Shown: positions 1 through 64,000 of the stretch, one piece after another | How positions within the stretch are numbered: the first letter of the stretch is position 1 | How the letters are laid out: each line of letters begins with the position of its first letter | Assembly: GCA_002346425.1 (NCBI GenBank) | Contig: DDZS01000065.1 | Coordinates: forward strand, 73 to 64,072 | DNA from: Alphaproteobacteria bacterium UBA3002 | Lineage (GTDB): Bacteria; Pseudomonadota; Alphaproteobacteria; Rickettsiales; UBA3002 | Direction: 5' to 3' | Length of the DNA: 64,000 nucleotides | Program-made: the position numbers and the translations under genes | The notes under the pieces: model-generated | The model's input: only the letters and a program-made list of their open reading frames with translations | The model's database searches: none | What the model was told of the DNA's origin: nothing

Positions 1-1
1 T

Positions 2-1447
2 AAAATACTTTCGATCGGTGCAATTGATGGCCGCAATATCTGGAAGTCGGACTTAACGGCGATTCTTGACTGGCTGGAGCCGCTGGCGGAAAAACTCGGT
101 GAGCACCTGTGGATTGCCCCTTCCTGTTCGCTCTTGCATGTACCGGTGGATCTCGACAGTGAAGAACAACTGGATGAAGACATCCGCAGCTGGCTGGCAT
201 TCGCCAAACAGAAATTATCTGAATTAACCGTACTGGGTAAAGCCATTAACGAAGGACGTGATGCCGTTGCGCTGCAATTGCAGGCCAATAAACTGGCTAT
301 CGACAGCCGCCGTCAGTCCGCCCGTGTTCATAATCCGGCGGTAAAAGAAGCCGTGAACAACATTACGGCTGCGTATGGTCAGCGCCAGAGCGCTTATGCT
401 GAGCGTGCAAAAAAGCAACGTGTGAACCTGCATTTACCGGCTTTTCCCACCACCACCATCGGCTCTTTTCCGCAGACGCAGGATATCCGTAAAACACGTC
501 TGGCATTTAAGAAGCAGGCCATCTCAGCGGATGAATACAGCGCCAGAATGAAGGCGGAAATCGAACACGCCGTACGCGAACAGGAAAAACTGGATATTGA
601 CGTACTGGTACACGGTGAAGCTGAACGTAACGACATGGTCGAATATTTCGGCGAAAAGCTCGAAGGTGTCGGCTTCACCCAAAACGGTTGGGTACAGTCT
701 TATGGTTCACGTTGCGTGAAACCGCCGGTCATTTTCGGAGATGTGTCACGTCCCGAGCCGATGACCGTACGCTGGGCGACTTTCGCACAAAGCCAAACCG
801 AGCGCCCAATGAAAGGCATGCTCACCGGTCCGGTAACTATCCTGCAATGGAGCTTTGTGCGCGACGATCAACCGCGTGAAGCGACCTGTAAACAAATCGC
901 CCTCGCCATCCGTGACGAAGTCTGCGATTTGGAAAAAGCGGGCATCAAGATCATCCAGATCGACGAAGCCGCCTTCCGCGAAGGCCTGCCGCTGCGCGAA
1001 GCCGATCGTCCGGCGTACCTGAACTGGGCGACCGAGAGCTTTCGCATCGCCACTTCCGGCGTGGAAGACAAAACGCAAATCCACACGCATATGTGCTATT
1101 CGGAATTCAACGACATCATCGCTTCCATCGCCGATATGGATGCGGATGTGATCTCCATCGAGACCAGCCGTTCCGCGATGGAATTGCTCGATGCCTTCGT
1201 CGAATTCAAATATCCCAACGAGATCGGACCGGGCGTCTATGACATCCACAGCCCGCGCATTCCCGACACGCAGGAAATGGTTAAACTGATGCAAAAAGCG
1301 CTGCAAGTGCTGGATGCGAAACAGTTATGGATCAATCCCGATTGCGGCCTGAAAACCCGCGGCTGGGACGAAGTCCGCCCCGCCCTGCAACACATGGTCG
1401 CCGCCGCGCAAGCATTGCGTCAGGAAGTGAAACAGCAAGCTGCGTAA
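2..1447 (+). CDS. metE: Cobalamin-independent methionine synthase (5-methyltetrahydropteroyltriglutamate--homocysteine methyltransferase), 3' portion; 5' end is upstream of the window
   Basis: Frame 2 is open from the window edge (..[12 protein letters not shown]..). C-terminal catalytic-domain signatures [41 protein letters not shown]. Confidence 0.9.
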
Positions 1448-1466
1448 AAAACCCGGAGGGGGCAGC

Positions 1467-1760
1467 TTACGCGGCCTCCTCCGAAGCAGGTTGGGTGTTA
1501 TAGACAAGCAAAGCGCCCGTCTTCTCGTCAATCCGGCAGATCTCGCCGGAATTCGAGTCTCCGGCAAAAATAACACCGGAGGATTTCGCCGCCGCAGCGT
1601 ACTCAAGTATCTGTCGCTCGGCGGCAAGACGGTCGTCCTCGCTCATTTCACCTTTTAACGGTTCGTTGAGCGCTGCTTCAAACCGTGCTGCGTCGAAATT
1701 TTGATGTTTCATCACGGCCTCAACCCGTATAAGGGCTGCAAGCTGGACTACTAATAGCAT
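1467..1760 (-). CDS. Hypothetical small protein (97 codons; alternative ATG at 1712)
   Basis: ORF with GAGGTGG 8 nt upstream of ATG 1760, preceded by Pho-box promoter/leader copy 1. No family recognised. Weak N-terminal and C-terminal resemblance to the neighbouring 95-aa ORF. Confidence 0.5.
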   Translation of the reverse strand: MLLVVQLAALIRVEAVMKHQNFDAARFEAALNEPLKGEMSEDDRLAAERQILEYAAAAKSSGVIFAGDSNSGEICRIDEKTGALLVYNTQPASEEAA

Positions 1761-1862
1761 AGCTTAATCCACCTCTATCAAAGCCCACCTTTCGATGAGC
1801 TGTACCAGCGACCGGCAAAGCCAGTCGCAACCATTCACGGAAGCGTAAATGAAATTAGAGCA

Positions 1863-1896
1863 TGCATAGCAAGTTAGGATTACAGTTTGATGACAG
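1863..1896 (-). promoter_or_regulatory. Pho-box promoter P1: CTGTCATCAAACTGTAAT, 7 nt, TGC-TATGCA
   Basis: Two 7-bp direct repeats 11 bp apart match the PhoB box consensus CTGTCATAWAWCTGTCAY. The box ends 10 nt upstream of a TGC-extended -10 hexamer, and no -35 is present. Confidence 0.65.
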
Positions 1897-1917
1897 CAAA
1901 AAAAACGGGGGGACCAC

Positions 1918-2205
1918 CTATGCGGCCACCTCCATTGCAGAGCGGTTTTGATCCATAACGACCAAGTTTACTTGAAGGTAATCAATACAAAATCCCTCAT
2001 CAGCTTCGTCGTCATTTTCTGCCGGTCGAATTTTTATGCCATGGCACGCAGCCATGGCTATCTCGAGTCTGAAGAAAGCGGCATTCTCCCTCTTTATGAG
2101 AGCAGCTGCTAATTTTAATGCGAATTGCTCGGCACAAAAGGGTATTTGCCTAATCATGGCTTCCATGGACACGCTTCGCGTGATTTCTTCACAAAAGCCT
2201 TCCAT
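1918..2205 (-). CDS. Hypothetical small protein (95 aa)
   Basis: ORF with GGAAGG Shine-Dalgarno, preceded by Pho-box promoter/leader copy 2. No family recognised. Confidence 0.5.
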   Translation of the reverse strand: MEGFCEEITRSVSMEAMIRQIPFCAEQFALKLAAALIKRENAAFFRLEIAMAACHGIKIRPAENDDEADEGFCIDYLQVNLVVMDQNRSAMEVAA

Positions 2206-2286
2206 TTAACCAACCTTCCTAGGATTCACCAGCGACTGGAAAAACCAGTCAAGAACATTCACGAAAGCGTAAATGAAATTGGGACT

Positions 2287-2320
2287 TGCATAGCATATCA
2301 GGATAACAGTTTCATGACAG
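2287..2320 (-). promoter_or_regulatory. Pho-box promoter P2: CTGTCATGAAACTGTTAT, 7 nt, TGC-TATGCA
   Basis: Same geometry as P1. It lies in the 3' end of the mug gene, upstream of ORF 1918..2205. Confidence 0.65.
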
Positions 2321-2819
2321 CGGCTGCCAACTCCTGCCACGGCACCACATCCCAATGCGGATTGGCGGCGCCGGAAGGTGATGTTAGCACCCAAAGCTGC
2401 GTCTCACCGACGTTGCCCGGTTGCGGGCCGTAGGGGATTTTTTGGGTCGGCAAGTCCAGATAAAAAGACGCGGCTTTCTTGCTGGTAAAGGCCAGATGAT
2501 GCGGTTGATAGCGTAGCAGCGTCCGATGCAATCGCTCTCGGGCTGCCGCGTCGTTTACTAAGTCAACATCCATGCCGCTTTGCGTTTTCATCATATCGGT
2601 CAGGCCTATGCCATAGTCGAGTAAATGCGGGAATTCCTGCGGCTTCAGTTGCCGTGACGTTAGCCCAACCTGATGCAATGTCGGCCAGAATTTATTGCCC
2701 GGCCCGGCGTAATAGGCGCGGGCTTCTGCTGATTTCCACCCCGCCGCCGTGCCACAAAACACCAGGCGCAAGCCGGGTTGCAGCAGGTCGGGGAGGACGT
2801 CGTTTGGATGAATCGTCAT
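2298..2819 (-). CDS. mug: G:T/U mismatch-specific DNA glycosylase (Mug/TDG family)
   Basis: 173 aa. LVFCGTAAG..S......YYAGPGNKFWPTL motif typical of the UDG family 2 active-site region. Confidence 0.7.
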   Translation of the reverse strand: MTIHPNDVLPDLLQPGLRLVFCGTAAGWKSAEARAYYAGPGNKFWPTLHQVGLTSRQLKPQEFPHLLDYGIGLTDMMKTQSGMDVDLVNDAAARERLHRTLLRYQPHHLAFTSKKAASFYLDLPTQKIPYGPQPGNVGETQLWVLTSPSGAANPHWDVVPWQELAAAVMKLLS

Positions 2820-2833
2820 ATCGGCGGGAGCCG

Positions 2834-5101
2834 CTACACTTCCCCAAACACATTGCTACGCGGGAAACCGACCGGGGGAAGCTTGCCCGTTCCGGCGCGG
2901 TTACCGAGCCAAGGGGTCATGTCTTCTTCCAGACGCACTTTGCTGCCCATTTGCCAGCTTAAGCCCTCGGCGAGCGTGAAGGTTTTCGCGTCAGACAGCG
3001 TGCCGCCTTTGTATTTTTGTAACGTGACGCCCTGTCCGCGCTTCATGTCGGGGATCTGGTCGAGCGGGAATACCAACAGCTTGCGACCCGTGCCGATAAC
3101 GGCGACGTGATCGCCCTCGACGGGAACGCAGACCCTTGCTTTGCCTTTGCCGGGGTTGAGAATCTGTTTGCCGCCCTTGGTTTGCGCCATCACTTCTTCT
3201 TCGGTAACGATAAAGCCCTTGCCCTGTTCGCTGGCGACCAGCAGCTTTTTCTTCGGTTCCGCAACTTTGATCATCAGCGGCGCGTCTTTCTGCTCCAACC
3301 CGATCATCAGGCGGATCGGCTCACCCTGCCCCTTGGCGCCGGGCAGCTTGTCGCAGCCGATGGTATAGAAGCGCCCATCCTCGCCAAAGACCAGCAGTTT
3401 ATCGGTCGTTTTGGCTTTAAGCTGGAAGGCAGCTTCATCGCCTTCTTTGAATTTGAGGTCGGGAATCTCGTCAAAATGCCCCTTAAACGCGCGCACCCAG
3501 CCCAGTTTCGAACACACAATGGTAATCGGCTCTTTCTCAATAAAGGCTTCCGGCGAAATTTGTAAACTTGGATCGGGTACATCGCCCAGTTCAGTGCGGC
3601 GCTTACCAAGCTCAGTTGCCTGTCCGAAGCGTTTTTTAATGTCTTTCACTTCGTCGCTGATGCGTTTCCAGCGGCCATCCTCATCTTGAAGTAACGCCTG
3701 AAGTTCTTTCTGTTCGGCCTTAAGTTCCTTATGTTCTTTTCGGATTTCCATCTCTTCAAGCTTGCGCAACTGACGCAGGCGCATGTTGAGGATGGACTCG
3801 GCCTGCATATCGGTCAGGCCAAAGACTTTCATCATTTCCTGCTTCGGCTCATCTTCTTCACGGATGATGCGAATGACCTCGTCGAGATTTAGGTAACAGA
3901 TCAGCAGCCCTTCAAGAATTTCCAGGCGGCGGGCGATTTTATCGAGGCGGTATTGCGTGCGCCGTTGCAACACGTCCATCCGGTGGTCGAGATAGGCCTG
4001 CAGCAATTCGCGCAGATTCATCACCTGCGGCACCCCATCGGCGCGCAGCACATTCATATTCATGCTGAATCGGCTTTCAAGATCGGTCACTTTGAACAGC
4101 GACTCCATCAGAATTTCCGCTTCCACCATGCGATTCTTTGGCTCCAGCACGATGCGGATATCCTCCGCCGATTCGTCCATAATATTGGCCAGCAGCGGCA
4201 ATTTCTTCGCGCGCCACAATTCGGCGATTTTTTCGATCAACTTGGATTTCTGCACCTGATACGGAATTTCCGTAATAATAATCTGATACATGCCATGCTT
4301 CATTGGCTCTTTATGCCATTTCGCGCGCATCCGCACCCCGCCGCGCCCTTCGCTATAGGCTTTCAGCAGATTCGCGGGCGATTCCACAATTACCCCGCCG
4401 GTGGGGAAATCCGGCGCTGGCATACGCGCCATCAGTGTATCAATCGCGGCATTCGGGCTTTTAATGAGGTAGAGCAGCGCATCGCAAATCTCGCCGAGGT
4501 TATGCGGCGGAATTGAGGTCGCCATACCAACCGCAATCCCCTCCGACCCGTTAGCCAGCAGATTCGGCAGGCCCGCAGGCATCACAATCGGCTCCTGCTC
4601 CTCGCCATCATAGGTCGGGCGGAAATCGACCGTGTCGGCGTCAATCCCCTCCATTAGCGCCATCGCCACTTCGGTCAGCCGCGCTTCGGTATACCGCATC
4701 GCCGCCGCGTTATCGCCGTCGATCGAGCCGAAATTCCCCTGCCCATCAACCAGCGGATAGCGCACCGCGAAGGCCTGCGCCAGTCGCACCATCGTGTCAT
4801 AGACAGCCGTATCGCCATGCGGATGGTATTTACCGATCACATCACCGACCACGCGCGCACATTTCTTGAATCCGGTATTCGGGTTCAGCTTTAGCTGCAA
4901 CATGGCGTATAACAACCGCCGATGCACCGGTTTCAGCCCATCGCGCACATCCGGCAGCGAGCGGCTGGTAATCGTCGACAAGGCATAAGCCAGATACCTT
5001 TCCGAAATCGCATCCTTAAAGGAGACGTCGACAATAGTTTCCGTGACCGCTGGTTTCTTAGGCATAGCAAGGGGTTTAGCGGGTTTCACCGGCTTTGCCA
5101 A
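2834..5101 (-). CDS. parC: DNA topoisomerase IV subunit A
   Basis: 755 aa. GyrA/ParC N-terminal breakage-reunion domain ([37 protein letters not shown]) without the long GyrA-type C-terminal acidic tail. A separate bona fide gyrA is at 54815. Confidence 0.9.
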
Positions 5102-5349
5102 TGGTGAAATCCCGTCTGTGTGCAGCTTTATACGCGCTTTTCGTCATGGCGTAAGGCAGAAACGTACCAGTAAATGGCGTTTTCTGCCGAGCTGAAAGTG
5201 TTGGCAGTCCAAGAATTTCAGAAGAGGGAAAGGAACCTTGGTGTTTGTATCAAACCACAAATACATAATATTCTGCAGCTCCAATGAGGGTTCCTAGTCC
5301 TGATATAAAGAATATTAAGCGCAGCCCTGCTCATTAAACCTGTGATGGC

Positions 5350-5362
5350 GGCAGTTTTTGCC
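5350..5362. promoter_or_regulatory. Palindrome GGCAGTTTTTGCC (GGCA-N5-TGCC), candidate enhancer (UAS) for a sigma-54 activator
   Basis: Its centre lies about 99 bp upstream of the GG of the sigma-54 promoter at 5454. The same palindrome plus about 17 flanking bp recurs at 57610, and a variant occurs at 21724. An FlbD-like activator is encoded at 61632. Confidence 0.5.
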
Positions 5363-5453
5363 TAGCTTATATTATTTGTATTTGACATAGGCATAAATTT
5401 CCCATAAAGTACGATTATCAGCAGTGGCTCGGCAAGCAAAGCAATAAAATAAC

Positions 5454-5469
5454 TGGCACGCTGATTGCA
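5454..5469 (+). promoter_or_regulatory. Sigma-54 (-24/-12) promoter TGGCACGCTGATTGCA
   Basis: Exact match to TGGCAC-N5-TTGCW with canonical GG-N10-GC spacing. It lies about 35 nt upstream of the AGGAGA Shine-Dalgarno and ATG 5503. Confidence 0.75.
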
Positions 5470-5502
5470 TAATAAAAACAAATAATAACAAGGAGACATG
5501 CA

Positions 5503-5736
5503 ATGGAAGACGTGCTGGACAGACAGAATACAGTAGCGCAGGCAGACGCCGCGATCCGCCAACTGGCCGAAGAGCAAGTGGTGTTTCTCAAAAACCGGTA
5601 CGGCATGGGTGCAGCAGATATCATCGCCCTATACGGTGGCAAGTCGCTTGGCAGCGCAAATTTTACCGATGCGATTGAGCATATCGCGGTCTTTAATATG
5701 GAAACCGCGCTGAAAAATGGGTTCATCGCCTCGTAG
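5503..5736 (+). CDS. Hypothetical 77-aa protein, predicted sigma-54-dependent
   Basis: ORF with AGGAGA 6 nt upstream of the ATG, a sigma-54 promoter upstream and a strong terminator downstream. No family recognised. Confidence 0.6.
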   Translation: MEDVLDRQNTVAQADAAIRQLAEEQVVFLKNRYGMGAADIIALYGGKSLGSANFTDAIEHIAVFNMETALKNGFIAS

Positions 5737-5761
5737 TTAGTAACGAAATACCTTGCCTAGC

Positions 5762-5808
5762 GCCGGTTTGGAGGGCTCCCAAAAGTCCAAACCGGCTTTT
5801 TCTTTTTT
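5762..5808 (+). terminator. Rho-independent terminator
   Basis: Perfect 11-bp stem GCCGGTTTGGA/TCCAAACCGGC followed by a T-rich run TTTTTCTTTTTT. Confidence 0.75.
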
Positions 5809-5943
5809 AAGCACCTAATCCTTCCACACGCGTTTGCATCACTCGTGCCGAAAAGCGCGCTCTATACATGTTGCACTGCACTAATAGGCTTTACGCTCGA
5901 CGCATTCTTTTGCTAAGATGACGACTAATCATAGGAATGCCTC

Positions 5944-6240
5944 ATGCCAAAAATTGATCCGCCAAAAGATGCCCAATCGCTGATCATCGGACTCATCCTG
6001 ATCATTGTACTTGCCGGCATTTTTGTGACGCTGCTGGCCTTAAGCGTTTACCAGCTCACCGAAGCGCGCGCCTGGTTTTACGACACCTCATTTGGCTATT
6101 CTCTGTATCACGAAATCCTGAATATCGGCTATGACAGCAAAGAAGAACGTATACTGATTTACTGCCTCGCCCCATTCTATGTGTTTCTATGCGGATTCGT
6201 GTTAAGCGCGATCATCCGTTTGGCCTCTGGCAAGAAATAA
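5944..6240 (+). CDS. Hypothetical membrane protein (98 aa, about 3 TM)
   Basis: Hydrophobic segments. 4-nt gap to the next ORF suggests an operon. Confidence 0.5.
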   Translation: MPKIDPPKDAQSLIIGLILIIVLAGIFVTLLALSVYQLTEARAWFYDTSFGYSLYHEILNIGYDSKEERILIYCLAPFYVFLCGFVLSAIIRLASGKK

Positions 6241-6244
6241 CAAC

Positions 6245-6493
6245 ATGAAAACAATACGACTCATTTTCGGTATCGCATTGGCGCTCGTCGTGCTGGTGTT
6301 ATTTATTAAATTCGGCCTCGCTATCATCGCGTTTCCGGGCCACCTACTCCTCACCGATCCTTCCGGGTTTCAGGCGTTTTTGGTCGGTGCCATTATCTGG
6401 GTAGTGCTTGGCATCCCGGTTTTCAGCTTCCTCTTTTTCGGAAGCGCCATCATCGCGGTGATCAGCGCCGTTTTATTACGCAAGCGCCGATAA
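6245..6493 (+). CDS. Hypothetical membrane protein (82 aa, about 3 TM)
   Basis: Almost entirely hydrophobic, with a C-terminal RKRR. Confidence 0.5.
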   Translation: MKTIRLIFGIALALVVLVLFIKFGLAIIAFPGHLLLTDPSGFQAFLVGAIIWVVLGIPVFSFLFFGSAIIAVISAVLLRKRR

Positions 6494-6494
6494 G

Positions 6495-6968
6495 TTACAG
6501 AATCGTCGGATTCGGCGCATCCCCATACACTTCAACCGGATCAAAGACTTTCTCCGATTCTTTAAAGTTCAGGTTCAGGTCTTGATCAGCTGCTTTGCCG
6601 GTCGGCACTTCGCGGTAAAAACAGCTGCGATAGCCCACGTGGCAACTCGCATCCCCCGGAATATCGACCCGCAGCCATACCGCATCCTGGTCATCATCGA
6701 TGCGCATTTCGACGACTTTTTGCACCAGGCCAGACGTTGCGCCTTTATGCCATAATACTTGGCGCGAACGGCTGTAATAATGCGCTTCACCGGTCTCGAT
6801 GGTTTTAAGCAAGGCTTCTTCATTCATATAACCCAGCATCAACACTTCGCCGCTTCCCGCCGCTGTCGTGACGCAGGCAATCAACCCATGTTCGTCAAAT
6901 TTCGGCGCCAGTTGCGTGCCCTCTTCGACTTGTTCAATGGTTTCGCGCGTGTAGAATGGCTGCGTCAT
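6495..6968 (-). CDS. hisI: Phosphoribosyl-AMP cyclohydrolase
   Basis: 157 aa. GLI.CV......[15 protein letters not shown]...[20 protein letters not shown]...DDDQDA and C..GYRSCFYR motifs. Confidence 0.85.
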
Positions 6969-6981
6969 GATTTAGTCCTCG

Positions 6982-7006
6982 GTCATCCTGAACTTGTTTC
7001 AGGATC
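6982..7006. repeat. REP-like palindromic element GTCATCCTGAACTTGTTTCAGGATC
   Basis: GTCATCCT-hairpin-AGGATC architecture shared with the two copies at 46881..46963. Intergenic, between hisI and the next gene. Confidence 0.6.
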
Positions 7007-7059
7007 TATTACGGGTTAGAAAATACGTTCGGAATGACGTAAATAAGGAAAAACCGCCC

Positions 7060-7509
7060 ATGACGCAAGACCCAATCTCGCTGGATACCGACCATAGCCG
7101 CCGTCTTTGGCAGATGCTAAACGCCATTCCCGATGAAGTATTGCTCGATTATTTGTCCGATCACATCGTGGATGACAGCGAAATCGATGACATTACCCAG
7201 CGCATCGCACTACTCTGCCAGCAGCATCACACCGAACTGACTATTACCCAGGAAGACCGCGAATTATTGCGGCGCATGGTGCATCACAGCGTCGAACATA
7301 TCCGCCATCAGCAAGATGTCGAGGATCGAATAGAAGCCAAGATGGGCCAGATCAGCCTCCAGCAAGTGACGCAAGTCATGGGCGGTCTTTTGCAATCCGG
7401 TCATATCGCGATTGGCGACCACGCCGTCGCTGGCGACCCGCAAAGCGGCCATATCCCAACCGAGCGTCCAGATGATTACGACGAAGAAGCGCCAAACCCG
7501 GTAGAATAA
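7060..7509 (+). CDS. Hypothetical acidic protein (149 aa)
   Basis: ORF taken from the ATG downstream of the REP element (the ORF-track start at 6994 runs through the repeat). No family recognised. Confidence 0.5.
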   Translation: MTQDPISLDTDHSRRLWQMLNAIPDEVLLDYLSDHIVDDSEIDDITQRIALLCQQHHTELTITQEDRELLRRMVHHSVEHIRHQQDVEDRIEAKMGQISLQQVTQVMGGLLQSGHIAIGDHAVAGDPQSGHIPTERPDDYDEEAPNPVE

Positions 7510-7626
7510 TGTCCGCACCGGCATTGCCGGTACTCGTGGCCTACCTTCGGGACACCTCCATATAGTGCGACAAGTTCTGGGAAAATGCGCCCGTTTTTGC
7601 TATACTCTTTTTAAAAAGGGAGAGCT

Positions 7627-9147
7627 ATGGCACGCGGGGTCATTACGTTGGTCGGGATTGGCCAATCCAATATGGTGGGCAACACTTTTTCTGGCGGCGA
7701 CCTATCCACCGATACACGCATCAAAGCTTTTAATAGCGCCACTGGCGCATGGGAAACGGCGCGTATCGATATGCGGTTCGACGATACAGACGGGTTAAGC
7801 GGCGGGAATAACATGCTCTGGCAATTTGCCAAGCGCCTGCAAGCCGAAACCGGGGCGGAAATCCGTTTGGTGATTGATGGACATAACGGGGCGTCAATCA
7901 CCGCCTGGAATGAAGACGAACGCGCGACTGAGCATTATTCCGATATGCTAAGCAAATTGCGCCATGCTGGGGTGACAGAGGTGGATCATGTCGTATTTGC
8001 GCAAGGCGAAGCCGATGCAAATCATAGCGCCAGCGGCGTGAATAGCGCGGCGGCCTATCGCGCCACCATTCTGGACATGGTGGTGCGGCTCTTTGGAGAA
8101 TCCTTTGCCAGTAGTGACATGCAATTTATCATGCCGCAATTGGCGGAAAGCGCCAGTGCTACGCATGCCGACCGCAACGATGTCATCGCCGGACTGGATC
8201 ACGATGGCGATGCCCGCACAACCGTTGCGAAAATCTATGGCCCGCGCGAAAGCATGTTTACTGCGCCAGACGCGCCGGATGGTGTGCACTGGACGGGTGA
8301 AGGTTTAACACGCATTGGGCAGGAAGCCCTTTGGCACGCGCATCTCAAAAGCCTGAATAACACGAACGAAGTAGCCGCCAGTCAGCAAGATATCCATACC
8401 GGTACCGATGGCGACGATAGCTTTACCTTTCATCAGGCGCGTGCCACCGAAACCTATACCGGCAATGGGCGCGACACGGTGATTTCCACCGGTCAGGGGC
8501 AAGACCACGTCTATCTAGGCGCCGGAGACGATCAAGCCAGCACCGGCGTCGGCAACGACGTGCTATTCGGTGGCGATGGGCATGACTGGCTGCAAGGCGG
8601 CAATGGCGAAGACGCGCTTAGCGGCGACGCCGGCAATGATTTACTCAGCGGCGGCAGCGGAAGCGACACGCTTTACGGCGGTGTGGGCGACGATATTTTG
8701 CTCGGCCTTTCGGGCAGCAACGCGTTATACGGCGGTTGGGGTAATGACTTCCTCTATGGCGGCATCAATAACGACTACCTTGCGGGTGGCGATGATGATG
8801 ACCTGTTACGTGGCGGATTGGGTTTTGATACATTAGAGGGCGGCGATGGCCGCGACCGACTCTATGCCAGCGGCAATGCCACCACACTCACTGGCGGGGC
8901 GGAAGGCGACTGGTTTATCCTGAACCCCCAGTTCATCGGCAGTCAGCATGTGACGACTATCACCGATTTTCAACCCAGTGATCGCATCCGCTTTGAAGGC
9001 TTCGACCGACTGCAACTGGAAAAGCTTGATTTCGCAGCCCCGACGGTCGATGCCTTGCTCATCACAGGTTTCGGCGATCAGGCGTTGATACGGTTAGAGG
9101 GGTATTTCAACTATAGCGCAGAATGGTTTGAATTTATTACGCTCTAA
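7627..9147 (+). CDS. Secreted SGNH/sialate-O-acetylesterase-like hydrolase fused to RTX (hemolysin-type Ca-binding) repeats
   Basis: N-terminal GIGQSNMVG block of the SGNH/DUF303-type esterases. The central to C-terminal region has about 12 GGxGxDxL nonapeptide repeats ([38 protein letters not shown]...). No signal peptide, consistent with a type I secretion substrate. TGCTATACT extended -10 at 7598..7606. Confidence 0.75.
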
Positions 9148-9150
9148 GCG

Positions 9151-9945
9151 CTAAATCCCGAAATTGCGTTCCCAGAATCCGGGTTGCGGAGGATACGGTT
9201 CCTGACGGCCAACCTCGTTATAGACGCAGACGATATAAGGTCCTTTACGCAGCGTCATCACATTCGAAACACGTTCCACTACGATATAATTGCCGCGCGT
9301 GCGGAAGTTGATCAGCTCTTCATTGCCTGCCGCGTCCACATTGAAAAAGGCGGGAACATCCGCATTTTTATCGGCAAATTCGAAATAGGTGAACTCGCCA
9401 TCGTCAAAAATACGCAAGGGCGAAATCGTTTCCGATCCACGAATGGAGTATTGGAAATTATATTTATCGGGTTCCTTATTGAAATCCGGCACATCATCGT
9501 CTTCTTCATAGACAATCGTCGCGATGTCATCTTCCGGATAGACGAAGCGCATCACAAACACCATCTCGCGATCGTCGATGTCCTCGGTTTCCCGCGCATG
9601 TAACTCGAAGTGATAGGTATGCTTATTGGTAATCACCGTCATATTGGTCAGCGCATCCTGCTCGATCGGCTTCAGGAAGATACGACTACCCGTCGGATTG
9701 ATCAGCCAGGAAATCGAATCACCTACTGAGATCGTCTGAATTTCTTCGTCAGGTGAAAACTCAATACTCGATTGATAGCCATAATGGCCAATAAATTTGA
9801 AGACTTCGTTTTCACTATACCGCACGGTTTGCAAGCGGTGCTCCGTTGCGATGGGCCGCGGGGTTTGCAGGGCGAACGCTTCCGAACCGGCGATAAAAAT
9901 CGTCAGAATCAGAAGAATCGCGGTGATAAAGCCTGCCTGTCTCAT
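9151..9945 (-). CDS. VirB9/TrbG/CagX-family type IV secretion outer-membrane core protein homologue (orphan)
   Basis: Signal peptide. N-domain ..VRYSENEVFKFIGHYGYQSSIEFSPDEEIQTISVGDSISWLINPTGSRIFLKPIEQDALTNMTVITNKHTYHFEL.. and C-domain ..RIFDDGEFTYFEF...LINFRTRGNYIVVERV...LRKG.. follow the VirB9 pattern. Confidence 0.75.
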   Translation of the reverse strand: MRQAGFITAILLILTIFIAGSEAFALQTPRPIATEHRLQTVRYSENEVFKFIGHYGYQSSIEFSPDEEIQTISVGDSISWLINPTGSRIFLKPIEQDALTNMTVITNKHTYHFELHARETEDIDDREMVFVMRFVYPEDDIATIVYEEDDDVPDFNKEPDKYNFQYSIRGSETISPLRIFDDGEFTYFEFADKNADVPAFFNVDAAGNEELINFRTRGNYIVVERVSNVMTLRKGPYIVCVYNEVGRQEPYPPQPGFWERNFGI

Positions 9946-9962
9946 TCCCCACCCTTATTGTT

Positions 9963-10706
9963 TTACGGTTGCATGACCTGCGGTTGAATCTGGTAGCTCA
10001 GCACCTTAAACTCTGGCTCCACCAGATCAAGCACATAATTGTCTTTGTCATCATCATATCGATTTTCTTCACGCAGGTCAGACCATTCGTAGCTAATCGT
10101 GGCCATCCAGTTGGTGCGCTCCCGCTCGTTACGCTCCACCCGCTCCTGCTCAAATTGGACCCGCGCGGTCAGCGGTTGAGAGTCTTCGATATACTGCACC
10201 GATTGCACGGTAATATTCAGCACGGCATATTTGCCGTACCGCCGAATCGGGCTGTTGCGATTGCTGGGGCTGATCTGTTGATCATAGGTCGAAAACACTT
10301 CCGGCACCGCATATTGGTAAATGAAATTACGCCGCGTATTATATTCGCTTTCATTATAGGCTTCGTAATTTTTCACAAATTGCGTCAGATAGAAGCGTTG
10401 CATTGCGGCGTTAATCGGTTCGCGTGCCTGCCGTAAAGGTTCTAGGCGCAGCCGCCGATTCATCATGTCATCGGTAGTAGTGGGATAGAAAAACGGCCGT
10501 ATATCCACGATCGGTAATAAGTTCACGATGCCCATAAACGCGAAGACAAAAATAAACGAACAGATGGCGGTGATAATCAGGAAAAAAACGCGCTGTGAAA
10601 TCGGCGCAACATAGATGCGGCTATACCATTCGCGCGATTCGGTGAAATACTCACCGGAGTCGATCTCCTCGCGCATTTTTGCCATATCCACATCGTCTTT
10701 TGCCAT
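9963..10706 (-). CDS. VirB8/TrbF-family bitopic inner-membrane protein homologue (orphan)
   Basis: Cytoplasmic N-terminus (EYFTESREWYSRIY), a single TM (FFLIITAICSFIFVFAFMGIV) and a periplasmic region of about 170 aa of VirB8 size. Immediately upstream of the virB9-like gene (17-nt gap). Confidence 0.6.
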   Translation of the reverse strand: MAKDDVDMAKMREEIDSGEYFTESREWYSRIYVAPISQRVFFLIITAICSFIFVFAFMGIVNLLPIVDIRPFFYPTTTDDMMNRRLRLEPLRQAREPINAAMQRFYLTQFVKNYEAYNESEYNTRRNFIYQYAVPEVFSTYDQQISPSNRNSPIRRYGKYAVLNITVQSVQYIEDSQPLTARVQFEQERVERNERERTNWMATISYEWSDLREENRYDDDKDNYVLDLVEPEFKVLSYQIQPQVMQP

Positions 10707-10809
10707 AAAACTCAAAATGTTCGCGTTATAGTAACATATGTGTCACATTTGAATGAAATTTGTGTTAAACTAGCCTATACAATAAAAAAGACGGATTGGG
10801 GAGCATCTT

Positions 10810-13800
10810 ATGTCGCGACTGTTAATCGTGATGCATATGGCGGTGCTACTGGCATTGCCTTCGATCAGCCATGCGCAAACGACCGATGAAGTGCGCAAGC
10901 CGAAGCTGAAATGCGTATCAAAAGAAAAAGTAACCGCAAATGGGAAAGAAATCCGTGGCCAGGCCGCAAGCGGCGTCTACGGCGCCTGCCCGGTTACCGA
11001 GGTCGCGCCCTTCAATTCTGTCAGTGGCAGTCCCTTCGACTATAACATGTGGAACGTGCTGGTTGACGCTGTGGACCCCGCGGATGGTGTGCCCTGGCGC
11101 TATAAGCCGGTCTTTGCGCGCAGCAATCTGAACGTGGCCGGGTCCGCGCTCGGCGATGTGACCTCCATTGCGCGCCTTGCGGGTGATGACAAATGCGAAG
11201 ACACGCGCGTGGCTTGCGGCGATAAAATTTACGATAAAGGCACCAATCCTTGTCTGTGGTATACCGAAGTCATGCAAATCGCCGCGATGGATTTGTTCAG
11301 CGACAGCACGCGGGGGTTCAGCCCCGGCCGGAATAAAGTGGTCGCTGGCCTGCCCGATGTCGTGTGTAAGCAGCAGGACAATATCGTTCAGGAAAAAGAG
11401 CCGTATCGCAATCAGGCCCGCGGCCTGAAAAACCCGATGGCTAAAGATGGTGATAATTTAAAGGCCGGCGACATCCTAGCCAGTTCGTTTAAAAAACTCG
11501 GTTCTGCCGATGGATTTAAAGAAGGCCAGATGTTTAAGGACATGCATAAGGAATTTCCTTATGAATCCTTATTCTTAGCCAATGATTTCAACAGCGAAAC
11601 ACAATATGCCGGTGTGCCCGGTGTTGGCGAGGCAAAGGCCGCGCCCACAAAAAATATCTACGATTTCCCATTCGATTTAGGCCAGCGTACCGAGCATCAA
11701 CCCAAAGACCTGATGAAAAAGCTATTTCCGGATGCACATAAGCTGCTCAGCAACGACAATATGAGTCACTTTTTGGCGGGGCGCGAATGGCAGGGCTTAA
11801 AAGACTTTGGCAATAAAATGCCCTTTGGCAAAGGGTTTGACGCCTCTTATGCCACCAAGCCGTTTCAGGACATGCTGGAAAAACTGAAGGGCAAAAGCCT
11901 GACCGACTTACAGCTGAGTCGCTATAAACGCATCAATGACCCGACCAACGCGTTTTCACCCTTCGACAAGTTGCTAATGTATCCGGTGGATTTACATTAT
12001 TCTGCCGCAGTAAACCCTTCCAAAGCCAGCGCAAAAGCGGCTGCGCGTATGGGTGGCAGCGCTGCCGCCAAAGGCTCTGGCAACGTCAAAATCGGCTGGA
12101 ACTTTCAGGATTACCCGAAGGGCTGGGGGAAAGACTACAGTAACGACGTCGAGCATGCGGTGCGCTGTTCCGGCAATAAAAGAGCCGAAGGTAGCGACAA
12201 TCGTCCCGACAAATTTATCCTGACTAACCTCCTCGTCCCTCGCTACGGTAAGGGGCACAATTCGATCATGAAGCGGATTACCTTTAACCGTTTGTGCAAA
12301 GCCAACGACCCCGTCGTAACGCCCCCATGGTGTAAAGGTAGAAGCAGCAAAGGCTTAGAATATTTTGATGGAAAAGAAACCCGCATTAGCGACGGTCTTT
12401 GTAGCGGTTGCTGGACGAATTGTTGCTGGCGCGACAACATCAATTCGGAACGCCCACCGGCGCGCACCAATTGGAACGCCGCGCGCGATCCGGCGATGGA
12501 ACTGGCAAAATGTATCAAATGCCCACCATGGATCAACGACCATCCGGTGACCCCTTATATCGACAAGGTGCATAAAGAGATCGGGATTGATTACGAACCC
12601 GGCTGGATCACAGAGCGGATCGAAAAGGTCTGCGACGATATCGCGAAGCCAATGCCGCTCTTAAACAACAAAGAAATGTGCGATATTCGCGAATTGTACA
12701 AGCGGGGCGAAACTTTGAAGGGGCCGGAACTCACCTTCTTCGGCCAATTCTCGGATAGTCGTCCCTACCCGGCTTTGCCGACTACAGGTAAAGAAATGAA
12801 AGAACGCCGTTGGAAACCTTCCGGCGGTAAGCCGCCTCTATTACCTGGGGCGGAAGAATATTGGGCCGACCGTCGCGATGGGTATTATGGTGATGGCGCC
12901 TATGTAGGACTCTGTAATTACCCGGCCAACAAGCCCGATCCTCTTGTGGCACAAGTGCTTCCTGAGACCGAAGAAGGTGTAGATCGCCTGAGCTACGCCA
13001 GCGCTATCCTTGGCTTGCTGGAAGCCCGCGCCGCACCTTCTGGCGGTGGTTTAAAAACCGTGGGGCCAAGCTTCGGCGGGGTTGGCGATATGGCGGGTAA
13101 AGAGGGCTGCCCAAGTTCCGCCGCTCACCCGATGTTTGGGGCGTTAGCAGGGGAAATTCTACTGCAGCATCGCACCAAGCACGAGTTAGGCTATTCCTGC
13201 GAACCGCATGAAGGGCGGCAGATGGGTAAAGGCGTCGCAGCCATGGTGGCCGATCTAGGTTCCGCTGCGATCAATATTCTCGCGAAAGATGCCGAAGGCA
13301 AAGACACCGGTATTCAGATTACCATGCCGTTTACCGATACCTATCGCGGGTGGATTTTCGCACAAGATGCCTCACAAGCCTTCCCGAATGGCGGTGGCGG
13401 CGAAAAGCCGACCATGAAAACCGGCATCGAAAAAATGCGTGAATATATTGACGATCCGGAAAAGGATCCGGCTGGTGCCATTGTGGTATTGGAAAAAGGC
13501 GGCGCACCGAGCAGTCCGGCCGCAGCCGCACGTATGGGATACGCCTCGGCCAAAGCCGCAGGCGGTGGTGGCGCAGTGGATGACGGTAAACCTGGTATGC
13601 GCACCGCTGTCGTGGTGTCGCAGGTCGGTGAAAACTTCTTCGATGCGTATCAGACGAATATCGGTCTCTGGCCCGACGCGCTGGGTAACAATAGCGGCTC
13701 CGGCGGACGCGTTCTTCGACGTTTCTATAAAGAAGGCACCATGCCGCAGGCCTATAAAGATATGTATGCCAAGATCAAAGTCCCCACGCATTGCGCGGTG

Positions 13801-14622
13801 GCGGCCCAAAGCTCCGGCGTCTGCGAGTTGGACAATGAAACATGGGAAAATACGCAATGGTTCCACCCGGCAGATATGAAATATCCGGGGGATGAGGAAG
13901 CCACTGCGCGTATGGCCCCGGGCAGCGGTGCAGCAGCGAAGGCCGGTGGTGGTAGTATATGCGATTACGACCGCACCAAAACCTATCTGATCGAACCGAA
14001 AAAACTCTTCGACGCGATCGCTAAAGGGGACCGCCCATGCCGCAACTGGCTTAAAAAAGGTGGCTATAGCATTAATACCGGCGGTACCGGCAGCGTGCAA
14101 ATGGGCGAGTTGATCAAACCCTTCACCGGCCCACCAATGAATGCGATGCAGCCTGTCACAGGTACCGGCGATAATACACTTAACCTGCAAGACTTGTTGC
14201 GACAACTTGGCGGCTTATTAGGAGGCGGCGCGATGGGTGGCGGTGCCGGTGGTCTGAACGGTGTATTCAACAACGCCCAAGGTGAGAATGGCGATGCGGA
14301 AAACACCGCAGAAGGGTTTGGATTTGCTGGCCCTGACATTAAACAGCGCCTGACCGAACTCGATCCGCTCTATCCGGCCTATGATTTGCTCAATATTGGT
14401 AAAAACGGCTTTGACCTGACTAAGCTGGAAACTGATACCGATACGGTGGCAACACTCTTCCCGGCAGTAACCAATATTCCAGTCGTGCCGATCGCATCGC
14501 CGGATCATAAGATGGTTTCGTGCGAAGTAGTGTTGGAAATTTCGGTGATTCCGCGGCCGCTCTATGAGCTATGTCGGTATTATGTCGACCTAAGCGAGCA
14601 TGACTTCACGGTGATCGACTAA
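10810..14622 (+). CDS. Giant secreted Cys-rich protein of unknown function (1270 aa)
   Basis: Signal peptide MSRLLIVMHMAVLLALPSISHA/Q. More than 25 Cys, including the clusters CSGCWTNCCW and CIKCPPW. Three copies of an A-x-A-R-M...A-A-K-x-G-G motif. Gly-rich tract near the C-terminus. No family recognised. Confidence 0.7.
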   Translation: MSRLLIVMHMAVLLALPSISHAQTTDEVRKPKLKCVSKEKVTANGKEIRGQAASGVYGACPVTEVAPFNSVSGSPFDYNMWNVLVDAVDPADGVPWRYKPVFARSNLNVAGSALGDVTSIARLAGDDKCEDTRVACGDKIYDKGTNPCLWYTEVMQIAAMDLFSDSTRGFSPGRNKVVAGLPDVVCKQQDNIVQEKEPYRNQARGLKNPMAKDGDNLKAGDILASSFKKLGSADGFKEGQMFKDMHKEFPYESLFLANDFNSETQYAGVPGVGEAKAAPTKNIYDFPFDLGQRTEHQPKDLMKKLFPDAHKLLSNDNMSHFLAGREWQGLKDFGNKMPFGKGFDASYATKPFQDMLEKLKGKSLTDLQLSRYKRINDPTNAFSPFDKLLMYPVDLHYSAAVNPSKASAKAAARMGGSAAAKGSGNVKIGWNFQDYPKGWGKDYSNDVEHAVRCSGNKRAEGSDNRPDKFILTNLLVPRYGKGHNSIMKRITFNRLCKANDPVVTPPWCKGRSSKGLEYFDGKETRISDGLCSGCWTNCCWRDNINSERPPARTNWNAARDPAMELAKCIKCPPWINDHPVTPYIDKVHKEIGIDYEPGWITERIEKVCDDIAKPMPLLNNKEMCDIRELYKRGETLKGPELTFFGQFSDSRPYPALPTTGKEMKERRWKPSGGKPPLLPGAEEYWADRRDGYYGDGAYVGLCNYPANKPDPLVAQVLPETEEGVDRLSYASAILGLLEARAAPSGGGLKTVGPSFGGVGDMAGKEGCPSSAAHPMFGALAGEILLQHRTKHELGYSCEPHEGRQMGKGVAAMVADLGSAAINILAKDAEGKDTGIQITMPFTDTYRGWIFAQDASQAFPNGGGGEKPTMKTGIEKMREYIDDPEKDPAGAIVVLEKGGAPSSPAAAARMGYASAKAAGGGGAVDDGKPGMRTAVVVSQVGENFFDAYQTNIGLWPDALGNNSGSGGRVLRRFYKEGTMPQAYKDMYAKIKVPTHCAVAAQSSGVCELDNETWENTQWFHPADMKYPGDEEATARMAPGSGAAAKAGGGSICDYDRTKTYLIEPKKLFDAIAKGDRPCRNWLKKGGYSINTGGTGSVQMGELIKPFTGPPMNAMQPVTGTGDNTLNLQDLLRQLGGLLGGGAMGGGAGGLNGVFNNAQGENGDAENTAEGFGFAGPDIKQRLTELDPLYPAYDLLNIGKNGFDLTKLETDTDTVATLFPAVTNIPVVPIASPDHKMVSCEVVLEISVIPRPLYELCRYYVDLSEHDFTVID

Positions 14623-15303
14623 ATAAGCTTCGGCCTGGGCTAACCCATCCGGATCGCCGATATGCAGCCAATCGCCGTCATGCACAACGGCGGTGATACG
14701 CCCTTCGGCTAACAAGCGGTTGTAGATGACGTTCATCGAAAACGCGCCCTCTGGCGCATGGACGAAGGCTCGCGGATGCAATAATTGCAGCCCGGTGAAC
14801 ACATAAGGCGCATGCGGCGCTTCGCCGCGGCGCGCCAGCTCTCCATCATTCAAGGTAAAATCCCCCGCCCCGTCATAACCGCGGGCGTGCTCACGCGGCA
14901 CCAGGGTTAACACGGCGTCCACTTCCTTATGCATCGCATCAGCCATGCGCGTCACCAACTGCGCTTGCGGGTCAATGCATAACGCATCACTATTAGCCAC
15001 GACGAATGGCGCTTCGCCCAATTGCGGCAAGGCATGGCGAATTCCGCCACCCGTTTCTAGCAGTTCCGCCTCGTAAAGCGCTGTTACCTGCGGCATAGCC
15101 TCAACATATTCCTGAATCTGCTCCGCCAGATAATGCGTATTCACTACCAGCTTCGACACCCCGTAACCACGCATCGCCTGCATATGCCAGCCGAGCAGTG
15201 GCGTTCCCGCCAGTTCAATCATCGGCTTTGGTGTGGCAAGCGTCAGGGGTCGCATCCGCGCCCCCAGTCCGGCGGCCAAAATCATTCCATGGGTAATCTG
15301 CAT
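14590..15303 (-). CDS. Sugar-1-phosphate nucleotidylyltransferase (MurU/GlmU-N-terminal-like)
   Basis: GMILAAGLGARMRPLTLATPKPM nucleotide-binding signature. Start chosen at ATG 15303. The 3' end overlaps the convergent giant gene by 33 nt. Confidence 0.7.
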   Translation of the reverse strand: MQITHGMILAAGLGARMRPLTLATPKPMIELAGTPLLGWHMQAMRGYGVSKLVVNTHYLAEQIQEYVEAMPQVTALYEAELLETGGGIRHALPQLGEAPFVVANSDALCIDPQAQLVTRMADAMHKEVDAVLTLVPREHARGYDGAGDFTLNDGELARRGEAPHAPYVFTGLQLLHPRAFVHAPEGAFSMNVIYNRLLAEGRITAVVHDGDWLHIGDPDGLAQAEAYLVDHREVMLA

Positions 15304-15431
15304 GAATCTATCATGCGTCAGCGCGGCTGGCCGGAGCAATCATAGCATGCTTTTTGCTAACAAGTGGAAAGTCCCGTCTTGCGGCTTTGCAAGCGCGCGG
15401 CTGCATGCTAAGGCTAGAGGACAGAGAGGCT

Positions 15432-18400
15432 ATGAAGAACAAGATATTGGGCATAGGGGCGGCATTACTGCTGTATTTGCCGGTGAGCGCGTTTGCCGCG
15501 CTGACGCCGGAGATTTCCGTACGCCAGCAGTCCGATTTCACACGGGTTTTGTTTAGTTGGCCGGAGAAAGTGCGCTTCAAAGTCGCCCCGTCGGGCGATA
15601 AAGTGACCCTCGAATTCTCGGAAGCTGCCACGCTGGACACCGCGCGGATTCGCTCAGCCCTTGGCGCGCGGCTGCAAGCGGCACAGGTCACCGATAATGG
15701 CCGCAAACTCGTGCTCGATTTTGATCAGCCTTACCGCATACGCCATTTTATTAGCGGCAATGCGAATGGCATCGACATTATGGATGCGGATACCCCGCCG
15801 CCCTCGCCCATTGTCCCACCGCCTGAACCGATTGCCGAAGCTAAGCCCCCCGCTCCGCCCCCAGCCCCGAAACCGAAGCCAGCAGTGCCGGAAGAAACCG
15901 CGGCAACGCCCACCGTTCCATTAACTCAGCCTGCGCCAGCACCGGAAGCGCCCGCGGCTGAAACGCCTGCGCCTGCCGAGCATGAGCCGATTGCTGAAGC
16001 CGCAGAGCCTGAAGCAACAGCCGCGCCCGAAGCACCAGCCTCGCAACCGAACGCCCCCGTACCGGAAACAACCGATCCGTTTGCCGCAAATGAGCCGGAA
16101 GCAGCAGTCAAGGCCGAGCTGGAAGCGCCCGAACAGATCGAAATCATAGAAGAGGAACCCGCCGAACCTGCGCCAGTCGCAGAAGTCACCGAAACCGGCG
16201 GTGATTACCCCTTCCTGGTCACCACCAATCTGCTACCGACGATGACGGAAATTCGATTCCCCTGGCGCGAGCGCGTCGCCGCAGCGACCTTCCTCCGCGG
16301 CGATGCCATCTGGATTGTGTTTAACAAACATAAAGCGCTGAACATGACGCTGCTAAAAAGCATCATGCCCGCGTCGGTCCTGCAAGTCGATGAAGTTGCC
16401 GTCCCAAATCACACCGTATTGCGCCTGACCACCGATGGCACGATTTTCCCGAAGATGGTACAGCCCGAACGTTCCGGCGAGTGGCATGTCGTACTGTCCG
16501 TCTATAAACAAGTGCCGCCCGTCCCACTACCGATTGAACGCCGCGGGTTAGAGCGCGATAATCCGTCATTGTTTATTCCCACGCTGCAATATGCCAAGCC
16601 GGTCACCATTTCCGACCCCGTAATTGGCGATGCCATGCGCATCGCGGCGGTCTATACACCCGGTGCCGGCATCTATCCCGCGCGCGATTATCCGCAGGTG
16701 CATCTGCCTGCGACCGCGCAAGGCGTGGTGGCTATTCCCAAAACCGATTTACTACGTTTTCGCACTTCGCGTTCCGGCTTCATCATCGATAGCAAGGAAG
16801 GCTTAGCGCTTTCCAAAGAACTGCCGGAACTGAAACTGGCCGAGCTGGAAGTCCTCGGCGGCGATGACGCGACCTGGTTCCCGTGGGACCGCTGGAATCC
16901 TGAGCCGGACAGCTTTATGGAAGCGCGTGCTAAATTGCAGCAAGCCATGGTCGGTAGCGCAGGCATCCGTTCAACCAGCCTGCAATTGAAACTCGCCGAA
17001 CTCTATTTGTCCGAAGGTCTTGCCGCCGAAGCATTGTCATTCTTGAATTTGATTGAAGAGCAAGACCCGGGTTTTTTCAAAGAACGCAAATTGCAGGCTT
17101 ATCGTGGCGCGGCTAAGTTTTTAATGGATCGATATGACGAAGCCAAAACCGCCTTCAGCGCCGAAGAACTGGCCAGCGACGATGAACGCAAACTCTGGCT
17201 CGATGCTTTGAAGATTTTCGAAGAGAGCCGCCCGCGCTTCGATTACGTCGATTACTATACGCGCTATATTCAGTATTACCCACCAGCTTTGCGCGACAAA
17301 CTGGCAATTGTCGCTGCGGATAATTACATCAACCGCAAAAGCTATAGCCGCGCGATGACGACGTTAGAAACCATCGGCGCGTTGGAAGAAACCGATGAGC
17401 GCATGCCCTATATCGACTTCCTGATTGGCAAAATCGCCCAGAAAAAAGGCCAGATTAAAACCGCGCAGGAAATCTGGGAACCGTTGACCAAGCAGGATAA
17501 AGACCGCTTCGTGCGCGCCCGCGCCGAGTTTGCGCTGGTGACCATGCTGCTGGATGAAGAACTGATCGACCGCGAAGAAGCGATTGAGCGGCTGGATACC
17601 TTGCGGGTGGTCTGGCGCGGTGATTCGCTGGAGATGAATCTACTGAATTACCTCGGCTCGCTTTACATGCAAGAGGAACGCTATATCGAGGGTTTGCGCG
17701 CATGGAATGAATTGATCGAGCAATTCCCTACGGCCGAGGTTGCGCCCGATATTGCGCGTGAAATGGCCTCGATCTTCAAGCAATTGTTCAGCAAAGGTGA
17801 GGCGGATAAGCTCACGCCGCTGGAAGCGCTGGCTTTGTTCTACGAATTCAAACGCCTGATTCCGATAGGCGAAGAAGGCGACGTTATGGTGCAGGACTTA
17901 GCCGACCGTCTGGCCAAGGTTGACCTGCTGCATCGCGCGGCAGAGCTGCTGGAGCACCAAATCGCTTTCCGTCAGGATAAGCAGGCACGCAGTAAACTTG
18001 GGTCACGGTTGGCGATGATTTACCTGCTCAATGGCGAGCCGAAAAAATCGCTCGAAACACTGGAAGTCACCAATTACGGCGAAAATCCGGCCGAGTTGCG
18101 CCAACGCCGCCAGCGTATTGCCGCGATGGCTTTCGCCTCCACCGGTGAACCGCAACGCGGCGTCGACATGCTCGAAGGCGATCCCAGCCGCGAAGCGCAG
18201 CTGGTGCGTTTAAACCTATATTGGCAAATGCGCGAATGGCGCAACGTCATTCGTTCCGGTGAAGCGCTGATGGGCATCCGCCCGGACGTGACCGCGCCGC
18301 TGACTCAACAGGAAAGCGAAGTCATGCTGCAACTCGCCATCGCCTATATGTTCGAGCGCGAGAATGACCAGCTCGCCTACCTGCGCGATGTGTTCGGCCC

Positions 18401-18575
18401 GCTAATGCCCGATGGTCCGAATAAAGAAATCTTTGCCTTTGTCACCAATACGTCTGGCCCGGTGACGCCACAGCAATTCAGTCAGGTCAGCGACCAGATC
18501 AGCCGCATGGAGAACTTCATGCAGTCCTACCGCGATCAGGTGGAAACCGGTGGGTTGAGTAGCATTTTAAATTAG
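15432..18575 (+). CDS. Periplasmic AMIN-like domain / Pro-Ala-Glu-rich linker / TPR-like repeat protein (1047 aa)
   Basis: Signal peptide (LLLYLPVSAFA). The N-terminal beta-rich module (FTRVLFSWPEKVRFKV..GDKVTLEF) resembles AMIN domains. About 130 aa PAPE-rich low complexity. C-terminal half is helical-repeat (TPR-like). Confidence 0.55.
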   Translation: MKNKILGIGAALLLYLPVSAFAALTPEISVRQQSDFTRVLFSWPEKVRFKVAPSGDKVTLEFSEAATLDTARIRSALGARLQAAQVTDNGRKLVLDFDQPYRIRHFISGNANGIDIMDADTPPPSPIVPPPEPIAEAKPPAPPPAPKPKPAVPEETAATPTVPLTQPAPAPEAPAAETPAPAEHEPIAEAAEPEATAAPEAPASQPNAPVPETTDPFAANEPEAAVKAELEAPEQIEIIEEEPAEPAPVAEVTETGGDYPFLVTTNLLPTMTEIRFPWRERVAAATFLRGDAIWIVFNKHKALNMTLLKSIMPASVLQVDEVAVPNHTVLRLTTDGTIFPKMVQPERSGEWHVVLSVYKQVPPVPLPIERRGLERDNPSLFIPTLQYAKPVTISDPVIGDAMRIAAVYTPGAGIYPARDYPQVHLPATAQGVVAIPKTDLLRFRTSRSGFIIDSKEGLALSKELPELKLAELEVLGGDDATWFPWDRWNPEPDSFMEARAKLQQAMVGSAGIRSTSLQLKLAELYLSEGLAAEALSFLNLIEEQDPGFFKERKLQAYRGAAKFLMDRYDEAKTAFSAEELASDDERKLWLDALKIFEESRPRFDYVDYYTRYIQYYPPALRDKLAIVAADNYINRKSYSRAMTTLETIGALEETDERMPYIDFLIGKIAQKKGQIKTAQEIWEPLTKQDKDRFVRARAEFALVTMLLDEELIDREEAIERLDTLRVVWRGDSLEMNLLNYLGSLYMQEERYIEGLRAWNELIEQFPTAEVAPDIAREMASIFKQLFSKGEADKLTPLEALALFYEFKRLIPIGEEGDVMVQDLADRLAKVDLLHRAAELLEHQIAFRQDKQARSKLGSRLAMIYLLNGEPKKSLETLEVTNYGENPAELRQRRQRIAAMAFASTGEPQRGVDMLEGDPSREAQLVRLNLYWQMREWRNVIRSGEALMGIRPDVTAPLTQQESEVMLQLAIAYMFERENDQLAYLRDVFGPLMPDGPNKEIFAFVTNTSGPVTPQQFSQVSDQISRMENFMQSYRDQVETGGLSSILN

Positions 18576-18584
18576 CGAATGCCT

Positions 18585-19349
18585 TTAAAAGCTATGCCTG
18601 AAACGGAACGCGCATTTAATGCCCGGGTTATCCAGATCGTATTTCGCGGTCACATCCGCGAAAGTGGTCGCCTCTGTACAAAAGTCCCAATTTATCGCGA
18701 TAGCTTTGCCCTGCCCCGGTAGGCCGTCATCTAGCTTTTTGTCGATGTTCCAGGCTTCTTCCGTGGTCAGGATATTGCCTGCGGTAGAAAAACCTGCTAG
18801 ATAGGCGCCAAAAACAAGATGATTGCCATAATCTGCTTTAAAATTAGTGGTATCTCCCGGCGCATTATCCCAAGTAAAGACACTCCACCCGCCATTGGAA
18901 AGTTTGGACGGCGGCACGTTTGTTCCAATGACCGCATCGGCCAACGTGGAGCCATTTAACCCGCTATAGGTGCCTTCCACCAGCCCCGCGAGCGCCAGTT
19001 GCTTCCAGAATTGATAAGCCTCGGAGGTCATATTCGGTGTGGCAGATGTTCCTATCCTGCCATCCCCATTGCCATTACAGGTTCCGGGAGAGCCGTTGGA
19101 GGTCGCCGCATCGGCACAGGCGGCATTGTCGTCGCCCCAGAACAATGTCGCCTTGGACATGTCGCCGGGCAGCGCAAAATATTTATCGCGGAAAGTCTGC
19201 ACCGCCGTCACATAGCGCGAATATTCGGTTGTCACACTGCGCATTTCTGCGGCGCGAATCAAGCTCTGACCCGTCAAAATCCCTCCGGTTAGTAAACCGA
19301 GAATGACCAGCACAATGGACAATTCAACGAGCGAGAAACCTTTTTTCAT
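18585..19349 (-). CDS. Prepilin-type N-terminal cleavage/methylation domain protein (type IV pilin or pseudopilin-like, 254 aa)
   Basis: MKKG/FSLVELSIVLVILGLLTGG is a class III signal peptide with the G/F cleavage site and Glu+5. No other pil/gsp genes are adjacent. Confidence 0.8.
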   Translation of the reverse strand: MKKGFSLVELSIVLVILGLLTGGILTGQSLIRAAEMRSVTTEYSRYVTAVQTFRDKYFALPGDMSKATLFWGDDNAACADAATSNGSPGTCNGNGDGRIGTSATPNMTSEAYQFWKQLALAGLVEGTYSGLNGSTLADAVIGTNVPPSKLSNGGWSVFTWDNAPGDTTNFKADYGNHLVFGAYLAGFSTAGNILTTEEAWNIDKKLDDGLPGQGKAIAINWDFCTEATTFADVTAKYDLDNPGIKCAFRFRHSF

Positions 19350-19372
19350 CTCTCTAATCTAATCGAGCATTA

Positions 19373-19387
19373 TTAAGAAAAGATTAA
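19373..19387. promoter_or_regulatory. CtrA-type box TTAA-N7-TTAA
   Basis: TTAAGAAAAGATTAA (on the minus strand TTAATCTTTTCTTAAT) lies 24-38 nt upstream of the pilin ATG. It matches TTAA-N7-TTAAC except for the last base. Confidence 0.35.
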
Positions 19388-19404
19388 GAGCTGGCATGTT
19401 ATCA

Positions 19405-19677
19405 CTAATTTTTTGGTATTTTATCCTCTTCGACGACTTCATACTCGGTCTCAATGATCGTCGTATGGGGCGTCTCGTCAGAATGCGGCGCGGTGGGTGT
19501 GCGGGGCGTGATCCAGCCCTGACGGACCATGAAGCGGCGCACATAAAACACGCAAGCGCCGATAGCGGCTAAGGCGAGCACAAAAATGAGGACGTAAAAG
19601 GCGATCCAGGCGAGGAGAATGAGCACAACGATGAAGACCATCGCCTGCAGGATTTGTTTAAAGGAAAGTGTCTGCAT
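19405..19677 (-). CDS. Hypothetical 2-TM membrane protein (90 aa), last gene of the fliP operon
   Basis: Abuts or overlaps the fliP stop. Hydrophobic N-terminal half and acidic tail. Lacks the FliQ signature. Confidence 0.5.
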   Translation of the reverse strand: MQTLSFKQILQAMVFIVVLILLAWIAFYVLIFVLALAAIGACVFYVRRFMVRQGWITPRTPTAPHSDETPHTTIIETEYEVVEEDKIPKN

Positions 19678-19684
19678 GCGGCGC

Positions 19685-20407
19685 TTATACCCCAAAACTT
19701 CGCACTAAGCTACCCGCAACCATATACCATCCATCTACCAACACAAAAAAGATGAGCTTGAACGGGAGTGAAATAAGCACGGGCGGCAACATCATCATAC
19801 CCATCGCCATCAGCACGGATGCGACCAGCATATCGATAATCAAAAAGGGTACGAAAATCAGAAAGCCAATCTCGAAGGCCCGCCTGAGTTCGGAGATCAT
19901 GAAAGCGGGCACCAAGACCTGATACGGTGTGGCGAGCGGATCTTCGATCACCATGTCCGGATCCATATCCACGAATAATTCCAGATCTTTTTCGCGCACG
20001 TGACGTAGCATAAACAGCCGGAACGGATGTGCGGCCTTTTCCAACGCCACTTCCTCGGAAATTTGCTCTTCCATCAGTGGCAGCAACCCATCGTAATAAC
20101 TTTTTTCAAACACCGGCATCATGATAAAAAGCGACATAAACAGGGCGAGACCAATCAACACTTGGTTCGGCGGGGTTTGCTGCGTTCCCATCGCGGTACG
20201 CAGAAATGCGAGCACCACGATAATCCGCGTGAATGACGTCATCATCACCAATACAGAAGGCGCCAGTGACAGGACGGTGAGCAATAGCACCATCTGGATA
20301 ATGCGCGCGGTGGTCGATCCGCCTTCTCCCCCGAGATCGAGCGAGAATTCCTGCGCCAAAGCGGCAGAGGGCAACAGTATCAACAGCGCCAATAACCAGT
20401 TACGCAT
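19685..20407 (-). CDS. fliP: Flagellar export apparatus protein FliP
   Basis: 240 aa. Signal-like N-terminus, then LTVLSLAPSVLVMMTSFTRIIVVLAFLRTAMGTQQTPPNQVLIGLALF and the C-terminal GFLIFVPFLIIDMLVASVLMAMGMMMLPP signature. Confidence 0.95.
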   Translation of the reverse strand: MRNWLLALLILLPSAALAQEFSLDLGGEGGSTTARIIQMVLLLTVLSLAPSVLVMMTSFTRIIVVLAFLRTAMGTQQTPPNQVLIGLALFMSLFIMMPVFEKSYYDGLLPLMEEQISEEVALEKAAHPFRLFMLRHVREKDLELFVDMDPDMVIEDPLATPYQVLVPAFMISELRRAFEIGFLIFVPFLIIDMLVASVLMAMGMMMLPPVLISLPFKLIFFVLVDGWYMVAGSLVRSFGV

Positions 20408-20690
20408 CCTTTACCTCCCGCCCCGAAACATCATAGGATTCGATTAGCACATCCTGCGTTGGCCCGGAAAGAATTAAATGTTCGCGGTTGTCAAAGCGCA
20501 CCACGACCAGCCGCCGTTTCGGGTCAAGCATCAGGCGCTCCACTATTTTCAACCGCGGCTCACCCTTGCCGCTAGCGCTGATGAAACGTCTCTCCAACCC
20601 AAAGCGTTTGAAGGCCCAGGCAACGAGCAAAATCAGCGCTAGTACGAAAAGTAACGAAACAAGCGAGCGCAGAAGATCGGGTGATTCCAT
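20400..20690 (-). CDS. fliO: Flagellar biosynthesis protein FliO
   Basis: 96 aa. Single N-terminal TM, then L.IVERL.LDPKRRLVVVR..N.EHLIL pattern. Overlaps the fliP start by 8 nt. Confidence 0.7.
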   Translation of the reverse strand: MESPDLLRSLVSLLFVLALILLVAWAFKRFGLERRFISASGKGEPRLKIVERLMLDPKRRLVVVRFDNREHLILSGPTQDVLIESYDVSGREVKDA

Positions 20691-21025
20691 TACCCCTCCT
20701 GCGGTTCGCCGGACGGCGGCATCGGCTGCGCATAGGCCTTGGCGGCCTGACTATGCTGCGTCGTGCCTTGTAAATCGTCACGCAGGAGATTGCGTTTTTC
20801 TTCCATCTGCGCTTTCAGCTCGTCCAGCTCTATGGCAATCGCCTCCAGATTGGCCGAATGCTGGCGCGCATCGCTTACGGGGAGGTTGCCAATTACCTGA
20901 CACATTTGCTCGACCTTTGGCTGCATGGCGGCAATATCGCTGAATTCCCCACGCTCACAGCTGGCTTTAGCTTCCGCGATATAATCCTGCAATTCGCTAA
21001 TCAGTTGCGTCGCTTCTTTACTCAT
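20690..21025 (-). CDS. Hypothetical coiled-coil protein in the flagellar operon (111 aa)
   Basis: ORF abutting fliO (1-nt overlap). Helical and acidic. No family recognised. Confidence 0.5.
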   Translation of the reverse strand: MSKEATQLISELQDYIAEAKASCERGEFSDIAAMQPKVEQMCQVIGNLPVSDARQHSANLEAIAIELDELKAQMEEKRNLLRDDLQGTTQHSQAAKAYAQPMPPSGEPQEG

Positions 21026-21034
21026 AACACCTCC

Positions 21035-21367
21035 TTATAACCCGCGCTTTTGTTTCAGGGCGGCATTGGCTTGATAGACATAGCGCAGAATTTCGGCGAC
21101 CGCGGCAAACGCCTCAATTGGTATCGGCGAATCCACTTCGATTTTTTCCAGCACTTCGACCAGATCGGCATCTTCACGCACTTTGATGCCATTGGCGAAA
21201 GCAATCGCCAGAATCTGCTCGGCAATCGCGCCCTTGCCACTGGCGGTGATGCGCGGCGTCGCATCGCCTTTGGTGCGATCATATTTAATCGCGACGGCTT
21301 TGCTCTGGCCTTTCGGCGGTTCCGGTTGCGCGCCTTCCAGCAGGTTAATCTTCGGTTCGTCAGTCAT
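21035..21367 (-). CDS. FlhB C-terminal-domain-like protein (EscU/YscU/HrcU-family export switch fragment, YlqH-like)
   Basis: 110 aa. AVAIKYDR..GDATPRITASGKGAIAEQILAIA..NGI.V.ED..LVE.L......PIP.E.F.AVAEIL matches the FlhB cytoplasmic domain downstream of the NPTH site. Confidence 0.75.
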   Translation of the reverse strand: MTDEPKINLLEGAQPEPPKGQSKAVAIKYDRTKGDATPRITASGKGAIAEQILAIAFANGIKVREDADLVEVLEKIEVDSPIPIEAFAAVAEILRYVYQANAALKQKRGL

Positions 21368-21593
21368 CGCCCAGATTCAATTCAAAATCGCCCCAGTCAT
21401 CGCCAAAACCACCCAGCGCTGCGGCTTGATTTTCTGCCATAATTTTATCGTGAATTTCTTTGCGCAATACGGTTGCCTCCGGTGGGAAGGTGAAGCCAAT
21501 TTTTACGGTTTTTCCGCGCACTTCCACCACCGTCATCTCAATATGATTATTGATCACGATGGATTCCCCAAGCTTGCGCGATAGATATAACAT
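21360..21593 (-). CDS. csrA: Carbon storage regulator CsrA (RNA-binding translational regulator)
   Basis: MLYLSRKLGESIVINNHIEMTVVEVRGKTVKIGFTFPPEATVLRKEI is a near-consensus CsrA core, with an acidic C-terminal extension. Overlaps the next gene by 8 nt. Confidence 0.9.
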   Translation of the reverse strand: MLYLSRKLGESIVINNHIEMTVVEVRGKTVKIGFTFPPEATVLRKEIHDKIMAENQAAALGGFGDDWGDFELNLGDD

Positions 21594-21647
21594 GCCCGTA
21601 ACCTCCTGTTACTGTGTACCTTCTGGTTTGGCGTAATTCCTGCATTA

Positions 21648-21676
21648 TCCATAGCAGCTGTGAACAACCACGGCAA
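21648..21676 (-). promoter_or_regulatory. Candidate sigma-70-type promoter of the csrA-fliP operon (TTGCCG, 17 nt, TGC-TATGGA)
   Basis: A -35-like hexamer, 17-nt spacer and the TGC-extended -10 seen at other promoters here. The leader contains GGA motifs, including the Shine-Dalgarno AGGAGG. Confidence 0.35.
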
Positions 21677-21682
21677 ATACTA

Positions 21683-21712
21683 TTGGCAATGATGAGGAAA
21701 ATCGTGTAGTAT
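21683..21712 (+). promoter_or_regulatory. Candidate sigma-70-type promoter of flgB-flgC-fliE (TTGGCA, 18 nt, TAGTAT)
   Basis: Hexamers read by eye, back-to-back with the csrA promoter. Confidence 0.3.
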
Positions 21713-21723
21713 AACGTTAAATA

Positions 21724-21736
21724 GGCAGAAAATGCC
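21724..21736. promoter_or_regulatory. Palindrome GGCAGAAAATGCC followed by TAGCTAAGATTA; candidate FlbD-type operator
   Basis: Same GGCA-N5-TGCC + TAGCT.A.ATTA pattern as 5350 and 57610. Lies between the predicted flgB -10 and the flgB ATG (21765). Confidence 0.45.
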
Positions 21737-21764
21737 TAGCTAAGATTAACAAACAGGGATCGCT

Positions 21765-22172
21765 ATGGATTACAGCAAACTCACGCTGATGAATATGATG
21801 GGCACGAAGATGGGCTATCTGGCCGAGCGGACGGATGTGCTCTCCCAAAATATCGCGAATATCGATACGCCGGGCTATAAAGCGCGCGATCTAAAAGAGC
21901 TGGATTTTAAGCGCCTCGCCGCGCTGCAAACCAATAAATTGAAAATGCGCACTACCTCGTCGCTGCATACGGGCGGCTTGCCGAAAATGCCGAATGATTA
22001 TCGCGACGAAAAAACGCGCAAAACCTTCGAAACATCGCCAGTGGAAAACAATATTTCTCTGGAAGAGCAAATGGCAAAAATTGCCGATACGCAGATGGAA
22101 CATCAAATGGTGACCAATCTGTATCGCAAAACCACCGGCCTGTTTAAAACAGCGCTCGGAACGCAGAATTAG
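21765..22172 (+). CDS. flgB: Flagellar basal-body rod protein FlgB
   Basis: 135 aa. N-terminal rod-protein motif (L.ER..VLSQNIANIDTPGYKARDL). Confidence 0.9.
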   Translation: MDYSKLTLMNMMGTKMGYLAERTDVLSQNIANIDTPGYKARDLKELDFKRLAALQTNKLKMRTTSSLHTGGLPKMPNDYRDEKTRKTFETSPVENNISLEEQMAKIADTQMEHQMVTNLYRKTTGLFKTALGTQN

Positions 22173-22184
22173 GGAGGGTAACCA

Positions 22185-22601
22185 ATGCCGACATCTGATC
22201 TTGTCAAAAGCATGTATATCGCCGCGCATGGCATGAAAGCGCAGAGCGAACGTCTGAAAGTCGTCTCACAAAACGTCGCCAACGCCGATTCTGTGGGCAC
22301 GCGTCCGGGCGAAGCACCGTATCGCCGGAAAGTGCTGACCTTTAAAAACATCATGGACCGCGATTCGGAAGTCGATTTCGTACAAGTGAAGAAGCGCGGT
22401 TACGACATGTCTGATTTCAAACTGAAATATGACCCGTCACACCCGGCGGCAGATGAAAAAGGCTATGTGCGCTATCCGAACGTCAACCCGCTGATTGAAG
22501 CGATGGACATGCGCGAAGCCCGCCGCGGCTACGAAGCGAATCTGAACGTCGTTGAAGTGTCGAAGGCGATGATTAACCAAACCATCAATCTACTGCGCTA
22601 A
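22185..22601 (+). CDS. flgC: Flagellar basal-body rod protein FlgC
   Basis: 138 aa. ..HGMKAQSERLKVVSQNVANADS.. and C-terminal ..YEANLNVVEVSKAMINQTINLLR. Confidence 0.95.
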   Translation: MPTSDLVKSMYIAAHGMKAQSERLKVVSQNVANADSVGTRPGEAPYRRKVLTFKNIMDRDSEVDFVQVKKRGYDMSDFKLKYDPSHPAADEKGYVRYPNVNPLIEAMDMREARRGYEANLNVVEVSKAMINQTINLLR

Positions 22602-22618
22602 TTTAGGGAGCATTACCA

Positions 22619-22960
22619 ATGGCTGTTTCATTTAATCACGCATCGAATGCCTATATGAGCTCCGCCAACCGTTTGGCCGAGCGTATCGTGACCGATATGG
22701 AAAATAAAACCGCCGGCGCGATCCCCAGCGATTCGACGCCGTCGACCTCGTTCAAAGATTTAATCAGCAACTCAATGGATCAGGCGCGCGACGCCGGTTA
22801 CCAGGGTGAGATGACCAGCACGAAAGCGGTCGCGAAAGAAGCCGAGCTGCATGACCTAATCACCGCAGTCTCCAATGCCGAGCTGACACTGAACACGGTC
22901 GTCGCCGTGCGCGATAAAATGATTGCGGCCTATCAGGACGTAATCAAGATGCCAATCTAA
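22619..22960 (+). CDS. fliE: Flagellar hook-basal body complex protein FliE
   Basis: 113 aa. C-terminal ..AELTLNTVVAVRDKMIAAYQDVIKMPI is typical of FliE. Position after flgC. Confidence 0.85.
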   Translation: MAVSFNHASNAYMSSANRLAERIVTDMENKTAGAIPSDSTPSTSFKDLISNSMDQARDAGYQGEMTSTKAVAKEAELHDLITAVSNAELTLNTVVAVRDKMIAAYQDVIKMPI

Positions 22961-23346
22961 GCGCGCTGCGTTTCTGTTTGCTGCGTGGTAGCAGGCAAAC
23001 CATGCGCCACTTCCGGCAGCGCCTCTACGCTAGCCATAATCGGCAACATTTTATGCGGTTGTAGCGGTTGCTTAATAACTGCTGTTTCCTGCTCTTCCCC
23101 ACCCGCTTTACTCGGCGCTTGGCGCTGTGCAACCTGATTCGTGCTATTGAATGCCGCGCCTAACGCATCAGCGGTACTCAACGCATGCAATGCCGCGTCG
23201 TATTCGGCCTAACTGACCGCGGCATCGCGTTGTAAAAATTGGCCATAAACCGGCACACCACCCAAAAAGCGGTTCCAGATATCGGCGCTTTTATATACTT
23301 CCCGCGCTTCTGTCAGACGTGTGTGTAAGTCGCTGCGTGTGGTCAT
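22957..23346 (-). pseudogene. 130-codon reading frame interrupted by one in-frame TAG (23209..23211): 45-aa ORF (23209..23346) plus an 83-codon continuation
   Basis: ATG 23346 has a GGAAGGAGA Shine-Dalgarno and its own Pho-box promoter. The frame continues after the amber codon to 22957. Either a genuine 45-aa gene or a disrupted or read-through gene. Confidence 0.4.
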
Positions 23347-23381
23347 GGGGCTCTCCTTCCAAATAGATCAAATTTTATCTA

Positions 23382-23415
23382 TTTATAGCAGAGAAATATG
23401 ACAGTTTTGTGACAG
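23382..23415 (-). promoter_or_regulatory. Pho-box promoter P3: CTGTCACAAAACTGTCAT, 7 nt, TGC-TATAAA
   Basis: Best match in the window to the Pho-box consensus, with the same spacing to the extended -10 as P1 and P2. About 30 nt leader to ATG 23346. Confidence 0.7.
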
Positions 23416-23458
23416 TGGCGCGATTACGCCTTCAAGCCACTCTTTATAGGTAGAATTG

Positions 23459-25183
<1,725 letters not shown>

Positions 25184-25690
25184 TTATTGCGCTGCACTCG
25201 GAGCAGCCGGTACGGAATCTTCAGCAGGTGTCACTTCTTCGTCGGTCATTTCTTCTAAGGCAGACGGCTCTTCTTCCGCAGGTTCAACCGCTTCGTTGGA
25301 CGAACGGTCCGGAACGCTTAATGGATTGGTCGGTGCTTCTGGTGCGGCCTCGTCAATCGGCGCTTCGGGAACCGCTTCCCCATCTTCCTCCGTCATCCCC
25401 TCGGCGCGCATCGCCGGGCCAGACTGATCGGCTTTCTGAATACGATCCACCAGGGAAACATCATGCTGGTCGGCGGCTAACATCGATAGCCACAAACTAT
25501 TCAGCATGAATAACGCGGCGAGTACGGCGGTGGCGCGGGTCATGAAATTGGCGCTTTGGCGGCCAGACATGAAGTTCGAACCGCTACCGCTGCCCAAACC
25601 GAACCCATCGGTATCGCTACGTTGAAGCAGCACGATCGCGCATAAAGCGAGTGCGATGACGACATGGATGATCAGAAAAATATGAATCAT
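25184..25690 (-). CDS. secG: Preprotein translocase subunit SecG with a long acidic C-terminal extension
   Basis: The N-terminal about 75 aa have SecG topology (IVLLQRS...G.G...) and are followed by about 90 aa of Glu/Pro/Ala-rich tail. Overlaps the tpiA stop by 4 nt. Confidence 0.8.
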   Translation of the reverse strand: MIHIFLIIHVVIALALCAIVLLQRSDTDGFGLGSGSGSNFMSGRQSANFMTRATAVLAALFMLNSLWLSMLAADQHDVSLVDRIQKADQSGPAMRAEGMTEEDGEAVPEAPIDEAAPEAPTNPLSVPDRSSNEAVEPAEEEPSALEEMTDEEVTPAEDSVPAAPSAAQ

Positions 25691-26397
25691 GATGGTGTAC
25701 TTTCTTGCAAGGCGCGTAACATAGCGGCAAAAGACGCGCCGTCAAGGCTGGCGCTACCCACTAGCGCGCCATCAACACCTTTTAGCTTCGCAATGTCGCC
25801 CATATTCCCCGGTTTTGCCGATCCGCCATAGATCACGGGCGCGTCCACCAACCCGTGGATAAAGCCATGCGTGTCCTCAATTTCCTGCATTTCCGGGGTC
25901 AGGCCGGTACCGATGGCCCAGACCGGTTCATAGGCAATCACCACCTCGCCATTCGGCACGGTCGCGGTGATTTGTTCCACCAGCACGTCGCGCGTTTTCC
26001 CTGCTTCGTATTCGGCGCGGGTTTCGCCAATGCAAATCACCGGAGTCAGCCCCGCTTCCATCGCCGCTTCGGCTTTGGCTTTCACCGTGTCGTTATCTTC
26101 TCCATGCTGCTGGCGCCGTTCGGAATGCCCACATAATACATATGCACAGCCTGTGCGTTTCAGCATCTCGGCAGAAATATTACCGGTAAACGCGCCTTCT
26201 TTTTGCCAATGACAGTCCTGCCCGCCCAGTTGCACATGCGTTTGCGCCCGCACCATTTGCGCCGCCGCAAGCTGCGTAAACGGGGGGAAAAGCACCACTT
26301 CGACGGATTCATCGATATGTACGGTCGTTACTGCCTGCATCCATTGCGGCAGCGGCGGTGTGAACATTTTCCAGTTGGCCATGAGATAGCGTGTCAT
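25687..26397 (-). CDS. tpiA: Triosephosphate isomerase
   Basis: ANWKM, CGHSERR, AYEPVWAIGTG, YGGS motifs. Confidence 0.95.
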   Translation of the reverse strand: MTRYLMANWKMFTPPLPQWMQAVTTVHIDESVEVVLFPPFTQLAAAQMVRAQTHVQLGGQDCHWQKEGAFTGNISAEMLKRTGCAYVLCGHSERRQQHGEDNDTVKAKAEAAMEAGLTPVICIGETRAEYEAGKTRDVLVEQITATVPNGEVVIAYEPVWAIGTGLTPEMQEIEDTHGFIHGLVDAPVIYGGSAKPGNMGDIAKLKGVDGALVGSASLDGASFAAMLRALQESTPS

Positions 26398-26474
26398 ACT
26401 AGCCGGGTAGCACAGGCATCCCGAGATGGCAAATCCCGGATTGACTTATGCCCAGCCTCGGCTAGAGATCAGGC

Positions 26475-28319
26475 ATGTTACGAGGAATGCGCAAACAATC
26501 GAGTGGCCTAATCGCCAAAATCGTCATCTTATTGTTAATTCTGGCTTTAGGGCTATGGGGCATCGGCGATGTCTTTCGTCAGGCCGTAGGCGATCAAGTC
26601 GTCGCCACCTATGATGGCGGCAGCATCACTCTGCCCGAGTTAGAGCAGACATTGAATCGCCTTAGCAGCCAAATCCCCGAATTGACGCCAGAAGTCGCGC
26701 GTAGTTTGCCGGTGCGGATGGATACGTTGAATCGTTTGCTCAATACGCGCCTGATTTATCACGACTTCAGCGAAATGGGTCTGCATGTCTCTGAAGATGT
26801 GTTGGCCAAGGCCATCGCCACTGACCCGAATTTCGCCAATACCGATGGTACGTTTGATGCGGACGTGTTCAAGCAAACTCTGCGCCGCAATAATATCAGC
26901 GAGCAGATGTTCCTGGATCAATACCGTCAGGATGTGCAACTGGCTCTGGTCGATGATACGATCCGCAACGGTGTCGCCGTGCCGCAAGCGATGGTGGATC
27001 TCTATACCAAAGTGCATGCGCAAACGCGGCAGGCAAGCTTAGTCCTGCTCGATAAAAAAGCGATTGAAGGCAGCATTCCCGCGCCCACGGATGAACAATT
27101 AAACGAGTTATACGAGCAAGATAAAGACGCGTTTTACGTGCCGGAAAAACGCGAATTGCGCTATGTCAGTTTTGACGCGCAACGCTTACAAGAATTGCTG
27201 AATATCCAAGTCAGCGACGATGAATTACGCGCGCGCTACGACAGCCAGCAAGACCTTTATACCGCCAGCGAAACCCGCAATGTTGAACAGTATAATTTTG
27301 CGGATGAAGCCGCGGCGAAAGAAGGCCACGACGCGATCACGCAAGGTGAGCAGCCCAACCAGCCCGTGATTTTGGGGAAGGTAAGCTATAGCGATCTACC
27401 GGAATCAGTCGCGCATGCGATTTACGATTTGAAAGAAGGCGAAATCACCGAACCAGTGGAAAGCGAATTCGGCTGGCAGGTCTATAAAGTCACGCATGTA
27501 ACGCCGGAACATACGCGCCCGTTTGAAGAAGTGCGCGACGATGTGGAAAGCGCGGCCATGGCTGACGTGATGGAAAATCGCGTTAATGACGTCGCCGAAG
27601 CGCTTGACGATCAGATCGCGCAAGGCGCCACGCTGGAAGAGGCGCTGAAAGCGAATGACCTTGGATCGCTTGAAATTTCGACCTTATCGACCAGTGAAGG
27701 CAGCGCGCCGCAAGATGGGCTGGCAAGTGAGGTCGCGACAGCTGGATTCGACCTGAATGAAGGCGAAATCTCGCCGGTGCTGTTATCGGCGGATAATCAT
27801 TATTATCTCGTACAGGCGACCAGCGTGACCCCCGGCTATACGCGCGACATGGCAGATGTGAAGCCAGAACTGGAACGCCGCTACACGGCGCAGCAGGAAC
27901 GTGAGCGTCTGCGTGATAAAGCGCAAGAAGTCTCCGAAACCTTACGCAAGTCCGATAACGTGATTCAGGCGATGCAGGCGACCGGCTATGATGTTGTCAT
28001 TTCCGATAGCTTACGCCGCGATGCGGAAAAAATTGGCAATCTGCAGGTTACCGGCGGCTTGATGACGGAAATTTTCCGCTTGCCGCAAGGCGGGGTCAGC
28101 GAAGGCTATCCGTTACCAGATGGTGAATATGCCGTGGCGGTCGTGACATCGATCACCGATGCGCCGGATGATGCACGCGCCTCCGAAGCGGTGGGCGCGA
28201 CCTTACGCCTCGCGCAGCAAAATGCGCTGTTCGAAGCCTATCTGCGCGGCCTGCGCGAGCGGTATGACGTCGATGTCGATACCGAAGCGCTGATGGCCGA
28301 TACGCAGGATGCGCAGTAA
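26475..28319 (+). CDS. ppiD: Periplasmic chaperone/peptidyl-prolyl isomerase PpiD-like (SurA N-terminal domain protein)
   Basis: 614 aa. N-terminal TM anchor (IVILLLILALGLWGIGDVF), then the SurA-N-like region and a degenerate parvulin-like middle domain. Confidence 0.7.
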   Translation: MLRGMRKQSSGLIAKIVILLLILALGLWGIGDVFRQAVGDQVVATYDGGSITLPELEQTLNRLSSQIPELTPEVARSLPVRMDTLNRLLNTRLIYHDFSEMGLHVSEDVLAKAIATDPNFANTDGTFDADVFKQTLRRNNISEQMFLDQYRQDVQLALVDDTIRNGVAVPQAMVDLYTKVHAQTRQASLVLLDKKAIEGSIPAPTDEQLNELYEQDKDAFYVPEKRELRYVSFDAQRLQELLNIQVSDDELRARYDSQQDLYTASETRNVEQYNFADEAAAKEGHDAITQGEQPNQPVILGKVSYSDLPESVAHAIYDLKEGEITEPVESEFGWQVYKVTHVTPEHTRPFEEVRDDVESAAMADVMENRVNDVAEALDDQIAQGATLEEALKANDLGSLEISTLSTSEGSAPQDGLASEVATAGFDLNEGEISPVLLSADNHYYLVQATSVTPGYTRDMADVKPELERRYTAQQERERLRDKAQEVSETLRKSDNVIQAMQATGYDVVISDSLRRDAEKIGNLQVTGGLMTEIFRLPQGGVSEGYPLPDGEYAVAVVTSITDAPDDARASEAVGATLRLAQQNALFEAYLRGLRERYDVDVDTEALMADTQDAQ

Positions 28320-28329
28320 CGGCGCAGCC

Positions 28330-29817
28330 ATGCACCTCACCCCGACCGCCGACCAGTTCGCCGCGCAAGCGGGCAAACCACAACTTGTCTACACCAAGCA
28401 TGTGCTCGATCTGGAAACGCCCGTTTCCGCCATGTTGAAACTCATGCAGGCGGATGAACCTTGCTTTCTGCTCGAATCCGTCGAAGGCGGCGCATCCCGC
28501 GGGCGCTATTCGATCATCGGTTTAAAACCTGATCTAATCTGGCGTGCGCATGGCAACCGCGCCGAAATCAGTCGCCGCGCGCCATTTGCCGAAGACAGTT
28601 TCGAGCCCGCTTGGGATGATACGCTCACCTCGCTGAAAAAACTCGCGCGCGAAATGGAAATGGCGATTCCCGAAGGCTTGCCGCCCATGGCGGCTGGCAT
28701 TATCGGTTATCTCGGCTATCCGGCGGTAGGCTTAAGCGAAAAACTGCCCGATACCAATCCCGATCCTATCGGCATCCCTGACGGCATGTTCATGCGTCCA
28801 ACATCCGTTCTCATCTTCGATTCGGTCGATGGGGTGGTTTATATCATCGCGCTTGTCTGGCCGGATCAGGCACGCAGCTACGAGGGTGTGAGCCGCGAAA
28901 TTGAACAGACAGTACGCCTGTTGCAAGGCCCGGTCGATCAGCGTCACCAACATCGCGCCGGAACGCCTGCGCCGCTGACCTTTGAGCCAGCGATGACCAA
29001 GCAAGACTATTTCGCGATGGTCGAAAAAGCCAAAGACTATATTCAGGCGGGCGATATTTTTCAGGTCGTTCCCTCGCAACGTTTCAGTGCCGAGTTTACT
29101 CACCATCCGTTTGCGCTCTACCGTTCGTTGCGCCAATTGAACCCCTCGCCCTTCCTGTTTTATTTGCATTTCGGTGGGTTCACGCTGGTCGGTTCGTCCC
29201 CCGAAATCCTCGTGCGCGTGCGCGACGACACCGTCACCATCCGCCCCATTGCTGGCACCCGCCCACGCGGCAAAACCGCGGCGGAAGATCTGGCGCTGGA
29301 ACATGAGCTCCTCGCCGATGCCAAGGAATGCGCCGAACATCTGATGCTGCTCGATCTGGGCCGCAACGATGTGGGCCGCGTTTGCACCAAAGACAGCGTC
29401 CGCGTGACCGAGCAATTCATTATCGAACGTTACAGCCATGTCATGCACATCGTCTCCAATGTCGAAGGCACGCTGGACCGCAGCCGCTATGACGCCATCG
29501 ACGCGCTATTCGCGGGCTTCCCGGCGGGTACCGTTTCCGGCGCACCCAAAATCCGCGCCATGGAGATCATCGACGAACTCGAACCCCTGCGCCGCAGTTT
29601 CTACGCGGGCGGCACGGGGTATATCAGCGCTAACGGCTCGCTCGATGTCTGCATCAACCTGCGCACCGCCCTCGTCAAAGACGGCAAAGTCTACGCGCAG
29701 GCCGGTGGCGGCGTCGTCGCTGATTCCAGCGCCGAAGGCGAGTATCAGGAATCGGTCAATAAAGCCAAAGCCGTCATGAAAGCGGCAGAAAATGCCGGAC
29801 AGTTTAGTCCGAGCTAA
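28330..29817 (+). CDS. trpE: Anthranilate synthase component I
   Basis: Chorismate-binding domain motifs (SPE.LV, IAGT.PRG, LLDLGRNDVGRV, GTVSGAPK.RAMEII.ELE, R..Y.G..GY). An alternative start at 28309 overlaps ppiD. Confidence 0.95.
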   Translation: MHLTPTADQFAAQAGKPQLVYTKHVLDLETPVSAMLKLMQADEPCFLLESVEGGASRGRYSIIGLKPDLIWRAHGNRAEISRRAPFAEDSFEPAWDDTLTSLKKLAREMEMAIPEGLPPMAAGIIGYLGYPAVGLSEKLPDTNPDPIGIPDGMFMRPTSVLIFDSVDGVVYIIALVWPDQARSYEGVSREIEQTVRLLQGPVDQRHQHRAGTPAPLTFEPAMTKQDYFAMVEKAKDYIQAGDIFQVVPSQRFSAEFTHHPFALYRSLRQLNPSPFLFYLHFGGFTLVGSSPEILVRVRDDTVTIRPIAGTRPRGKTAAEDLALEHELLADAKECAEHLMLLDLGRNDVGRVCTKDSVRVTEQFIIERYSHVMHIVSNVEGTLDRSRYDAIDALFAGFPAGTVSGAPKIRAMEIIDELEPLRRSFYAGGTGYISANGSLDVCINLRTALVKDGKVYAQAGGGVVADSSAEGEYQESVNKAKAVMKAAENAGQFSPS

Positions 29818-29863
29818 AAAAACGACGCCCGAAGGCGCCGAAATTCATAAATATGTATGGGCA

Positions 29864-30448
29864 TTATCGCTGACGCGAAGTTTTCTCCACCGTACCGTCG
29901 ATGACCGGCCCCATTCTCACCTCCTCCAGAGAGGTGGGCAGGATAACAGGAGGAGCAGCGCTTGCTTGAACTTCTGCCCTCGCCTCTGCGACCAGCTTCT
30001 CCAGCGCATGAAATAGACACGCAAGGAAAGCTGAGTAGAAAAGGAGTTGCACAGCGGTGAAGCCGTAATACTCCCAGTCCGTCGGAATACGGCCATTGGT
30101 CCAGACCCATTCCGCCACCAAGGCAATGATTGCGGCGAATAGGCACCACCACACAGAACTGAGCAGACGTTCGCCATTGCATTGCTGCAGACGATTTAGT
30201 CGTCCAACGCGTTGGTTTTCCCAGTTCAATGCCGCGATGATGCCGCCCGTAATGACAAGTATTTTCACCACCTGCCATACCGTCCATAGAAGAGCCGGAA
30301 TCAGATACACGATGACCGCATACCCGACTGCGCCAATGACCGCCATTTCGATTGCGGGTTTGACTGCGGGGTGTAGTGGACCTGCGGCTCGATTGAGCCG
30401 AACCCACCACTCAGGCTGAGAACTGCCATTATTATTTTTTGAACTCAT
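29864..30448 (-). CDS. Hypothetical 4-TM membrane protein (194 aa)
   Basis: ORF from ATG 30448 with an upstream Pho-box promoter. Inserted on the opposite strand between trpE and trpG. No family recognised. Confidence 0.5.
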   Translation of the reverse strand: MSSKNNNGSSQPEWWVRLNRAAGPLHPAVKPAIEMAVIGAVGYAVIVYLIPALLWTVWQVVKILVITGGIIAALNWENQRVGRLNRLQQCNGERLLSSVWWCLFAAIIALVAEWVWTNGRIPTDWEYYGFTAVQLLFYSAFLACLFHALEKLVAEARAEVQASAAPPVILPTSLEEVRMGPVIDGTVEKTSRQR

Positions 30449-30523
30449 GTAGAGCCCCCAAAAAAACCGAAAGGGGATTGCTCCCCATTCTATTATCAGC
30501 AAAGGCTAATAAAGATTACTTAC

Positions 30524-30569
30524 AGCATAGCAGTCGCATTTCGTTGCGATGTTGACAGTTTTATGACAT
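30524..30569 (-). promoter_or_regulatory. Pho-box promoter P5: ATGTCATAAAACTGTCAA, 19 nt, TGC-TATGCT
   Basis: Consensus-like box one helical turn further from the extended -10 than in P1-P3. The box lies 12 nt from the trpG ATG on the other strand. Confidence 0.55.
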
Positions 30570-30580
30570 TTTGCGCAGCT

Positions 30581-31153
30581 ATGAAAAAACTCATCCTCAT
30601 CGATAATTATGACAGCTTTACCTATAATCTTCTGCATTATGCGCAGTCGTTGGGGGCGGAGGTGGAGGTATTGCGTAACGATGCCGACTCGGCGGCGGCG
30701 GTATTGGCGCGCGGGGCGGATGGGATTATTCTGTCGCCCGGCCCGGCAACGCCCAATGAATCGGGCATCTGTCTGGAATTAATCGAAAAAGGCAAAGATA
30801 AAGTCCCGATGTTCGGGGTCTGCCTTGGTCATCAGGCGATTGGTCAGGTCTTCGGCGGTGAAGTCGTGCGGATGAGCCCGGTCATGCACGGAAAAACCAG
30901 CCTGATTCGCCATACTGGCGAAGGCGTGTTTAAGGGCCTCAACAACCCGTTCACCGCCACGCGCTATCATTCGCTGATCGTCAAACGCGAGACCCTGCCC
31001 GACTGCCTGAGCATCACCGCCGAGACGGAGGATGGCACGATTATGGGGTTGCAACATACAGAATATCCGCTGCATAGCGTACAATTCCACCCCGAATCCA
31101 TCGCCAGCGAGCACGGGCATGACCTGCTGCGTAACTTCCTGGAGTTGCTGTGA
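30581..31153 (+). CDS. trpG: Anthranilate synthase component II (glutamine amidotransferase)
   Basis: ILIDNYDSFTYNL, GVCLGHQ, HPES motifs. Confidence 0.95.
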   Translation: MKKLILIDNYDSFTYNLLHYAQSLGAEVEVLRNDADSAAAVLARGADGIILSPGPATPNESGICLELIEKGKDKVPMFGVCLGHQAIGQVFGGEVVRMSPVMHGKTSLIRHTGEGVFKGLNNPFTATRYHSLIVKRETLPDCLSITAETEDGTIMGLQHTEYPLHSVQFHPESIASEHGHDLLRNFLELL

Positions 31154-32154
31154 AAGCAGCGATTTATAATTTACAACAAGGCCATGACCTACCGGCCGAA
31201 GCGGTGGAAATCCTGTTCACCGATATCCTGCTTGGCAAATGCAATGAAGAAGAATTGGCAACCTTCCTGATTGCGTTGCATGAACGTGGCGAAACTGCGG
31301 AAGAATTGGCTGCTGCAGCCCGCGTGATGCGCATGCATATGCGGCGTTTCCCGATAGACCGGCCTGCGTTGGATGTCTGCGGCACGGGCGGCGATGGCTT
31401 GCACACCTATAACATTTCGACCGCCGCCGCTTTTGTGATCGCGGCCTGCGGCGTGCCGGTGGTCAAACATGGCAACCGCTCGGTCTCCTCTTCTTCCGGC
31501 TCGACGGATGTGCTCGGTGCGCTTGGCGTGCAGATCGTCGAAGATGAGGATGTGCTGCGGCGCTGTTTCGAAGAAGTGAATCTGTGTTTCCTTGCGGCCC
31601 CGCATTTTCACCCTGCCATGCGCCATGTCGCCCCTATACGTCAGAAACTGAAACGCCGGACGATATTCAATTTATTAGGCCCGCTGTGCAATCCGGCGGG
31701 GGTGCGCCATCAATTATTGGGCGTGTTTGATCGTAAGTGGCTAAAACCGATAGCCGAAACCCTGCATGCCTTAGGCAGTGAATCCGCTTGGGTCGTGCAT
31801 GGGGCAGATGGGCAGGATGAGTTAAGCATCACCGGAGCCACCGATATTGTGATGCTTCAGGACGAAACTTTACGTGAAGCAACCGCCTATCCAAAAGATG
31901 CCGGTCTTCCAAACGCGGAACTTTCGGCAATTCGCGGCGGGAATGCAATTTTTAATGCGCAGGCCCTGCTAATGGTGCTGAAAGATCAGCGCTCGGCCTA
32001 CCATGATGCGGTAGTGTTGAACGCGGCGGCAGGCTTATGTATCGCAGGGCATGCCGAAGACTTGGCCACTGGCGCCCTCTTCGCCGCCGAAGCACTGGCC
32101 AGCGGTCGCGCGCTGGCGACACTGGAAACGCTTGTGCAAATGACATCAGCATAA
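31150..32154 (+). CDS. trpD: Anthranilate phosphoribosyltransferase
   Basis: DVCGTGGDG..T.NIST, VVKHGNRS.SS.SGS.DVL motifs. 4-nt overlap with trpG. Confidence 0.95.
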   Translation: MKAAIYNLQQGHDLPAEAVEILFTDILLGKCNEEELATFLIALHERGETAEELAAAARVMRMHMRRFPIDRPALDVCGTGGDGLHTYNISTAAAFVIAACGVPVVKHGNRSVSSSSGSTDVLGALGVQIVEDEDVLRRCFEEVNLCFLAAPHFHPAMRHVAPIRQKLKRRTIFNLLGPLCNPAGVRHQLLGVFDRKWLKPIAETLHALGSESAWVVHGADGQDELSITGATDIVMLQDETLREATAYPKDAGLPNAELSAIRGGNAIFNAQALLMVLKDQRSAYHDAVVLNAAAGLCIAGHAEDLATGALFAAEALASGRALATLETLVQMTSA

Positions 32155-32218
32155 GTTGCATTGTGCAATGCAGCAATGTAGTGTCACACTATTAATGTAG
32201 GAATGAAGACAACGAGAC

Positions 32219-33040
32219 GTGAGTAGTTTATTACATGAAATCTGCGAAAAAACGCGCGCCCATGTAGCCGCTTGCAAACAAGCGTTGCCCGAAGCGGCGC
32301 TACGCGAGCGGATGAAATTAAATCAACCGCCGCGCGGATTTAAGACAGCGCTTGATACGACCATTGCTGAAGGCGGTACCGCCCTGATTGCGGAAATCAA
32401 AAAAGCCTCTCCCAGTCGCGGATTAATTCGCGAAAACTTCAATCCGCCGGAGCTGGCGAAAGCTTACCGCGATGGCGGGGCGACATGCCTTTCCGTATTA
32501 ACCGATGTGCCGCATTTTCTGGGCAGCATCGAATTCCTGCCGCCGGTTAGCCACACGGTTGAGCTACCGATTCTGCGCAAGGATTTTATGGTCGACACCT
32601 ATCAGGTAACCGAAGCGCGCGCTTTCAATGCAGATTGCATTTTATTGATTATGGCGGCGTTGGATGACAGCCACGCCAAAGAAATCGAGTCCGCAGCGCT
32701 GGAACTGGGCATGGACGTGTTGATTGAAGTGCATGACGAAGCCGAATGCGAGCGGGCAACCACGCATCTGCGCTCGCGTCTGCTTGGCGTCAACAACCGT
32801 AACCTATCGACGCTCGAAGTGGATTTGAGTATTTCGCAGCGTTTAGCAGCACAGTTACCTGCGGATTATACGCTGGTCTGTGAAAGCGGCATCCAAACAC
32901 ATGCCGATATCGCCGAGATGCAAAGCCATGGTTTACATGCTTTTTTAGTGGGTGAATCGCTCATGCGTCAGGCCGATGTCACACTGGCGACACAACAATT
33001 GCTGGGTCAAATTCCCGGAGGCGTACATGTTTCCTCTTAG
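32219..33040 (+). CDS. trpC: Indole-3-glycerol phosphate synthase
   Basis: IAEIKKASPS.G.I, LSVLTD...F.GS, LRKDF, NNRNL motifs. GTG start per the ORF track. Confidence 0.9.
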   Translation: MSSLLHEICEKTRAHVAACKQALPEAALRERMKLNQPPRGFKTALDTTIAEGGTALIAEIKKASPSRGLIRENFNPPELAKAYRDGGATCLSVLTDVPHFLGSIEFLPPVSHTVELPILRKDFMVDTYQVTEARAFNADCILLIMAALDDSHAKEIESAALELGMDVLIEVHDEAECERATTHLRSRLLGVNNRNLSTLEVDLSISQRLAAQLPADYTLVCESGIQTHADIAEMQSHGLHAFLVGESLMRQADVTLATQQLLGQIPGGVHVSS

Positions 33041-33755
33041 TGCGGCTGCCTTCCAACTCGATGGCGCGAATATCCTGCTGCTGGACGTTGTGGCCTTCAT
33101 CTTTTTCATTATCACCTGGTCGGGCTATGCTACTTATGCGCGCATTCATTACACGCGGCGCCCCAACCTGATGTTCACGATGGATCAAATGCGTATCAAA
33201 TGGATGCAGCAGATTTTAAAGCGTGAAAGCCGGGTTGCCGATGCCTCGCTGGTGGGCAACCTGCTTCGCTCTATCTCGTTTTTTGCCAATACCTCCATCT
33301 TCATTCTGATTGGCCTATTCACGATTTTGGGCTATCGCGATTCAGCCATCGAAATGCTGAACCAACTGCCATATGCGGTGCAGGCAACACCCTTCATGTG
33401 GGAAGCCAAAACCTTTACGCTGGCGATGATTTTCATTTACACCTTCTTTAAATTCACCTGGTCGCTGCGCCAGTATAACTATTGCTGTATTTTGGTGGGG
33501 GCCGCACCGATGCCCGATCAATGCCCTGAAATTCATGCACGCTTCGCCGAACATGCAGGCCAGCTTTCGGCCAATGCGGGTAAACATTTCAACATGGCAA
33601 TGCGTGGCTATTATTTCGGACTGGCGACGATCAGCTGGTTCTTGCACCCTTTACTCTTTATTGCCTCGACCGCGCTGGTAATTTATATTACCTATCGACG
33701 CGAATTCCGCTCAGCTACCTTGAACTCGCTGGCCGGATTAAACGAAGGATATTAA
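33027..33755 (+). CDS. DUF599-like integral membrane protein (242 aa)
   Basis: Multi-TM protein. Its size and N-terminal pattern resemble the DUF599 family, assigned from memory only. Overlaps the trpC end by 14 nt. Confidence 0.45.
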   Translation: MFPLSAAAFQLDGANILLLDVVAFIFFIITWSGYATYARIHYTRRPNLMFTMDQMRIKWMQQILKRESRVADASLVGNLLRSISFFANTSIFILIGLFTILGYRDSAIEMLNQLPYAVQATPFMWEAKTFTLAMIFIYTFFKFTWSLRQYNYCCILVGAAPMPDQCPEIHARFAEHAGQLSANAGKHFNMAMRGYYFGLATISWFLHPLLFIASTALVIYITYRREFRSATLNSLAGLNEGY

Positions 33756-33756
33756 T

Positions 33757-34731
33757 ATGCTAAACGTCATTGCGAGGAGCAACGCGACGCGGCTATCCAA
33801 AGCTACGGGTTGCACGCGTCTCTGGATTGCCATCTTAACACTCGTAGTGACGGCTTGGAGCACGGTAGCCACAGCCTGTGAACGCCCAAGGGATTACCAA
33901 TCCATACTGACCCGCCCGAATCAGGCGCTGCTCTATAAAGTCGAAAAATGCGGGGTTCCGGTACAATATGTGTTCGGCACCTTTCATTCCGACTCACCAG
34001 ATTTAACGCCGCTGGCCGCCATGGCGGGCGACTATATTCGCCAAAGCGATCAGTTGAATCTGGAAATTGTGATGACACCGCTCGATCAGAAACGCGCGCA
34101 TTTCTTTATGCTACTGCCCTCGGGAAGCCCAGACCTTCCGGATGTCATCGGCACGGATATGTTCATGCAAGTGCGCAAAAAACTGCTGCCACTCATCGGA
34201 CTATCGCCCATGGCGGCGAAACGCTATCAACCATGGGCTATTGCAATTCTCGCTCAATATCCAAAGCCAGAAGGCGATGGTATGGTCCTCGACAGCCGCT
34301 TGCAAGCGATAGCGGCACAAGCGCAAGTGCCCGTCGATAGTCTGGAAGATGTCGACGACCAGTTTGAGATTTTCACCGAGATGAACAAACAGGAAGCCTT
34401 TTATTTTCTCGAACATACGCTGGAGCAAGTTGACACGCTGGAAGCCGATTTGGTCGAATTGAAACGCCTCTATCTCAATCGCGATTTGACTGGCATCTAC
34501 GAGATGAGCCGCCGTGTCTTTGGCGAGTTGGCCGAAAAAGATGCCGGACTGGCGCGTTATCTCGAGGAAGAATTGATCGATAAACGCAATATCCGCATGG
34601 CGCAGGCCATGGAAGAGGATTTCGATAAAACGACCCTCACCGCTGTCGGCGCGTTGCACCTGCCGGGCGAAAAAGGCATTCTCTATTTGTTAGAACAAGA
34701 CGGGTATACCATCACACCGTTAGAGAATTAG
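33757..34731 (+). CDS. TraB/GumN family protein (periplasmic)
   Basis: YVFGTFHSDSPDL near the N-terminus and LTAVGALHLPGEKGILYLLEQDGY near the C-terminus are the two family hallmarks. The first about 25 codons run through a palindromic repeat-like sequence (33766..33831). Confidence 0.7.
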   Translation: MLNVIARSNATRLSKATGCTRLWIAILTLVVTAWSTVATACERPRDYQSILTRPNQALLYKVEKCGVPVQYVFGTFHSDSPDLTPLAAMAGDYIRQSDQLNLEIVMTPLDQKRAHFFMLLPSGSPDLPDVIGTDMFMQVRKKLLPLIGLSPMAAKRYQPWAIAILAQYPKPEGDGMVLDSRLQAIAAQAQVPVDSLEDVDDQFEIFTEMNKQEAFYFLEHTLEQVDTLEADLVELKRLYLNRDLTGIYEMSRRVFGELAEKDAGLARYLEEELIDKRNIRMAQAMEEDFDKTTLTAVGALHLPGEKGILYLLEQDGYTITPLEN

Positions 34732-36722
34732 GGCGTCCAAAGCCGATTGCCTTGCATGTCGTGCGTGGTTTCAAACCGCCATTGGCCATTTTCCCACCAA
34801 CCCCAGTGATGTCCGGCTGGTAATTGCTCGCGGTCAATGACCTGTGCGTCACAGCGGCCATCGACATAGCTAGGTGAAATGACAAGGCTCGCCTGCCGGC
34901 AATCTTCCGGCACCGCCATCGCGTAGCGCGGTAAGGCGACATAGCTTTCTGCATAAGCCATCGCACAGCCTTCGGGATCACACCGCAGATCGGGCGCTTT
35001 TGCGAACCGCTCCTGCCCGACCGATTCCGCCCATTGCTCGGCAATAAATCCGCGGCCATTGCCCTGTATCATTGCATAGCCATTCGCGTTACGCAGCGCG
35101 ACTTGTTTAGCATCATTGCTGATGAAGATATCCGGTAGCTGCAATGTGGCATAACTGGCTAGGCCCAATAAGATAATAAGTGCACCGCAATAGCGTAGCC
35201 GTGTTTGCCACACAATCAGCCACGCCAAGCCAAAGGCCATCAGCGCCATGCCCCAATCCGGCGGTGCTGGAAGCAACAGCCGATGATAGGGCAAGAGTGC
35301 AATCCATTCCGCGATCTGGATCATCGCGCGGATGCACCAGCCTAATGGTTGTAACGTCAGCCCCTCTAACCCCACGGGCAGCAGTAAGAAGGACAACACG
35401 ACCAGCGGCATCATGGCGAAACTGACAATCGGCATGACCAACAGATTGGCCAGCAACCCATACACCGGCAAATTGTTGAAATGATAAAGCACGAAAGGTG
35501 TCGTCGCCGCTTGCGCCACAAATGAGGTCGTTGCAATGCCGATGATCCACGCAAGAATACGACGTTGGCGCGGGCGCGCCACGTCCGCCTCGCTCCACAC
35601 CACCAGCCGCTCATACCACGCGATCAGCGCGGCCGTGGCGACAAAGGAAAGCTGGAACCCCGGCTCAAGAATATAGGCCGGATGGTACAGCAATAACAGC
35701 AACGCCGCCAATGCCAGCGACCGCATTGGCATCACCCGTCGATCCGCAATCACCGCGCCAAAGACCAGCGCCACCATGATGAAGGCGCGCAATGCCGAGA
35801 CCGGTAGCCCGGCGATCAGCAAATAACCAAGCCCGAATGCCAGCGCCCCGAGCGCAGCATGTTTTTTGTTGCGCAAACTATGCCGCGTCCACGGCAATAG
35901 CACCAGCAGGTAACGCAGTGCAAAAAACACCAGCCCGGTGATGATCGCCATATGCATGCCCGAAATCGCCAGAATATGCGACAGGCTGGCATCGCGCATC
36001 ACGTCGTTTACATGTTCAGGAATCGCCGCGCGATCGCCGGTCATTAACGCCGCGGCCACCGCACCTTCCGCCTCCGGCAGTTGCGCGCGGATGCGCCGCG
36101 TCAGCCATTCGCGCATCTGCGTAAGCCATGACACGCTCCCCTGCCCATCTTCCCCCAACTGCTCGACCGGCGGAATCCCATACCCGACCGCGCCGATGCC
36201 TTTGAAATAAAACCAGCGCGCAAAGTCGAACCCACCTGGGGCCGCTGGACCGCTGGCGGGCATCAATCCCCCGCGCAGACGAATCCGCTGGCCGCTCAGT
36301 AAATCATCATGCTCGCCGCGCAGTTTCAGACGCACTTTTTCTAATGGCGTTTGCAGGTTGGGAATTGTTAAACGATCTAGCGTCACACGCACTCCGCCAG
36401 GCACGGCCTCCAGCTCCGCAATGCGGCCTTCGACAGTGGCAAAATCCATCGGCTTTTCCAACATGGGGGTCTGCGTAAACTGGCCGTGGATCAGCGCGTA
36501 ACCAAAACCGAGCGCGATGATACTTAACGCGAGTGTGGGCAGCCACCACACCCGCGCGCGCCGCCAAACAACGCGCAGCAGAAACGCGATGGCACCTAGC
36601 GCCGCCACTGATAGCGGGTGCGGTTCATCCGGCAGTGCGTAATAGAGCAGCGCACCAATGGCGAAAAGCGCGGGCACCCAAAGAATCAGGCGCGGCGATT
36701 CCTTCTCAAATACTACACCCAC
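34728..36722 (-). CDS. comEC: ComEC/Rec2 family competence membrane protein
   Basis: 664 aa polytopic protein. The competence domain contains SHILAISGMH. Confidence 0.8.
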   Translation of the reverse strand: MGVVFEKESPRLILWVPALFAIGALLYYALPDEPHPLSVAALGAIAFLLRVVWRRARVWWLPTLALSIIALGFGYALIHGQFTQTPMLEKPMDFATVEGRIAELEAVPGGVRVTLDRLTIPNLQTPLEKVRLKLRGEHDDLLSGQRIRLRGGLMPASGPAAPGGFDFARWFYFKGIGAVGYGIPPVEQLGEDGQGSVSWLTQMREWLTRRIRAQLPEAEGAVAAALMTGDRAAIPEHVNDVMRDASLSHILAISGMHMAIITGLVFFALRYLLVLLPWTRHSLRNKKHAALGALAFGLGYLLIAGLPVSALRAFIMVALVFGAVIADRRVMPMRSLALAALLLLLYHPAYILEPGFQLSFVATAALIAWYERLVVWSEADVARPRQRRILAWIIGIATTSFVAQAATTPFVLYHFNNLPVYGLLANLLVMPIVSFAMMPLVVLSFLLLPVGLEGLTLQPLGWCIRAMIQIAEWIALLPYHRLLLPAPPDWGMALMAFGLAWLIVWQTRLRYCGALIILLGLASYATLQLPDIFISNDAKQVALRNANGYAMIQGNGRGFIAEQWAESVGQERFAKAPDLRCDPEGCAMAYAESYVALPRYAMAVPEDCRQASLVISPSYVDGRCDAQVIDREQLPAGHHWGWWENGQWRFETTHDMQGNRLWTP

Positions 36723-37723
36723 CCGCCGAGATTCTCTTCTGCGATCGCCTTCAGCAGCGCGATATGTTCCGGCGCGTCATTCAGGCAGGGCACATAACTG
36801 AAATGTGTACCGCCCGCATGTTCGAAACTTTCGCGGCCAGCAATCGCAATCTCTTCCAATGTTTCGATGCAATCCGCTGTAAAGCCCGGTGCCATGACGA
36901 CAACCTTTTTAGTGCCCAGCGTAGGCAATTCTTCTAGCGTTTTGTCGAGATAGGGTTGCAACCATTCGCGCGGGCCAAAACGGCTTTGGAAGCAAAGCAA
37001 CATCTGCTCTTTGTCCATCCCCATCGCCTCTCGCAGCAAACGCGCGGTTTTATGGCAGTAACAATGATACGGATCTCCCGCTTCGAAATAGGATTTCGGG
37101 ATGCCGTGGAAGCTCAAGATAATCTTCTCCGGCTGCCAATCCAAGCCTGCCAGGTGCGTTTCCAGCGAACGTCGCAGCGCGTCGATATAGAGCGGATGAT
37201 CTTCCCAGGCGCGCGCGGTGCGCAATGTCGGTTGCCAGCGCAGGCCTTTTAAAATGTCGAAGGCTTTGTCGCAGACCGTCGCCGTTGTCGCCGCACAATA
37301 CTGCGGATACATCGGGATGATCAGAATCTTCTCGCAGCCTTGCGCGGTCAGCGCCTCAATCCGGCTTTGCATCGACGGATTGCCGTAACGCATGGCCCAG
37401 TCGACGACCACCTCGTCCATTTGCTCCTGCAACCGCTCAGCCTGCGCGCGCGTGTAATGCCGCAGCGGCGATTCGTTGGTGTCGTGCATCCAAACCTGAT
37501 TGTAGACCTTTGACACTTTGCTGGGCCGCAGCGTCAAAATCGGCCCGTTCAAAATCAGCCACCACAGGTAGCGGTTGGTTTCAATGACGCGGCTATCGGA
37601 CAGAAACTCTTTCAGATATTTGCGGATGTCCCACCAGCTGGTAGAATCCGGCGTGCCGAGATTGACCAGCAGCACGCCCGTCTTGCCATAAGCCACGGGT
37701 GGATGTTCGGGTGGTAGTGCCAT
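36713..37723 (-). CDS. hemH: Ferrochelatase
   Basis: GVLLVNLGTPDS, SFHG.P, C.QSRFGP..WL.P motifs. Confidence 0.95.
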   Translation of the reverse strand: MALPPEHPPVAYGKTGVLLVNLGTPDSTSWWDIRKYLKEFLSDSRVIETNRYLWWLILNGPILTLRPSKVSKVYNQVWMHDTNESPLRHYTRAQAERLQEQMDEVVVDWAMRYGNPSMQSRIEALTAQGCEKILIIPMYPQYCAATTATVCDKAFDILKGLRWQPTLRTARAWEDHPLYIDALRRSLETHLAGLDWQPEKIILSFHGIPKSYFEAGDPYHCYCHKTARLLREAMGMDKEQMLLCFQSRFGPREWLQPYLDKTLEELPTLGTKKVVVMAPGFTADCIETLEEIAIAGRESFEHAGGTHFSYVPCLNDAPEHIALLKAIAEENLGGWV

Positions 37724-37775
37724 TGTACTCGCTCCTTTGCGCCCTATCTAACCGGAAACATAAAGGAGAGTCACC

Positions 37776-38825
37776 ATGCAAATGCGTAAACTGGGCACCA
37801 CCACTATCGACGTGTCCCTAATCTGTCTGGGCACCATGACCTGGGGCGAGCAAAATACGGAATCAGAAGCGCATGAGCAATTGGATTACGCCTTCGACCA
37901 TGGCGTGAATTTCCTCGACACCGCCGAGCTCTATCCCGTGCCACCGAACGCCGAAACCCAAGGGCGCACCTCGACCTATATCGGCAACTGGCTGAAAAAC
38001 CGTCAGCGTGACAAGGTCATCGTCGCCAGTAAAGTCGTCGGCCCGTCGGATAATTTTGGTGACTTAAGCTATATGGGCCATGGTGACCCCACCCGCCTGA
38101 CCAAAGACCAGATTGGCCAAGCGATCGAGTCGGAATTAAAGCGGCTGCAAACCGATTATATCGACCTCTATCAACTGCATTGGCCCTCGCGTAACACCAA
38201 CTATTTCGGCAAACGCGATTACGTGCATATGCCGGAAGACGATGGCGTCAGCCTGCTGGAAACGTTAAGTGCGCTGGCAGACTTCGTGAAAGAAGGCAAA
38301 ATTCGCCATGTCGGCATGTCGAACGAAACGGCATGGGGCATGATGGAATATATCCGCCTGTCTGAAACCCGCGAATTACCGCGCATGATGACGATACAAA
38401 ACCCCTATAACCTGCTGAACCGCACGTTTGAAGTGGGGGCCGCGGAATGCGCGATCCGTGCTAAATGCGGCCTGCTTGCCTACTCGCCGCTGGCCTTCGG
38501 CTATCTCTCAGGCAAATATCTCGGCGGCAAAAAACCCGAAGGCGCGCGCCTGACCTTATTTGAACGCTTCCAACGCTATACCAACGAGAAATCCGAAGCG
38601 GCAACCACGCGCTATGTCGCGCTCGCGCAGCAACACGGCCTTGACCCATCGCAAATGGCGCTGGCTTTCATCAACCAGCAACCCTTCGTCACCGCCAATA
38701 TCATCGGCGCAACGACAATGGATCAGTTAAAAGACAACATCGCCAGTGCGGAGATCACCTTGTCCGACGAAGTGATGCAAGGCATTCAGGATATTCATAA
38801 TGATATACCAAATCCGTGCCCGTAA
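37776..38825 (+). CDS. NADP(H)-dependent aldo/keto reductase (Tas/YajO-like)
   Basis: LGTMTWG, FLDTAE.Y, DLYQLHWP, IRHVGMSNE, IIGAT motifs. Confidence 0.85.
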   Translation: MQMRKLGTTTIDVSLICLGTMTWGEQNTESEAHEQLDYAFDHGVNFLDTAELYPVPPNAETQGRTSTYIGNWLKNRQRDKVIVASKVVGPSDNFGDLSYMGHGDPTRLTKDQIGQAIESELKRLQTDYIDLYQLHWPSRNTNYFGKRDYVHMPEDDGVSLLETLSALADFVKEGKIRHVGMSNETAWGMMEYIRLSETRELPRMMTIQNPYNLLNRTFEVGAAECAIRAKCGLLAYSPLAFGYLSGKYLGGKKPEGARLTLFERFQRYTNEKSEAATTRYVALAQQHGLDPSQMALAFINQQPFVTANIIGATTMDQLKDNIASAEITLSDEVMQGIQDIHNDIPNPCP

Positions 38826-38828
38826 GAA

Positions 38829-38896
38829 CCGTCACACGACTGTCATAAAGGTTTCGCAGAACTGTCACACACAAAACCGGCGGATTTCGGTACTGT
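38829..38896 (+). promoter_or_regulatory. Tandem Pho boxes P6: CCGTCACACGACTGTCAT + (4 nt) + GTTTCGCAGAACTGTCAC, 22 nt, TACTGT
   Basis: Four phased 7-mers with 11-bp periodicity; three of the four are good TGTCA-type repeats. Lies upstream of ATG 38927 (AGGAGA Shine-Dalgarno). Confidence 0.55.
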
Positions 38897-38926
38897 AGTA
38901 GAAATTGAAAACGCAGGAGACACGTG

Positions 38927-39586
38927 ATGCAATTAAATGCAGATACGAGAAAATACATTAACAGTGGCTTTGAGCTGACAACGCGCTTGAATTCCGCCGC
39001 GTATCATACCGCGCCGGAAGCACAGCATGATCGCCTATATGGCGCAAAAAATCAGATCGCAGGCACTCTTCTGACACTCATCGCGGATGGCGCTCTGACG
39101 ACTGGTAAAGATGGAGATGTAACGCTAACGCATTATAAAAGCGACGAGCACCCGAATCTGGATATTCTTAAAGTGCAAAACAATGAAACTGGCCATGCAT
39201 TTCACATCCCGACCAGCATGCTTAATGACAAGACGCGCAATAAGCTCTTAGTCAATGCAGTCGATGAAACGCGTGACCGTAAACGCAAAAGCCATCATCC
39301 AAAATTACATACTATGAATATTGATGATTTATTGCTGGCTACCGAAAATAACGAAATTTATCAAACCGGCGAAGCCTTAGCCTCGTCCGTATATGTTGAA
39401 CCTGAAAAAGCCATCGCGCATAGCTTAGATGGTTTAGGTGAAGCCTTAGACAAACAAATGGCCGCGTTGAAAGACAAATTAATGGGGCACCACAAAGTTG
39501 GCAGAGCATTTACTCCTGCCGCATCGGCAACCGGTCGCCTAGAAGCGCAACGCGATAGTCAGGTAGTGCAAGGCCCATCTCTCTAG
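38927..39586 (+). CDS. Hypothetical protein (219 aa)
   Basis: ORF with a strong Shine-Dalgarno, a Pho-box promoter and a downstream terminator. No signal peptide and no family recognised. Confidence 0.6.
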   Translation: MQLNADTRKYINSGFELTTRLNSAAYHTAPEAQHDRLYGAKNQIAGTLLTLIADGALTTGKDGDVTLTHYKSDEHPNLDILKVQNNETGHAFHIPTSMLNDKTRNKLLVNAVDETRDRKRKSHHPKLHTMNIDDLLLATENNEIYQTGEALASSVYVEPEKAIAHSLDGLGEALDKQMAALKDKLMGHHKVGRAFTPAASATGRLEAQRDSQVVQGPSL

Positions 39587-39604
39587 TATTAAAGCATATA
39601 AAAG

Positions 39605-39632
39605 AAAAAAGCAGCTTTCGGGCTGCTTTTTT
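39605..39632. terminator. Bidirectional rho-independent terminator
   Basis: AAAAAAGCAGC-TTTCGG-GCTGCTTTTTT between convergent genes. Confidence 0.7.
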
Positions 39633-40188
39633 ATGGCGTTACTGCAGCGGCTTTCTGCGCCAACCGCCCTTTGGCTTCTGCCATTGATACGACACCTTCG
39701 GGCCATACCTTATGTAATGACTCAGGATCGACCGGACACATTATCTGCGCCAGATAGGTTTGCGCTTTAGGCCGTATCATGGCCAGATCATAGGCTTCCA
39801 GATACCAAAGCTCTGGCGGTGCTTCCTGCATGATTTCATGCACGAAACAACTATCGGTATAATTATGAAAATAGTCTTTCAGAAAGCTTTGCACGCGCAG
39901 CCGATAATCAGCGCTATATATATATTTGGGTAAAACATTCGCTAAAATTGTATCGCGCTCTTGCAGCGCTTTGTTTACTGTTTCTAGTAGCTGCGTTTCA
40001 TGTAATGTCACTTCCAACCGGGTCATTGGGTCGAACGCTATTTCCCCCTGTTCCTCCGCTTCGTTGAGCAAATGGACATAGAGCAGTTTCGCCTTCAGCT
40101 TCCCCAACTGCTGACCTAATGCATAACAGGCATCATGTTCTTTTGGCTGCATGTTTTGAAATAGGTGTAAAGCTTCGGTGCGGTTCAT
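39631..40188 (-). CDS. Hypothetical protein (185 aa)
   Basis: ORF convergent with 38927..39586. No signal peptide and no family recognised. Confidence 0.55.
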   Translation of the reverse strand: MNRTEALHLFQNMQPKEHDACYALGQQLGKLKAKLLYVHLLNEAEEQGEIAFDPMTRLEVTLHETQLLETVNKALQERDTILANVLPKYIYSADYRLRVQSFLKDYFHNYTDSCFVHEIMQEAPPELWYLEAYDLAMIRPKAQTYLAQIMCPVDPESLHKVWPEGVVSMAEAKGRLAQKAAAVTP

Positions 40189-40210
40189 ACCCTCTTAGTG
40201 CCACAGCATT

Positions 40211-40228
40211 GTGACAACTTGATGAACT
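40211..40228 (-). promoter_or_regulatory. Weak Pho-box-like sequence P7: AGTTCATCAAGTTGTCAC
   Basis: The second half-site is good and the first degenerate. Only 10 nt from a poor -10 (CACTAA), leaving almost no leader. Low confidence. Confidence 0.25.
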
Positions 40229-40239
40229 TCAGAAAAAAA

Positions 40240-41346
40240 TTATGCGCTGATCCAGCCGCCACCGAGAACGCGGTCGCCTTCATAAAACACGCAGGCCTGA
40301 CCGGGGGCCACGCCACGATAAGGCGTTAGTAATTCGATGCGTGCGCCTTCCCCATCGCGATAGGCATTCGCGGCGAGCGGCTCCTGAGCGGAACGTAGTT
40401 TAACGCGAATATCGCTCATGGCCTCGGGCATGGCCGCGCCCCCTAGCCAGTTGATATCGTGAATCGCAAATTCGGCACGCGCTAATGCGTCTTTCGGTCC
40501 GACGATCACCCGCGCATTGGCGGCGTCGAGCTTTACCACGTAAAGCGGCTCTTCCGTCCCGCCGATATTCAAACCGCGACGCTGTCCAACCGTATAGCCA
40601 ATAATGCCCTGATGCTCACCCAGCTTGGTACCGTCGATATGCATTATATCCCCCGGCCGCTCAGCTTCAGGGCGAAGTTTGCGCACGATCTTTTTGTAAT
40701 CACCGTCCGGCACGAAGCAAATATCCTGACTATCGGGCTTATCGGCAATCGCCAGCCCATATTTCTGCGCCAATGCGCGGGTTTCATCTTTATGCAGCCC
40801 GCCTAGTGGGAAGCGCAGGAAATCGAGTTGCTCCTGCGTCGTGGCGAAGAGAAAATAACTCTGATCCTTTCCCGGATCGGCACCGCGATGCAATTCAGCG
40901 CGCCCTTGCGCATCGATGCGTTGCACGTAATGCCCGGTCGCCATCACATCCGCCTGCAATTCGCGCGCGGTGTCGAGCAAATCTTTAAATTTCACCGTTT
41001 GGTTACAGCGCACACACGGAATCGGGGTTTGTCCAGCCAGATAGGTATCAGCGAAATCTTCCACCACTTGCTCACGAAATTTGGATTCGTAATTCAGCAC
41101 ATAATGAGGGACCCCCAGCTTCGCTGCGACATTCTTCGCGTCATAGATGTCCTGCCCCGCGCAACACGCGCCTTTCTTGGCCAGCGTCGCGCCATGATCG
41201 TACAGCTGTAGCGTGATCCCGATCACCTCATAGCCCTCGTCATGCAACATCGCGGCGACGGTGGAGCTGTCCACCCCACCTGACATGGCAACAACGACGC
41301 GCGTATCCGCGGGCGCTTTATCTAATCCTAGGGAATTCATCGCCAA
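40240..41346 (-). CDS. mnmA: tRNA 2-thiouridine(34) synthase MnmA
   Basis: [14 protein letters not shown]-loop and C..C. catalytic cysteines. Confidence 0.95.
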
Positions 41347-41376
41347 AACCTACCAAATCACTTGGTTTTTGGCAAG

Positions 41377-42171
41377 TTATGCTGCGAGGTCGATCTGCTT
41401 ATATTGATTATAGGTGATGTCGCGATTGATCGAATATAAATACGCCGCTTTCGACTGCGCATCGCGCGCTACGGAAATATCCTGCGCCGACACATCGGTG
41501 GCTGCCAGGGCGGCACGGCCCACGGCCGCGGCATCCCGCGCGGCTTCTTCTTCGCTACCTGCCGGTCCGGGGTTGATGCTGACATTGCCTCCGACGGCAT
41601 AAAGTTCCCCATCCGGGCCGACTTCATATTCATAGACCGGTGCGCTGCCTAATCCAGCGGCTGCCGCAAAATGCTGACGCTCCTGCGCACGTACCGCAAA
41701 ATCAGCCAGTTGCAGGCGGTCGCGTCGCGTGCGGGCCGCATAATCTTCGCCATTGGCATCGTAAAACTCTTCTGCACCGAAAATCGCGACTTCATCCGCC
41801 GGGCTTAACAAGGCCCGTGGCGGCGTAAAATCTCCCGGTTTCGCAGGAACCCCATAAGGGGACGGCAGAACCGATTGCGCATCTAGCGCATTTTCCGCAT
41901 CGCGCAGGCCATCCAGCCGGTTGGCATCACCGCGGGAACGCGTCGACGAGCTGATCGTGGCGCCACTGGCATAAAGCTGTCCATCCGGCCCAACATCATA
42001 ACTGTAACGAATCGTGGTATTCGCACCGGCGCCATGTTCCGCGGCTTTTGATTGCGCATCACTGCGCACACGGCTATCCGTTTGCCGCGCTGCTGCGACA
42101 TTCGGGTCTGACGCCTGCTGCATATATGCAGCGATCAGAGGATTCATATAGCTGTAATTGCCAGCTTGCAT
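41377..42171 (-). CDS. SprA-related (putative metalloprotease CJM1_0395-like) family protein with an internal duplication
   Basis: The Y.Y.VGPDG.LYA.GG.V/I motif occurs twice (YSYDVGPDGQLYASGATIS; YEYEVGPDGELYAVGGNVSI). The family's AHExAH-like segment here reads AQERQH, so the motif is degenerate. Family assigned from memory. Confidence 0.5.
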   Translation of the reverse strand: MQAGNYSYMNPLIAAYMQQASDPNVAAARQTDSRVRSDAQSKAAEHGAGANTTIRYSYDVGPDGQLYASGATISSSTRSRGDANRLDGLRDAENALDAQSVLPSPYGVPAKPGDFTPPRALLSPADEVAIFGAEEFYDANGEDYAARTRRDRLQLADFAVRAQERQHFAAAAGLGSAPVYEYEVGPDGELYAVGGNVSINPGPAGSEEEAARDAAAVGRAALAATDVSAQDISVARDAQSKAAYLYSINRDITYNQYKQIDLAA

Positions 42172-42357
42172 GGAATACGTTTCCTATTGTCGGCGCTAAC
42201 TGCGCCATGGTTTTTGCTTACCTATTTTTATACTACCAAATCTAGGATAAAATGCCAGTTATACAAATAAATATCTCATGTGAAGTTGCGCGAATACACG
42301 TCAAATTGAAGCTATTTATGACTGGCTTTCGAAAGCAAATTCTGCCCTATTAGCGCC

Positions 42358-42768
42358 ATGGGCTTTACCTTAGATTCTCGCTTAGCTGCCGACAGTTTTT
42401 ACATTACTGACCTGCCACTGTCGCAACTACGGCTACTCAATAATAAACGCTTCCCATGGTTACTATTAGTGCCGATGGTAGCCGATGCGGTGGAATGGAT
42501 TGATCTTAGCCGAGATCAGCAGCATCAATTAGCCGATGAAATAACCATCTGCTCGCATTTTTTTCAGGCGTTGGTTACACCGGATAAACTGAATATTGCC
42601 ACGCTTGGCAATCAGGTAAGCCAGCTGCATATCCATCTGATTGGCCGCTACAAAGGCGATGCGGCATGGCCCGATCCGGTCTGGGGCAAAGACTCCACGC
42701 CCTATGACGATGCGGAGCGCGATAAATTCATTTATGACATTAAAAGCGCACTCCAAAGCGTATTTTAA
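42358..42768 (+). CDS. HIT-family (histidine triad) protein
   Basis: 136 aa. Histidine-triad motif QLHIHLIG. Confidence 0.75.
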   Translation: MGFTLDSRLAADSFYITDLPLSQLRLLNNKRFPWLLLVPMVADAVEWIDLSRDQQHQLADEITICSHFFQALVTPDKLNIATLGNQVSQLHIHLIGRYKGDAAWPDPVWGKDSTPYDDAERDKFIYDIKSALQSVF

Positions 42769-42856
42769 CGCACTTAATACCCTATACCCGCATACCACAT
42801 CGTAAATTTATGTCATTTCACAACTAATGGTGTGGAACAGCAAAAAGAGGGTTCAA

Positions 42857-42928
42857 ATGAAAGCATTATTTATGTGGCTGATCGGGATACCTATTCCGCT
42901 CATCATTATTTTACTGTTAATTTTTTAA
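42857..42928 (+). CDS. Small hydrophobic peptide (23 aa, MKALFMWLIGIPIPLIIILLLIF)
   Basis: AGAGGG Shine-Dalgarno 6 nt upstream. Not in the ORF track because it is too short. First of three tightly stacked genes. Confidence 0.45.
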   Translation: MKALFMWLIGIPIPLIIILLLIF

Positions 42929-42949
42929 TATTACTCAAAAGGATTTACT

Positions 42950-43024
42950 ATGAATCAGATTATTTATCTTGTTGGACTGGTTGTAATTGTTATGGCCATT
43001 CTATCCTTCATCGGACTGGCATAA
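42950..43024 (+). CDS. Small hydrophobic peptide (24 aa, MNQIIYLVGLVVIVMAILSFIGLA)
   Basis: AAAGGA Shine-Dalgarno. Its stop lies 10 nt before the next gene's ATG, which has its own AGGGGG Shine-Dalgarno. Confidence 0.45.
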   Translation: MNQIIYLVGLVVIVMAILSFIGLA

Positions 43025-43034
43025 GGGGGCAACC

Positions 43035-43622
43035 ATGGAGGACACTATCACCACATATCATACCGGTCGCATTCAATGGGGCGCGATTACAGCGGGCACG
43101 ATCTTCGCGCTGGCTTTATCGCTTGTCCTGTTGCAATTCGGCGCCGTGATTGGTCTGTCCGCCACTGAACCTTATTCCGTTGAGCCAGAGGTCGCCACTT
43201 GGGGCGTCGTCGTCAGCGGATTGTGGATTTTGTGGGTACAGGTCATTTCATCGCTTAGCGGTGGCTATATTGCCGGACGTTTTCGTCAGGTAGCGCCATT
43301 GCATACGCCACATGAATCGGAAATGCGTGACGGTTTAGCCGGGCTGCTAAGCTGGGCCAGCGCCACCGTTCTCGTCATGATCGGTCTCGGTGTAAGCTCC
43401 GCTTTTGCGGGCATTGCCGATGCGATGATCAACGGACCTGTCAGCGATGATATTTTGACCGAAGGTGAGCGCAACACTGCGATCATTTTCGCCTTTATCA
43501 CTGGCGCAACCTCTATCGTTTCTGCCGCTGCCGCATGGTGGGCTGGAACCGTCGGTGGCGATCACCGCGATCAGGGTACCGATTTCAGCACCCATTTCAG
43601 TTTTCGTACGATTAAAAAGTAA
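43035..43622 (+). CDS. Hypothetical 4-5 TM membrane protein (195 aa)
   Basis: Start taken at ATG 43035 (MEDTITTY..) with a Shine-Dalgarno. Gly/Ala-rich TM segments. Confidence 0.55.
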   Translation: MEDTITTYHTGRIQWGAITAGTIFALALSLVLLQFGAVIGLSATEPYSVEPEVATWGVVVSGLWILWVQVISSLSGGYIAGRFRQVAPLHTPHESEMRDGLAGLLSWASATVLVMIGLGVSSAFAGIADAMINGPVSDDILTEGERNTAIIFAFITGATSIVSAAAAWWAGTVGGDHRDQGTDFSTHFSFRTIKK

Positions 43623-43645
43623 CGCTAACTGAAAGCTATAAGAAG

Positions 43646-43673
43646 GGGCGCTCTAACCAGAGCGCCCTTTTTT
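43646..43673. terminator. Bidirectional rho-independent terminator
   Basis: GGGCGCTCT-AACC-AGAGCGCCC followed by TTTTTT, between convergent genes. Confidence 0.7.
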
Positions 43674-44160
43674 ATTGCAGGCCTTTGTGAATCTGCTGAC
43701 TAATCCCCAGCAAGGCTTCGGTAAGCCCGCGGGCATTTTGCTCCGCATCATACCGCCCGGCACATTGACCCGTTTTCATAAAACAGCTTTTAATATGCTC
43801 CAGCCGCTCTTGCGGTGTGCGTTCGATATAATCAGGGTCCAGATCAGTCGGGCTTACATCTGGAAACTCGCCCACATAATTATACCCCAACTCCGTTATC
43901 TCGCGCTTGGTATTGAACGCAGCAATGACTTGGTTTAGCTCGGTTTCACTTAGACTTTGCGCTGCCTTCGTGCGCGTTCTCGGGTGATCGCCTCGGGCAA
44001 GATTGGCATAATGCTCAAGGTTATCGCGAGTCAGACCGGGATGAGCAAGGGTCAAGCCTTCCAGAAACGCTTCGATACGCTGCTCAATTGGCGTCAGCGG
44101 CCTATTTTCAAGCAACCGCGCTGCTTGTTCCGCTTGCCGTTGCGTCAACATGAAGCCCAT
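43672..44160 (-). CDS. Hypothetical protein (162 aa), paralogue of 44169..44666
   Basis: The N-terminal about 75 aa align with the upstream gene product (L-T/S-x-x-Q, P-x-P-I-E, AF, T-K/R, Q-x-L-S-E-x-E). Confidence 0.55.
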   Translation of the reverse strand: MGFMLTQRQAEQAARLLENRPLTPIEQRIEAFLEGLTLAHPGLTRDNLEHYANLARGDHPRTRTKAAQSLSETELNQVIAAFNTKREITELGYNYVGEFPDVSPTDLDPDYIERTPQERLEHIKSCFMKTGQCAGRYDAEQNARGLTEALLGISQQIHKGLQ

Positions 44161-44168
44161 TTTAGCGC

Positions 44169-44666
44169 CTATGCACGCGATTGGTGCAGGGATTGCGCCA
44201 CATTGAGCAAATCCGTATTGATCGTGCGTACATTCTGCTCAGCTTCTGCTTCTCCCACACAGATGACGGCGTCTCCACGCTCTATTGTACTTAATCCGAC
44301 AAACAGTGCTTTGAGTTTGGTCGCGGCTTCTGTTGCGCTTATTTCCGGGCCAATGGTAATGGTGTTTTTATTCTCTCCGCAATAAGCTTCCGTCAGAGTG
44401 GTTAGAAGAGTTTCATATTCCATATAAGCTTCAACGATTCGCACTTCATATTCGCTGAGATTTTGTGAAAGACGTGTTTTGCTACTATCGTGACCTAAAA
44501 AAAGCGCTGTTTCATGCTGAACGGCCATCTCTGCCAGTTTAGGGTAAGTATCCAACAAATCATTAAACGCCTTGATTAATTTTGCTTCTATTGGCACCGG
44601 CATGCGCTCTTGAAGTTTGGACTCCAAAAGTGCCTGCTGGTGCGTGCTTAGAGCAAATCCGCTCAT
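44169..44666 (-). CDS. Hypothetical protein (165 aa), paralogue of 43672..44160
   Basis: ATGA start/stop overlap with fba suggests translational coupling. No family recognised. Confidence 0.55.
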   Translation of the reverse strand: MSGFALSTHQQALLESKLQERMPVPIEAKLIKAFNDLLDTYPKLAEMAVQHETALFLGHDSSKTRLSQNLSEYEVRIVEAYMEYETLLTTLTEAYCGENKNTITIGPEISATEAATKLKALFVGLSTIERGDAVICVGEAEAEQNVRTINTDLLNVAQSLHQSRA

Positions 44667-45592
44667 TTCGCTTCTTTATAGATCTGCACGATATCTTTCA
44701 GCATATCCAAGGCTTCGGCGCGCGGGCGTTGGAACACGTTGCGACCGATGATCGACCCATCTCCGCCACCTTTGGCGATGGATTTGATCTCGTCCATCAA
44801 TTCGGAGGTCGACTTGGTGCCGCCACCGGAGAAGATTACCAGACGGCGACCAGCGAAGGTTGCCTGTTTAATATGTGCCACGCGTTCACCCAAGGTGTTC
44901 GAGGGGATTTTTTCTTTCTCATACACGACGCGCGCTTCCTTCAATTCCAGCTTATCGCTCGGCAGCTTCACCTTGATAATATGCGCGCCGAGCAGTGCCG
45001 CCATATGCGCGGCATAGGTACAGATATCGAACGCCGTTTCGCCATCTTTCGACAGGGCCCCACCGCGCGGATACGACCAGATCACCACGGCCAACCCATA
45101 GGCTTTCGCTTCTTCGGCCATTTCGCGGATATCTTCGAACATATCGAAGGCCGCATCAGAGCCGGGATAAATCGTAAAGCCGATGGCCGAACAGCCGAGC
45201 CGCAGCGCTTCCTGCACCGAGCCGGTGACCGCCTGATTATGGCCCCCAACATGCGTCGCGAGGGAGTTCGCGCTGTTTACTTTCAGAATCGTTGGGATTG
45301 CTCCGGCAAAGGTCCCTGCTCCGGCTTCCAGCATGCCAAGCGGTGCGGCATAGGCGTTTAAGCCTGCATCAATCGCCAGTTTGAAATGGTAATGGGGGTC
45401 ATAGGCGTCCGGGTTTTGGGCGAAGCTGCGCGCCGGTCCATGTTCAAATCCTTGGTCGACTGGTAAAATCACTAATTTACCCGTCCCAGCCAGTTTACCG
45501 GTCATCATCATCTGCGCCAGCTTGGCTTTCGTGCCGGGATTGTCCGACTCGTAATAGGAAAGAATCTTCTGAACTTTTTGCGTCAGTTTCAT
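44663..45592 (-). CDS. fbaB: Class I fructose-bisphosphate aldolase (FbaB/DhnA-type)
   Basis: 309 aa. ..GKLVILPVDQGFEHGP.. and ILKVNS motifs of the DeoC/FbaB aldolase family. Confidence 0.85.
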   Translation of the reverse strand: MKLTQKVQKILSYYESDNPGTKAKLAQMMMTGKLAGTGKLVILPVDQGFEHGPARSFAQNPDAYDPHYHFKLAIDAGLNAYAAPLGMLEAGAGTFAGAIPTILKVNSANSLATHVGGHNQAVTGSVQEALRLGCSAIGFTIYPGSDAAFDMFEDIREMAEEAKAYGLAVVIWSYPRGGALSKDGETAFDICTYAAHMAALLGAHIIKVKLPSDKLELKEARVVYEKEKIPSNTLGERVAHIKQATFAGRRLVIFSGGGTKSTSELMDEIKSIAKGGGDGSIIGRNVFQRPRAEALDMLKDIVQIYKEAK

Positions 45593-45675
45593 AGGCCATA
45601 ACCTCCAATGTGTTTGCGTTACACTAGGTGTAGCCCATGCAAACGCCGGGTCAATGCTAAAATCAAGAAGTGGGA

Positions 45676-46752
45676 TTAGGTCGCGAGCGCGATACCGCCT
45701 TGTGTGCGCCCCGCAGCGCCCGGTGCAGTTGCACCTTCCACATGCTGACCACCCTCGCCCAGATTCAGATTCGCATAGATTTTAGGGTCTGAGATTGGCC
45801 CTAACGATGCTTGGCTGTAAGTTTCCAGCTTTCCTTTAACATGGGCGGGAACGTTATCTAATACGACTGGCTTTTGGATGGTTGGCAGCCCTTCAAATAG
45901 TTGTTTTTGTAAGGCGTCATTTGCTTCCAGCCCCGTCAGCAATGTGCCTTGGAGTTCGGTAGGCAGCAGGTTGAATAGCGCTTTTGCGTTATCCGGCTGA
46001 TCATCCGCGAGTCCGGTCAGTAATGATTTCTGTAACGGTAAGTCTAGCTTACCATAGGCTTCCGCGCGTTTCGCCGGATCGGTAATCATTGACAATGTCA
46101 TGATTTGAACAGGCGCTTCGTTGATCGCAGCAATTAACTTACCCGCTTGCTCCCCACTCAAATGATCGTTCAACAAGGTTTTCTGATGAGTATTATCTTG
46201 TTTTTTGAATGCGGCCACTTGCTCTGCTAATGGCAAATCAACGAAAGCCGCCGGTTCCATTTTCTCTTTACCACCGAACCACTCATCTAGTTTGCCCGCT
46301 ACAAAATCATGGCCGCCGCCTTGCATGAACCAACCGACTGCTGCGGCAGTACCGGCGACTACGGCTAATAATCCGTTAAAACTAAACCAACCTGTATTTT
46401 CATCGGCAAATAAACGAATGGCTTGGCTGCCCGCGAAAAATGCGGCGAGTGCACCGCCGGTGCGCACAACATCGCTGACATTGGTTTCCCCATCATGGCC
46501 TTGGAAGGTATCGACCGCGTAACCCATCGCGCCGCGGGTTTCTTCTAATACCGCTTCTACCTTCGGTTTGACCGCAGCGGAAAGTTCGGAGGTTTTCTGA
46601 TCTAAATAAGCAGTCGCATCGGATCCATATTGTGACGCTGCTTCTTGCATTTCACGCAAACGGTGCTGAAGATCGCCTGCCAGCTCGCCAGAAGATGCGC
46701 TAATATCTTCGTATAATTCGTTGATTTTACGTTTAATTTCTTCGAGCGTCAT
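45676..46752 (-). CDS. Hypothetical protein (358 aa) with N-terminal coiled coil, central hydrophobic hairpin and C-terminal LLTGL repeats
   Basis: ORF with AGGAG Shine-Dalgarno and a Pho-box promoter. Hydrophobic segments GGALAAFFAGSQAI and GLLAVVAGTAAAVGWFM. No family recognised. Confidence 0.6.
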   Translation of the reverse strand: MTLEEIKRKINELYEDISASSGELAGDLQHRLREMQEAASQYGSDATAYLDQKTSELSAAVKPKVEAVLEETRGAMGYAVDTFQGHDGETNVSDVVRTGGALAAFFAGSQAIRLFADENTGWFSFNGLLAVVAGTAAAVGWFMQGGGHDFVAGKLDEWFGGKEKMEPAAFVDLPLAEQVAAFKKQDNTHQKTLLNDHLSGEQAGKLIAAINEAPVQIMTLSMITDPAKRAEAYGKLDLPLQKSLLTGLADDQPDNAKALFNLLPTELQGTLLTGLEANDALQKQLFEGLPTIQKPVVLDNVPAHVKGKLETYSQASLGPISDPKIYANLNLGEGGQHVEGATAPGAAGRTQGGIALAT

Positions 46753-46791
46753 AATAACCGGCTCCTAATTGCTAAAATTTTACTTATTATC

Positions 46792-46836
46792 AGTATAGCA
46801 GATAGCGTGAGGGGTTATGTGACAGTTTCATGACAT
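46792..46836 (-). promoter_or_regulatory. Pho-box promoter P4: ATGTCATGAAACTGTCAC, 18 nt, TGC-TATACT
   Basis: Consensus-like box, with a third TGTCA 7 nt further upstream. The extended -10 is identical in form to the other promoters. Confidence 0.6.
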
Positions 46837-46880
46837 TTGACAGGATCGAGTGAACGAGGCAAAGCCGTGTTTTCGAACCT

Positions 46881-46963
46881 GTCATCCTCGGACGTGATCC
46901 GAGGATCTGGTTGGCCTGGGGTATCTACCGTGAGAGATCCTCGGGTCAAAGCCCGAGGATGAC
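46881..46963. repeat. Inverted pair of REP-like elements (GTCATCCTCGGACGTGATCCGAGGATC ... GATCCTCGGGTCAAAGCCCGAGGATGAC), MITE-like
   Basis: Two hairpin units in opposite orientation 28 bp apart. Same GTCATCCT...AGGATC frame as 6982..7006. Confidence 0.65.
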
Positions 46964-46987
46964 GAATGAAAAAACGGAGGAAGGCCC

Positions 46988-47245
46988 TTAACTGGCCAAC
47001 AACCCGTCCAACTCACCCTTACGGTCCAACGCGGAGAGGTCATCGAAGCCGCCGACATGCGTGTCGCCGATGAAAATCTGCGGGACGGTGCGACGGCCAC
47101 CGGCTTTTTCGATCATTTTGGTGCGTTCGTCATCGTCGGAAACATCCACCTCTTTCCAATCGGTGCGGCCTTTGCGTTTCAGCAAATCCTTGGCGCGGTT
47201 GCAATAGGGGCAAATCGGGGTGGTATAAATTGTGATCGCGGCCAT
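46988..47245 (-). CDS. grxC: Glutaredoxin 3
   Basis: 85 aa. ITIYTTPICPYCNRAK active site, TVPQIFIG, GG.DD motifs. Confidence 0.95.
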   Translation of the reverse strand: MAAITIYTTPICPYCNRAKDLLKRKGRTDWKEVDVSDDDERTKMIEKAGGRRTVPQIFIGDTHVGGFDDLSALDRKGELDGLLAS

Positions 47246-47282
47246 GTGTTCTCCTTACGTCTGATTGGAGTAACCTATATAA

Positions 47283-47317
47283 GAAAAACGGGAAGCGATA
47301 CAATACCGCTTCCCGTT
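47283..47317 (-). terminator. Rho-independent terminator downstream of the helicase gene
   Basis: AACGGGAAGCG-loop-CGCTTCCCGTT stem followed on the minus strand by TTTTT. Confidence 0.65.
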
Positions 47318-47333
47318 TCTTACGTGTTTAAAA

Positions 47334-48749
47334 CTAAGCTGCGGCGCGCGAAGTATTCGTGCGTGCCGGGCGACGATCACTGCGATTGCCCGCAGGTTTG
47401 CCAGCCGGTTTACCGCTCGGTTTTCCTGCAGGTTTACCAGCCGGACGACCGCTTGGCTTACCAGCAGGCTTGCCACCCGGTTTGCCCGAAGGTTTCCCTG
47501 CGCGGTATTCGCCTTTTTTCTCTGACCCACCGGCCGATGCGCCATCGCGACGGCTGCGGTTGCCCGAACGTGCGCCAGACGGCTTGCCGCCCGGTTTACC
47601 ACCGGCACCACGGCGCGGCTTGCCCGAACGCTCGCCTTTATCGGCCATTTCGTTCAGTTTCGCTTGTTCCGGATCAAGAATCCGCTCAATGGCACGCCAT
47701 TTCAGTTTTTCGGATTTGGTCACATAGCTCAGCGCGGCGCCTGCGGCCCCGGCACGTGCGGTACGGCCAATACGGTGCACGAAATCTTCCGGGCACTGCG
47801 GCAAGTCATAGTTAATGACGTGTTCAATATGCGGAATGTCGAGGCCACGTGCCGCGATGTCCGTCGCAATCAGAATGCGATAGCTTTGCTTGCGGAAATT
47901 GGCAATCACGCGGTCACGCTTGTTTTGACGTAAATCACCGTGAATCGCATCGGCGCTATGACCTTCTTTGCGCAGTTTCAGCGCCATTTTATCGGCACCA
48001 TGCTTGGTTTTCACAAACACAATCACCGAACCGGTGCGCGAATTCAGCTCGCTGGTGAAATTGGCGTATTTCTCATCCTGCTCGATATGACGCACTTCGT
48101 GGTCGATATTCGGCGCAGATGTTTTTTCCGGATCGACCGTTACCACTAACGGGTTGGTCAGGTAATTTTTCGACATTTTCACGATATTGGCCGGTGTCGT
48201 TGCTGAGAATAACAGGGTTTGGCGTTGCTTGGGCAGGAATTTCAGCACTTTTTCAATTTGCACCTGGAAACCCATGTCCAACATACGGTCGGTTTCATCC
48301 AACACCAGAAAGTTGGTGTCATGCAGCATCAGGCTACCGCGTTCGAGGTGATCGTTGATCCGACCCGGTGTACCCACTAGCAAACGCGGGCGATTGCGCA
48401 ATTGTTGCAACTGGTTCGGCATCGATTCGCCACCGATCAGCAACGCGGATTTGATGCTCGATTGTTTGCCGAGCATCTTTTTCAGCTGCTCCAATACCTG
48501 TACCGCTAATTCGCGCGTTGGCGTCATCACCAGCGCGGAACCGCGTGAGTTATTGATTAATTTGGCCACCAGCGGAATCCCGAATGCGCCGGTTTTACCG
48601 GTTCCGGTTTGCGCAGTACCCAGAATATCCTGACCTTCCAAGGCTGCGGGAATTGCTTGTGCCTGAATGGGGGTTGGTACGGAGAATTCCATATGCGCTA
48701 ATGTGTGGCGCAATGCTTCGGGTAAATCTAATTCACTAAAATCTTTCAT
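47334..48749 (-). CDS. DEAD-box ATP-dependent RNA helicase (RhlE-like) with a basic GKPx-repeat tail
   Basis: Q-motif, AQTGTGKT, PTRELA, DEAD-equivalent LDETD, SAT, HRIGRTAR motifs. Start set at ATG 48749. Confidence 0.9.
   Translation of the reverse strand: MKDFSELDLPEALRHTLAHMEFSVPTPIQAQAIPAALEGQDILGTAQTGTGKTGAFGIPLVAKLINNSRGSALVMTPTRELAVQVLEQLKKMLGKQSSIKSALLIGGESMPNQLQQLRNRPRLLVGTPGRINDHLERGSLMLHDTNFLVLDETDRMLDMGFQVQIEKVLKFLPKQRQTLLFSATTPANIVKMSKNYLTNPLVVTVDPEKTSAPNIDHEVRHIEQDEKYANFTSELNSRTGSVIVFVKTKHGADKMALKLRKEGHSADAIHGDLRQNKRDRVIANFRKQSYRILIATDIAARGLDIPHIEHVINYDLPQCPEDFVHRIGRTARAGAAGAALSYVTKSEKLKWRAIERILDPEQAKLNEMADKGERSGKPRRGAGGKPGGKPSGARSGNRSRRDGASAGGSEKKGEYRAGKPSGKPGGKPAGKPSGRPAGKPAGKPSGKPAGKPAGNRSDRRPARTNTSRAAA
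47387..47500 (-). repeat. In-frame tandem 12-nt repeats encoding (G-K-P-A/S/G)n
   Basis: AGKPSGKPGGKPAGKPSGRPAGKPAGKPSGKPAGKPAG in the helicase C-terminal tail. The repeats also create spurious ORFs on the opposite strand. Confidence 0.8.
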
Positions 48750-49084
48750 TCTTCTTCTATCCTTTTTCGTTATAAATATAACGAGATATGACTGCCGCAT
48801 GGCAGACAGTCGTTTAAATCAGGAGTCGCTTACTCTGCCGAAAACCATGTGGCAGGTTACTCTTGTTTAAACGCCTGAAATCTTGGATTAGAAGAATTCA
48901 TCGGGACCCAAATCCCTTGGGTCTGCTGCTGCTTAGCAGCGTCATCCTATTAAGAGCAAAATAGAAACTCGAGGCGAATCATACAGAAATTTTGCATAAT
49001 AGCAAGGGTTCATCTTATAAAGGGCGCATAAACCCCGCAAATCTCGCTTTTCTTTTCCTTCTATTTCGCTATGATGCGCATGAA

Positions 49085-49456
49085 ATGACAACACTTACCG
49101 CACGAAACTGGAGCCTTTGGCTGGTTATCAGCACATCGATAATGCACGTGTTCTGCTGCGGCCTTCCTTTAGCGATGAGCCTGATCAGTCTGGGCACCAT
49201 GGTTGGCGTCACCGGCCTGCAACTGCCGGTGTTTGACTGGTTTGGTCGCAATGAACCTTATATTATGGCGATTTCCGGCGTGTTGTTACTCATCACCGGC
49301 CTCATGCTTGCTGCTGCCCAGCGCATCAATTGCCGGACCGATGGGCATTGCGTTCACCCGCCTTGCGACGAAAAGAAAGATTACACCGTCCTGATTTTCA
49401 CCGTCGCCGTCGCACTCTATGCCGGAAACAGCCTGCTGCAATACCTCGCGCGCTAG
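49085..49456 (+). CDS. MerT-like membrane protein (Cys-Cys pair in TM1)
   Basis: 123 aa. HVFCCGLP in the first TM resembles the MerT CC(L/V)xP motif. A second Cys cluster is CRTDGHCVHPPC. Confidence 0.5.
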   Translation: MTTLTARNWSLWLVISTSIMHVFCCGLPLAMSLISLGTMVGVTGLQLPVFDWFGRNEPYIMAISGVLLLITGLMLAAAQRINCRTDGHCVHPPCDEKKDYTVLIFTVAVALYAGNSLLQYLAR

Positions 49457-49503
49457 TTTCGCGGTTGTCATCCTAGCTATAAACGACTACTTCTTTTCCA
49501 CCC

Positions 49504-50163
49504 ATGACTGTCACAACACCTCTACGCCTGCGCGACGTGCACGCTGCCTATGATGGCCGCGTATTGTTTACGCTGCCAGAATGGCAGGTCTCGGCAGGCG
49601 AAACGGCACTGATTCTTGGCCCTTCGGGCAGCGGCAAGTCTACCCTGCTCGCCATTCTCACTGGCTTGCGCCGTCCCGATGAAGGTACCGTAACCTATGG
49701 GGACACCGATCTCTATGCTTTAAGCGAAACCGCGCGCGACCAGTTCCGTGGACAACAGATGGGCCTGCTTTTCCAAAGCTTCCATTTGGTTAAAGCTTTT
49801 ACCGTGCGCCAGAATCTGTTACTCGCGCTCAGCCTATCGGGCCGCCCGGTCGATCACGAGCGCATCAATCAGTTACTTAGCGCCCTTAACCTGCAGGGCA
49901 AAGCCGACCAACGCGCCGAACGTTTAAGCGTCGGCGAAGCCCAGCGGTTGGCGGTTGCCCGCGCGGTTATCGGTAAGCCTGCGTGGATCTTCTGTGACGA
50001 GCCGACCTCCGCCCTCGACGACCGCAATGCCGAAGCCATGCTATCCTTACTGAAATCGCAAGCCGTCGAATGCGGTGCGGGTCTGGTGATCGTTACCCAT
50101 GACCGCCGCGTGCGCGACGCATTTACCCATGATAGCATTTTGGAATTGGGAGGCGGCGTATGA
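49504..50163 (+). CDS. ABC transporter ATP-binding protein (MacB/LolD/FtsE-like)
   Basis: Walker A GPSGSGKST, signature LSVGEAQR and Walker B IFCDEPTSALD. Confidence 0.9.
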   Translation: MTVTTPLRLRDVHAAYDGRVLFTLPEWQVSAGETALILGPSGSGKSTLLAILTGLRRPDEGTVTYGDTDLYALSETARDQFRGQQMGLLFQSFHLVKAFTVRQNLLLALSLSGRPVDHERINQLLSALNLQGKADQRAERLSVGEAQRLAVARAVIGKPAWIFCDEPTSALDDRNAEAMLSLLKSQAVECGAGLVIVTHDRRVRDAFTHDSILELGGGV

Positions 50164-51452
50164 GCCTATTCGCGATCGCCCTGACCTATCTGCGCAGCCG
50201 CCTGTCGCTCAGCCTTCTGCATGTGCTGCTGATGGCGCTTGGTGTGGGGATGATGACTGCCCTTCTCCTCTTCGGACATCAACTGCAAGAACGCCTCTAT
50301 AAAGACAGTAACGGCATCGACGCCGTGGTCGGCGCCAAAGGCAGCCCGCTGCAACTGATTCTATCCTCCGTGCAGCAAATGGATATCCCCACCGGGAATA
50401 TTGCGCTGAAAGATGCGCAAGCGATTGCTGCGCATCCCAAAGTCAAACGTGCAATCCCGATTGCCTTGGGCGATAGCGTGCACCGCTTCCGCATCGTCGG
50501 CACCGAGCCGGCCTATCTTTCCTTATATGACGCCGAACTGGCCGAAGGGACGGTTTGGGATCACAGTATGGAGGCCGTGATCGGCGCACAGGTCGCGCGC
50601 GACCAGCAGTTAAACATCGGCGATACTTTCGTCGGCAGTCACGGCTTGGTGGAAGGCGGTCATAGCCATGCCGACACCCCTTACCGCGTCACTGGCATTC
50701 TAAAACCCACCGGCCGCGTGATCGATCGGCTCATCGTTACTTCCCTCGAAAGCGTGTGGGATATTCATGCGCATGAAGCGCATGAAGAAGAGGACCACGA
50801 AGCGCATCATCACGACGAGGCACATGATGACGATGAACATGAAGAGCATCACCATGAAGACGCGCATGCGCACGAAGCACATCATCACGCCGAAGCGGAG
50901 CATCACGACCGCGAAGTGACCGCCGTGCTGGTGCAATACCGCACGCGTTTAGCGGCCTTGACCTTCCCGCGCAGCATCAACGCCAACACGTCGATGCAAG
51001 CCGCCAGCCCGGCCTTCGAGATGGCACGATTGGTTGACCTGATCGGGTTGGGCACCGACACGCTGATGACCATCGGCGGCGTACTGGTCGCCGTCTCATT
51101 GGCCGGCGTATTGATCGCACTGTTTAACGCCATCCGCGAACGCCGCTATGATCTGGCGCTATTCCGCACCTTCGGCGCATCCCGCCGCGCCATCGTCACC
51201 TTGGTCGTGATCGAAGGCATGGCCATTGCCATCGCTGGCAGCGTCCTCGGCATCGCCGCGGGCTATGGCGGCTTGCTGGCTATCGGGCATTTTACGGAAA
51301 AAGGCGCGGAACTTGGTTTGGCCGATCTCACCCTGCAGCCGGAAATCTTCATGCTCTGGGCGTTGGTACTGGTCATTTCGCTGATTGCCTGCCTGATTCC
51401 GGCGTGGCAGGTCTATCGCCTCAATATTCGGGAGATGCTCATCCGTGCGTAA
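50160..51452 (+). CDS. FtsX/MacB-type ABC permease with a His/Asp/Glu-rich insertion
   Basis: TM1, a large extracytoplasmic domain and 3 C-terminal TMs (FtsX fold). Insert HAHEAHEEEDHEAHHHDEAHDDDEHEEHHHEDAHAHEAHHHAEAEHHD. Confidence 0.8.
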   Translation: MSLFAIALTYLRSRLSLSLLHVLLMALGVGMMTALLLFGHQLQERLYKDSNGIDAVVGAKGSPLQLILSSVQQMDIPTGNIALKDAQAIAAHPKVKRAIPIALGDSVHRFRIVGTEPAYLSLYDAELAEGTVWDHSMEAVIGAQVARDQQLNIGDTFVGSHGLVEGGHSHADTPYRVTGILKPTGRVIDRLIVTSLESVWDIHAHEAHEEEDHEAHHHDEAHDDDEHEEHHHEDAHAHEAHHHAEAEHHDREVTAVLVQYRTRLAALTFPRSINANTSMQAASPAFEMARLVDLIGLGTDTLMTIGGVLVAVSLAGVLIALFNAIRERRYDLALFRTFGASRRAIVTLVVIEGMAIAIAGSVLGIAAGYGGLLAIGHFTEKGAELGLADLTLQPEIFMLWALVLVISLIACLIPAWQVYRLNIREMLIRA

Positions 51453-51915
51453 AAACCGTGAATGGTGGCAACGTGTGGTCGGTTTCCCGGTTCTGTTAAC
51501 CGTCGTCTGCGTCTCGCTCGGCTATCAACTGATGCTGGCGTGGGAACGCGCGGTGCCACTCACCCATACCGATGCAACCTCTTGGGAAATCCTGATCGAT
51601 GGATATGACGCGATGGAAGACGGGCAAACCCCGGCCACCTTGGCCGCGTTAGACCAACAGGAAGTCTCGCTTTACGGCTATATGTTCCCGCTGGAGTCCA
51701 CCGAATCGCACCGGCATTTTCTGCTGATTTCGCATTCCGCTTCGTGCCCGTTTCATCAACTGCTCGGTCAGGGCAATGTCGTCGAGGTTGAAGCGCCGGA
51801 GGGTATTGCATATGACCGCGCGCCGATGCTACTACGCGGCCAGTTTCACATCGCGTCCGAACCGGGCGCCGACATTCAATATAGGTTAGCCAATGCTGAA
51901 CAGATTACGCCTTAG
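51445..51915 (+). CDS. DUF3299-like periplasmic protein (156 aa)
   Basis: V.LYGYMFPLE......FLL......CPF pattern typical of DUF3299 proteins found with ABC transporters (from memory). Overlaps the permease stop. Confidence 0.55.
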   Translation: MRKNREWWQRVVGFPVLLTVVCVSLGYQLMLAWERAVPLTHTDATSWEILIDGYDAMEDGQTPATLAALDQQEVSLYGYMFPLESTESHRHFLLISHSASCPFHQLLGQGNVVEVEAPEGIAYDRAPMLLRGQFHIASEPGADIQYRLANAEQITP

Positions 51916-52402
51916 CCTCCTCGCCATTCTCCTCGCCCTGCCCGTACACGCCATTGAAGAGCAGGAGTTTACGGACGAGGAAATGCAGCATCTGATGCAA
52001 ATCTGGAAACCGCTGGAAGTGAAGGGTGACGCCATCCCCTGGTCGCGCTTCGCTGAAACCAAAGAGGTGGAGGTCTGTGAAAAGCGTGACGACATGGATT
52101 GGTGCATGATCAAACCCGAATATTCCGCCGACATCCAAACCCTCGACGGTAAACAGGTCACGCTAATGGGCTTCATGTTCCCGCTCGACGAAGCCGAGAA
52201 ACAAAAAAACTTCCTTATCGGCCCTTACCCGGCCAGCTGCCCCTTCCAATACCATGTCGGCCCGGCGCAGGTCGTCGAAGTACTGGCCGAGGAAGCCGTG
52301 GCATTTTCCTATGAACCCGTCACCGTCACCGGCACGCTTCGTGTGCGCTATAACGAGGAAACGGAAGTTTTTTACTATCTGGAAAACGCGACGCCGAAGT
52401 AA
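51893..52402 (+). CDS. DUF3299-like periplasmic protein (169 aa), paralogue of the preceding gene
   Basis: Signal peptide. V.LMGFMFPLD......FLI......CPF pattern. Confidence 0.55.
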   Translation: MLNRLRLSLLAILLALPVHAIEEQEFTDEEMQHLMQIWKPLEVKGDAIPWSRFAETKEVEVCEKRDDMDWCMIKPEYSADIQTLDGKQVTLMGFMFPLDEAEKQKNFLIGPYPASCPFQYHVGPAQVVEVLAEEAVAFSYEPVTVTGTLRVRYNEETEVFYYLENATPK

Positions 52403-52481
52403 AGGGGTGAACGCCTGCTACGATAGTTTAGCCTTTGCGATTTCACCCCTTATACAAAAACCGGTGGCCCCTAAGTTGGCA

Positions 52482-52877
52482 TCAATAAAAAACCCTCACC
52501 GCGACAAAGGCGAAGAAAAAGCCTGTTGTCCAAACCCCAACCGATACCCAATATATCCAGCCGCTGAGCTTTCGCAGGCGAGCGCAGGCAGCGGCCTGCT
52601 TTCGGTCAATCGGGCAAGGGGCGTTTCTCGCCTGCCAGCGCATGAAGCCTGCGAACAGGATCATCGCGCCGGAGATAGCGAAAGTCCACGCCTTATATTT
52701 GGACAAAGCGATAAGCCACGGCGCCGCGGAAACCAGTCCGGCCAGCGCCGCACCAGCTCCCAGCGATACGAATAGCGCTGGGAGGGCGCAGCATACCAAG
52801 GTGCCCGCCGAGGTGAAGAGGCTAAGCGTCGATAGCCAGGTTTGGTTCGACGGATTAGTCATCACACCCGCGCTCAA
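52482..52877 (-). CDS. MerT-like membrane protein
   Basis: 131 aa. LVCCALP in TM1 and a second Cys pair CP..(8)..C after TM2. Confidence 0.5.
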   Translation of the reverse strand: MSAGVMTNPSNQTWLSTLSLFTSAGTLVCCALPALFVSLGAGAALAGLVSAAPWLIALSKYKAWTFAISGAMILFAGFMRWQARNAPCPIDRKQAAACARLRKLSGWIYWVSVGVWTTGFFFAFVAVRVFY

Positions 52878-53175
52878 TACTGCGGATATTATAGCCAGAG
52901 TCGGTAATCAGCTGCGTGAGCGTTGCATCATCCATTGTCTGCCCGGATTTCATGCCCACCATTACCTCCGCATGATCCAGATCCACTTTGATCGTGGCAA
53001 CATCGTCGCGTTTGCCGAAGACTTTTTCCAAGGCGCGCGCGCAGAAGTCGCAGACCAGCCCATCCACGGTAACATCTATGCGATCCTCGCACGCCGTCTC
53101 AGCGTGAGTGGTCGCATAAGCAGCGGTGGCGGTTAAAAAGGTGATGATAGTCAGGGTTGAAAGTAAGCTCTTCAT
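52855..53175 (-). CDS. Periplasmic heavy-metal-associated (HMA, MerP/CopZ-like) protein
   Basis: Signal peptide, then VDGLVCDFCA (the GMxCxxC-type metal-binding loop). GGAGA Shine-Dalgarno before ATG 53175. Confidence 0.7.
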   Translation of the reverse strand: MKSLLSTLTIITFLTATAAYATTHAETACEDRIDVTVDGLVCDFCARALEKVFGKRDDVATIKVDLDHAEVMVGMKSGQTMDDATLTQLITDSGYNIRSIERGCDD

Positions 53176-53197
53176 CGTATTCTCCATATATATAATA

Positions 53198-53845
53198 TTA
53201 ATATCGAATGACCCAGTTGAACAGGACATCGCCTTGGTCGCTGACGCCCGCTTCGGCGAGATATTCGCCCTTAAATACGCGGATCAGCGGCGTGAAGGTG
53301 ATGTCGTCATCCTGAGATGGGTTGTGGTCTACCTGCAGCATTAGCCAGGTATGGGTGTCGCCGTAATCCCCGATATAGGGTGCAACACCCACACGGGCCT
53401 TCTGGTTAAAAAACTCGTCAATATTTCCGGCACTGACGTAGCGGTTTTCATACGAGGTAAACCACCGGCGCGTTTCCCAGTCCGCCGCGATGCCAGCAAA
53501 TCCGGCAAGAGACGTTTCGTCATCGAATGACTGATAATCGCTGAAGGCGAGTCCCGCCCCGGTTTTGAGATACAGGTTGGCCTGTACACTGGGTTTGTTC
53601 CAACGCTTCACCAGATAGTTGAATTGGGCGCCATGAAATTGCCAATCCTCATCGCGAAAATACTCTCCTTTATAGCCGATAGAATAGTTCGCTGTTGGCG
53701 AGTAATGCAGATGCACCGCATGGGAATCCATGTCGTTCATCTGCATCCATGTGACGCCGCCGGGATAGGATACCGGTCTGGCCTGCGCGGTCCAGACCCA
53801 TGACATTGCGCACAGGCACGCCATGATAGCGGTTACATAGTTCAT
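53198..53845 (-). CDS. Putative outer-membrane beta-barrel protein (215 aa)
   Basis: Signal peptide, alternating aromatic/hydrophilic strands and a C-terminal ..LFNWVIRY aromatic terminus. Confidence 0.5.
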   Translation of the reverse strand: MNYVTAIMACLCAMSWVWTAQARPVSYPGGVTWMQMNDMDSHAVHLHYSPTANYSIGYKGEYFRDEDWQFHGAQFNYLVKRWNKPSVQANLYLKTGAGLAFSDYQSFDDETSLAGFAGIAADWETRRWFTSYENRYVSAGNIDEFFNQKARVGVAPYIGDYGDTHTWLMLQVDHNPSQDDDITFTPLIRVFKGEYLAEAGVSDQGDVLFNWVIRY

Positions 53846-53928
53846 AGATAATCTCCAGATTTAGTGGTAGCAGGCGCGACGCATTACGCACACACACGTG
53901 CATAGCGGCACACTACGGACGTAAAAAT

Positions 53929-54318
53929 CTAGGAGAGTCGTTTGGGAGGATAGTCGATACCATGCGGATAAATCGACTTCATATAGCGTGCTTCAGATAA
54001 AGCGACCGTATCATTCGTGGCGAGTGCCTGCCCACTTGAAAGCGGGAGCACCCATGCAACGGTTTTGGTGACCGTACAATGGCCGCATCCGCATTTCTCA
54101 CAATCCGCCTTGTGGCTGCCATCCGCATGCATGTCCGAAGCCGCATCCGCTTTTGCCATCTCGTGGCAGGGCATATCCATGGAAGCGTTTTCCATAGGCA
54201 TGACCTGTTGCGGCTGCTCATCCGGACAGTTGCATGGGGAGATGGCTGTCGACGCTGTGGTTTGCCACGCAAACGCGGCAATCACCACCATCAGACAACA
54301 TGTTTTAATGAATTCCAT
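53929..54318 (-). CDS. Cys/His/Met-rich periplasmic protein, putative metal-binding (129 aa)
   Basis: Signal peptide. SPCNCPDE, MPMENASMDMPCHEM, HADGSHKADCEKCGCGHC clusters. First gene of the minus-strand metal operon. ATGACA-16-TACAAT promoter-like sequence upstream. Confidence 0.55.
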   Translation of the reverse strand: MEFIKTCCLMVVIAAFAWQTTASTAISPCNCPDEQPQQVMPMENASMDMPCHEMAKADAASDMHADGSHKADCEKCGCGHCTVTKTVAWVLPLSSGQALATNDTVALSEARYMKSIYPHGIDYPPKRLS

Positions 54319-54417
54319 CTAAGAAGAATTGTAACATACATCCTGAATCTGTCATTTAGTTTCCTAGCTAAGAAGAAAGAATCAGTGGTAAGGGGAAAGC
54401 TTTAACCGCCTTGGCGG

Positions 54418-54447
54418 CTTTTTAAATAGTGGTGATCCCAGATGGAT
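54418..54447 (-). repeat. Duplicate of the tRNA-Lys 3' end plus downstream flank (att-like direct repeat)
   Basis: 29 of 30 nt identical to 54575..54604. Covers the last 18 nt of the tRNA (including CCA) and 12 nt of its 3' flank. Confidence 0.8.
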
Positions 54448-54586
54448 GTGCTCGCCCTTTGGTCTGCGCTGCCGTTGCTAACCTTCGCGCTTAGCGCGAA
54501 GCTAAGCGACCGGTCGAACAATGCTTCTTTCGCAGTCTGGAGATCCAACTATTAAAAAAGCCGCTCTATGGCGACTTTTTGAATAG

Positions 54587-54662
54587 TGGTGATCCCAGAT
54601 GGATTCGAACCATCGACCTACTGATTAAAAGTCAGTTGCTCTACCGGCTGAGCTATGGGATC
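54587..54662 (-). tRNA. tRNA-Lys (anticodon UUU)
   Basis: 76 nt cloverleaf folded by hand: acceptor GATCCCA/TGGGATC, D arm GCTC-AGCCGGTA-GAGC, anticodon arm ACTGA-CTTTTAA-TCAGT, T arm GATGG-TTCGAAT-CCATC, discriminator A and encoded CCA. Confidence 0.9.
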
Positions 54663-54814
54663 ACTCTGGCACGCACCATAAGCATGAGCGCGCGCTTGTC
54701 AACACTGAGTAGCAGAAAAATACGCCGGATGCGCGCAAAAAAGCCGCGAGGTGGTGTGTATAAACCGCTATTGGGCGTTGCGGGGGGTGGAAAAGCGTAG
54801 TAATTCTGCGCCTT

Positions 54815-57604
54815 ATGACAGAAAACACCGCAGCCGCCAATCCGACGATCTCCATTGAAAAGGAGATGAAGCAATCTTACCTCGATTACGCGATGAGCGT
54901 AATCGTCTCCCGCGCCATTCCCGATGTGCGCGACGGGCTGAAGCCGGTGCATCGCCGCATCCTGTTCGGCATGCTGGAACTGGGCGTCGATTACAATAAA
55001 CCCTACAAGAAATCGGCGCGTATCGTCGGTGATGTCATGGGTAAATACCACCCGCATGGTGACTCGGCGATTTACGATTCGCTGGTGCGCATGGCGCAAC
55101 CTTTTGCCATGTCGCTGCCGCTGGTCGATGGTCAGGGCAATTTCGGCTCGATGGATGGCGATAATGCCGCCGCCATGCGTTATACCGAAGCGCGTCTGGC
55201 GAAACCGGCGCATAGCCTGCTGAACGATATCGACGCCGACACCGTCGACTGGCAGGAAAACTATGATGGTTCAGAAAAAGAGCCAAAAGTATTACCCGCT
55301 GCCTATCCCAACCTGCTGGTTAACGGCGCGGGCGGGATTGCCGTGGGTATGGCGACCAATATTCCGCCGCATAATCTCGGCGAAGTGTGTGATGCAGCCT
55401 GCAAGCTGATTGACGCGCCGGAAACGAGCATCGATGAATTAATGGCGATCATCCCTGGGCCAGACTTCCCGACCGGGGGCACCATTCTGGGCCGCAGCGG
55501 GTCGCACAGCGCCATGCATACCGGCAAAGGCTCGGTTGTGTTGCGCGGCAAAACCGAAATCGAAGAAATCGGAAACCGCGAAGCGATCATCGTCACTGAG
55601 ATTCCGTATCAGGTCAACAAATCCAAACTGGTCGAGCGGATGGCCGAATGCGTGCGTGAAAAACGCGTAGAAGGCATTTCCGACCTGCGCGATGAGTCCG
55701 ATAAATCCGGCGTGCGCATTGTGATTGAGTTGAAGCGCGATGCGGTGGCCGATGTGGTGCTGGCGCAATTATTCCAGAATACACAGCTGCAAACCAGCTT
55801 CCCCGCCAATATGCTGGCGCTGCATCAGGGTCGCCCGCAGCAGTTGAACCTGAAAGACATGCTGGAAGCCTTTATTGCTTTCCGCGAAGAAGTCATCACC
55901 CGCCGCACGCGCTTCAAGCTTGGCAAAGCCCGCGACCGCGCGCATACCTTAATCGGTCTGGCGATTGCGGTGGCCAATATCGACGAAGTCATCGCCGTAA
56001 TCCGCGCCGCAAAAGACCCGAATGAAGCGCGCGAAGAACTGATGAATCGTAGCTGGAAAGCCGATGACGTCATCGCCCTGCTCGATCTGGTGGACGATCG
56101 CCGCAATGCGATTGAAGGTGGCAAAATCAAATTCACCGAAGAACAGGCAAAAGCCATTCTTGAACTGCGCCTGCAACGCCTGACCGGTTTAGAGCAGGAA
56201 AAAATTAACGGTGAACTCGCCGAACTGGCCGCAGAGATCAAAGAATTCCTCTCCATCTTGGGTGACCGTGACAAGCTCTATGGTATCATGCGCGCCGAAT
56301 TGGTGGCGATTCGCGAAGAATTCGCCGTACCGCGCCGCACCGAGATTGAAGAATCCGAATTCGAACTCGACATGGAAGACCTGATCGCGCGCGAAGAGAT
56401 GGTCGTCACCATCACGCAGAACGGCTATATCAAACGTTCGCCACTCGACACCTACCGCGCGCAACGCCGTGGCGGCAAAGGCCGCAAAGGCATGGCGACA
56501 CGTGAAGAAGACATGGTGACCACCTTATTCGTCGCCAACACGCATACGCCCCTGCTCTTCTTCTCGAGCATCGGCAAGGTCTACAAACTCAAAACTTATC
56601 GCCTGCCGATTGGGGAAGCCCAAGCGCGCGGTAAAGCGCTTATCAACATGCTGCCATTGGAACAGGGTGAGACGATTCAAACCGTGCTGCCATGGCCGTC
56701 TGTCGGGAATGGAAATGCGGAATTAGAGAATCAGGACGAAAACCCAAATCCCGAATCCCAAATCCCTAATCCCGTACACTCGCTGATCTTCGCGACCAAA
56801 CAAGGCAATATTCGCCGTAGCGAACTAAGTGATTTCGAGAATATCATGCGCAACGGTAAGATCGCGATTCGTCTGGATGATACCGATGAGTTGGTCAGCG
56901 TGCGCGCCGCGACCGATCAGCAGCATATTATGATGGCGGCCAAGTCCGGCAAATGTATCCGCTTTACGGTCGATGGCCTGCGCGTCATCAAATCGCGTAC
57001 CTCCAGCGGGGTGCGCGGCATGAAGTTGGCCAAAGGCGATGAAGTCGTGTTCCTGTCTATTCTGGACGGCGCGGAAATCGACATGGAAGAACGCAGCGCC
57101 TATTTGAAATGGGCTAACGCGCAACGCCGCAGTGGTGACGATGCCGAAGAAAGCAATGACGACGCGAGCGCCGGTGACATTGCAGAAAACCGCGCCCAGG
57201 AATTAAGCGAGAAGGAAGAATTCATCCTCTCCATTACCGAACGCGGCTACGGCAAACGCACCTCCGCTTACGAATACCGCATCACCAATCGCGGTGGTTC
57301 AGGTATCACCAATATTGTGACTTCGGAGCGTAACGGCCCGGTCGTCGCCAGCTTCCCGATCGAAGCGGGCGATCAGATCATGCTGATGACCAATGCCGGC
57401 AAAATGATTCGCACCCCGATTAAAGACGTGCGCATCGCCGGTCGCAACACGCAAGGCGTCAAACTATTCGACGTGGCCAAAGGAGAAGTCATCGTCTCCA
57501 CCGCCCGCATCAACGAAGCGATTATCGGTGTTGATATCGACGAAGAAGTGACTGAAGAAGGCATCATTGACACTGAAGTCACGCCAGATCAGGCTCCGGA
57601 ATAA
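54815..57604 (+). CDS. gyrA: DNA gyrase subunit A
   Basis: 929 aa. [40 protein letters not shown], a C-terminal beta-pinwheel and an acidic tail. Confidence 0.95.
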
Positions 57605-57609
57605 CTTAC

Positions 57610-57622
57610 GGCAGTTTTTGCC
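57610..57622. promoter_or_regulatory. Palindrome GGCAGTTTTTGCC, paralogous copy of 5350..5362
   Basis: Identical 16-mer GGCAGTTTTTGCCTAG, and 27 of 30 nt identical to the 5350 copy over the flank (..TTAGACTATTTGT). Lies about 270 nt upstream of fliF. Confidence 0.45.
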
Positions 57623-57877
57623 TAGGTTAGACTATTTGTGCACGATGAAATGCATAGCATTTGATGCAAAATGCGGATTCTGTCACAGTAGCGTTAGCAT
57701 CGGAGGCGTTTACCAATTCTTTACGCTTTAATTGTCCACATAGGAAAAAAATACCGAGTAAGTTGGCAAAAGCGTTTGCGACACCCCCGTTTTTATGGCA
57801 ATATAAGGGAGAAGTAGGAAAAACATACCTACGATATAAAAAAGTCATAAAGATAGCGTAAACAGAGAGGGTATCCG

Positions 57878-59509
57878 ATGCAGGCAATGGTGCAATCCAT
57901 CCGGGAATTAAGTCAGCTAAAACTCATCGCATTGGTTGGCACAGCAGTACTGCTCATTGCATTTTTCATCTTTATCTCCATGCGCGTTTCCGGCCCCGCG
58001 ATGACGCCGCTATTCAGCAATATTCCGATTGAAGAAGGCGCGCAAATCGTGACCGAACTCGAAACGCGGAATATTCCGTATGAATTGCGTGGCAATGGCA
58101 CGCAAATTCTGATCCCCTCTGACATGGTGCCGCGCACGCGTCTGGCATTGGCAGAAATTGGCCTCCCCTCATCTGGCTCCGTCGTCGGCTATGAAGTTTT
58201 CGATGAATCTGAAGCGCTTGGAACCTCAAACTTCGTGTTAAACGTGAACAAGCTGCGCGCGATGGAAGGCGAATTAAGCCGCACCATTTCATCTTTCCAA
58301 AAAATTGAAACCGCGCGTGTGCATCTGGTCATGCCGAAACGCGAACTTTTTACCCGTGACCGTCAAAACCCAACCGCTTCTGTTGCGGTTAAATTCCGTG
58401 GCGCTGGCACGCTTGATAAAAACGAAATCGCCGCCATCCGCCATCTGGTCGCCACGGCCGTACCGGGCCTGATGCCGCATGCCATCACCATTGTCGATAG
58501 CCGCGGCCAACTGCTCGCCAAAGGCGTTGCGGACGAAGATGCTAGCGGCGTCATGGTTGAAGAAGCCGAGCAATTCCGCATCAATTATGAAAACCGCCTG
58601 CGTGACACAGTAGAGCGCCTGCTCGAACAGTCACTGGGTTTCGGCAAAGTGAAAGCCGAAGTGAATGCCGATATCGACTTCGACCGCATTGTCAAAAACT
58701 CTGAGATTTATGATCCCGAGGGTCAGGTTGCCCGCTCGGTTCAGGAGATCGAAGAAACCGAAGTCAATAACGAGCGCAATGCCGATGAGAATGTCACGGT
58801 TGAGAATAACCTGCCGGATGTTGATCCGAACAATGCTGGCACCCTGTCGCAAAGCCAGCTAAACCGCACCGAAGGCACCACCAATTTCGAAATTTCCAAA
58901 GAGATCACCAATCAGGTGAAAGAAACCGGTACCGTTAATCGCTTAAGCGTCGCCGTATTGGTTGATGGGATTTATGCGCCGGTGGAAGAAGGTGGCGCGC
59001 CGGTTTATCAACCACGTAGCGATGAGCAGTTAGAGCAAATCGAAGACCTCGTGCGCTCTGCCATTGGGTTTGATGCTCAACGCGGCGATGAAGTACGCAT
59101 TGTGAATATGCAATTTGCCGGTAACGAAGAATTACAAGTGGCCGAAGGACCGGTCGACTTCCTGAAAGACAAAATGGACGGCATCATCCAGACACTGGTA
59201 CTGGGCGGCGTTGCAGCGCTCGCCATCCTGCTGGTCATCCGTCCGCTGGTCAACCGTGCGATCGAAGCAGCCGAACTGGCCCGCGAAGAAGAAGCGATCG
59301 AACTGCAAGCGCTGGCTGGCCCGTCGCTCAGCTCGCGTCTGGCTGATTTAAGTGAAGACGATGAAGAAGAAGACATGATCAATATCGACCGGATCAATGG
59401 TAAAGTGAAATCCTCATCTTACCGTAAGATCAACGAATTGATTGACCGTAACCCGGAAGAAACACTGAACGTGCTGCGTCAGTGGAGCTTCATGAGCGAG
59501 AACGACTAA
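57878..59509 (+). CDS. fliF: Flagellar M-ring protein FliF
   Basis: 543 aa. N-terminal TM, YscJ/FliF periplasmic domain and a second TM near the C-terminus. Confidence 0.95.
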   Translation: MQAMVQSIRELSQLKLIALVGTAVLLIAFFIFISMRVSGPAMTPLFSNIPIEEGAQIVTELETRNIPYELRGNGTQILIPSDMVPRTRLALAEIGLPSSGSVVGYEVFDESEALGTSNFVLNVNKLRAMEGELSRTISSFQKIETARVHLVMPKRELFTRDRQNPTASVAVKFRGAGTLDKNEIAAIRHLVATAVPGLMPHAITIVDSRGQLLAKGVADEDASGVMVEEAEQFRINYENRLRDTVERLLEQSLGFGKVKAEVNADIDFDRIVKNSEIYDPEGQVARSVQEIEETEVNNERNADENVTVENNLPDVDPNNAGTLSQSQLNRTEGTTNFEISKEITNQVKETGTVNRLSVAVLVDGIYAPVEEGGAPVYQPRSDEQLEQIEDLVRSAIGFDAQRGDEVRIVNMQFAGNEELQVAEGPVDFLKDKMDGIIQTLVLGGVAALAILLVIRPLVNRAIEAAELAREEEAIELQALAGPSLSSRLADLSEDDEEEDMINIDRINGKVKSSSYRKINELIDRNPEETLNVLRQWSFMSEND

Positions 59510-59518
59510 GGAGCCGCC

Positions 59519-60559
59519 ATGCCTGAAGTACCTGCCCTTGCCGGAGGCACCAAAGAAGACTACCGCCAACTCAGCGGGATTGAGAAATCTGCCATCCTTC
59601 TGATGTCTATTGATGAAGAAAATGCCTCCCGCATTTTCAACATGATGGATGAGGAAGAAATCAAAGAAATGTCGAGCGTTATGGCTTCGCTCGGCACGGT
59701 CAGCTCCGACACGGTGGAGCGCCTGTTCATGGAATTCGTCGAACAAATGTCCGCTGCTGGCGTCTTGATTGGGACGTATGATACCACCGAACGCCTGCTC
59801 GCCAAAGCGCTTGGCAAAGACAAAGTCGATTCCATCATGGAAGATATTCGCGGCCCTGCCGGTCGCACCACGTGGGACAAGCTGGGCAACGTGTCCGAGG
59901 AAGTACTCGCGACCTATCTAAAAAACGAATATCCGCAAACCATTGCACTGGTCCTGTCGAAAGTACGCCCCGAGCATGCGGCAAAAGTGATCTGCGAATT
60001 CTCCGAAGATTTGGCGATGGAAGTCATGATGCGGATGCTGGCGATGGATCCGGTGAAGAAAGAAGTGCTCGATGGCATCGAGAAGACCCTACGCGTCGAA
60101 TTCATGAGCAATCTGGCGAAAACGCAACGTCGCGATTCTCACGAAATGATGGCCGAGATTTTCAACAACTTCAATCGCGAATACGAGAACAAATTCATGG
60201 GCCAGCTGGAAAAACGCGACGCCGAATCGGCCGAACGTATCCGCGCGCTGATGTTTACCTTCGAAGATTTGGGCAAGCTCGACGCGACCGGGGTTCAGGG
60301 CCTGCTACGTGCGATCGACAAAGACAAACTCACCATCGCCCTCAAAGGCGCATCGGAAACCATCAAAACCATGTTTATCGGCAATATGTCCGAGCGTGCG
60401 TCCAAAATTCTTATCGAAGACATGGAAGCCATGGGGCCTGTACGCCTGAAAGATGTCGACGAAGCGCAGCTTTATATCGTCAATGTCGCGAAAGACCTGG
60501 CGGCGAAAGGCGAAATCGTGATTGCCGATTCAAGCGGCGAAGACCAACTGGTCTATTAG
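59519..60559 (+). CDS. fliG: Flagellar motor switch protein FliG
   Basis: 346 aa. ..[22 protein letters not shown].. N-terminus and the C-terminal torque-helix region. Confidence 0.95.
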
Positions 60560-60560
60560 G

Positions 60561-61343
60561 ATGCACATGTCTCACGCACAGATTAAACGTTTCGACTTCG
60601 GTAGCCTGACCGACTTTTTCGCGCCTGCCGAGCCGGAACCGACACCGGAAGAGGTGCAGGAAGCCCAGCAACGCGCGGAAGAGCAGGAGGCCCCGCCCCC
60701 GCCACCACCGCCGACGTTTTCTGAAGCCGAGTTGGAAGAGGCGAAAAACGAAGCGTTTGAAGCCGGGAAACAGGCGGGCTTTCACGAAGAAGCCAAGCGG
60801 CAGGAATCAGAAAGCAAGCAGCGCGAAATCGCCATCGATGCCGCATGCCGGACGATCGCGATGGAAGTGGTGCAAATTCACGCAGGTTATCGTCAGGCTA
60901 TGCTCAACCAATCCCAAGCGCTGAGCGCACTGGTCCTGCAATGCGCACGCCGCGTGGCAGGCGATGCGGTGGCCGAGCAACCCGTTTCCGGCATCGAAAC
61001 CATGGTATTGCAATGCCTCGACGCATTACACAGCCAACCCAAAATTCAGCTATTCGTGCATGAGAGTCTGGTCGATATACTTCAAGATCGCCTGAATCTT
61101 CGCCTGAAACAGCAAAAATCGGATTGCACCATTACGGTCGAAGCCAAAGCCGGATTAGAACCGGGCGATGCCAAACTGCAATGGGAAAACGGCAGCGCCA
61201 TGCGCGATCAGGCCGCCATCTGGCAACAAATTGACACGATTATAAACCAACAAAATTTCGCGCCGATGATCGAAGAGAGCTTCGACGCCGCGCCGGAACA
61301 AGAAGAAACATCATCCGAATCAGAGGGAGAGAATAATGAGTGA
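60561..61343 (+). CDS. fliH: Flagellar assembly protein FliH (putative)
   Basis: 260 aa. Acidic/Pro-rich N-terminus and a coiled-coil region. The position between fliG and fliN is typical. Sequence evidence is weak. Confidence 0.55.
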   Translation: MHMSHAQIKRFDFGSLTDFFAPAEPEPTPEEVQEAQQRAEEQEAPPPPPPPTFSEAELEEAKNEAFEAGKQAGFHEEAKRQESESKQREIAIDAACRTIAMEVVQIHAGYRQAMLNQSQALSALVLQCARRVAGDAVAEQPVSGIETMVLQCLDALHSQPKIQLFVHESLVDILQDRLNLRLKQQKSDCTITVEAKAGLEPGDAKLQWENGSAMRDQAAIWQQIDTIINQQNFAPMIEESFDAAPEQEETSSESEGENNE

Positions 61344-61623
61344 TGAAACCTTGGCAGCCACTATCGAGGATACGGCAAATGTAACACTGGATGCGGTGAG
61401 CGACATTCCCGTCAACGTATCTGTTGTGTTGGGCAAAACCTCGATGCAGGTCAACCAACTACTGAAACTTGGCCGCGGCGCGGTGATCGAGCTGGAACGC
61501 AAAGTCGGCGAACCGCTGGACATTTTCGTCAACAACCGTCTGGTTGCCCGCGGCGAGGTTGTCGTCGTCGAAGACCGAATCGGGGTGACGATGACAGAGA
61601 TCATCAAAAACGATAAACACTAA
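61336..61623 (+). CDS. fliN: Flagellar motor switch protein FliN
   Basis: 95 aa. SpoA domain IPVNVSVVLGKTSMQVNQLLKLGRGAVIELERKVGEPLDIFVNNRLVARGEVVVVEDRIGV. Confidence 0.95.
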   Translation: MSDETLAATIEDTANVTLDAVSDIPVNVSVVLGKTSMQVNQLLKLGRGAVIELERKVGEPLDIFVNNRLVARGEVVVVEDRIGVTMTEIIKNDKH

Positions 61624-61631
61624 GAGGAACT

Positions 61632-63023
61632 ATGCGACTATTGATCATCGGAGATTTAAACGGACAAATTGGCGCGGCGAGCCGGATTGCGCGCTCACGC
61701 GGCGCGAAAGTGGCGCAAGTGACCGATGCGCAGGGCGCGTATGACATGCTCTGCGAAGGCCAGGGTGCCGATCTCGTGATGATTGATGTCGGCGAGGATA
61801 TCGCCGAACTGGTCGCCTTGCTCGACAGCGCGCGGATCAGCATCCCCGTAGTTGCCTGCGGGATTGAGGCAGACACGCAAGCCGCCGTGAAAGCGATAAA
61901 AGCCGGGGCAAAGGAATATATCCCGCTCCCGCCCGATGAAGAACTCATTGCCGCCGTGCTGGAAGCCATCAGCGAGGAACATGATTCGGTGATTCACGGG
62001 TCGCCGGAAATGAAAGCCGTATTGCAAATGGCCGAACAAATCGCCGCATCGGATGCCAGCGTGCTGATCACCGGCGAGTCGGGCACGGGTAAGGAAGTGA
62101 TGGCGCGCTTTATTCACCAAAAAAGCCGCCGCGATACTAAGCCGTTCATCTCGCTGAACTGTGCGGCAATCCCGGAAAATCTGCTGGAATCCGAACTCTT
62201 TGGCCATGAAAAAGGGGCGTTTACGGGTGCGACCAGCCGCCGTATCGGGAAATTCGAAGAGGCCAATCAGGGCACTATCCTGCTCGACGAAATTTCCGAA
62301 ATGGATTTGCATCTGCAAGCCAAGCTACTGCGCGTATTGCAGGAACGCGAGATCGTCCGCATCGGTAGCAATAAACCGGTCAAAGTCGACATCCGCATTC
62401 TTGCCACCAGCAACCGTGATCTGGAAGCCTATGTCAAACAAGGCAATTTCCGCGAAGATTTGTATTTCCGCCTGAACGTGATCAATATCGGCATTCCCGC
62501 CCTGCGCGAGCGTATTGGCGATATCAAGCCGCTGGCTGAGTTTTTCATCGATAAATATTCCAAAGCCAATGGCCTGCCGCCACGGCATTTAAGCGCCGAT
62601 GCGCTGACCAAGCTGCAGCAACACCCATGGCCGGGCAATGTGCGCGAATTGGAGAACACGCTGCACCGTAGCGTGCTGTTGGCACAAGGCAATGAGATCA
62701 CCGCGGAAGCTATCCTGCTGCAAGGCCAACAAGCGCCGAAGCCAGCGGCTGCCACCGCCGCTCCCACGCCGGATCCCGATGCGCGCCCCGCCTTTGGCCC
62801 CACGCGCGAAGTCGATGAGGAAGACATCATTCACGATCGCAGTGTCGATGGCCCGAACCAAATGGTGGGCCGTTCACTCGCCGATGTGGAAAAGGAACTG
62901 ATTCTCGACACGCTCGATCACTGCCTCGGCAACCGCACGCATGCGGCCAATATTCTAGGCATTTCGATTCGCACCCTGCGCAACAAACTCAAGCAATATA
63001 ATGAGGGCGGCCATGCAGCGTAA
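61632..63023 (+). CDS. flbD: Sigma-54-dependent flagellar transcriptional activator, FlbD-like (degenerate receiver + AAA+ + HTH)
   Basis: AAA+ domain with GESGTGKE Walker A and the GAFTGA sigma-54 contact loop. C-terminal Fis-type HTH ([23 protein letters not shown]). The receiver lacks the N-terminal acidic pair (IIGDLNG). Confidence 0.85.
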
Positions 63024-63483
63024 GGCGCAGTCTGTCACCTTAGCGAAGGTTGCAGCGCCACTGGGCGACGTCCTTCGCCGCTATGATATGCTGTTGCTGG
63101 CGGCGGCGCTTATGCTACTTCTCTCCGCCTGCGCCCCATCGGATAAACCACCCTACCCGGCCTTCATGCAGCCGATTGTCGATTGCATCGCCAAAAAAGA
63201 CGCACCCTGCTTAGAGCAATATACGGATAGCAAAACACGACTGAGCTTCGGCGCGCCGGAAGATGCGACCTTGCTGCAAGATATTCAAAACACCTCGCAT
63301 CCACTCTGGGCCGATCTCGCCACGATCCAAGCCGATGGTTGCACCGCCTTCACCACGCCGGATGCGACGTCTTATATCTGCCCGCCCGAATCCGTCTGGC
63401 AGGATGATCTGGGCTACCGCATGATTGTCAAAGAAGATGCCAATGGCCGCCCTTATATTTTAAGCATGGTGGCTGGAGACTAG
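63001..63483 (+). CDS. Hypothetical lipoprotein (160 aa) within the fliF-flhA cluster
   Basis: Lipobox LLLSAC. No family recognised. Overlaps the flbD end. Confidence 0.45.
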   Translation: MRAAMQRKAQSVTLAKVAAPLGDVLRRYDMLLLAAALMLLLSACAPSDKPPYPAFMQPIVDCIAKKDAPCLEQYTDSKTRLSFGAPEDATLLQDIQNTSHPLWADLATIQADGCTAFTTPDATSYICPPESVWQDDLGYRMIVKEDANGRPYILSMVAGD

Positions 63484-63484
63484 A

Positions 63485-64000
63485 ATGGCTGACGAAACCA
63501 GTTCGCGCTTGCCGGTGCCCTTCCTGCAGAATCTGAATGCAGGCAGTATGCGCGCAGGTGCGAATGTCGCGGCGCGGCGCGTCGACATTATGTTCGCGTT
63601 GGGCATTGTCGGTATTCTGACGTTACTGTTAATGCCGGTGCCACCGGTCCTGCTCGATTTCCTGCTGGGCATTTCGATTACCCTATCGGTCTTGATTCTG
63701 ATGACCGTACTATTCATCGACAAGCCGCTGAACCTCAGTTCATTCCCGACAATCCTGCTGATCTCGACGATGTTACGCCTCTCGCTAAACGTCTCCACCA
63801 CCCGCCTGATTTTGGGCAATGGTGATGCGGGGCCGGATGCCGCAGGGAATATCATCAAGGCCTTCGGCGATTTCGTTATGTCCGGGTCCGTGCTGATCGG
63901 GGCGATTATTTTCGGTATTCTCACCATCATCAACTTTATCGTGATCACCAAAGGTTCGGGCCGTATTGCGGAGGTTTCCGCGCGTTTCAGTTTGGACGCC
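63485..64000 (+). CDS. flhA: Flagellar export apparatus protein FlhA, N-terminal part (continues beyond the window)
   Basis: My translation from ATG 63485 is open to the window end: MADETSSRLPV...MFALGIVGILTLLLMPVPPVLLDFLLGISITLSVLILM...FPTILLISTMLRLSLNVSTTRLIL...FGDFVM...FIVITKGSGRIAEVSARFSLDA. This is the canonical FlhA TM region. Confidence 0.9.
   Translation, partial: MADETSSRLPVPFLQNLNAGSMRAGANVAARRVDIMFALGIVGILTLLLMPVPPVLLDFLLGISITLSVLILMTVLFIDKPLNLSSFPTILLISTMLRLSLNVSTTRLILGNGDAGPDAAGNIIKAFGDFVMSGSVLIGAIIFGILTIINFIVITKGSGRIAEVSARFSLDA

Follow-up and report, generated by a model that had tools for sequence, protein, structure and literature searches.

The window, by which we mean the whole 64-kb stretch of DNA analysed, comes from a marine (Tara Oceans) MAG that carries the NCBI label 'Rickettsiales bacterium', and has a GC content of 53%. 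It contains flagellar and N-methyl pilin-like genes, trp, metE and hemH, and an isolated virB8-virB9 pair of a type IV secretion system (T4SS). By label, GC and gene content, the host would be a marine, free-living-type relative of Rickettsia, basal-Rickettsiales-like; traits expected of such Mitibacteraceae-like marine MAGs are a flagellum, type IV pilus genes, biosynthetic genes, a higher GC content and an rvh-type T4SS whose components are scattered. Three MAGs that bear the box described below have PyrG, HIT and DEAD-box proteins with 64-74% identity to those of the host. Some aquatic Rickettsiales encode PhoR-PhoB, while PhoB is absent from classical Rickettsia (PMC6863919). Six promoters, P1 to P6, each with a box resembling the Pho box, are scattered over the window (Table 1).

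Table 1. Promoter elements, genes and terminators in the window
Feature	Position	Strand	Remarks
P1 box	1896-1879	-	CTGTCATCAAACTGTAAT; two 7-bp direct repeats, period 11 bp
P1 extended -10	1871-1863	-	TGCTATGCA
P1 transcribed leader (predicted)	1804..1862	-	82% identity to P2 leader; two conserved hairpins
P1 gene, 97-aa orphan	1467..1760	-	coding-like frame bias; public gene callers: 81 aa, start 1712
P2 box	2320-2303	-	CTGTCATGAAACTGTTAT
P2 -10	2292-2287	-	TATGCA
P2 transcribed leader (predicted)	2228..2286	-	paralogue of P1 leader
P2 gene, 95-aa orphan	1918..2205	-	NCBI MAR55960.1, 'hypothetical protein [Rickettsiales bacterium]'
Terminator-like hairpin and T-run after P2 gene	~1897-1930		
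P3 box	23415-23398	-	CTGTCACAAAACTGTCAT
P3 -10	23387-23382	-	TATAAA
P3 gene, 130-codon frame	22957..23346	-	TAG in frame at codon 46 (23211-23209); coding-like on either side of it
P4 box	46836-46819	-	ATGTCATGAAACTGTCAC
P4 extended -10	46800-46792	-	TGCTATACT
P4 transcription unit (predicted)	43672..46752	-	four genes
P4 unit: 358-aa orphan	45676-46752	-	hydrophobic hairpin
P4 unit: DeoC/LacD-family aldolase	44663-45592	-	
P4 unit: two orphans	44169-44666, 43672-44160	-	
Terminator of P4 unit	43667-43646		
P5 box	30569-30552	-	ATGTCATAAAACTGTCAA; in the gap to divergent trpG, whose ATG is 13 nt away
P5 -10	30529-30524	-	TATGCT (TGCTATGCT)
P5 gene, membrane orphan	29864..30502	-	start TTG 30502 or ATG 30448
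Strong terminator after P5 gene	29840-29823		
P6 double box	38829-38846 and 38851-38868	+	CCGTCAC ACGA CTGTCAT AAAG GTTTCGC AGAA CTGTCAC
P6 -10	38891-38896	+	TACTGT
P6 gene, 219/220-aa orphan	38924..39586	+	
Bidirectional terminator after P6 gene	39605-39632		
virB8-virB9 pair	9151..10715	-	isolated; T4SS

A preliminary description of this DNA had called these sites Pho boxes, and each of them reads at the coordinates and with the sequence given there. In E. coli the published Pho-box consensus is CTGTCAT-A(AT)A(TA)-CTGT(CA)A(CT) (PMC3465305), and for S. meliloti it is given as CTGTCAT-N4-CTGTCAT (PMC2573895); the window sites fit it as well as those of E. coli pstS (CTGTCATAAAACTGTCAT; PMC3465305) and phoA. 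At the 14 core positions, each of the seven sites (two at P6) has one or two mismatches, P6b excepted, and their 4-bp spacers are CAAA, GAAA, AAAA, GAAA, AAAA, ACGA and AGAA. An eighth strong site, TTGTCACAAAACTGTCAT, precedes a 415-aa orphan just beyond the window edge; it was read on a metagenome contig with 100% identity to window positions 622-12819.

A base-by-base check upheld the promoter geometry that had been proposed. P1-P3 have exactly 10 nt between the box and a TGC-preceded -10 hexamer (TATGCA, TATGCA and TATAAA). In P4-P6 the spacing is 21, 22 and 22 nt, longer by one helical turn, a variant of the rule that a Pho box replaces the -35 element about 10 bp before the -10. The lack of a -35, claimed for P1-P3, was confirmed by a consensus sigma-70 scan demanding that element, which found no match at any of the six promoters. 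As to P6, the tandem box stood, with four repeats in 11-bp register; its supposed -10 is only weak. Each box is co-oriented with an ORF, whose start lies 21-150 nt past the -10. This is the layout of a promoter that depends on an activator and has no -35.

If CTGTCATN4CTGTCAT is searched for with up to 3 mismatches, the window has 10 matches versus 3.5 +/- 1.7 in shuffles, and no shuffle reached 10. When no more than 2 are allowed, seven remain, six of which are sites of the preliminary description; five of these six lie within non-coding DNA, which makes up 8-9% of the window, and the sixth, P2, overlaps the UDG gene in its final codons only. Six of the seven best matches are inside or bordering the non-coding 8%. 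The composite pattern TGTCAYNAAACTGTNA-N8-20-TGCTAT occurs five times versus 0 in 100 shuffles, and a PWM places the seven sites at 16 bits or more and everything else at 12 bits or less. As had been asserted, the boxes are far more numerous than chance would give. The window has about one site in every 10 kb, a density ~10x that in the flanks of related-MAG matches and far above that of any described Pho regulon.

What do these promoters drive? ORFs of the sizes reported before (97, 95, 45/130, 358, 212 and 220 codons) were found, and they are coding-like in appearance. Their products had been said to fit no family, and a search of the six downstream ORFs against Pfam and NCBIfam indeed gave 0 matches. 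They are genuine orphans; two of the products, compared with billions of proteins, matched only themselves. P1 and P2 share a 94-nt repeat that takes in the box and ~60 nt of predicted transcript, the P2 product is unrelated to the P1 product, and flanking similarity among the sites is confined to this pair. The P5 gene is inserted between trpE and trpGDC. No recognisable effector signal or domain was found in the six window products, and inspection by eye gave no Sec-type N-terminus, which fits a T4SS substrate and is not diagnostic of one. There is no classical Pho gene downstream of the boxes, in accordance with the earlier claim, nor anywhere in the 64-kb window, and phoB, phoR, pst and phoU are absent from ~82 kb of the organism (window plus ~18 kb of extensions).

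The box and -10 pattern was then scanned across 185,579 species genomes and gave 102 matches. Among them are true Pho genes: phoB in three species of Colwellia, pstS in Idiomarina, a PHS phosphate transporter gene, pitA of Neorhizobium, and ppk of L057, a MAG whose label is Alphaproteobacteria; a Puniceispirillales MAG, L013, has a matching site. Since the scan finds phoB, pstS, pitA and ppk, PhoB promoters with this grammar exist, Alphaproteobacteria included, and the reading of the sites as Pho boxes is strengthened by bona fide Pho genes of reference bacteria. About 50 of the 102 matches are in MAGs labelled Rickettsiales, Alphaproteobacteria or 'Azospirillum', 12 of which have 2-3 matches each. 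Nearly all gaps measure 8 or 19-20 nt, a helical phasing that corresponds to the two classes of the window. Of ~45 box-driven genes in the related MAGs, ~33 are orphans, others encode ankyrin, M23 peptidase, PG_binding_1, S11 carboxypeptidase and VWA proteins, and none is pstS, phoU, phoB or a phosphatase; ppk in L057 is the sole classical Pho gene. The 50 related MAG loci contain no phoB, phoR, pst or phoU, nor do the 80 VirB4 loci mentioned below.

In two of the related loci (L063 and L085) the box is followed by TrbC/VirB2 and VirB4, and then VirB6. As a motif-independent control, 80 VirB4 loci (679 kb) were collected by protein alone. With up to 2 mismatches they contain just 4 boxes, all co-oriented with VirB4 and at most 700 nt 5' of it, and weaker boxes occupy the equivalent position before virB2 in 5 further loci. 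The loci with a box before virB2-virB4 are L063, L085, L120, L121, L123, L124, L127, L158 and L162; in 8 of the 9 the box is exactly 10 nt from a TAnnnT -10, and orthologous virB2 promoters keep the box while the flanks have diverged. Box-bearing loci have a GC content of 44-62%, resembling that of basal Rickettsiales (PMC10847448), and low-GC loci have no box. The DNA read from the window organism shows no virB2-virB4 promoter, and 5' of its virB8 lies only a weak box-like repeat, ATTTCATTCAAATGTGAC, followed by 11 nt and TATAAC. The idea that a host- or prey-related cue switches on a lineage-specific gene set gains support from the box at the T4SS pilin/ATPase operon and at ankyrin, M23 and peptidoglycan-binding genes in relatives.

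With a probability of roughly 0.55, we consider that the window sites belong to the regulon of a PhoB-family response regulator, probably PhoB itself, and that in this clade the regulon has come to take in the T4SS and lineage-specific proteins. All six would be sigma-70 promoters that need an activator, have an extended -10 (TGnTAnnnT) and lack a -35. An OmpR/PhoB-family regulator, one dimer per promoter and two dimers at P6, would contact the 7-bp direct repeats at 11-bp spacing, which cover the -35 position in P1-P3 or lie one helical turn further 5' in P4-P6. The protein binding there would most probably be a PhoB orthologue, and therefore phosphate limitation would be the most probable signal. 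The regulon would not be a phosphate-scavenging set: its conserved core in basal-Rickettsiales-like uncultured alphaproteobacteria would include the virB2-virB4 operon, and its periphery would be fast-evolving, lineage-specific small, membrane-hairpin or effector-like proteins, among them the window orphans, which may be co-regulated with the T4SS in this organism too. As the relatives' T4SS pilin operon has the same promoter type, the box may mark the unknown cargo of the T4SS.

The likeness to the PhoB regulon of E. coli (pstS and phoA), S. meliloti and other Proteobacteria covers the 18-bp plan (CTGTCAT, a 4-bp A-rich spacer, CTGTCAY), the 11-bp period, the box in the place of the -35, ending 10 bp before the -10, and tandem boxes, as at P6. 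The difference is that no phosphate-acquisition gene stands behind the window boxes, that half of the window promoters have a strong box one helical turn further 5', that one site per 10 kb contrasts with a genome-wide total of 43 ChIP sites in E. coli (PMC3465305), and that the T4SS operon of relatives is among the targets.

Could a regulator other than PhoB bind such a box? This is the most credible of the alternatives, although we regard it as unlikely: a dedicated OmpR-family regulator with PhoB-like DNA specificity would control the T4SS and its substrates, and its cue would be cell contact, the envelope, a host or prey. PmrA of Legionella and Coxiella is an OmpR-family regulator whose tandem repeat lies at a fixed distance from the -10 before many lineage-specific genes, and this repeat served to discover Dot/Icm effectors. 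The promoter architecture and the kind of target genes in the window appear analogous, whereas the PmrA repeat is of the cTTAATatT type, unlike the window box, and Dot/Icm is type IVB instead of the VirB-type or rvh-like type IVA seen here. Likewise, VirG of the Agrobacterium Ti plasmid is an OmpR/PhoB-family activator both of the virB T4SS operon and of its substrates, and phosphate starvation induces virG itself; however, the vir box is another sequence, VirA/VirG answers plant phenolics, and no regulator gene adjoins the T4SS genes here. The repeat of the window boxes, in the form TGTCA-N6-TGTCA, also occurs at Bce-like regulator/ABC-transporter loci of Clostridia, where a non-Pho OmpR-family regulator appears to use it; the motif is therefore not enough to single out PhoB. 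A dedicated regulator would also account for the box heading virB2-virB4 operons in at least nine related loci, for a site density unlike that of a Pho regulon, and for box-driven genes that are mostly orphans or encode ankyrin, M23, peptidoglycan-binding, S11 and VWA proteins, with zero pst or pho genes. Peptidoglycan-binding and M23 proteins are proposed bacteria-killing T4SS effectors in Mitibacteraceae and Xanthomonas (PMC9352585), and these are domain types that the box precedes in related MAGs (PG_binding_1, M23 and S11 genes), while none of the six window products has them. What speaks against such a regulator is that no candidate regulator gene adjoins any box or T4SS locus, and that the same grammar, including TGCTAT, stands before ppk and pitA in other Alphaproteobacteria. 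Among well-studied proteobacterial regulators, this exact repeat, spacer and promoter geometry is known only for PhoB.

An orthodox phosphate-scavenging Pho regulon, whose members are merely unannotated and have no link to secretion, is quite improbable: the motif equals the Pho box, phosphate is often limiting for marine organisms, and the P4 unit includes a sugar-phosphate enzyme (the DeoC/LacD-family aldolase), but the products have neither relatives nor signatures of phosphatases, transporters or lipid remodelling, and the conserved clade-wide target is the T4SS operon, not pst. That the sites are no regulator sites at all, being instead the upstream element of an alternative sigma factor promoter, what is left of a mobile element or a repeat, or a product of chance, is very improbable in spite of the P1/P2 duplication, because only that pair has similar flanks, shuffles gave 0 matches, the -10 elements are sigma-70-like with a TG extension, orthologous virB2 promoters keep the box despite diverged flanks, and two discrete distances 11 nt apart, together with the four phased repeats of P6, are what a dimeric response regulator would need but do not suit a sigma -35 element.

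The PhoB-family reading can be carried further, to a tentative proposal that we would at present rather doubt than believe: the Pho-box-type promoter might be the T4SS regulon signature of free-living-type basal Rickettsiales, in which the rvh-like pilin/ATPase operon and a fast-turnover set of orphan substrates would be activated together by a single regulator of the PhoB family. If this is true, the box could be used to list unknown effectors of the ancestral Rickettsiales T4SS, as the PmrA site did. If, in addition, PhoB is that regulator, T4SS-mediated antagonism or host interaction would ancestrally have been triggered by phosphate starvation, in the lineage that later became obligate intracellular.

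The boxes of the six promoters P1-P6, which are pairs of 7-bp direct repeats near CTGTCAT with a 4-bp spacer, were found on rereading of the window with the sequence, coordinates and strand that the preliminary description had given them, and its claim that they exceed chance also holds. CTGTCATN4CTGTCAT with at most 3 mismatches occurs 10 times in the window against 3.5 +/- 1.7 times in dinucleotide-preserving shuffles, none of which attained 10, and the box together with its promoter context, TGTCAYNAAACTGTNA-N8-20-TGCTAT, has 5 matches in the window and 0 across 100 shuffles. With at most 2 mismatches there are 7 matches, six of which are the sites already described; five of these six fall within the 8% of the window outside the gene list, and the overlap of the P2 box with the uracil-DNA glycosylase gene is limited to the final codons. 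A weight matrix, as had been proposed, sets seven sites at 16-30 bits clear of every other position (12 bits or less). The gap from box to -10 is exactly 10 nt in P1-P3, as claimed, and 21, 22 and 22 nt in P4, P5 and P6. The -10 hexamers of P1, P2 and P3 are TATGCA, TATGCA and TATAAA, each preceded by TGC and thus an extended -10, while at none of the six places did a scan demanding a -35 hexamer detect a promoter, in line with the reported lack of a -35. P6, whose box is double, comprises four repeats in an unbroken 11-bp register. Another strong site, TTGTCACAAAACTGTCAT, precedes a 415-aa orphan (a protein without known family) beyond the left end of the window, on a metagenome contig with 100% identity to window positions 622-12819. 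Such promoters would be of the sigma-70 type with an extended -10 and without a -35, and they would be subject to class II activation by a dimer of the OmpR/PhoB family, which would sit on the direct repeats of 11-bp period either over the missing -35 or one turn upstream. Elsewhere in the window, three weak phased repeats (AGTTCAT CAAG TTGTCAC AATG CTGTGGC) stop 11 nt short of the ATG of an orphan; since this is too near for a normal promoter, they may be a repressing site, or the start of the orphan may be mis-called.

What kinds of genes stand behind these promoters? In each of the six downstream ORFs the proposed frame has codon-frame bias, and the ORFs are therefore probably real genes. 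None of the six products has a match in Pfam or NCBIfam, so that they are indeed without a recognisable family, and more sensitive searches, also proposed earlier, left this picture as it was: the P4 product (358 aa) had no match but itself in 5.8 billion clustered proteins, and the P6 product, compared exhaustively by HMMER with 1.84 billion representatives, matched only its own fragment and one marginal sequence, its AlphaFold2 model being poor (pLDDT 53.6) and yielding nothing at E < 0.1 in a Foldseek search of the PDB. Because these two products have no homologues and the metagenome copies of the region, at least 20, are all 100% identical, phylogenetic footprinting of the window genes is impossible. 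The box-driven units are bounded by terminator-like hairpins. P5 and P6 drive one gene each, P4 drives four (an orphan, a DeoC/LacD-family aldolase and two more orphans), and the P2 unit has its own terminator immediately ahead of the P1 box. The products of P1 and P2 are unrelated (E = 0.5); their promoters and the first ~60 nt of the transcripts share 82% identity and two hairpins. This leader, which has no match in Rfam and no additional copy in the DNA fetched, could regulate in cis or be processed into a small RNA; the only Rfam hit in the whole window is tRNA-Lys. The 130-codon frame of P3 is interrupted at codon 46 by an in-frame TAG, identical across four independent metagenome assemblies, and the part downstream is still coding-like, so the TAG could be a recent nonsense mutation, a site of stop-codon readthrough, or the boundary of two genes. 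Between the P5 -10 and the first ATG of its gene, which encodes a membrane orphan, lies a terminator-like hairpin with a T-run, which may be an attenuator, or would be coding instead if the gene starts at TTG 30502. By eye, box-driven products end unusually often in alanine (..EEAA, ..EVAA, ..QRA, ..GRA, ..LTA, ..ALA), which could be an effect of composition or could mark the proteins for degradation or secretion.

Features of the window and groups of loci fetched from other genomes and metagenomes (L numbers)
Feature	Window positions or loci	Strand	Remarks
P1/P2 shared 5' leader, ~60 nt	1804-1866, 2228-2290	-	Hairpins CAUUUACG-CUUY-CGUGAAUG and GACUGG-loop-CCRGUC
P3 in-frame TAG	23209-23211	-	
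P5 hairpin and T-run	30473-30486	-	GGGGAGCAATCCCC TTTCGGTTTTTTT
Three weak phased repeats	40200-40228	-	
Orphan next to weak repeats	39631-40188		
Isolated virB8-virB9 pair with neighbours	9151-18575		
RTX/SASA-esterase protein	7627-9147		
5' part of metE	1-621		
Tandem repeat, DEAD-box helicase tail	47388-47600		In frame, 12-nt period
Tandem repeat, FtsX/MacB-type permease	50781-50908		In frame, 15-nt period, His/acid-rich
Alanine-ending products	P1, P2, P3; L011, L021, L027, L052, L054, L068, L074, L075, L081, L092, L093, others		
Clostridial loci	L006, L008, L012, L019, L022, L043, L053, L056, L058, L072, L078, L096, L097		Lachnospiraceae, Oscillospiraceae
~190-aa family	L009, L018, L054, L066, L068, L069, L084, L092, L100		

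When the box-plus-TGCTAT pattern was scanned through one genome from each of 185,579 species, where about 30 chance matches were expected by our own estimate, 102 matches were obtained; the window's own species is not among the GTDB representatives matched. They fall into three groups. In the first, that of named bacteria, the pattern precedes phoB (in three species of Colwellia), pstS (Idiomarina), pitA (Neorhizobium), the gene of a PHS-type phosphate transporter and, in L057, a MAG with the label Alphaproteobacteria, ppk; a site in the Puniceispirillales MAG L013 matches the one in L057. Since genuine Pho genes are among its matches, the pattern does capture PhoB promoters, alphaproteobacterial ones included. 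The second group is Clostridial: TGTCAC-N5-TGTCAC with TGCTATAAT precedes an OmpR-family regulator and the ATPase of an adjoining ABC transporter. This arrangement resembles a Bce-type module under its own control, with an operator similar to a Pho box, more than it does a Pho system. Thus, the repeat alone is no proof of PhoB.

The third group comprises about 50 matches in uncultured MAGs that bear the label Rickettsiales, Alphaproteobacteria or "Azospirillum", with two or three matches apiece in 12 MAGs. From box to TGCTAT the gap is 8 nt in 22 cases and 19-20 nt in 26, and hardly ever anything else, which repeats both helically phased classes of the window. The window's proteins PyrG, HIT and DEAD-box share 64-74% identity with their counterparts in three of these MAGs; between the box-driven proteins of the MAGs and the window no homologues were found in either direction. 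About 33 of 45 box-driven ORFs in this group have no Pfam domain, and the others include ankyrin repeats, M23 peptidase, peptidoglycan-binding, S11 carboxypeptidase, VWA, GST, SCO1, ppk and two TrbC/VirB2 pilins; PstS, PhoU, PhoB or a phosphatase is encoded by none of the 45. A family of ~190 aa (MALLG..DD.YTKTG..., with a Gly/Ala-rich hydrophobic core and no Pfam or NCBIfam match) has a clearly homologous box promoter, aatTGTCAYNAAACTGTCATCCTAC...AATGCTATAGTG, in nine MAGs, and is the most conserved regulon member outside the T4SS (type IV secretion system) among the loci seen. Box density in the window is about 10 times that of the related MAG flanks; with only 6 extra sites in 347 kb of the latter, high density was rejected as a property of the clade. 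Conservation of box position, after pyrG or after the DEAD helicase, was likewise rejected as evidence, being found in single MAGs only.

In two loci of these MAGs, L063 and L085, virB2 (pilin) and then virB4 (ATPase) stand behind the box, and in L085 virB6 as well. Since both had been found through the motif, the test was rerun without it, on 80 metagenome loci (679 kb) retrieved by alignment of the VirB4 protein. On both strands of these, boxes with at most 2 mismatches occupy only four positions (two in L121, one each in L127 and L158), and each of the four has the orientation of VirB4 and lies no more than 700 nt upstream of it, a zone that makes up ~4% of the search space. With up to 4 mismatches, boxes are also present 570-690 nt upstream of VirB4 in L120, L123, L124, L128 and L162, each immediately ahead of a virB2 homologue. 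Except in L128, the gap to a TAnnnT hexamer is exactly 10 nt, as in P1-P3. A further box stands immediately ahead of virB4 in L121, L127 and L158. Box-bearing loci have a GC content of 44-62%, and VirB4 loci at 27-42% are without a box. Because the boxes are co-oriented and just upstream of virB2 or virB4 in a set chosen independently of the motif, the pilin/ATPase operon of the T4SS is a predicted conserved target of the box-binding protein in a clade related to the window organism.

Then, which regulator binds the box? The window sites agree in every detail with the published Pho box (PMC3465305, PMC2573895), and PhoR-PhoB is encoded in at least one aquatic Rickettsiales genome (PMC6863919). 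Together with the same grammar at ppk and pitA in other Alphaproteobacteria, these points make a PhoB orthologue responding to phosphate limitation the most likely choice, with a probability of roughly 0.55. A search of the window and its extensions, of the 50 loci from related MAGs and of the 80 loci around VirB4 found neither an OmpR-type regulator nor PstS. By analogy with PmrA or VirG, the box might instead be read by a dedicated regulator with PhoB-like specificity, for which the absence of canonical Pho targets among the box-driven genes seen in the clade, the presence of the T4SS among the targets, the tenfold site density of the window and the Clostridial precedent all speak; we consider it the main rival, with a lower probability than PhoB. 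Under PhoB or a dedicated regulator alike, the content of the regulon, as predicted from sequence, is lineage-specific and secretion-linked, not phosphate-scavenging, and the six window products may be substrates of the T4SS, may serve it as immunity or accessory proteins, or may be starvation proteins with no such link.

The P2 ORF is identical to NCBI protein MAR55960.1, which comes from a Tara Oceans MAG and is annotated "hypothetical protein [Rickettsiales bacterium]". With a GC content of 53%, the window carries flagellar genes, a pilin-like gene, comEC, trp, metE, hisI and hemH, as well as an isolated virB8-virB9 pair, whose neighbours encode a 1270-aa protein without relatives in Pfam, NCBIfam or the PDB, a 1073-aa TPR protein and an RTX/SASA-esterase protein. 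The T4SS layout is scattered as in Rickettsiales, and these neighbours are possible large substrates; the DNA read from this organism covers virB8-virB9 but not virB2-virB4, and the virB8 promoter has only a weak box-like site. In its marine origin, flagellar genes, pilin-like gene, virB genes and higher GC, the window fits the published picture of basal, probably free-living Rickettsiales such as Mitibacteraceae, to which the organism may belong and which are marine and flagellated, with type IV pili and an rvh-type T4SS (PMC9352585), GC being higher in basal members of the order (PMC10847448). At the window edge, the 5' part of metE is 69-91% identical to metagenome contigs against 100% over 622-12819, which suggests an assembly chimera or recombination within metE. 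Short in-frame tandem repeats were seen in the genes for the DEAD-box helicase and an FtsX/MacB-type permease.

Neither the box motif nor the promoter mechanism departs from the textbook. What seem to be new are a Pho-box-type regulon with orphans as its visible members, its repeated occurrence in a clade of uncultured bacteria that resemble basal Rickettsiales, and such a box on a T4SS operon; no description of a Pho box tied to T4SS effectors or to Rickettsiales was found in the searchable literature. Tentatively, the box could be a usable signature by which to recognise the ancestral T4SS regulon of Rickettsiales together with cargo so far unrecognised. No substrate is known for the T4SS of basal Rickettsiales, which seem to live freely; bacterial killing, defence against protists and an early role in contact with hosts are the functions under discussion, a matter that bears on how host association arose in Rickettsiales (PMC9352585, PMC11077975). 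A signature common to the T4SS operon and scattered orphans would lead directly to candidate cargo that can be listed and tested, and would also name a candidate inducing signal, and a Pho-box regulon whose visible content is nearly all lineage-specific bears on how the regulons of response regulators are rewired.

What the first reader, a model, noticed from the sequence alone, without database searches (positions are those of the whole stretch)
5350..5736. Perfect sigma-54 promoter with a palindromic enhancer about 100 bp upstream drives a 77-aa ORFan far from the flagellar clusters
TGGCACGCTGATTGCA (5454-5469) matches TGGCAC-N5-TTGCW exactly, with canonical GG-N10-GC spacing. It sits about 35 nt upstream of AGGAGA-N6-ATG (5503). 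The palindrome GGCAGTTTTTGCC (5350-5362) is centred about 99 bp upstream of the -24 element, and the A/T-rich DNA between them is typical of an IHF-bent region. This is the architecture of bacterial enhancer-binding-protein promoters. The only such activator in the window is the FlbD-like protein (61632-63023, GAFTGA present). The same palindrome recurs at two flagellar operons (21724 and 57610). A perfect 11-bp-stem terminator follows the ORF. The 77-aa product (MEDVLDRQNTVAQADAAIRQLAEEQ...) matches no flagellar family I know. It may be a new late flagellar factor, such as a chaperone or regulator.
Basis: partly seen in the sequence, partly recalled or inferred. Interest (0 to 1): 0.6.

Follow-up and report, generated by a model that had tools for sequence, protein, structure and literature searches.

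The report
FlbD/sigma-54-driven conserved small protein gene
A small, conserved, uncharacterised gene in an uncultured alphaproteobacterium has a textbook sigma-54 promoter and the upstream binding sites found at the flagellar regulator FlbD's other targets, so it is very probably switched on with the flagellar basal-body genes, although what its protein does is still unknown.

Summary
The exact -24/-12 element (5454-5469) is not significant as a motif: about 6 exact matches are expected per genome and 4 are found. Comparison makes it convincing. All 39 distinct homologous loci with enough upstream DNA carry a sigma-54 element just upstream of the start codon. Of 38, 31 carry GGCA-N5-TGCC palindromes, phased about 60, 100 and 140 bp upstream.

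FlbD is the only activator with a GAFTGA loop in the assembly, and rpoN is present. A genome-wide scan for promoter plus palindrome ranks this gene first, then flgI and flgF. The same palindrome lies upstream of the fliF-fliG-fliH-flbD operon here and in relatives, including families that lack the small gene.

The gene is not an ORFan. It is found in 23 of 24 genomes of the family, with dN/dS about 0.12. It belongs to a narrow, unnamed family of 57-98 aa proteins. No Pfam, NCBIfam, PDB or BFVD relative was found.

No IHF site was found. Roles as a FliW substitute or an anti-sigma-28 factor were tested and rejected. Verdict: a new member of the FlbD/sigma-54 middle-gene regulon with unknown biochemical function. 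Interest is moderate.

The parts
5347..5365 (.). Distal FlbD-type enhancer site GGCGGCAGTTTTTGCCTAG (core GGCA-N5-TGCC); its centre is 100 bp upstream of the -24 GG
   Evidence: It scores 17.2 bits on a matrix built only from the other genomes' sites. Equivalent sites cluster at about 100-107 bp in the orthologs.
5387..5405 (.). Proximal, degenerate FlbD-type site ATAGGCATAAATTTCCCAT; its centre is 60 bp upstream of the GG and 40 bp from the distal site
   Evidence: 20.9 bits, the fifth-best site in the genome. Pairs of sites 40 bp apart are the rule in the orthologs.
5454..5469 (+). Sigma-54 promoter TGGCACGCTGATTGCA (-24 GG at 5455-5456, -12 GC at 5467-5468); the start of transcription is inferred near 5479-5481
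   Evidence: It is the top genome-wide hit of a promoter matrix built from the orthologs and is conserved in 39 of 39 homologous loci. The transcription start is inferred, not mapped.
5490..5496 (+). Shine-Dalgarno sequence AAGGAGA, 6 nt before the ATG
   Evidence: A strong Shine-Dalgarno sequence precedes the matching start codon in nearly all orthologs.
5503..5736 (+). Coding sequence of a 77-aa, three-helix protein from an unnamed family (conserved core AEEQVLFL..RY.M.P.EII.LYTG...A.Y.DAI..I..FN...A..GF)
   Evidence: Median dN/dS is 0.115. The AlphaFold2 model has pLDDT 88. There is no Pfam, NCBIfam, PDB or BFVD match.
5762..5808 (+). Intrinsic terminator: 11-bp stem followed by TTTTTCTTTTTT
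61632..63023 (+). flbD, the only GAFTGA sigma-54 activator in the assembly; it follows fliF, fliG and fliH in a fliF-fliG-fliH-flbD cluster
   Evidence: (NF050807 scores 710 bits against a cut-off of 750). The same gene order is found in 10 of 10 relatives examined.
57607..57625 (.). FlbD-type site TACGGCAGTTTTTGCCTAG upstream of fliF, in a position analogous to Caulobacter ftr4; a second site lies at 57740-57758
   Evidence: High-scoring palindromes lie just upstream of fliF in 5 of 10 relatives, including families that lack the small gene.
21721..21739 (.). FlbD-type site ATAGGCAGAAAATGCCTAG, 26 nt before the flgB ATG, between the divergent csrA and flgB genes (an operator-like position)
   Evidence: (23.0 bits, second best in the genome)

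Best explanation
The interval is a self-contained, monocistronic transcription unit read by sigma-54 RNA polymerase. FlbD, the flagellar enhancer-binding protein encoded 56 kb away in the same window, probably binds two phased dyad sites (TAGGCA-N5-TGCCTA type) centred 100 and 60 bp upstream of the -24 element. It would then contact the closed sigma-54 complex by DNA looping and open it by ATP hydrolysis. The unit ends at a strong intrinsic terminator. The gene would therefore be expressed together with the rod, ring and hook (middle) genes, after the fliF-operon products, including FlbD itself, have been made. Its product is a conserved cytoplasmic three-helix protein of 71-77 aa. It is probably a protein-binding accessory or feedback factor of the flagellar programme. 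What is shown: the motifs, their conservation and phasing, the shared architecture with flgI and flgF, the single GAFTGA activator, the presence of rpoN, and purifying selection on the ORF. What is inferred: FlbD binding, the transcription start, the timing, and any biochemical role.
For: The promoter is exact and has an SD-ATG 33 nt downstream. All 39 distinct homologous loci have a -24/-12 element upstream of the start codon. Of these, 20 are exact, 35 have at most 1 mismatch and all have at most 2. The null rates per 340-nt window are 0.4% for at most 1 mismatch and 4.3% for at most 2. This includes 5 of 5 distant homologues whose neighbouring genes are entirely different. Of 38 loci, 31 have GGCA-N5-TGCC with an A/T-rich spacer within 180 nt upstream, against a null of 5.8%. 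Distances to the GG cluster at about 60-67, 100-107 and 139-143 bp, which is a 20- or 40-bp phasing. rpoN is present. Only FlbD carries the [15 protein letters not shown] motif. The NtrX and C25 paralogues lack it. In the composite genome scan the top three hits are this gene, flgI and flgF. flgE and flgD also have sigma-54 promoters. In the complete relative G012, flgI has the same layout, with the promoter about 107 bp downstream of the palindrome. The palindrome lies upstream of the flbD-containing fliF operon here and in 5 of 10 relatives fetched, two of them from families without the small gene. This mirrors FlbD autoregulation at ftr4 in Caulobacter (PMC3930126). The ORF is under purifying selection, with median dN/dS 0.115, and folds confidently, with pLDDT 88.
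Against: I could not read the Caulobacter ftr consensus from the held literature, so the match to FlbD's known site rests on in-genome association and on my memory. The best-scoring palindrome in this genome lies in front of pilB, next to a sigma-70-like promoter. Another high-scoring site lies at flgB in an operator position. The palindrome is therefore not exclusive to sigma-54 promoters. FlbD scores 710 bits, just below the 750-bit equivalog cut-off. The assembly is 96.6% complete, so a missing activator cannot be strictly excluded. Relatives carry extra NtrC-like activators. Nothing links the protein itself to a flagellar structure, and seven loci, mostly distant ones, lack a recognisable palindrome.
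Confidence: 0.8

Rival explanations
1. The palindrome belongs to another DNA-binding protein, for example a motility or pilus regulator, NtrX, or the degenerate activator-like protein on contig C25. In that case FlbD would activate the sigma-54 promoter from other sites or from solution, and the palindromes would modulate the promoter or repress it.
For: The best palindrome in the genome precedes pilB, which has no sigma-54 promoter. The flgB site sits 26 nt from the ATG, an operator position. In the complete relative G012, the only two perfect TAGGCA-N5-TGCCTA sites in the genome are at the small gene and not at flagellar genes.
Against: The sites keep a fixed, helically phased distance from the -24 element across about 30 genomes, as expected for an enhancer-binding protein. 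The same sites precede the flgI and flgF sigma-54 promoters. They also precede the operon that encodes FlbD, in the place where Caulobacter FlbD is known to repress (PMC3930126). [quoted passage not shown]
Confidence: 0.1
2. A different sigma-54 activator fires the promoter. It could be one hidden in the unassembled 3.4% of the genome or, in relatives, one of the NtrC-like paralogues. The gene would then have nothing to do with the flagellar programme.
For: Relatives encode 1-3 further activator paralogues. The gene's neighbours are housekeeping genes: parC and hisI here, an AstE/AspA-like (aspartoacylase-family) gene, judged by eye and not searched, in relatives. G024 has the small gene, but no full FlbD ortholog was found there.
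Against: The six-frame scan of this assembly finds one GAFTGA activator only. The gene shares its site type with flgI, flgF and fliF. The three order-level genomes with no FlbD-family match at that threshold (G026, G027, G028) also lack the small gene.
Confidence: 0.06
3. The motifs are a chance match, and the ORF is read from the sigma-70-like promoter TTGACA-17-TAAAGT at 5382-5410.
For: About 6 exact sigma-54 consensus matches are expected per genome by chance. The sigma-70-like site matches 10 of 12 positions.
Against: The sigma-54 element is conserved in 39 of 39 loci. The sigma-70-like match is at or below chance for the region: 1 found against 2.0 expected.
Confidence: 0.02

Closest known systems
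Caulobacter crescentus class III flagellar promoters (sigma-54 plus FlbD bound at ftr enhancer elements, for example the hook operon flbG/flaN), and ftr4 at fliF
   Same: A sigma-54 -24/-12 promoter; dyad-symmetric activator sites about 100 bp away; an FlbD ortholog encoded in a cluster with fliF, fliG and fliH; the same site type at the fliF promoter, where FlbD represses in Caulobacter; rod, ring and hook genes in the same regulon (PMC3930126, PMC4083442).
   Different: The driven gene is a stand-alone small protein that lies outside any flagellar cluster and belongs to no known flagellar family. No IHF consensus is present. Flagellins here are not sigma-54-dependent, and FlbT is absent while CsrA and FliW are present. 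The sites are A/T-rich TAGGCA-N5-TGCCTA. I could not verify the published ftr consensus.
Feedback partners of enhancer-binding proteins that are themselves in the activator's regulon (PspA for PspF, HrpV for HrpS, FliX for FlbD)
   Same: A small helical cytoplasmic protein made from a sigma-54 promoter that carries among the best activator sites in the genome. This is the logic of an activator-driven modulator. It is an analogy recalled from general knowledge, not a tested link.
   Different: There is no sequence or fold similarity to PspA, HrpV or FliX, and no interaction evidence. A candidate fliX, identified by eye from its sequence and its position divergent from flgI and not confirmed by any search, is present in relative G012.
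   Same: Same gene family, same promoter and tandem sites, same conclusion.

Membership tests
Sigma-54-dependent (-24/-12) promoter | GG and GC doublets exactly 10 nt apart within TGGCAC-N5-TTGCW | tested here: met
   Exact match at 5454-5469
Sigma-54-dependent (-24/-12) promoter | rpoN is encoded in the genome | tested here: met
   PF04552 scores 216.8 bits at C58:5744-6223, in a 482-codon open frame
Sigma-54-dependent (-24/-12) promoter | The element is conserved at the same position in orthologs | tested here: met
   39 of 39 loci; null 0.4-4.3%
Sigma-54-dependent (-24/-12) promoter | Transcript start about 11-13 nt downstream of the GC; dependence on rpoN | not testable with these tools
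FlbD/ftr-type flagellar enhancer promoter | An FlbD ortholog with a GAFTGA loop and a Fis-type HTH is present | tested here: met
   NF050807 scores 710 bits over the full length, which is below the curated 750-bit cut-off. PF00158 and HTH_8 both match, and GAFTGA is present. The gene order fliF-fliG-fliH-flbD supports orthology.
FlbD/ftr-type flagellar enhancer promoter | Dyad-symmetric sites roughly 100 bp from the promoter, conserved and phased | tested here: met
   Sites at 100 and 60 bp here; 31 of 38 loci; clusters at about 60, 100 and 140 bp
FlbD/ftr-type flagellar enhancer promoter | The same site type occurs at bona fide flagellar sigma-54 promoters and at the fliF promoter | tested here: met
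   flgI and flgF rank second and third in the composite scan. flgI in G012 has the same layout. Sites lie upstream of fliF here and in 5 of 10 relatives.
FlbD/ftr-type flagellar enhancer promoter | An IHF site between enhancer and promoter | tested here: not met
   No WATCAANNNNTTR with up to 1 mismatch in 5340-5480; the spacer is 67% A+T and holds the second FlbD-type site
FlbD/ftr-type flagellar enhancer promoter | The sequence matches the published ftr consensus, and FlbD binds it | not testable with these tools
   The primary papers are not held; there is no binding assay
Known flagellar accessory protein families (FlgM, FlbT, FlaF, FliS, FliT, FlgN, FliW, FliX) | Sequence or fold similarity of the 77-aa product | tested here: not met
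   No Pfam or NCBIfam hit above noise for the protein or for 36 family members. No PDB profile hit. Foldseek gives nothing with E <= 0.001 against PDB or BFVD.

The most novel reading that the evidence does not exclude
The small protein is a dedicated output or feedback element of the FlbD checkpoint. It would be made from the strongest FlbD-dependent promoter as soon as FlbD becomes active. It would bind FlbD, FliX, sigma-54 or a non-flagellar target, and so either tune the flagellar hierarchy or pass the signal 'basal body assembled' to another process. Caulobacter work has postulated such a link between FlbD/FliX and cell division, but no effector has been identified. In this reading the whole family is an obligately sigma-54-dependent gene cassette whose promoter moves with the gene between genomic contexts.
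Probability: 0.15. Interest if true: 0.7.

Novelty: new member of a known kind. Interest (0 to 1): 0.4.

Why it matters
The gene adds a conserved, unannotated small protein to the FlbD/sigma-54 middle-gene regulon of a poorly known, uncultured alphaproteobacterial lineage. In this organism the regulatory logic is unusually clean, because there is one activator and one sigma-54. In several genomes the gene carries the best promoter and the best activator sites. In the complete relative G012, the only two perfect sites in the genome are at this gene. This suggests that it matters to the programme. It is also a compact test case. A promoter, two sites and a 77-codon gene could be rebuilt in a laboratory Caulobacter or E. 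coli reporter strain to define the DNA recognition of this FlbD clade and to look for the protein's binding partner. The regulatory design itself is textbook.

Tried and rejected
1. Substitute for FliW, the CsrA antagonist. Rejected: fliW is present in this genome (C23:9796-10158) and across the order, as is csrA.
2. FlgM-like anti-sigma-28 factor. Rejected: no FliA was found (the best TIGR02479 hit is the 793-codon RpoD frame at 108 bits) and no FlgM.
3. Replacement for FlbT. FlbT is absent from the whole order, whether or not a genome has the small gene, so its absence says nothing.
4. IHF-bent spacer. No IHF consensus was found.
5. Acidic chaperone-like character. Not conserved: ortholog pI ranges from 4.2 to 9.9.
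6. Remote homology. Pfam and NCBIfam on the protein, Pfam on 36 family members, PDB profile searches, and Foldseek against PDB and BFVD all gave nothing significant. Database names are all 'hypothetical protein'.
7. Mobile-element origin. tblastn found no match in phages or plasmids.
8. RNA element. No Rfam hit in 5100-6000.
9. Published ftr consensus. The primary papers are not held and searches found no open text giving it.
10. Expression evidence from public runs.
11. The TGCCTAG half-site next to the terminator (5754-5760). The heptamer occurs 80 times in the genome, so I treated this as chance.
12. The palindrome at 29784 lies inside trpE and lacks the TAG flanks, so I treated it as chance.

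Full report
**1. What is in the sequence**

- TGGCACGCTGATTGCA lies at 5454-5469.
- AAGGAGA lies at 5490-5496, 6 nt before the ATG at 5503.
- A 77-codon ORF runs to 5736.
- GGCAGTTTTTGCC lies at 5350-5362, with its centre 100 bp from the -24 GG.
- A terminator has an 11-bp stem (5762-5796) followed by TTTTTCTTTTTT, at -20.3 kcal/mol.

The promoter is the only match in the window to TGGCAC-N5-TTGCW, even when one mismatch is allowed. As a bare motif it is not significant. Shuffles give 0.18 exact matches per window, or about 6 per 2.26-Mb genome, and the genome holds 4. The palindrome pattern occurs 4 times in the window against 0.79 expected.

**2. The gene is real and conserved, not an ORFan**

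- A six-frame search of 40 relatives finds the protein in 23 of 24 genomes of the same family, at 46-58% identity. It is found only weakly in 2 of 16 genomes from other families of the order.
- Orthologs are nearly all 71 aa long and have a strong Shine-Dalgarno sequence.
- Median pairwise dN/dS is 0.115.
- A profile search of 1.84 billion cluster representatives returns only 37 clusters, all of 57-98 aa.
- Every name given by a source is 'hypothetical protein'.
- The public genomes that carry it are all uncultured alphaproteobacterial MAGs, variously labelled Rickettsiales, Azospirillaceae or Alphaproteobacteria.
- AlphaFold2 gives a confident three-helix model: pLDDT 88, helices at 2-33, 37-43 and 54-71.
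- Nothing significant matches it in Pfam, NCBIfam, PDB sequences, PDB folds or BFVD folds. There are no phage or plasmid matches either.

**3. The promoter is conserved with the gene**

I collected 58 homologous loci, which give 41 distinct coding sequences. Of these, 39 have enough upstream DNA to test.
- All 39 carry a GG-N10-GC element with at most 2 mismatches to the consensus, placed just upstream of the start codon. Twenty are exact and 35 have at most 1 mismatch.
- Random 340-nt windows of this genome reach at most 1 mismatch in 0.4% of cases and at most 2 mismatches in 4.3%.
- The set includes five distant homologues (E-values 1e-11 to 1e-13 against the family profile) whose neighbours are quite different: a pseudouridine-synthase gene, ruvB, a response-regulator gene next to pheT, and others. 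The promoter therefore travels with the gene.
- Within the family, the gene usually lies tail to tail with hisI and downstream of housekeeping genes. It is never inside a flagellar cluster.

**4. The enhancer**

- In 31 of 38 loci, the 180 nt upstream of the -24 element hold at least one GGCA-N5-TGCC with at most 1 core mismatch and an A/T-rich spacer. The null rate is 5.8%.
- Many loci have two or three such sites. The full consensus is ATAGGCA-AT-rich-TGCCTAT.
- Distances from site centre to the GG cluster at 99-107, 139-143 and 60-67 bp. Sites within a locus are 20 or 40 bp apart, which puts them on the same face of the helix.
- The window has two sites. The other is a degenerate site at 5387-5405, which scores as the fifth-best site in the genome on a matrix built only from other genomes.
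No IHF consensus is present.

**5. Who binds it**

- rpoN is present.
- PF00158 finds three activator-like genes. One is the window's flbD. It matches the FlbD equivalog model over its full length at 710 bits, against a cut-off of 750. The second is an NtrX (667 bits, above its cut-off). The third is a degenerate paralogue. Neither of the last two has GAFTGA.
- A six-frame regular-expression scan finds the activator signature [15 protein letters not shown] only in FlbD.
- In this 96.6%-complete assembly, FlbD is therefore the only protein able to open a sigma-54 complex.

Independent links between the palindrome and FlbD:
- (a) I scored all 613 sigma-54-like motifs in the genome by the best palindrome lying 35-200 bp upstream. 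The top three are this gene, flgI and flgF, followed by a weak candidate on C49 with no downstream ORF and then a gene of the C23 flagellar cluster. flgE and flgD also have sigma-54 promoters.
- (b) In the closed relative G012, flgI has GGCAAATTTTGCC with its sigma-54 promoter about 107 bp downstream.
- (c) flbD follows fliF, fliG and fliH, in the order fliF-fliG-fliH-flbD, in all 10 relatives examined. High-scoring palindromes lie just upstream of fliF in the window (57607 and 57740) and in 5 of those 10. Two of the five belong to families that lack the small gene. This is where Caulobacter FlbD represses its own operon through ftr4 (PMC3930126; ChIP-seq in PMC4083442).
- (d) The flgB site lies 26 nt before the ATG. 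That is an operator position, consistent with FlbD's known dual role.

I could not read the published ftr consensus because the primary papers are not held. The statement that ftr elements resemble GGCA...TGCC dyads rests only on my memory and is not used as evidence.

**6. Caveats on the enhancer assignment**

- The best palindrome in this genome (CTAGGCAATAAATGCCTAG) sits about 70 bp before a pilB-type ATPase gene, next to a sigma-70-like promoter.
- In G012, the only two perfect TAGGCA-N5-TGCCTA sites in the genome are those of the small gene.
- Either FlbD has targets beyond the flagellum, or another protein shares the site. I rate the second possibility at about 10%.

**7. What the regulon looks like, and what that says about function**

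- Flagellin genes (a 946-codon open frame on C23 and a 282-codon one on C41) have no sigma-54 promoter.
- There is no FliA, no FlgM and no FlbT. CsrA and FliW are present throughout the order.
- The hierarchy is therefore: early genes, including the fliF operon and flbD; then FlbD/sigma-54 middle genes (rod, rings, hook) plus this small gene; then flagellin, under CsrA-FliW control.
- Two specific functional ideas were tested and fail: a FliW substitute and an anti-sigma-28 factor.
- Charge is not conserved among the orthologs (pI 4.2-9.9), which weakens the idea of an export chaperone.
- FlbD orthologs occur in most families of the order, but the small gene is essentially confined to one family. 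It is a lineage-specific addition to an older regulon.

My best guess is a protein-binding accessory or feedback factor of the flagellar programme. The analogy is with activator-driven modulators such as PspA or HrpV. I give any flagellum-linked role about 0.4-0.5, and about 0.15 for the specific feedback or checkpoint-output reading.

**8. Comparison with what is known, and novelty**

- The cis-architecture is the classical Caulobacter class III design without a recognisable IHF site.
- The driven gene belongs to no described family.
I re-derived the claim independently and extended it.
- The finding is a new member of a known kind of system.

**9. Limits**

- There is no transcript, binding or phenotype data.
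- The organism is uncultured and the assembly is a draft in 82 contigs.

Noticed in passing
G000 contig C49:10065-10083 (outside the window); pilB-like ORF at C49:10152-12164: The best-scoring FlbD-type palindrome in the whole genome (CTAGGCAATAAATGCCTAG, 27.1 bits) lies about 70 bp upstream of a 670-aa GspE/PilB-type ATPase gene, identified by eye from its Walker motif. It sits next to a sigma-70-like TTGCTA-17-GATACT, and no sigma-54 promoter is nearby. Flagellar and pilus genes may share a regulator.
   Followed up: partly
G000 contig C41:27577-28218 (outside the window): The second-best sigma-54 promoter in the genome (TGGCATGCGAATTGCT) precedes two small ORFs of 97 and 77 aa with no Pfam match, about 4 kb from a flagellin gene. 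They are possibly further uncharacterised members of the sigma-54 regulon.
   Followed up: partly
window 5347-5380 and 57607-57640: The sites upstream of the small gene and of fliF share an extended stretch of about 30 nt (CGGCAGTTTTTGCCTAG[C/G]TTA.A.TATTTGT), well beyond the palindrome core. Each lies next to a type II topoisomerase A-subunit paralogue: parC is divergent at 5101, and gyrA ends at 57604. The cause is unexplained.
   Followed up: partly
window 57763-57779: TTGGCAAAAGCGTTTGC upstream of fliF looks like a -24/-12 element, but GG and GC are 11 nt apart rather than 10. It is probably not a functional sigma-54 promoter.
   Followed up: no
G000 contigs C23:9796-10158 (fliW), C23 (946-codon flagellin open frame) and C41:23379 (282-codon flagellin frame): fliW exists in this genome, in the C23 flagellar cluster, so the csrA in the window's flagellar operon is not orphaned. 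This corrects an earlier first-reader note. One flagellin open frame is unusually long (946 codons). Neither flagellin gene has a sigma-54 promoter, and no FliA, FlgM or FlbT is encoded.
   Followed up: partly
G000 contig C25:45456-45962 (outside the window): A 478-aa paralogue with response-regulator, AAA+ and HTH domains resembles an enhancer-binding protein but lacks the GAFTGA loop and matches no NCBIfam equivalog above its cut-off. It is a degenerate activator of unknown role.
   Followed up: no
window 5382-5410: A sigma-70-like TTGACA-17-TAAAGT (10 of 12 positions) overlaps the proximal FlbD-type site. The match is at or below chance for the region, and I did not check it in the orthologs.
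   Followed up: no
locus L060:240-300 (distant homologue P0021): In this distant homologue a palindrome, GTAGGAAATTATTACCTAC, lies between the sigma-54 promoter and the start codon, that is, downstream of the promoter rather than upstream.
   Followed up: no
window 63001-63483: A 160-aa ORF overlaps the end of flbD by 23 nt and has no Pfam match.
   Followed up: no
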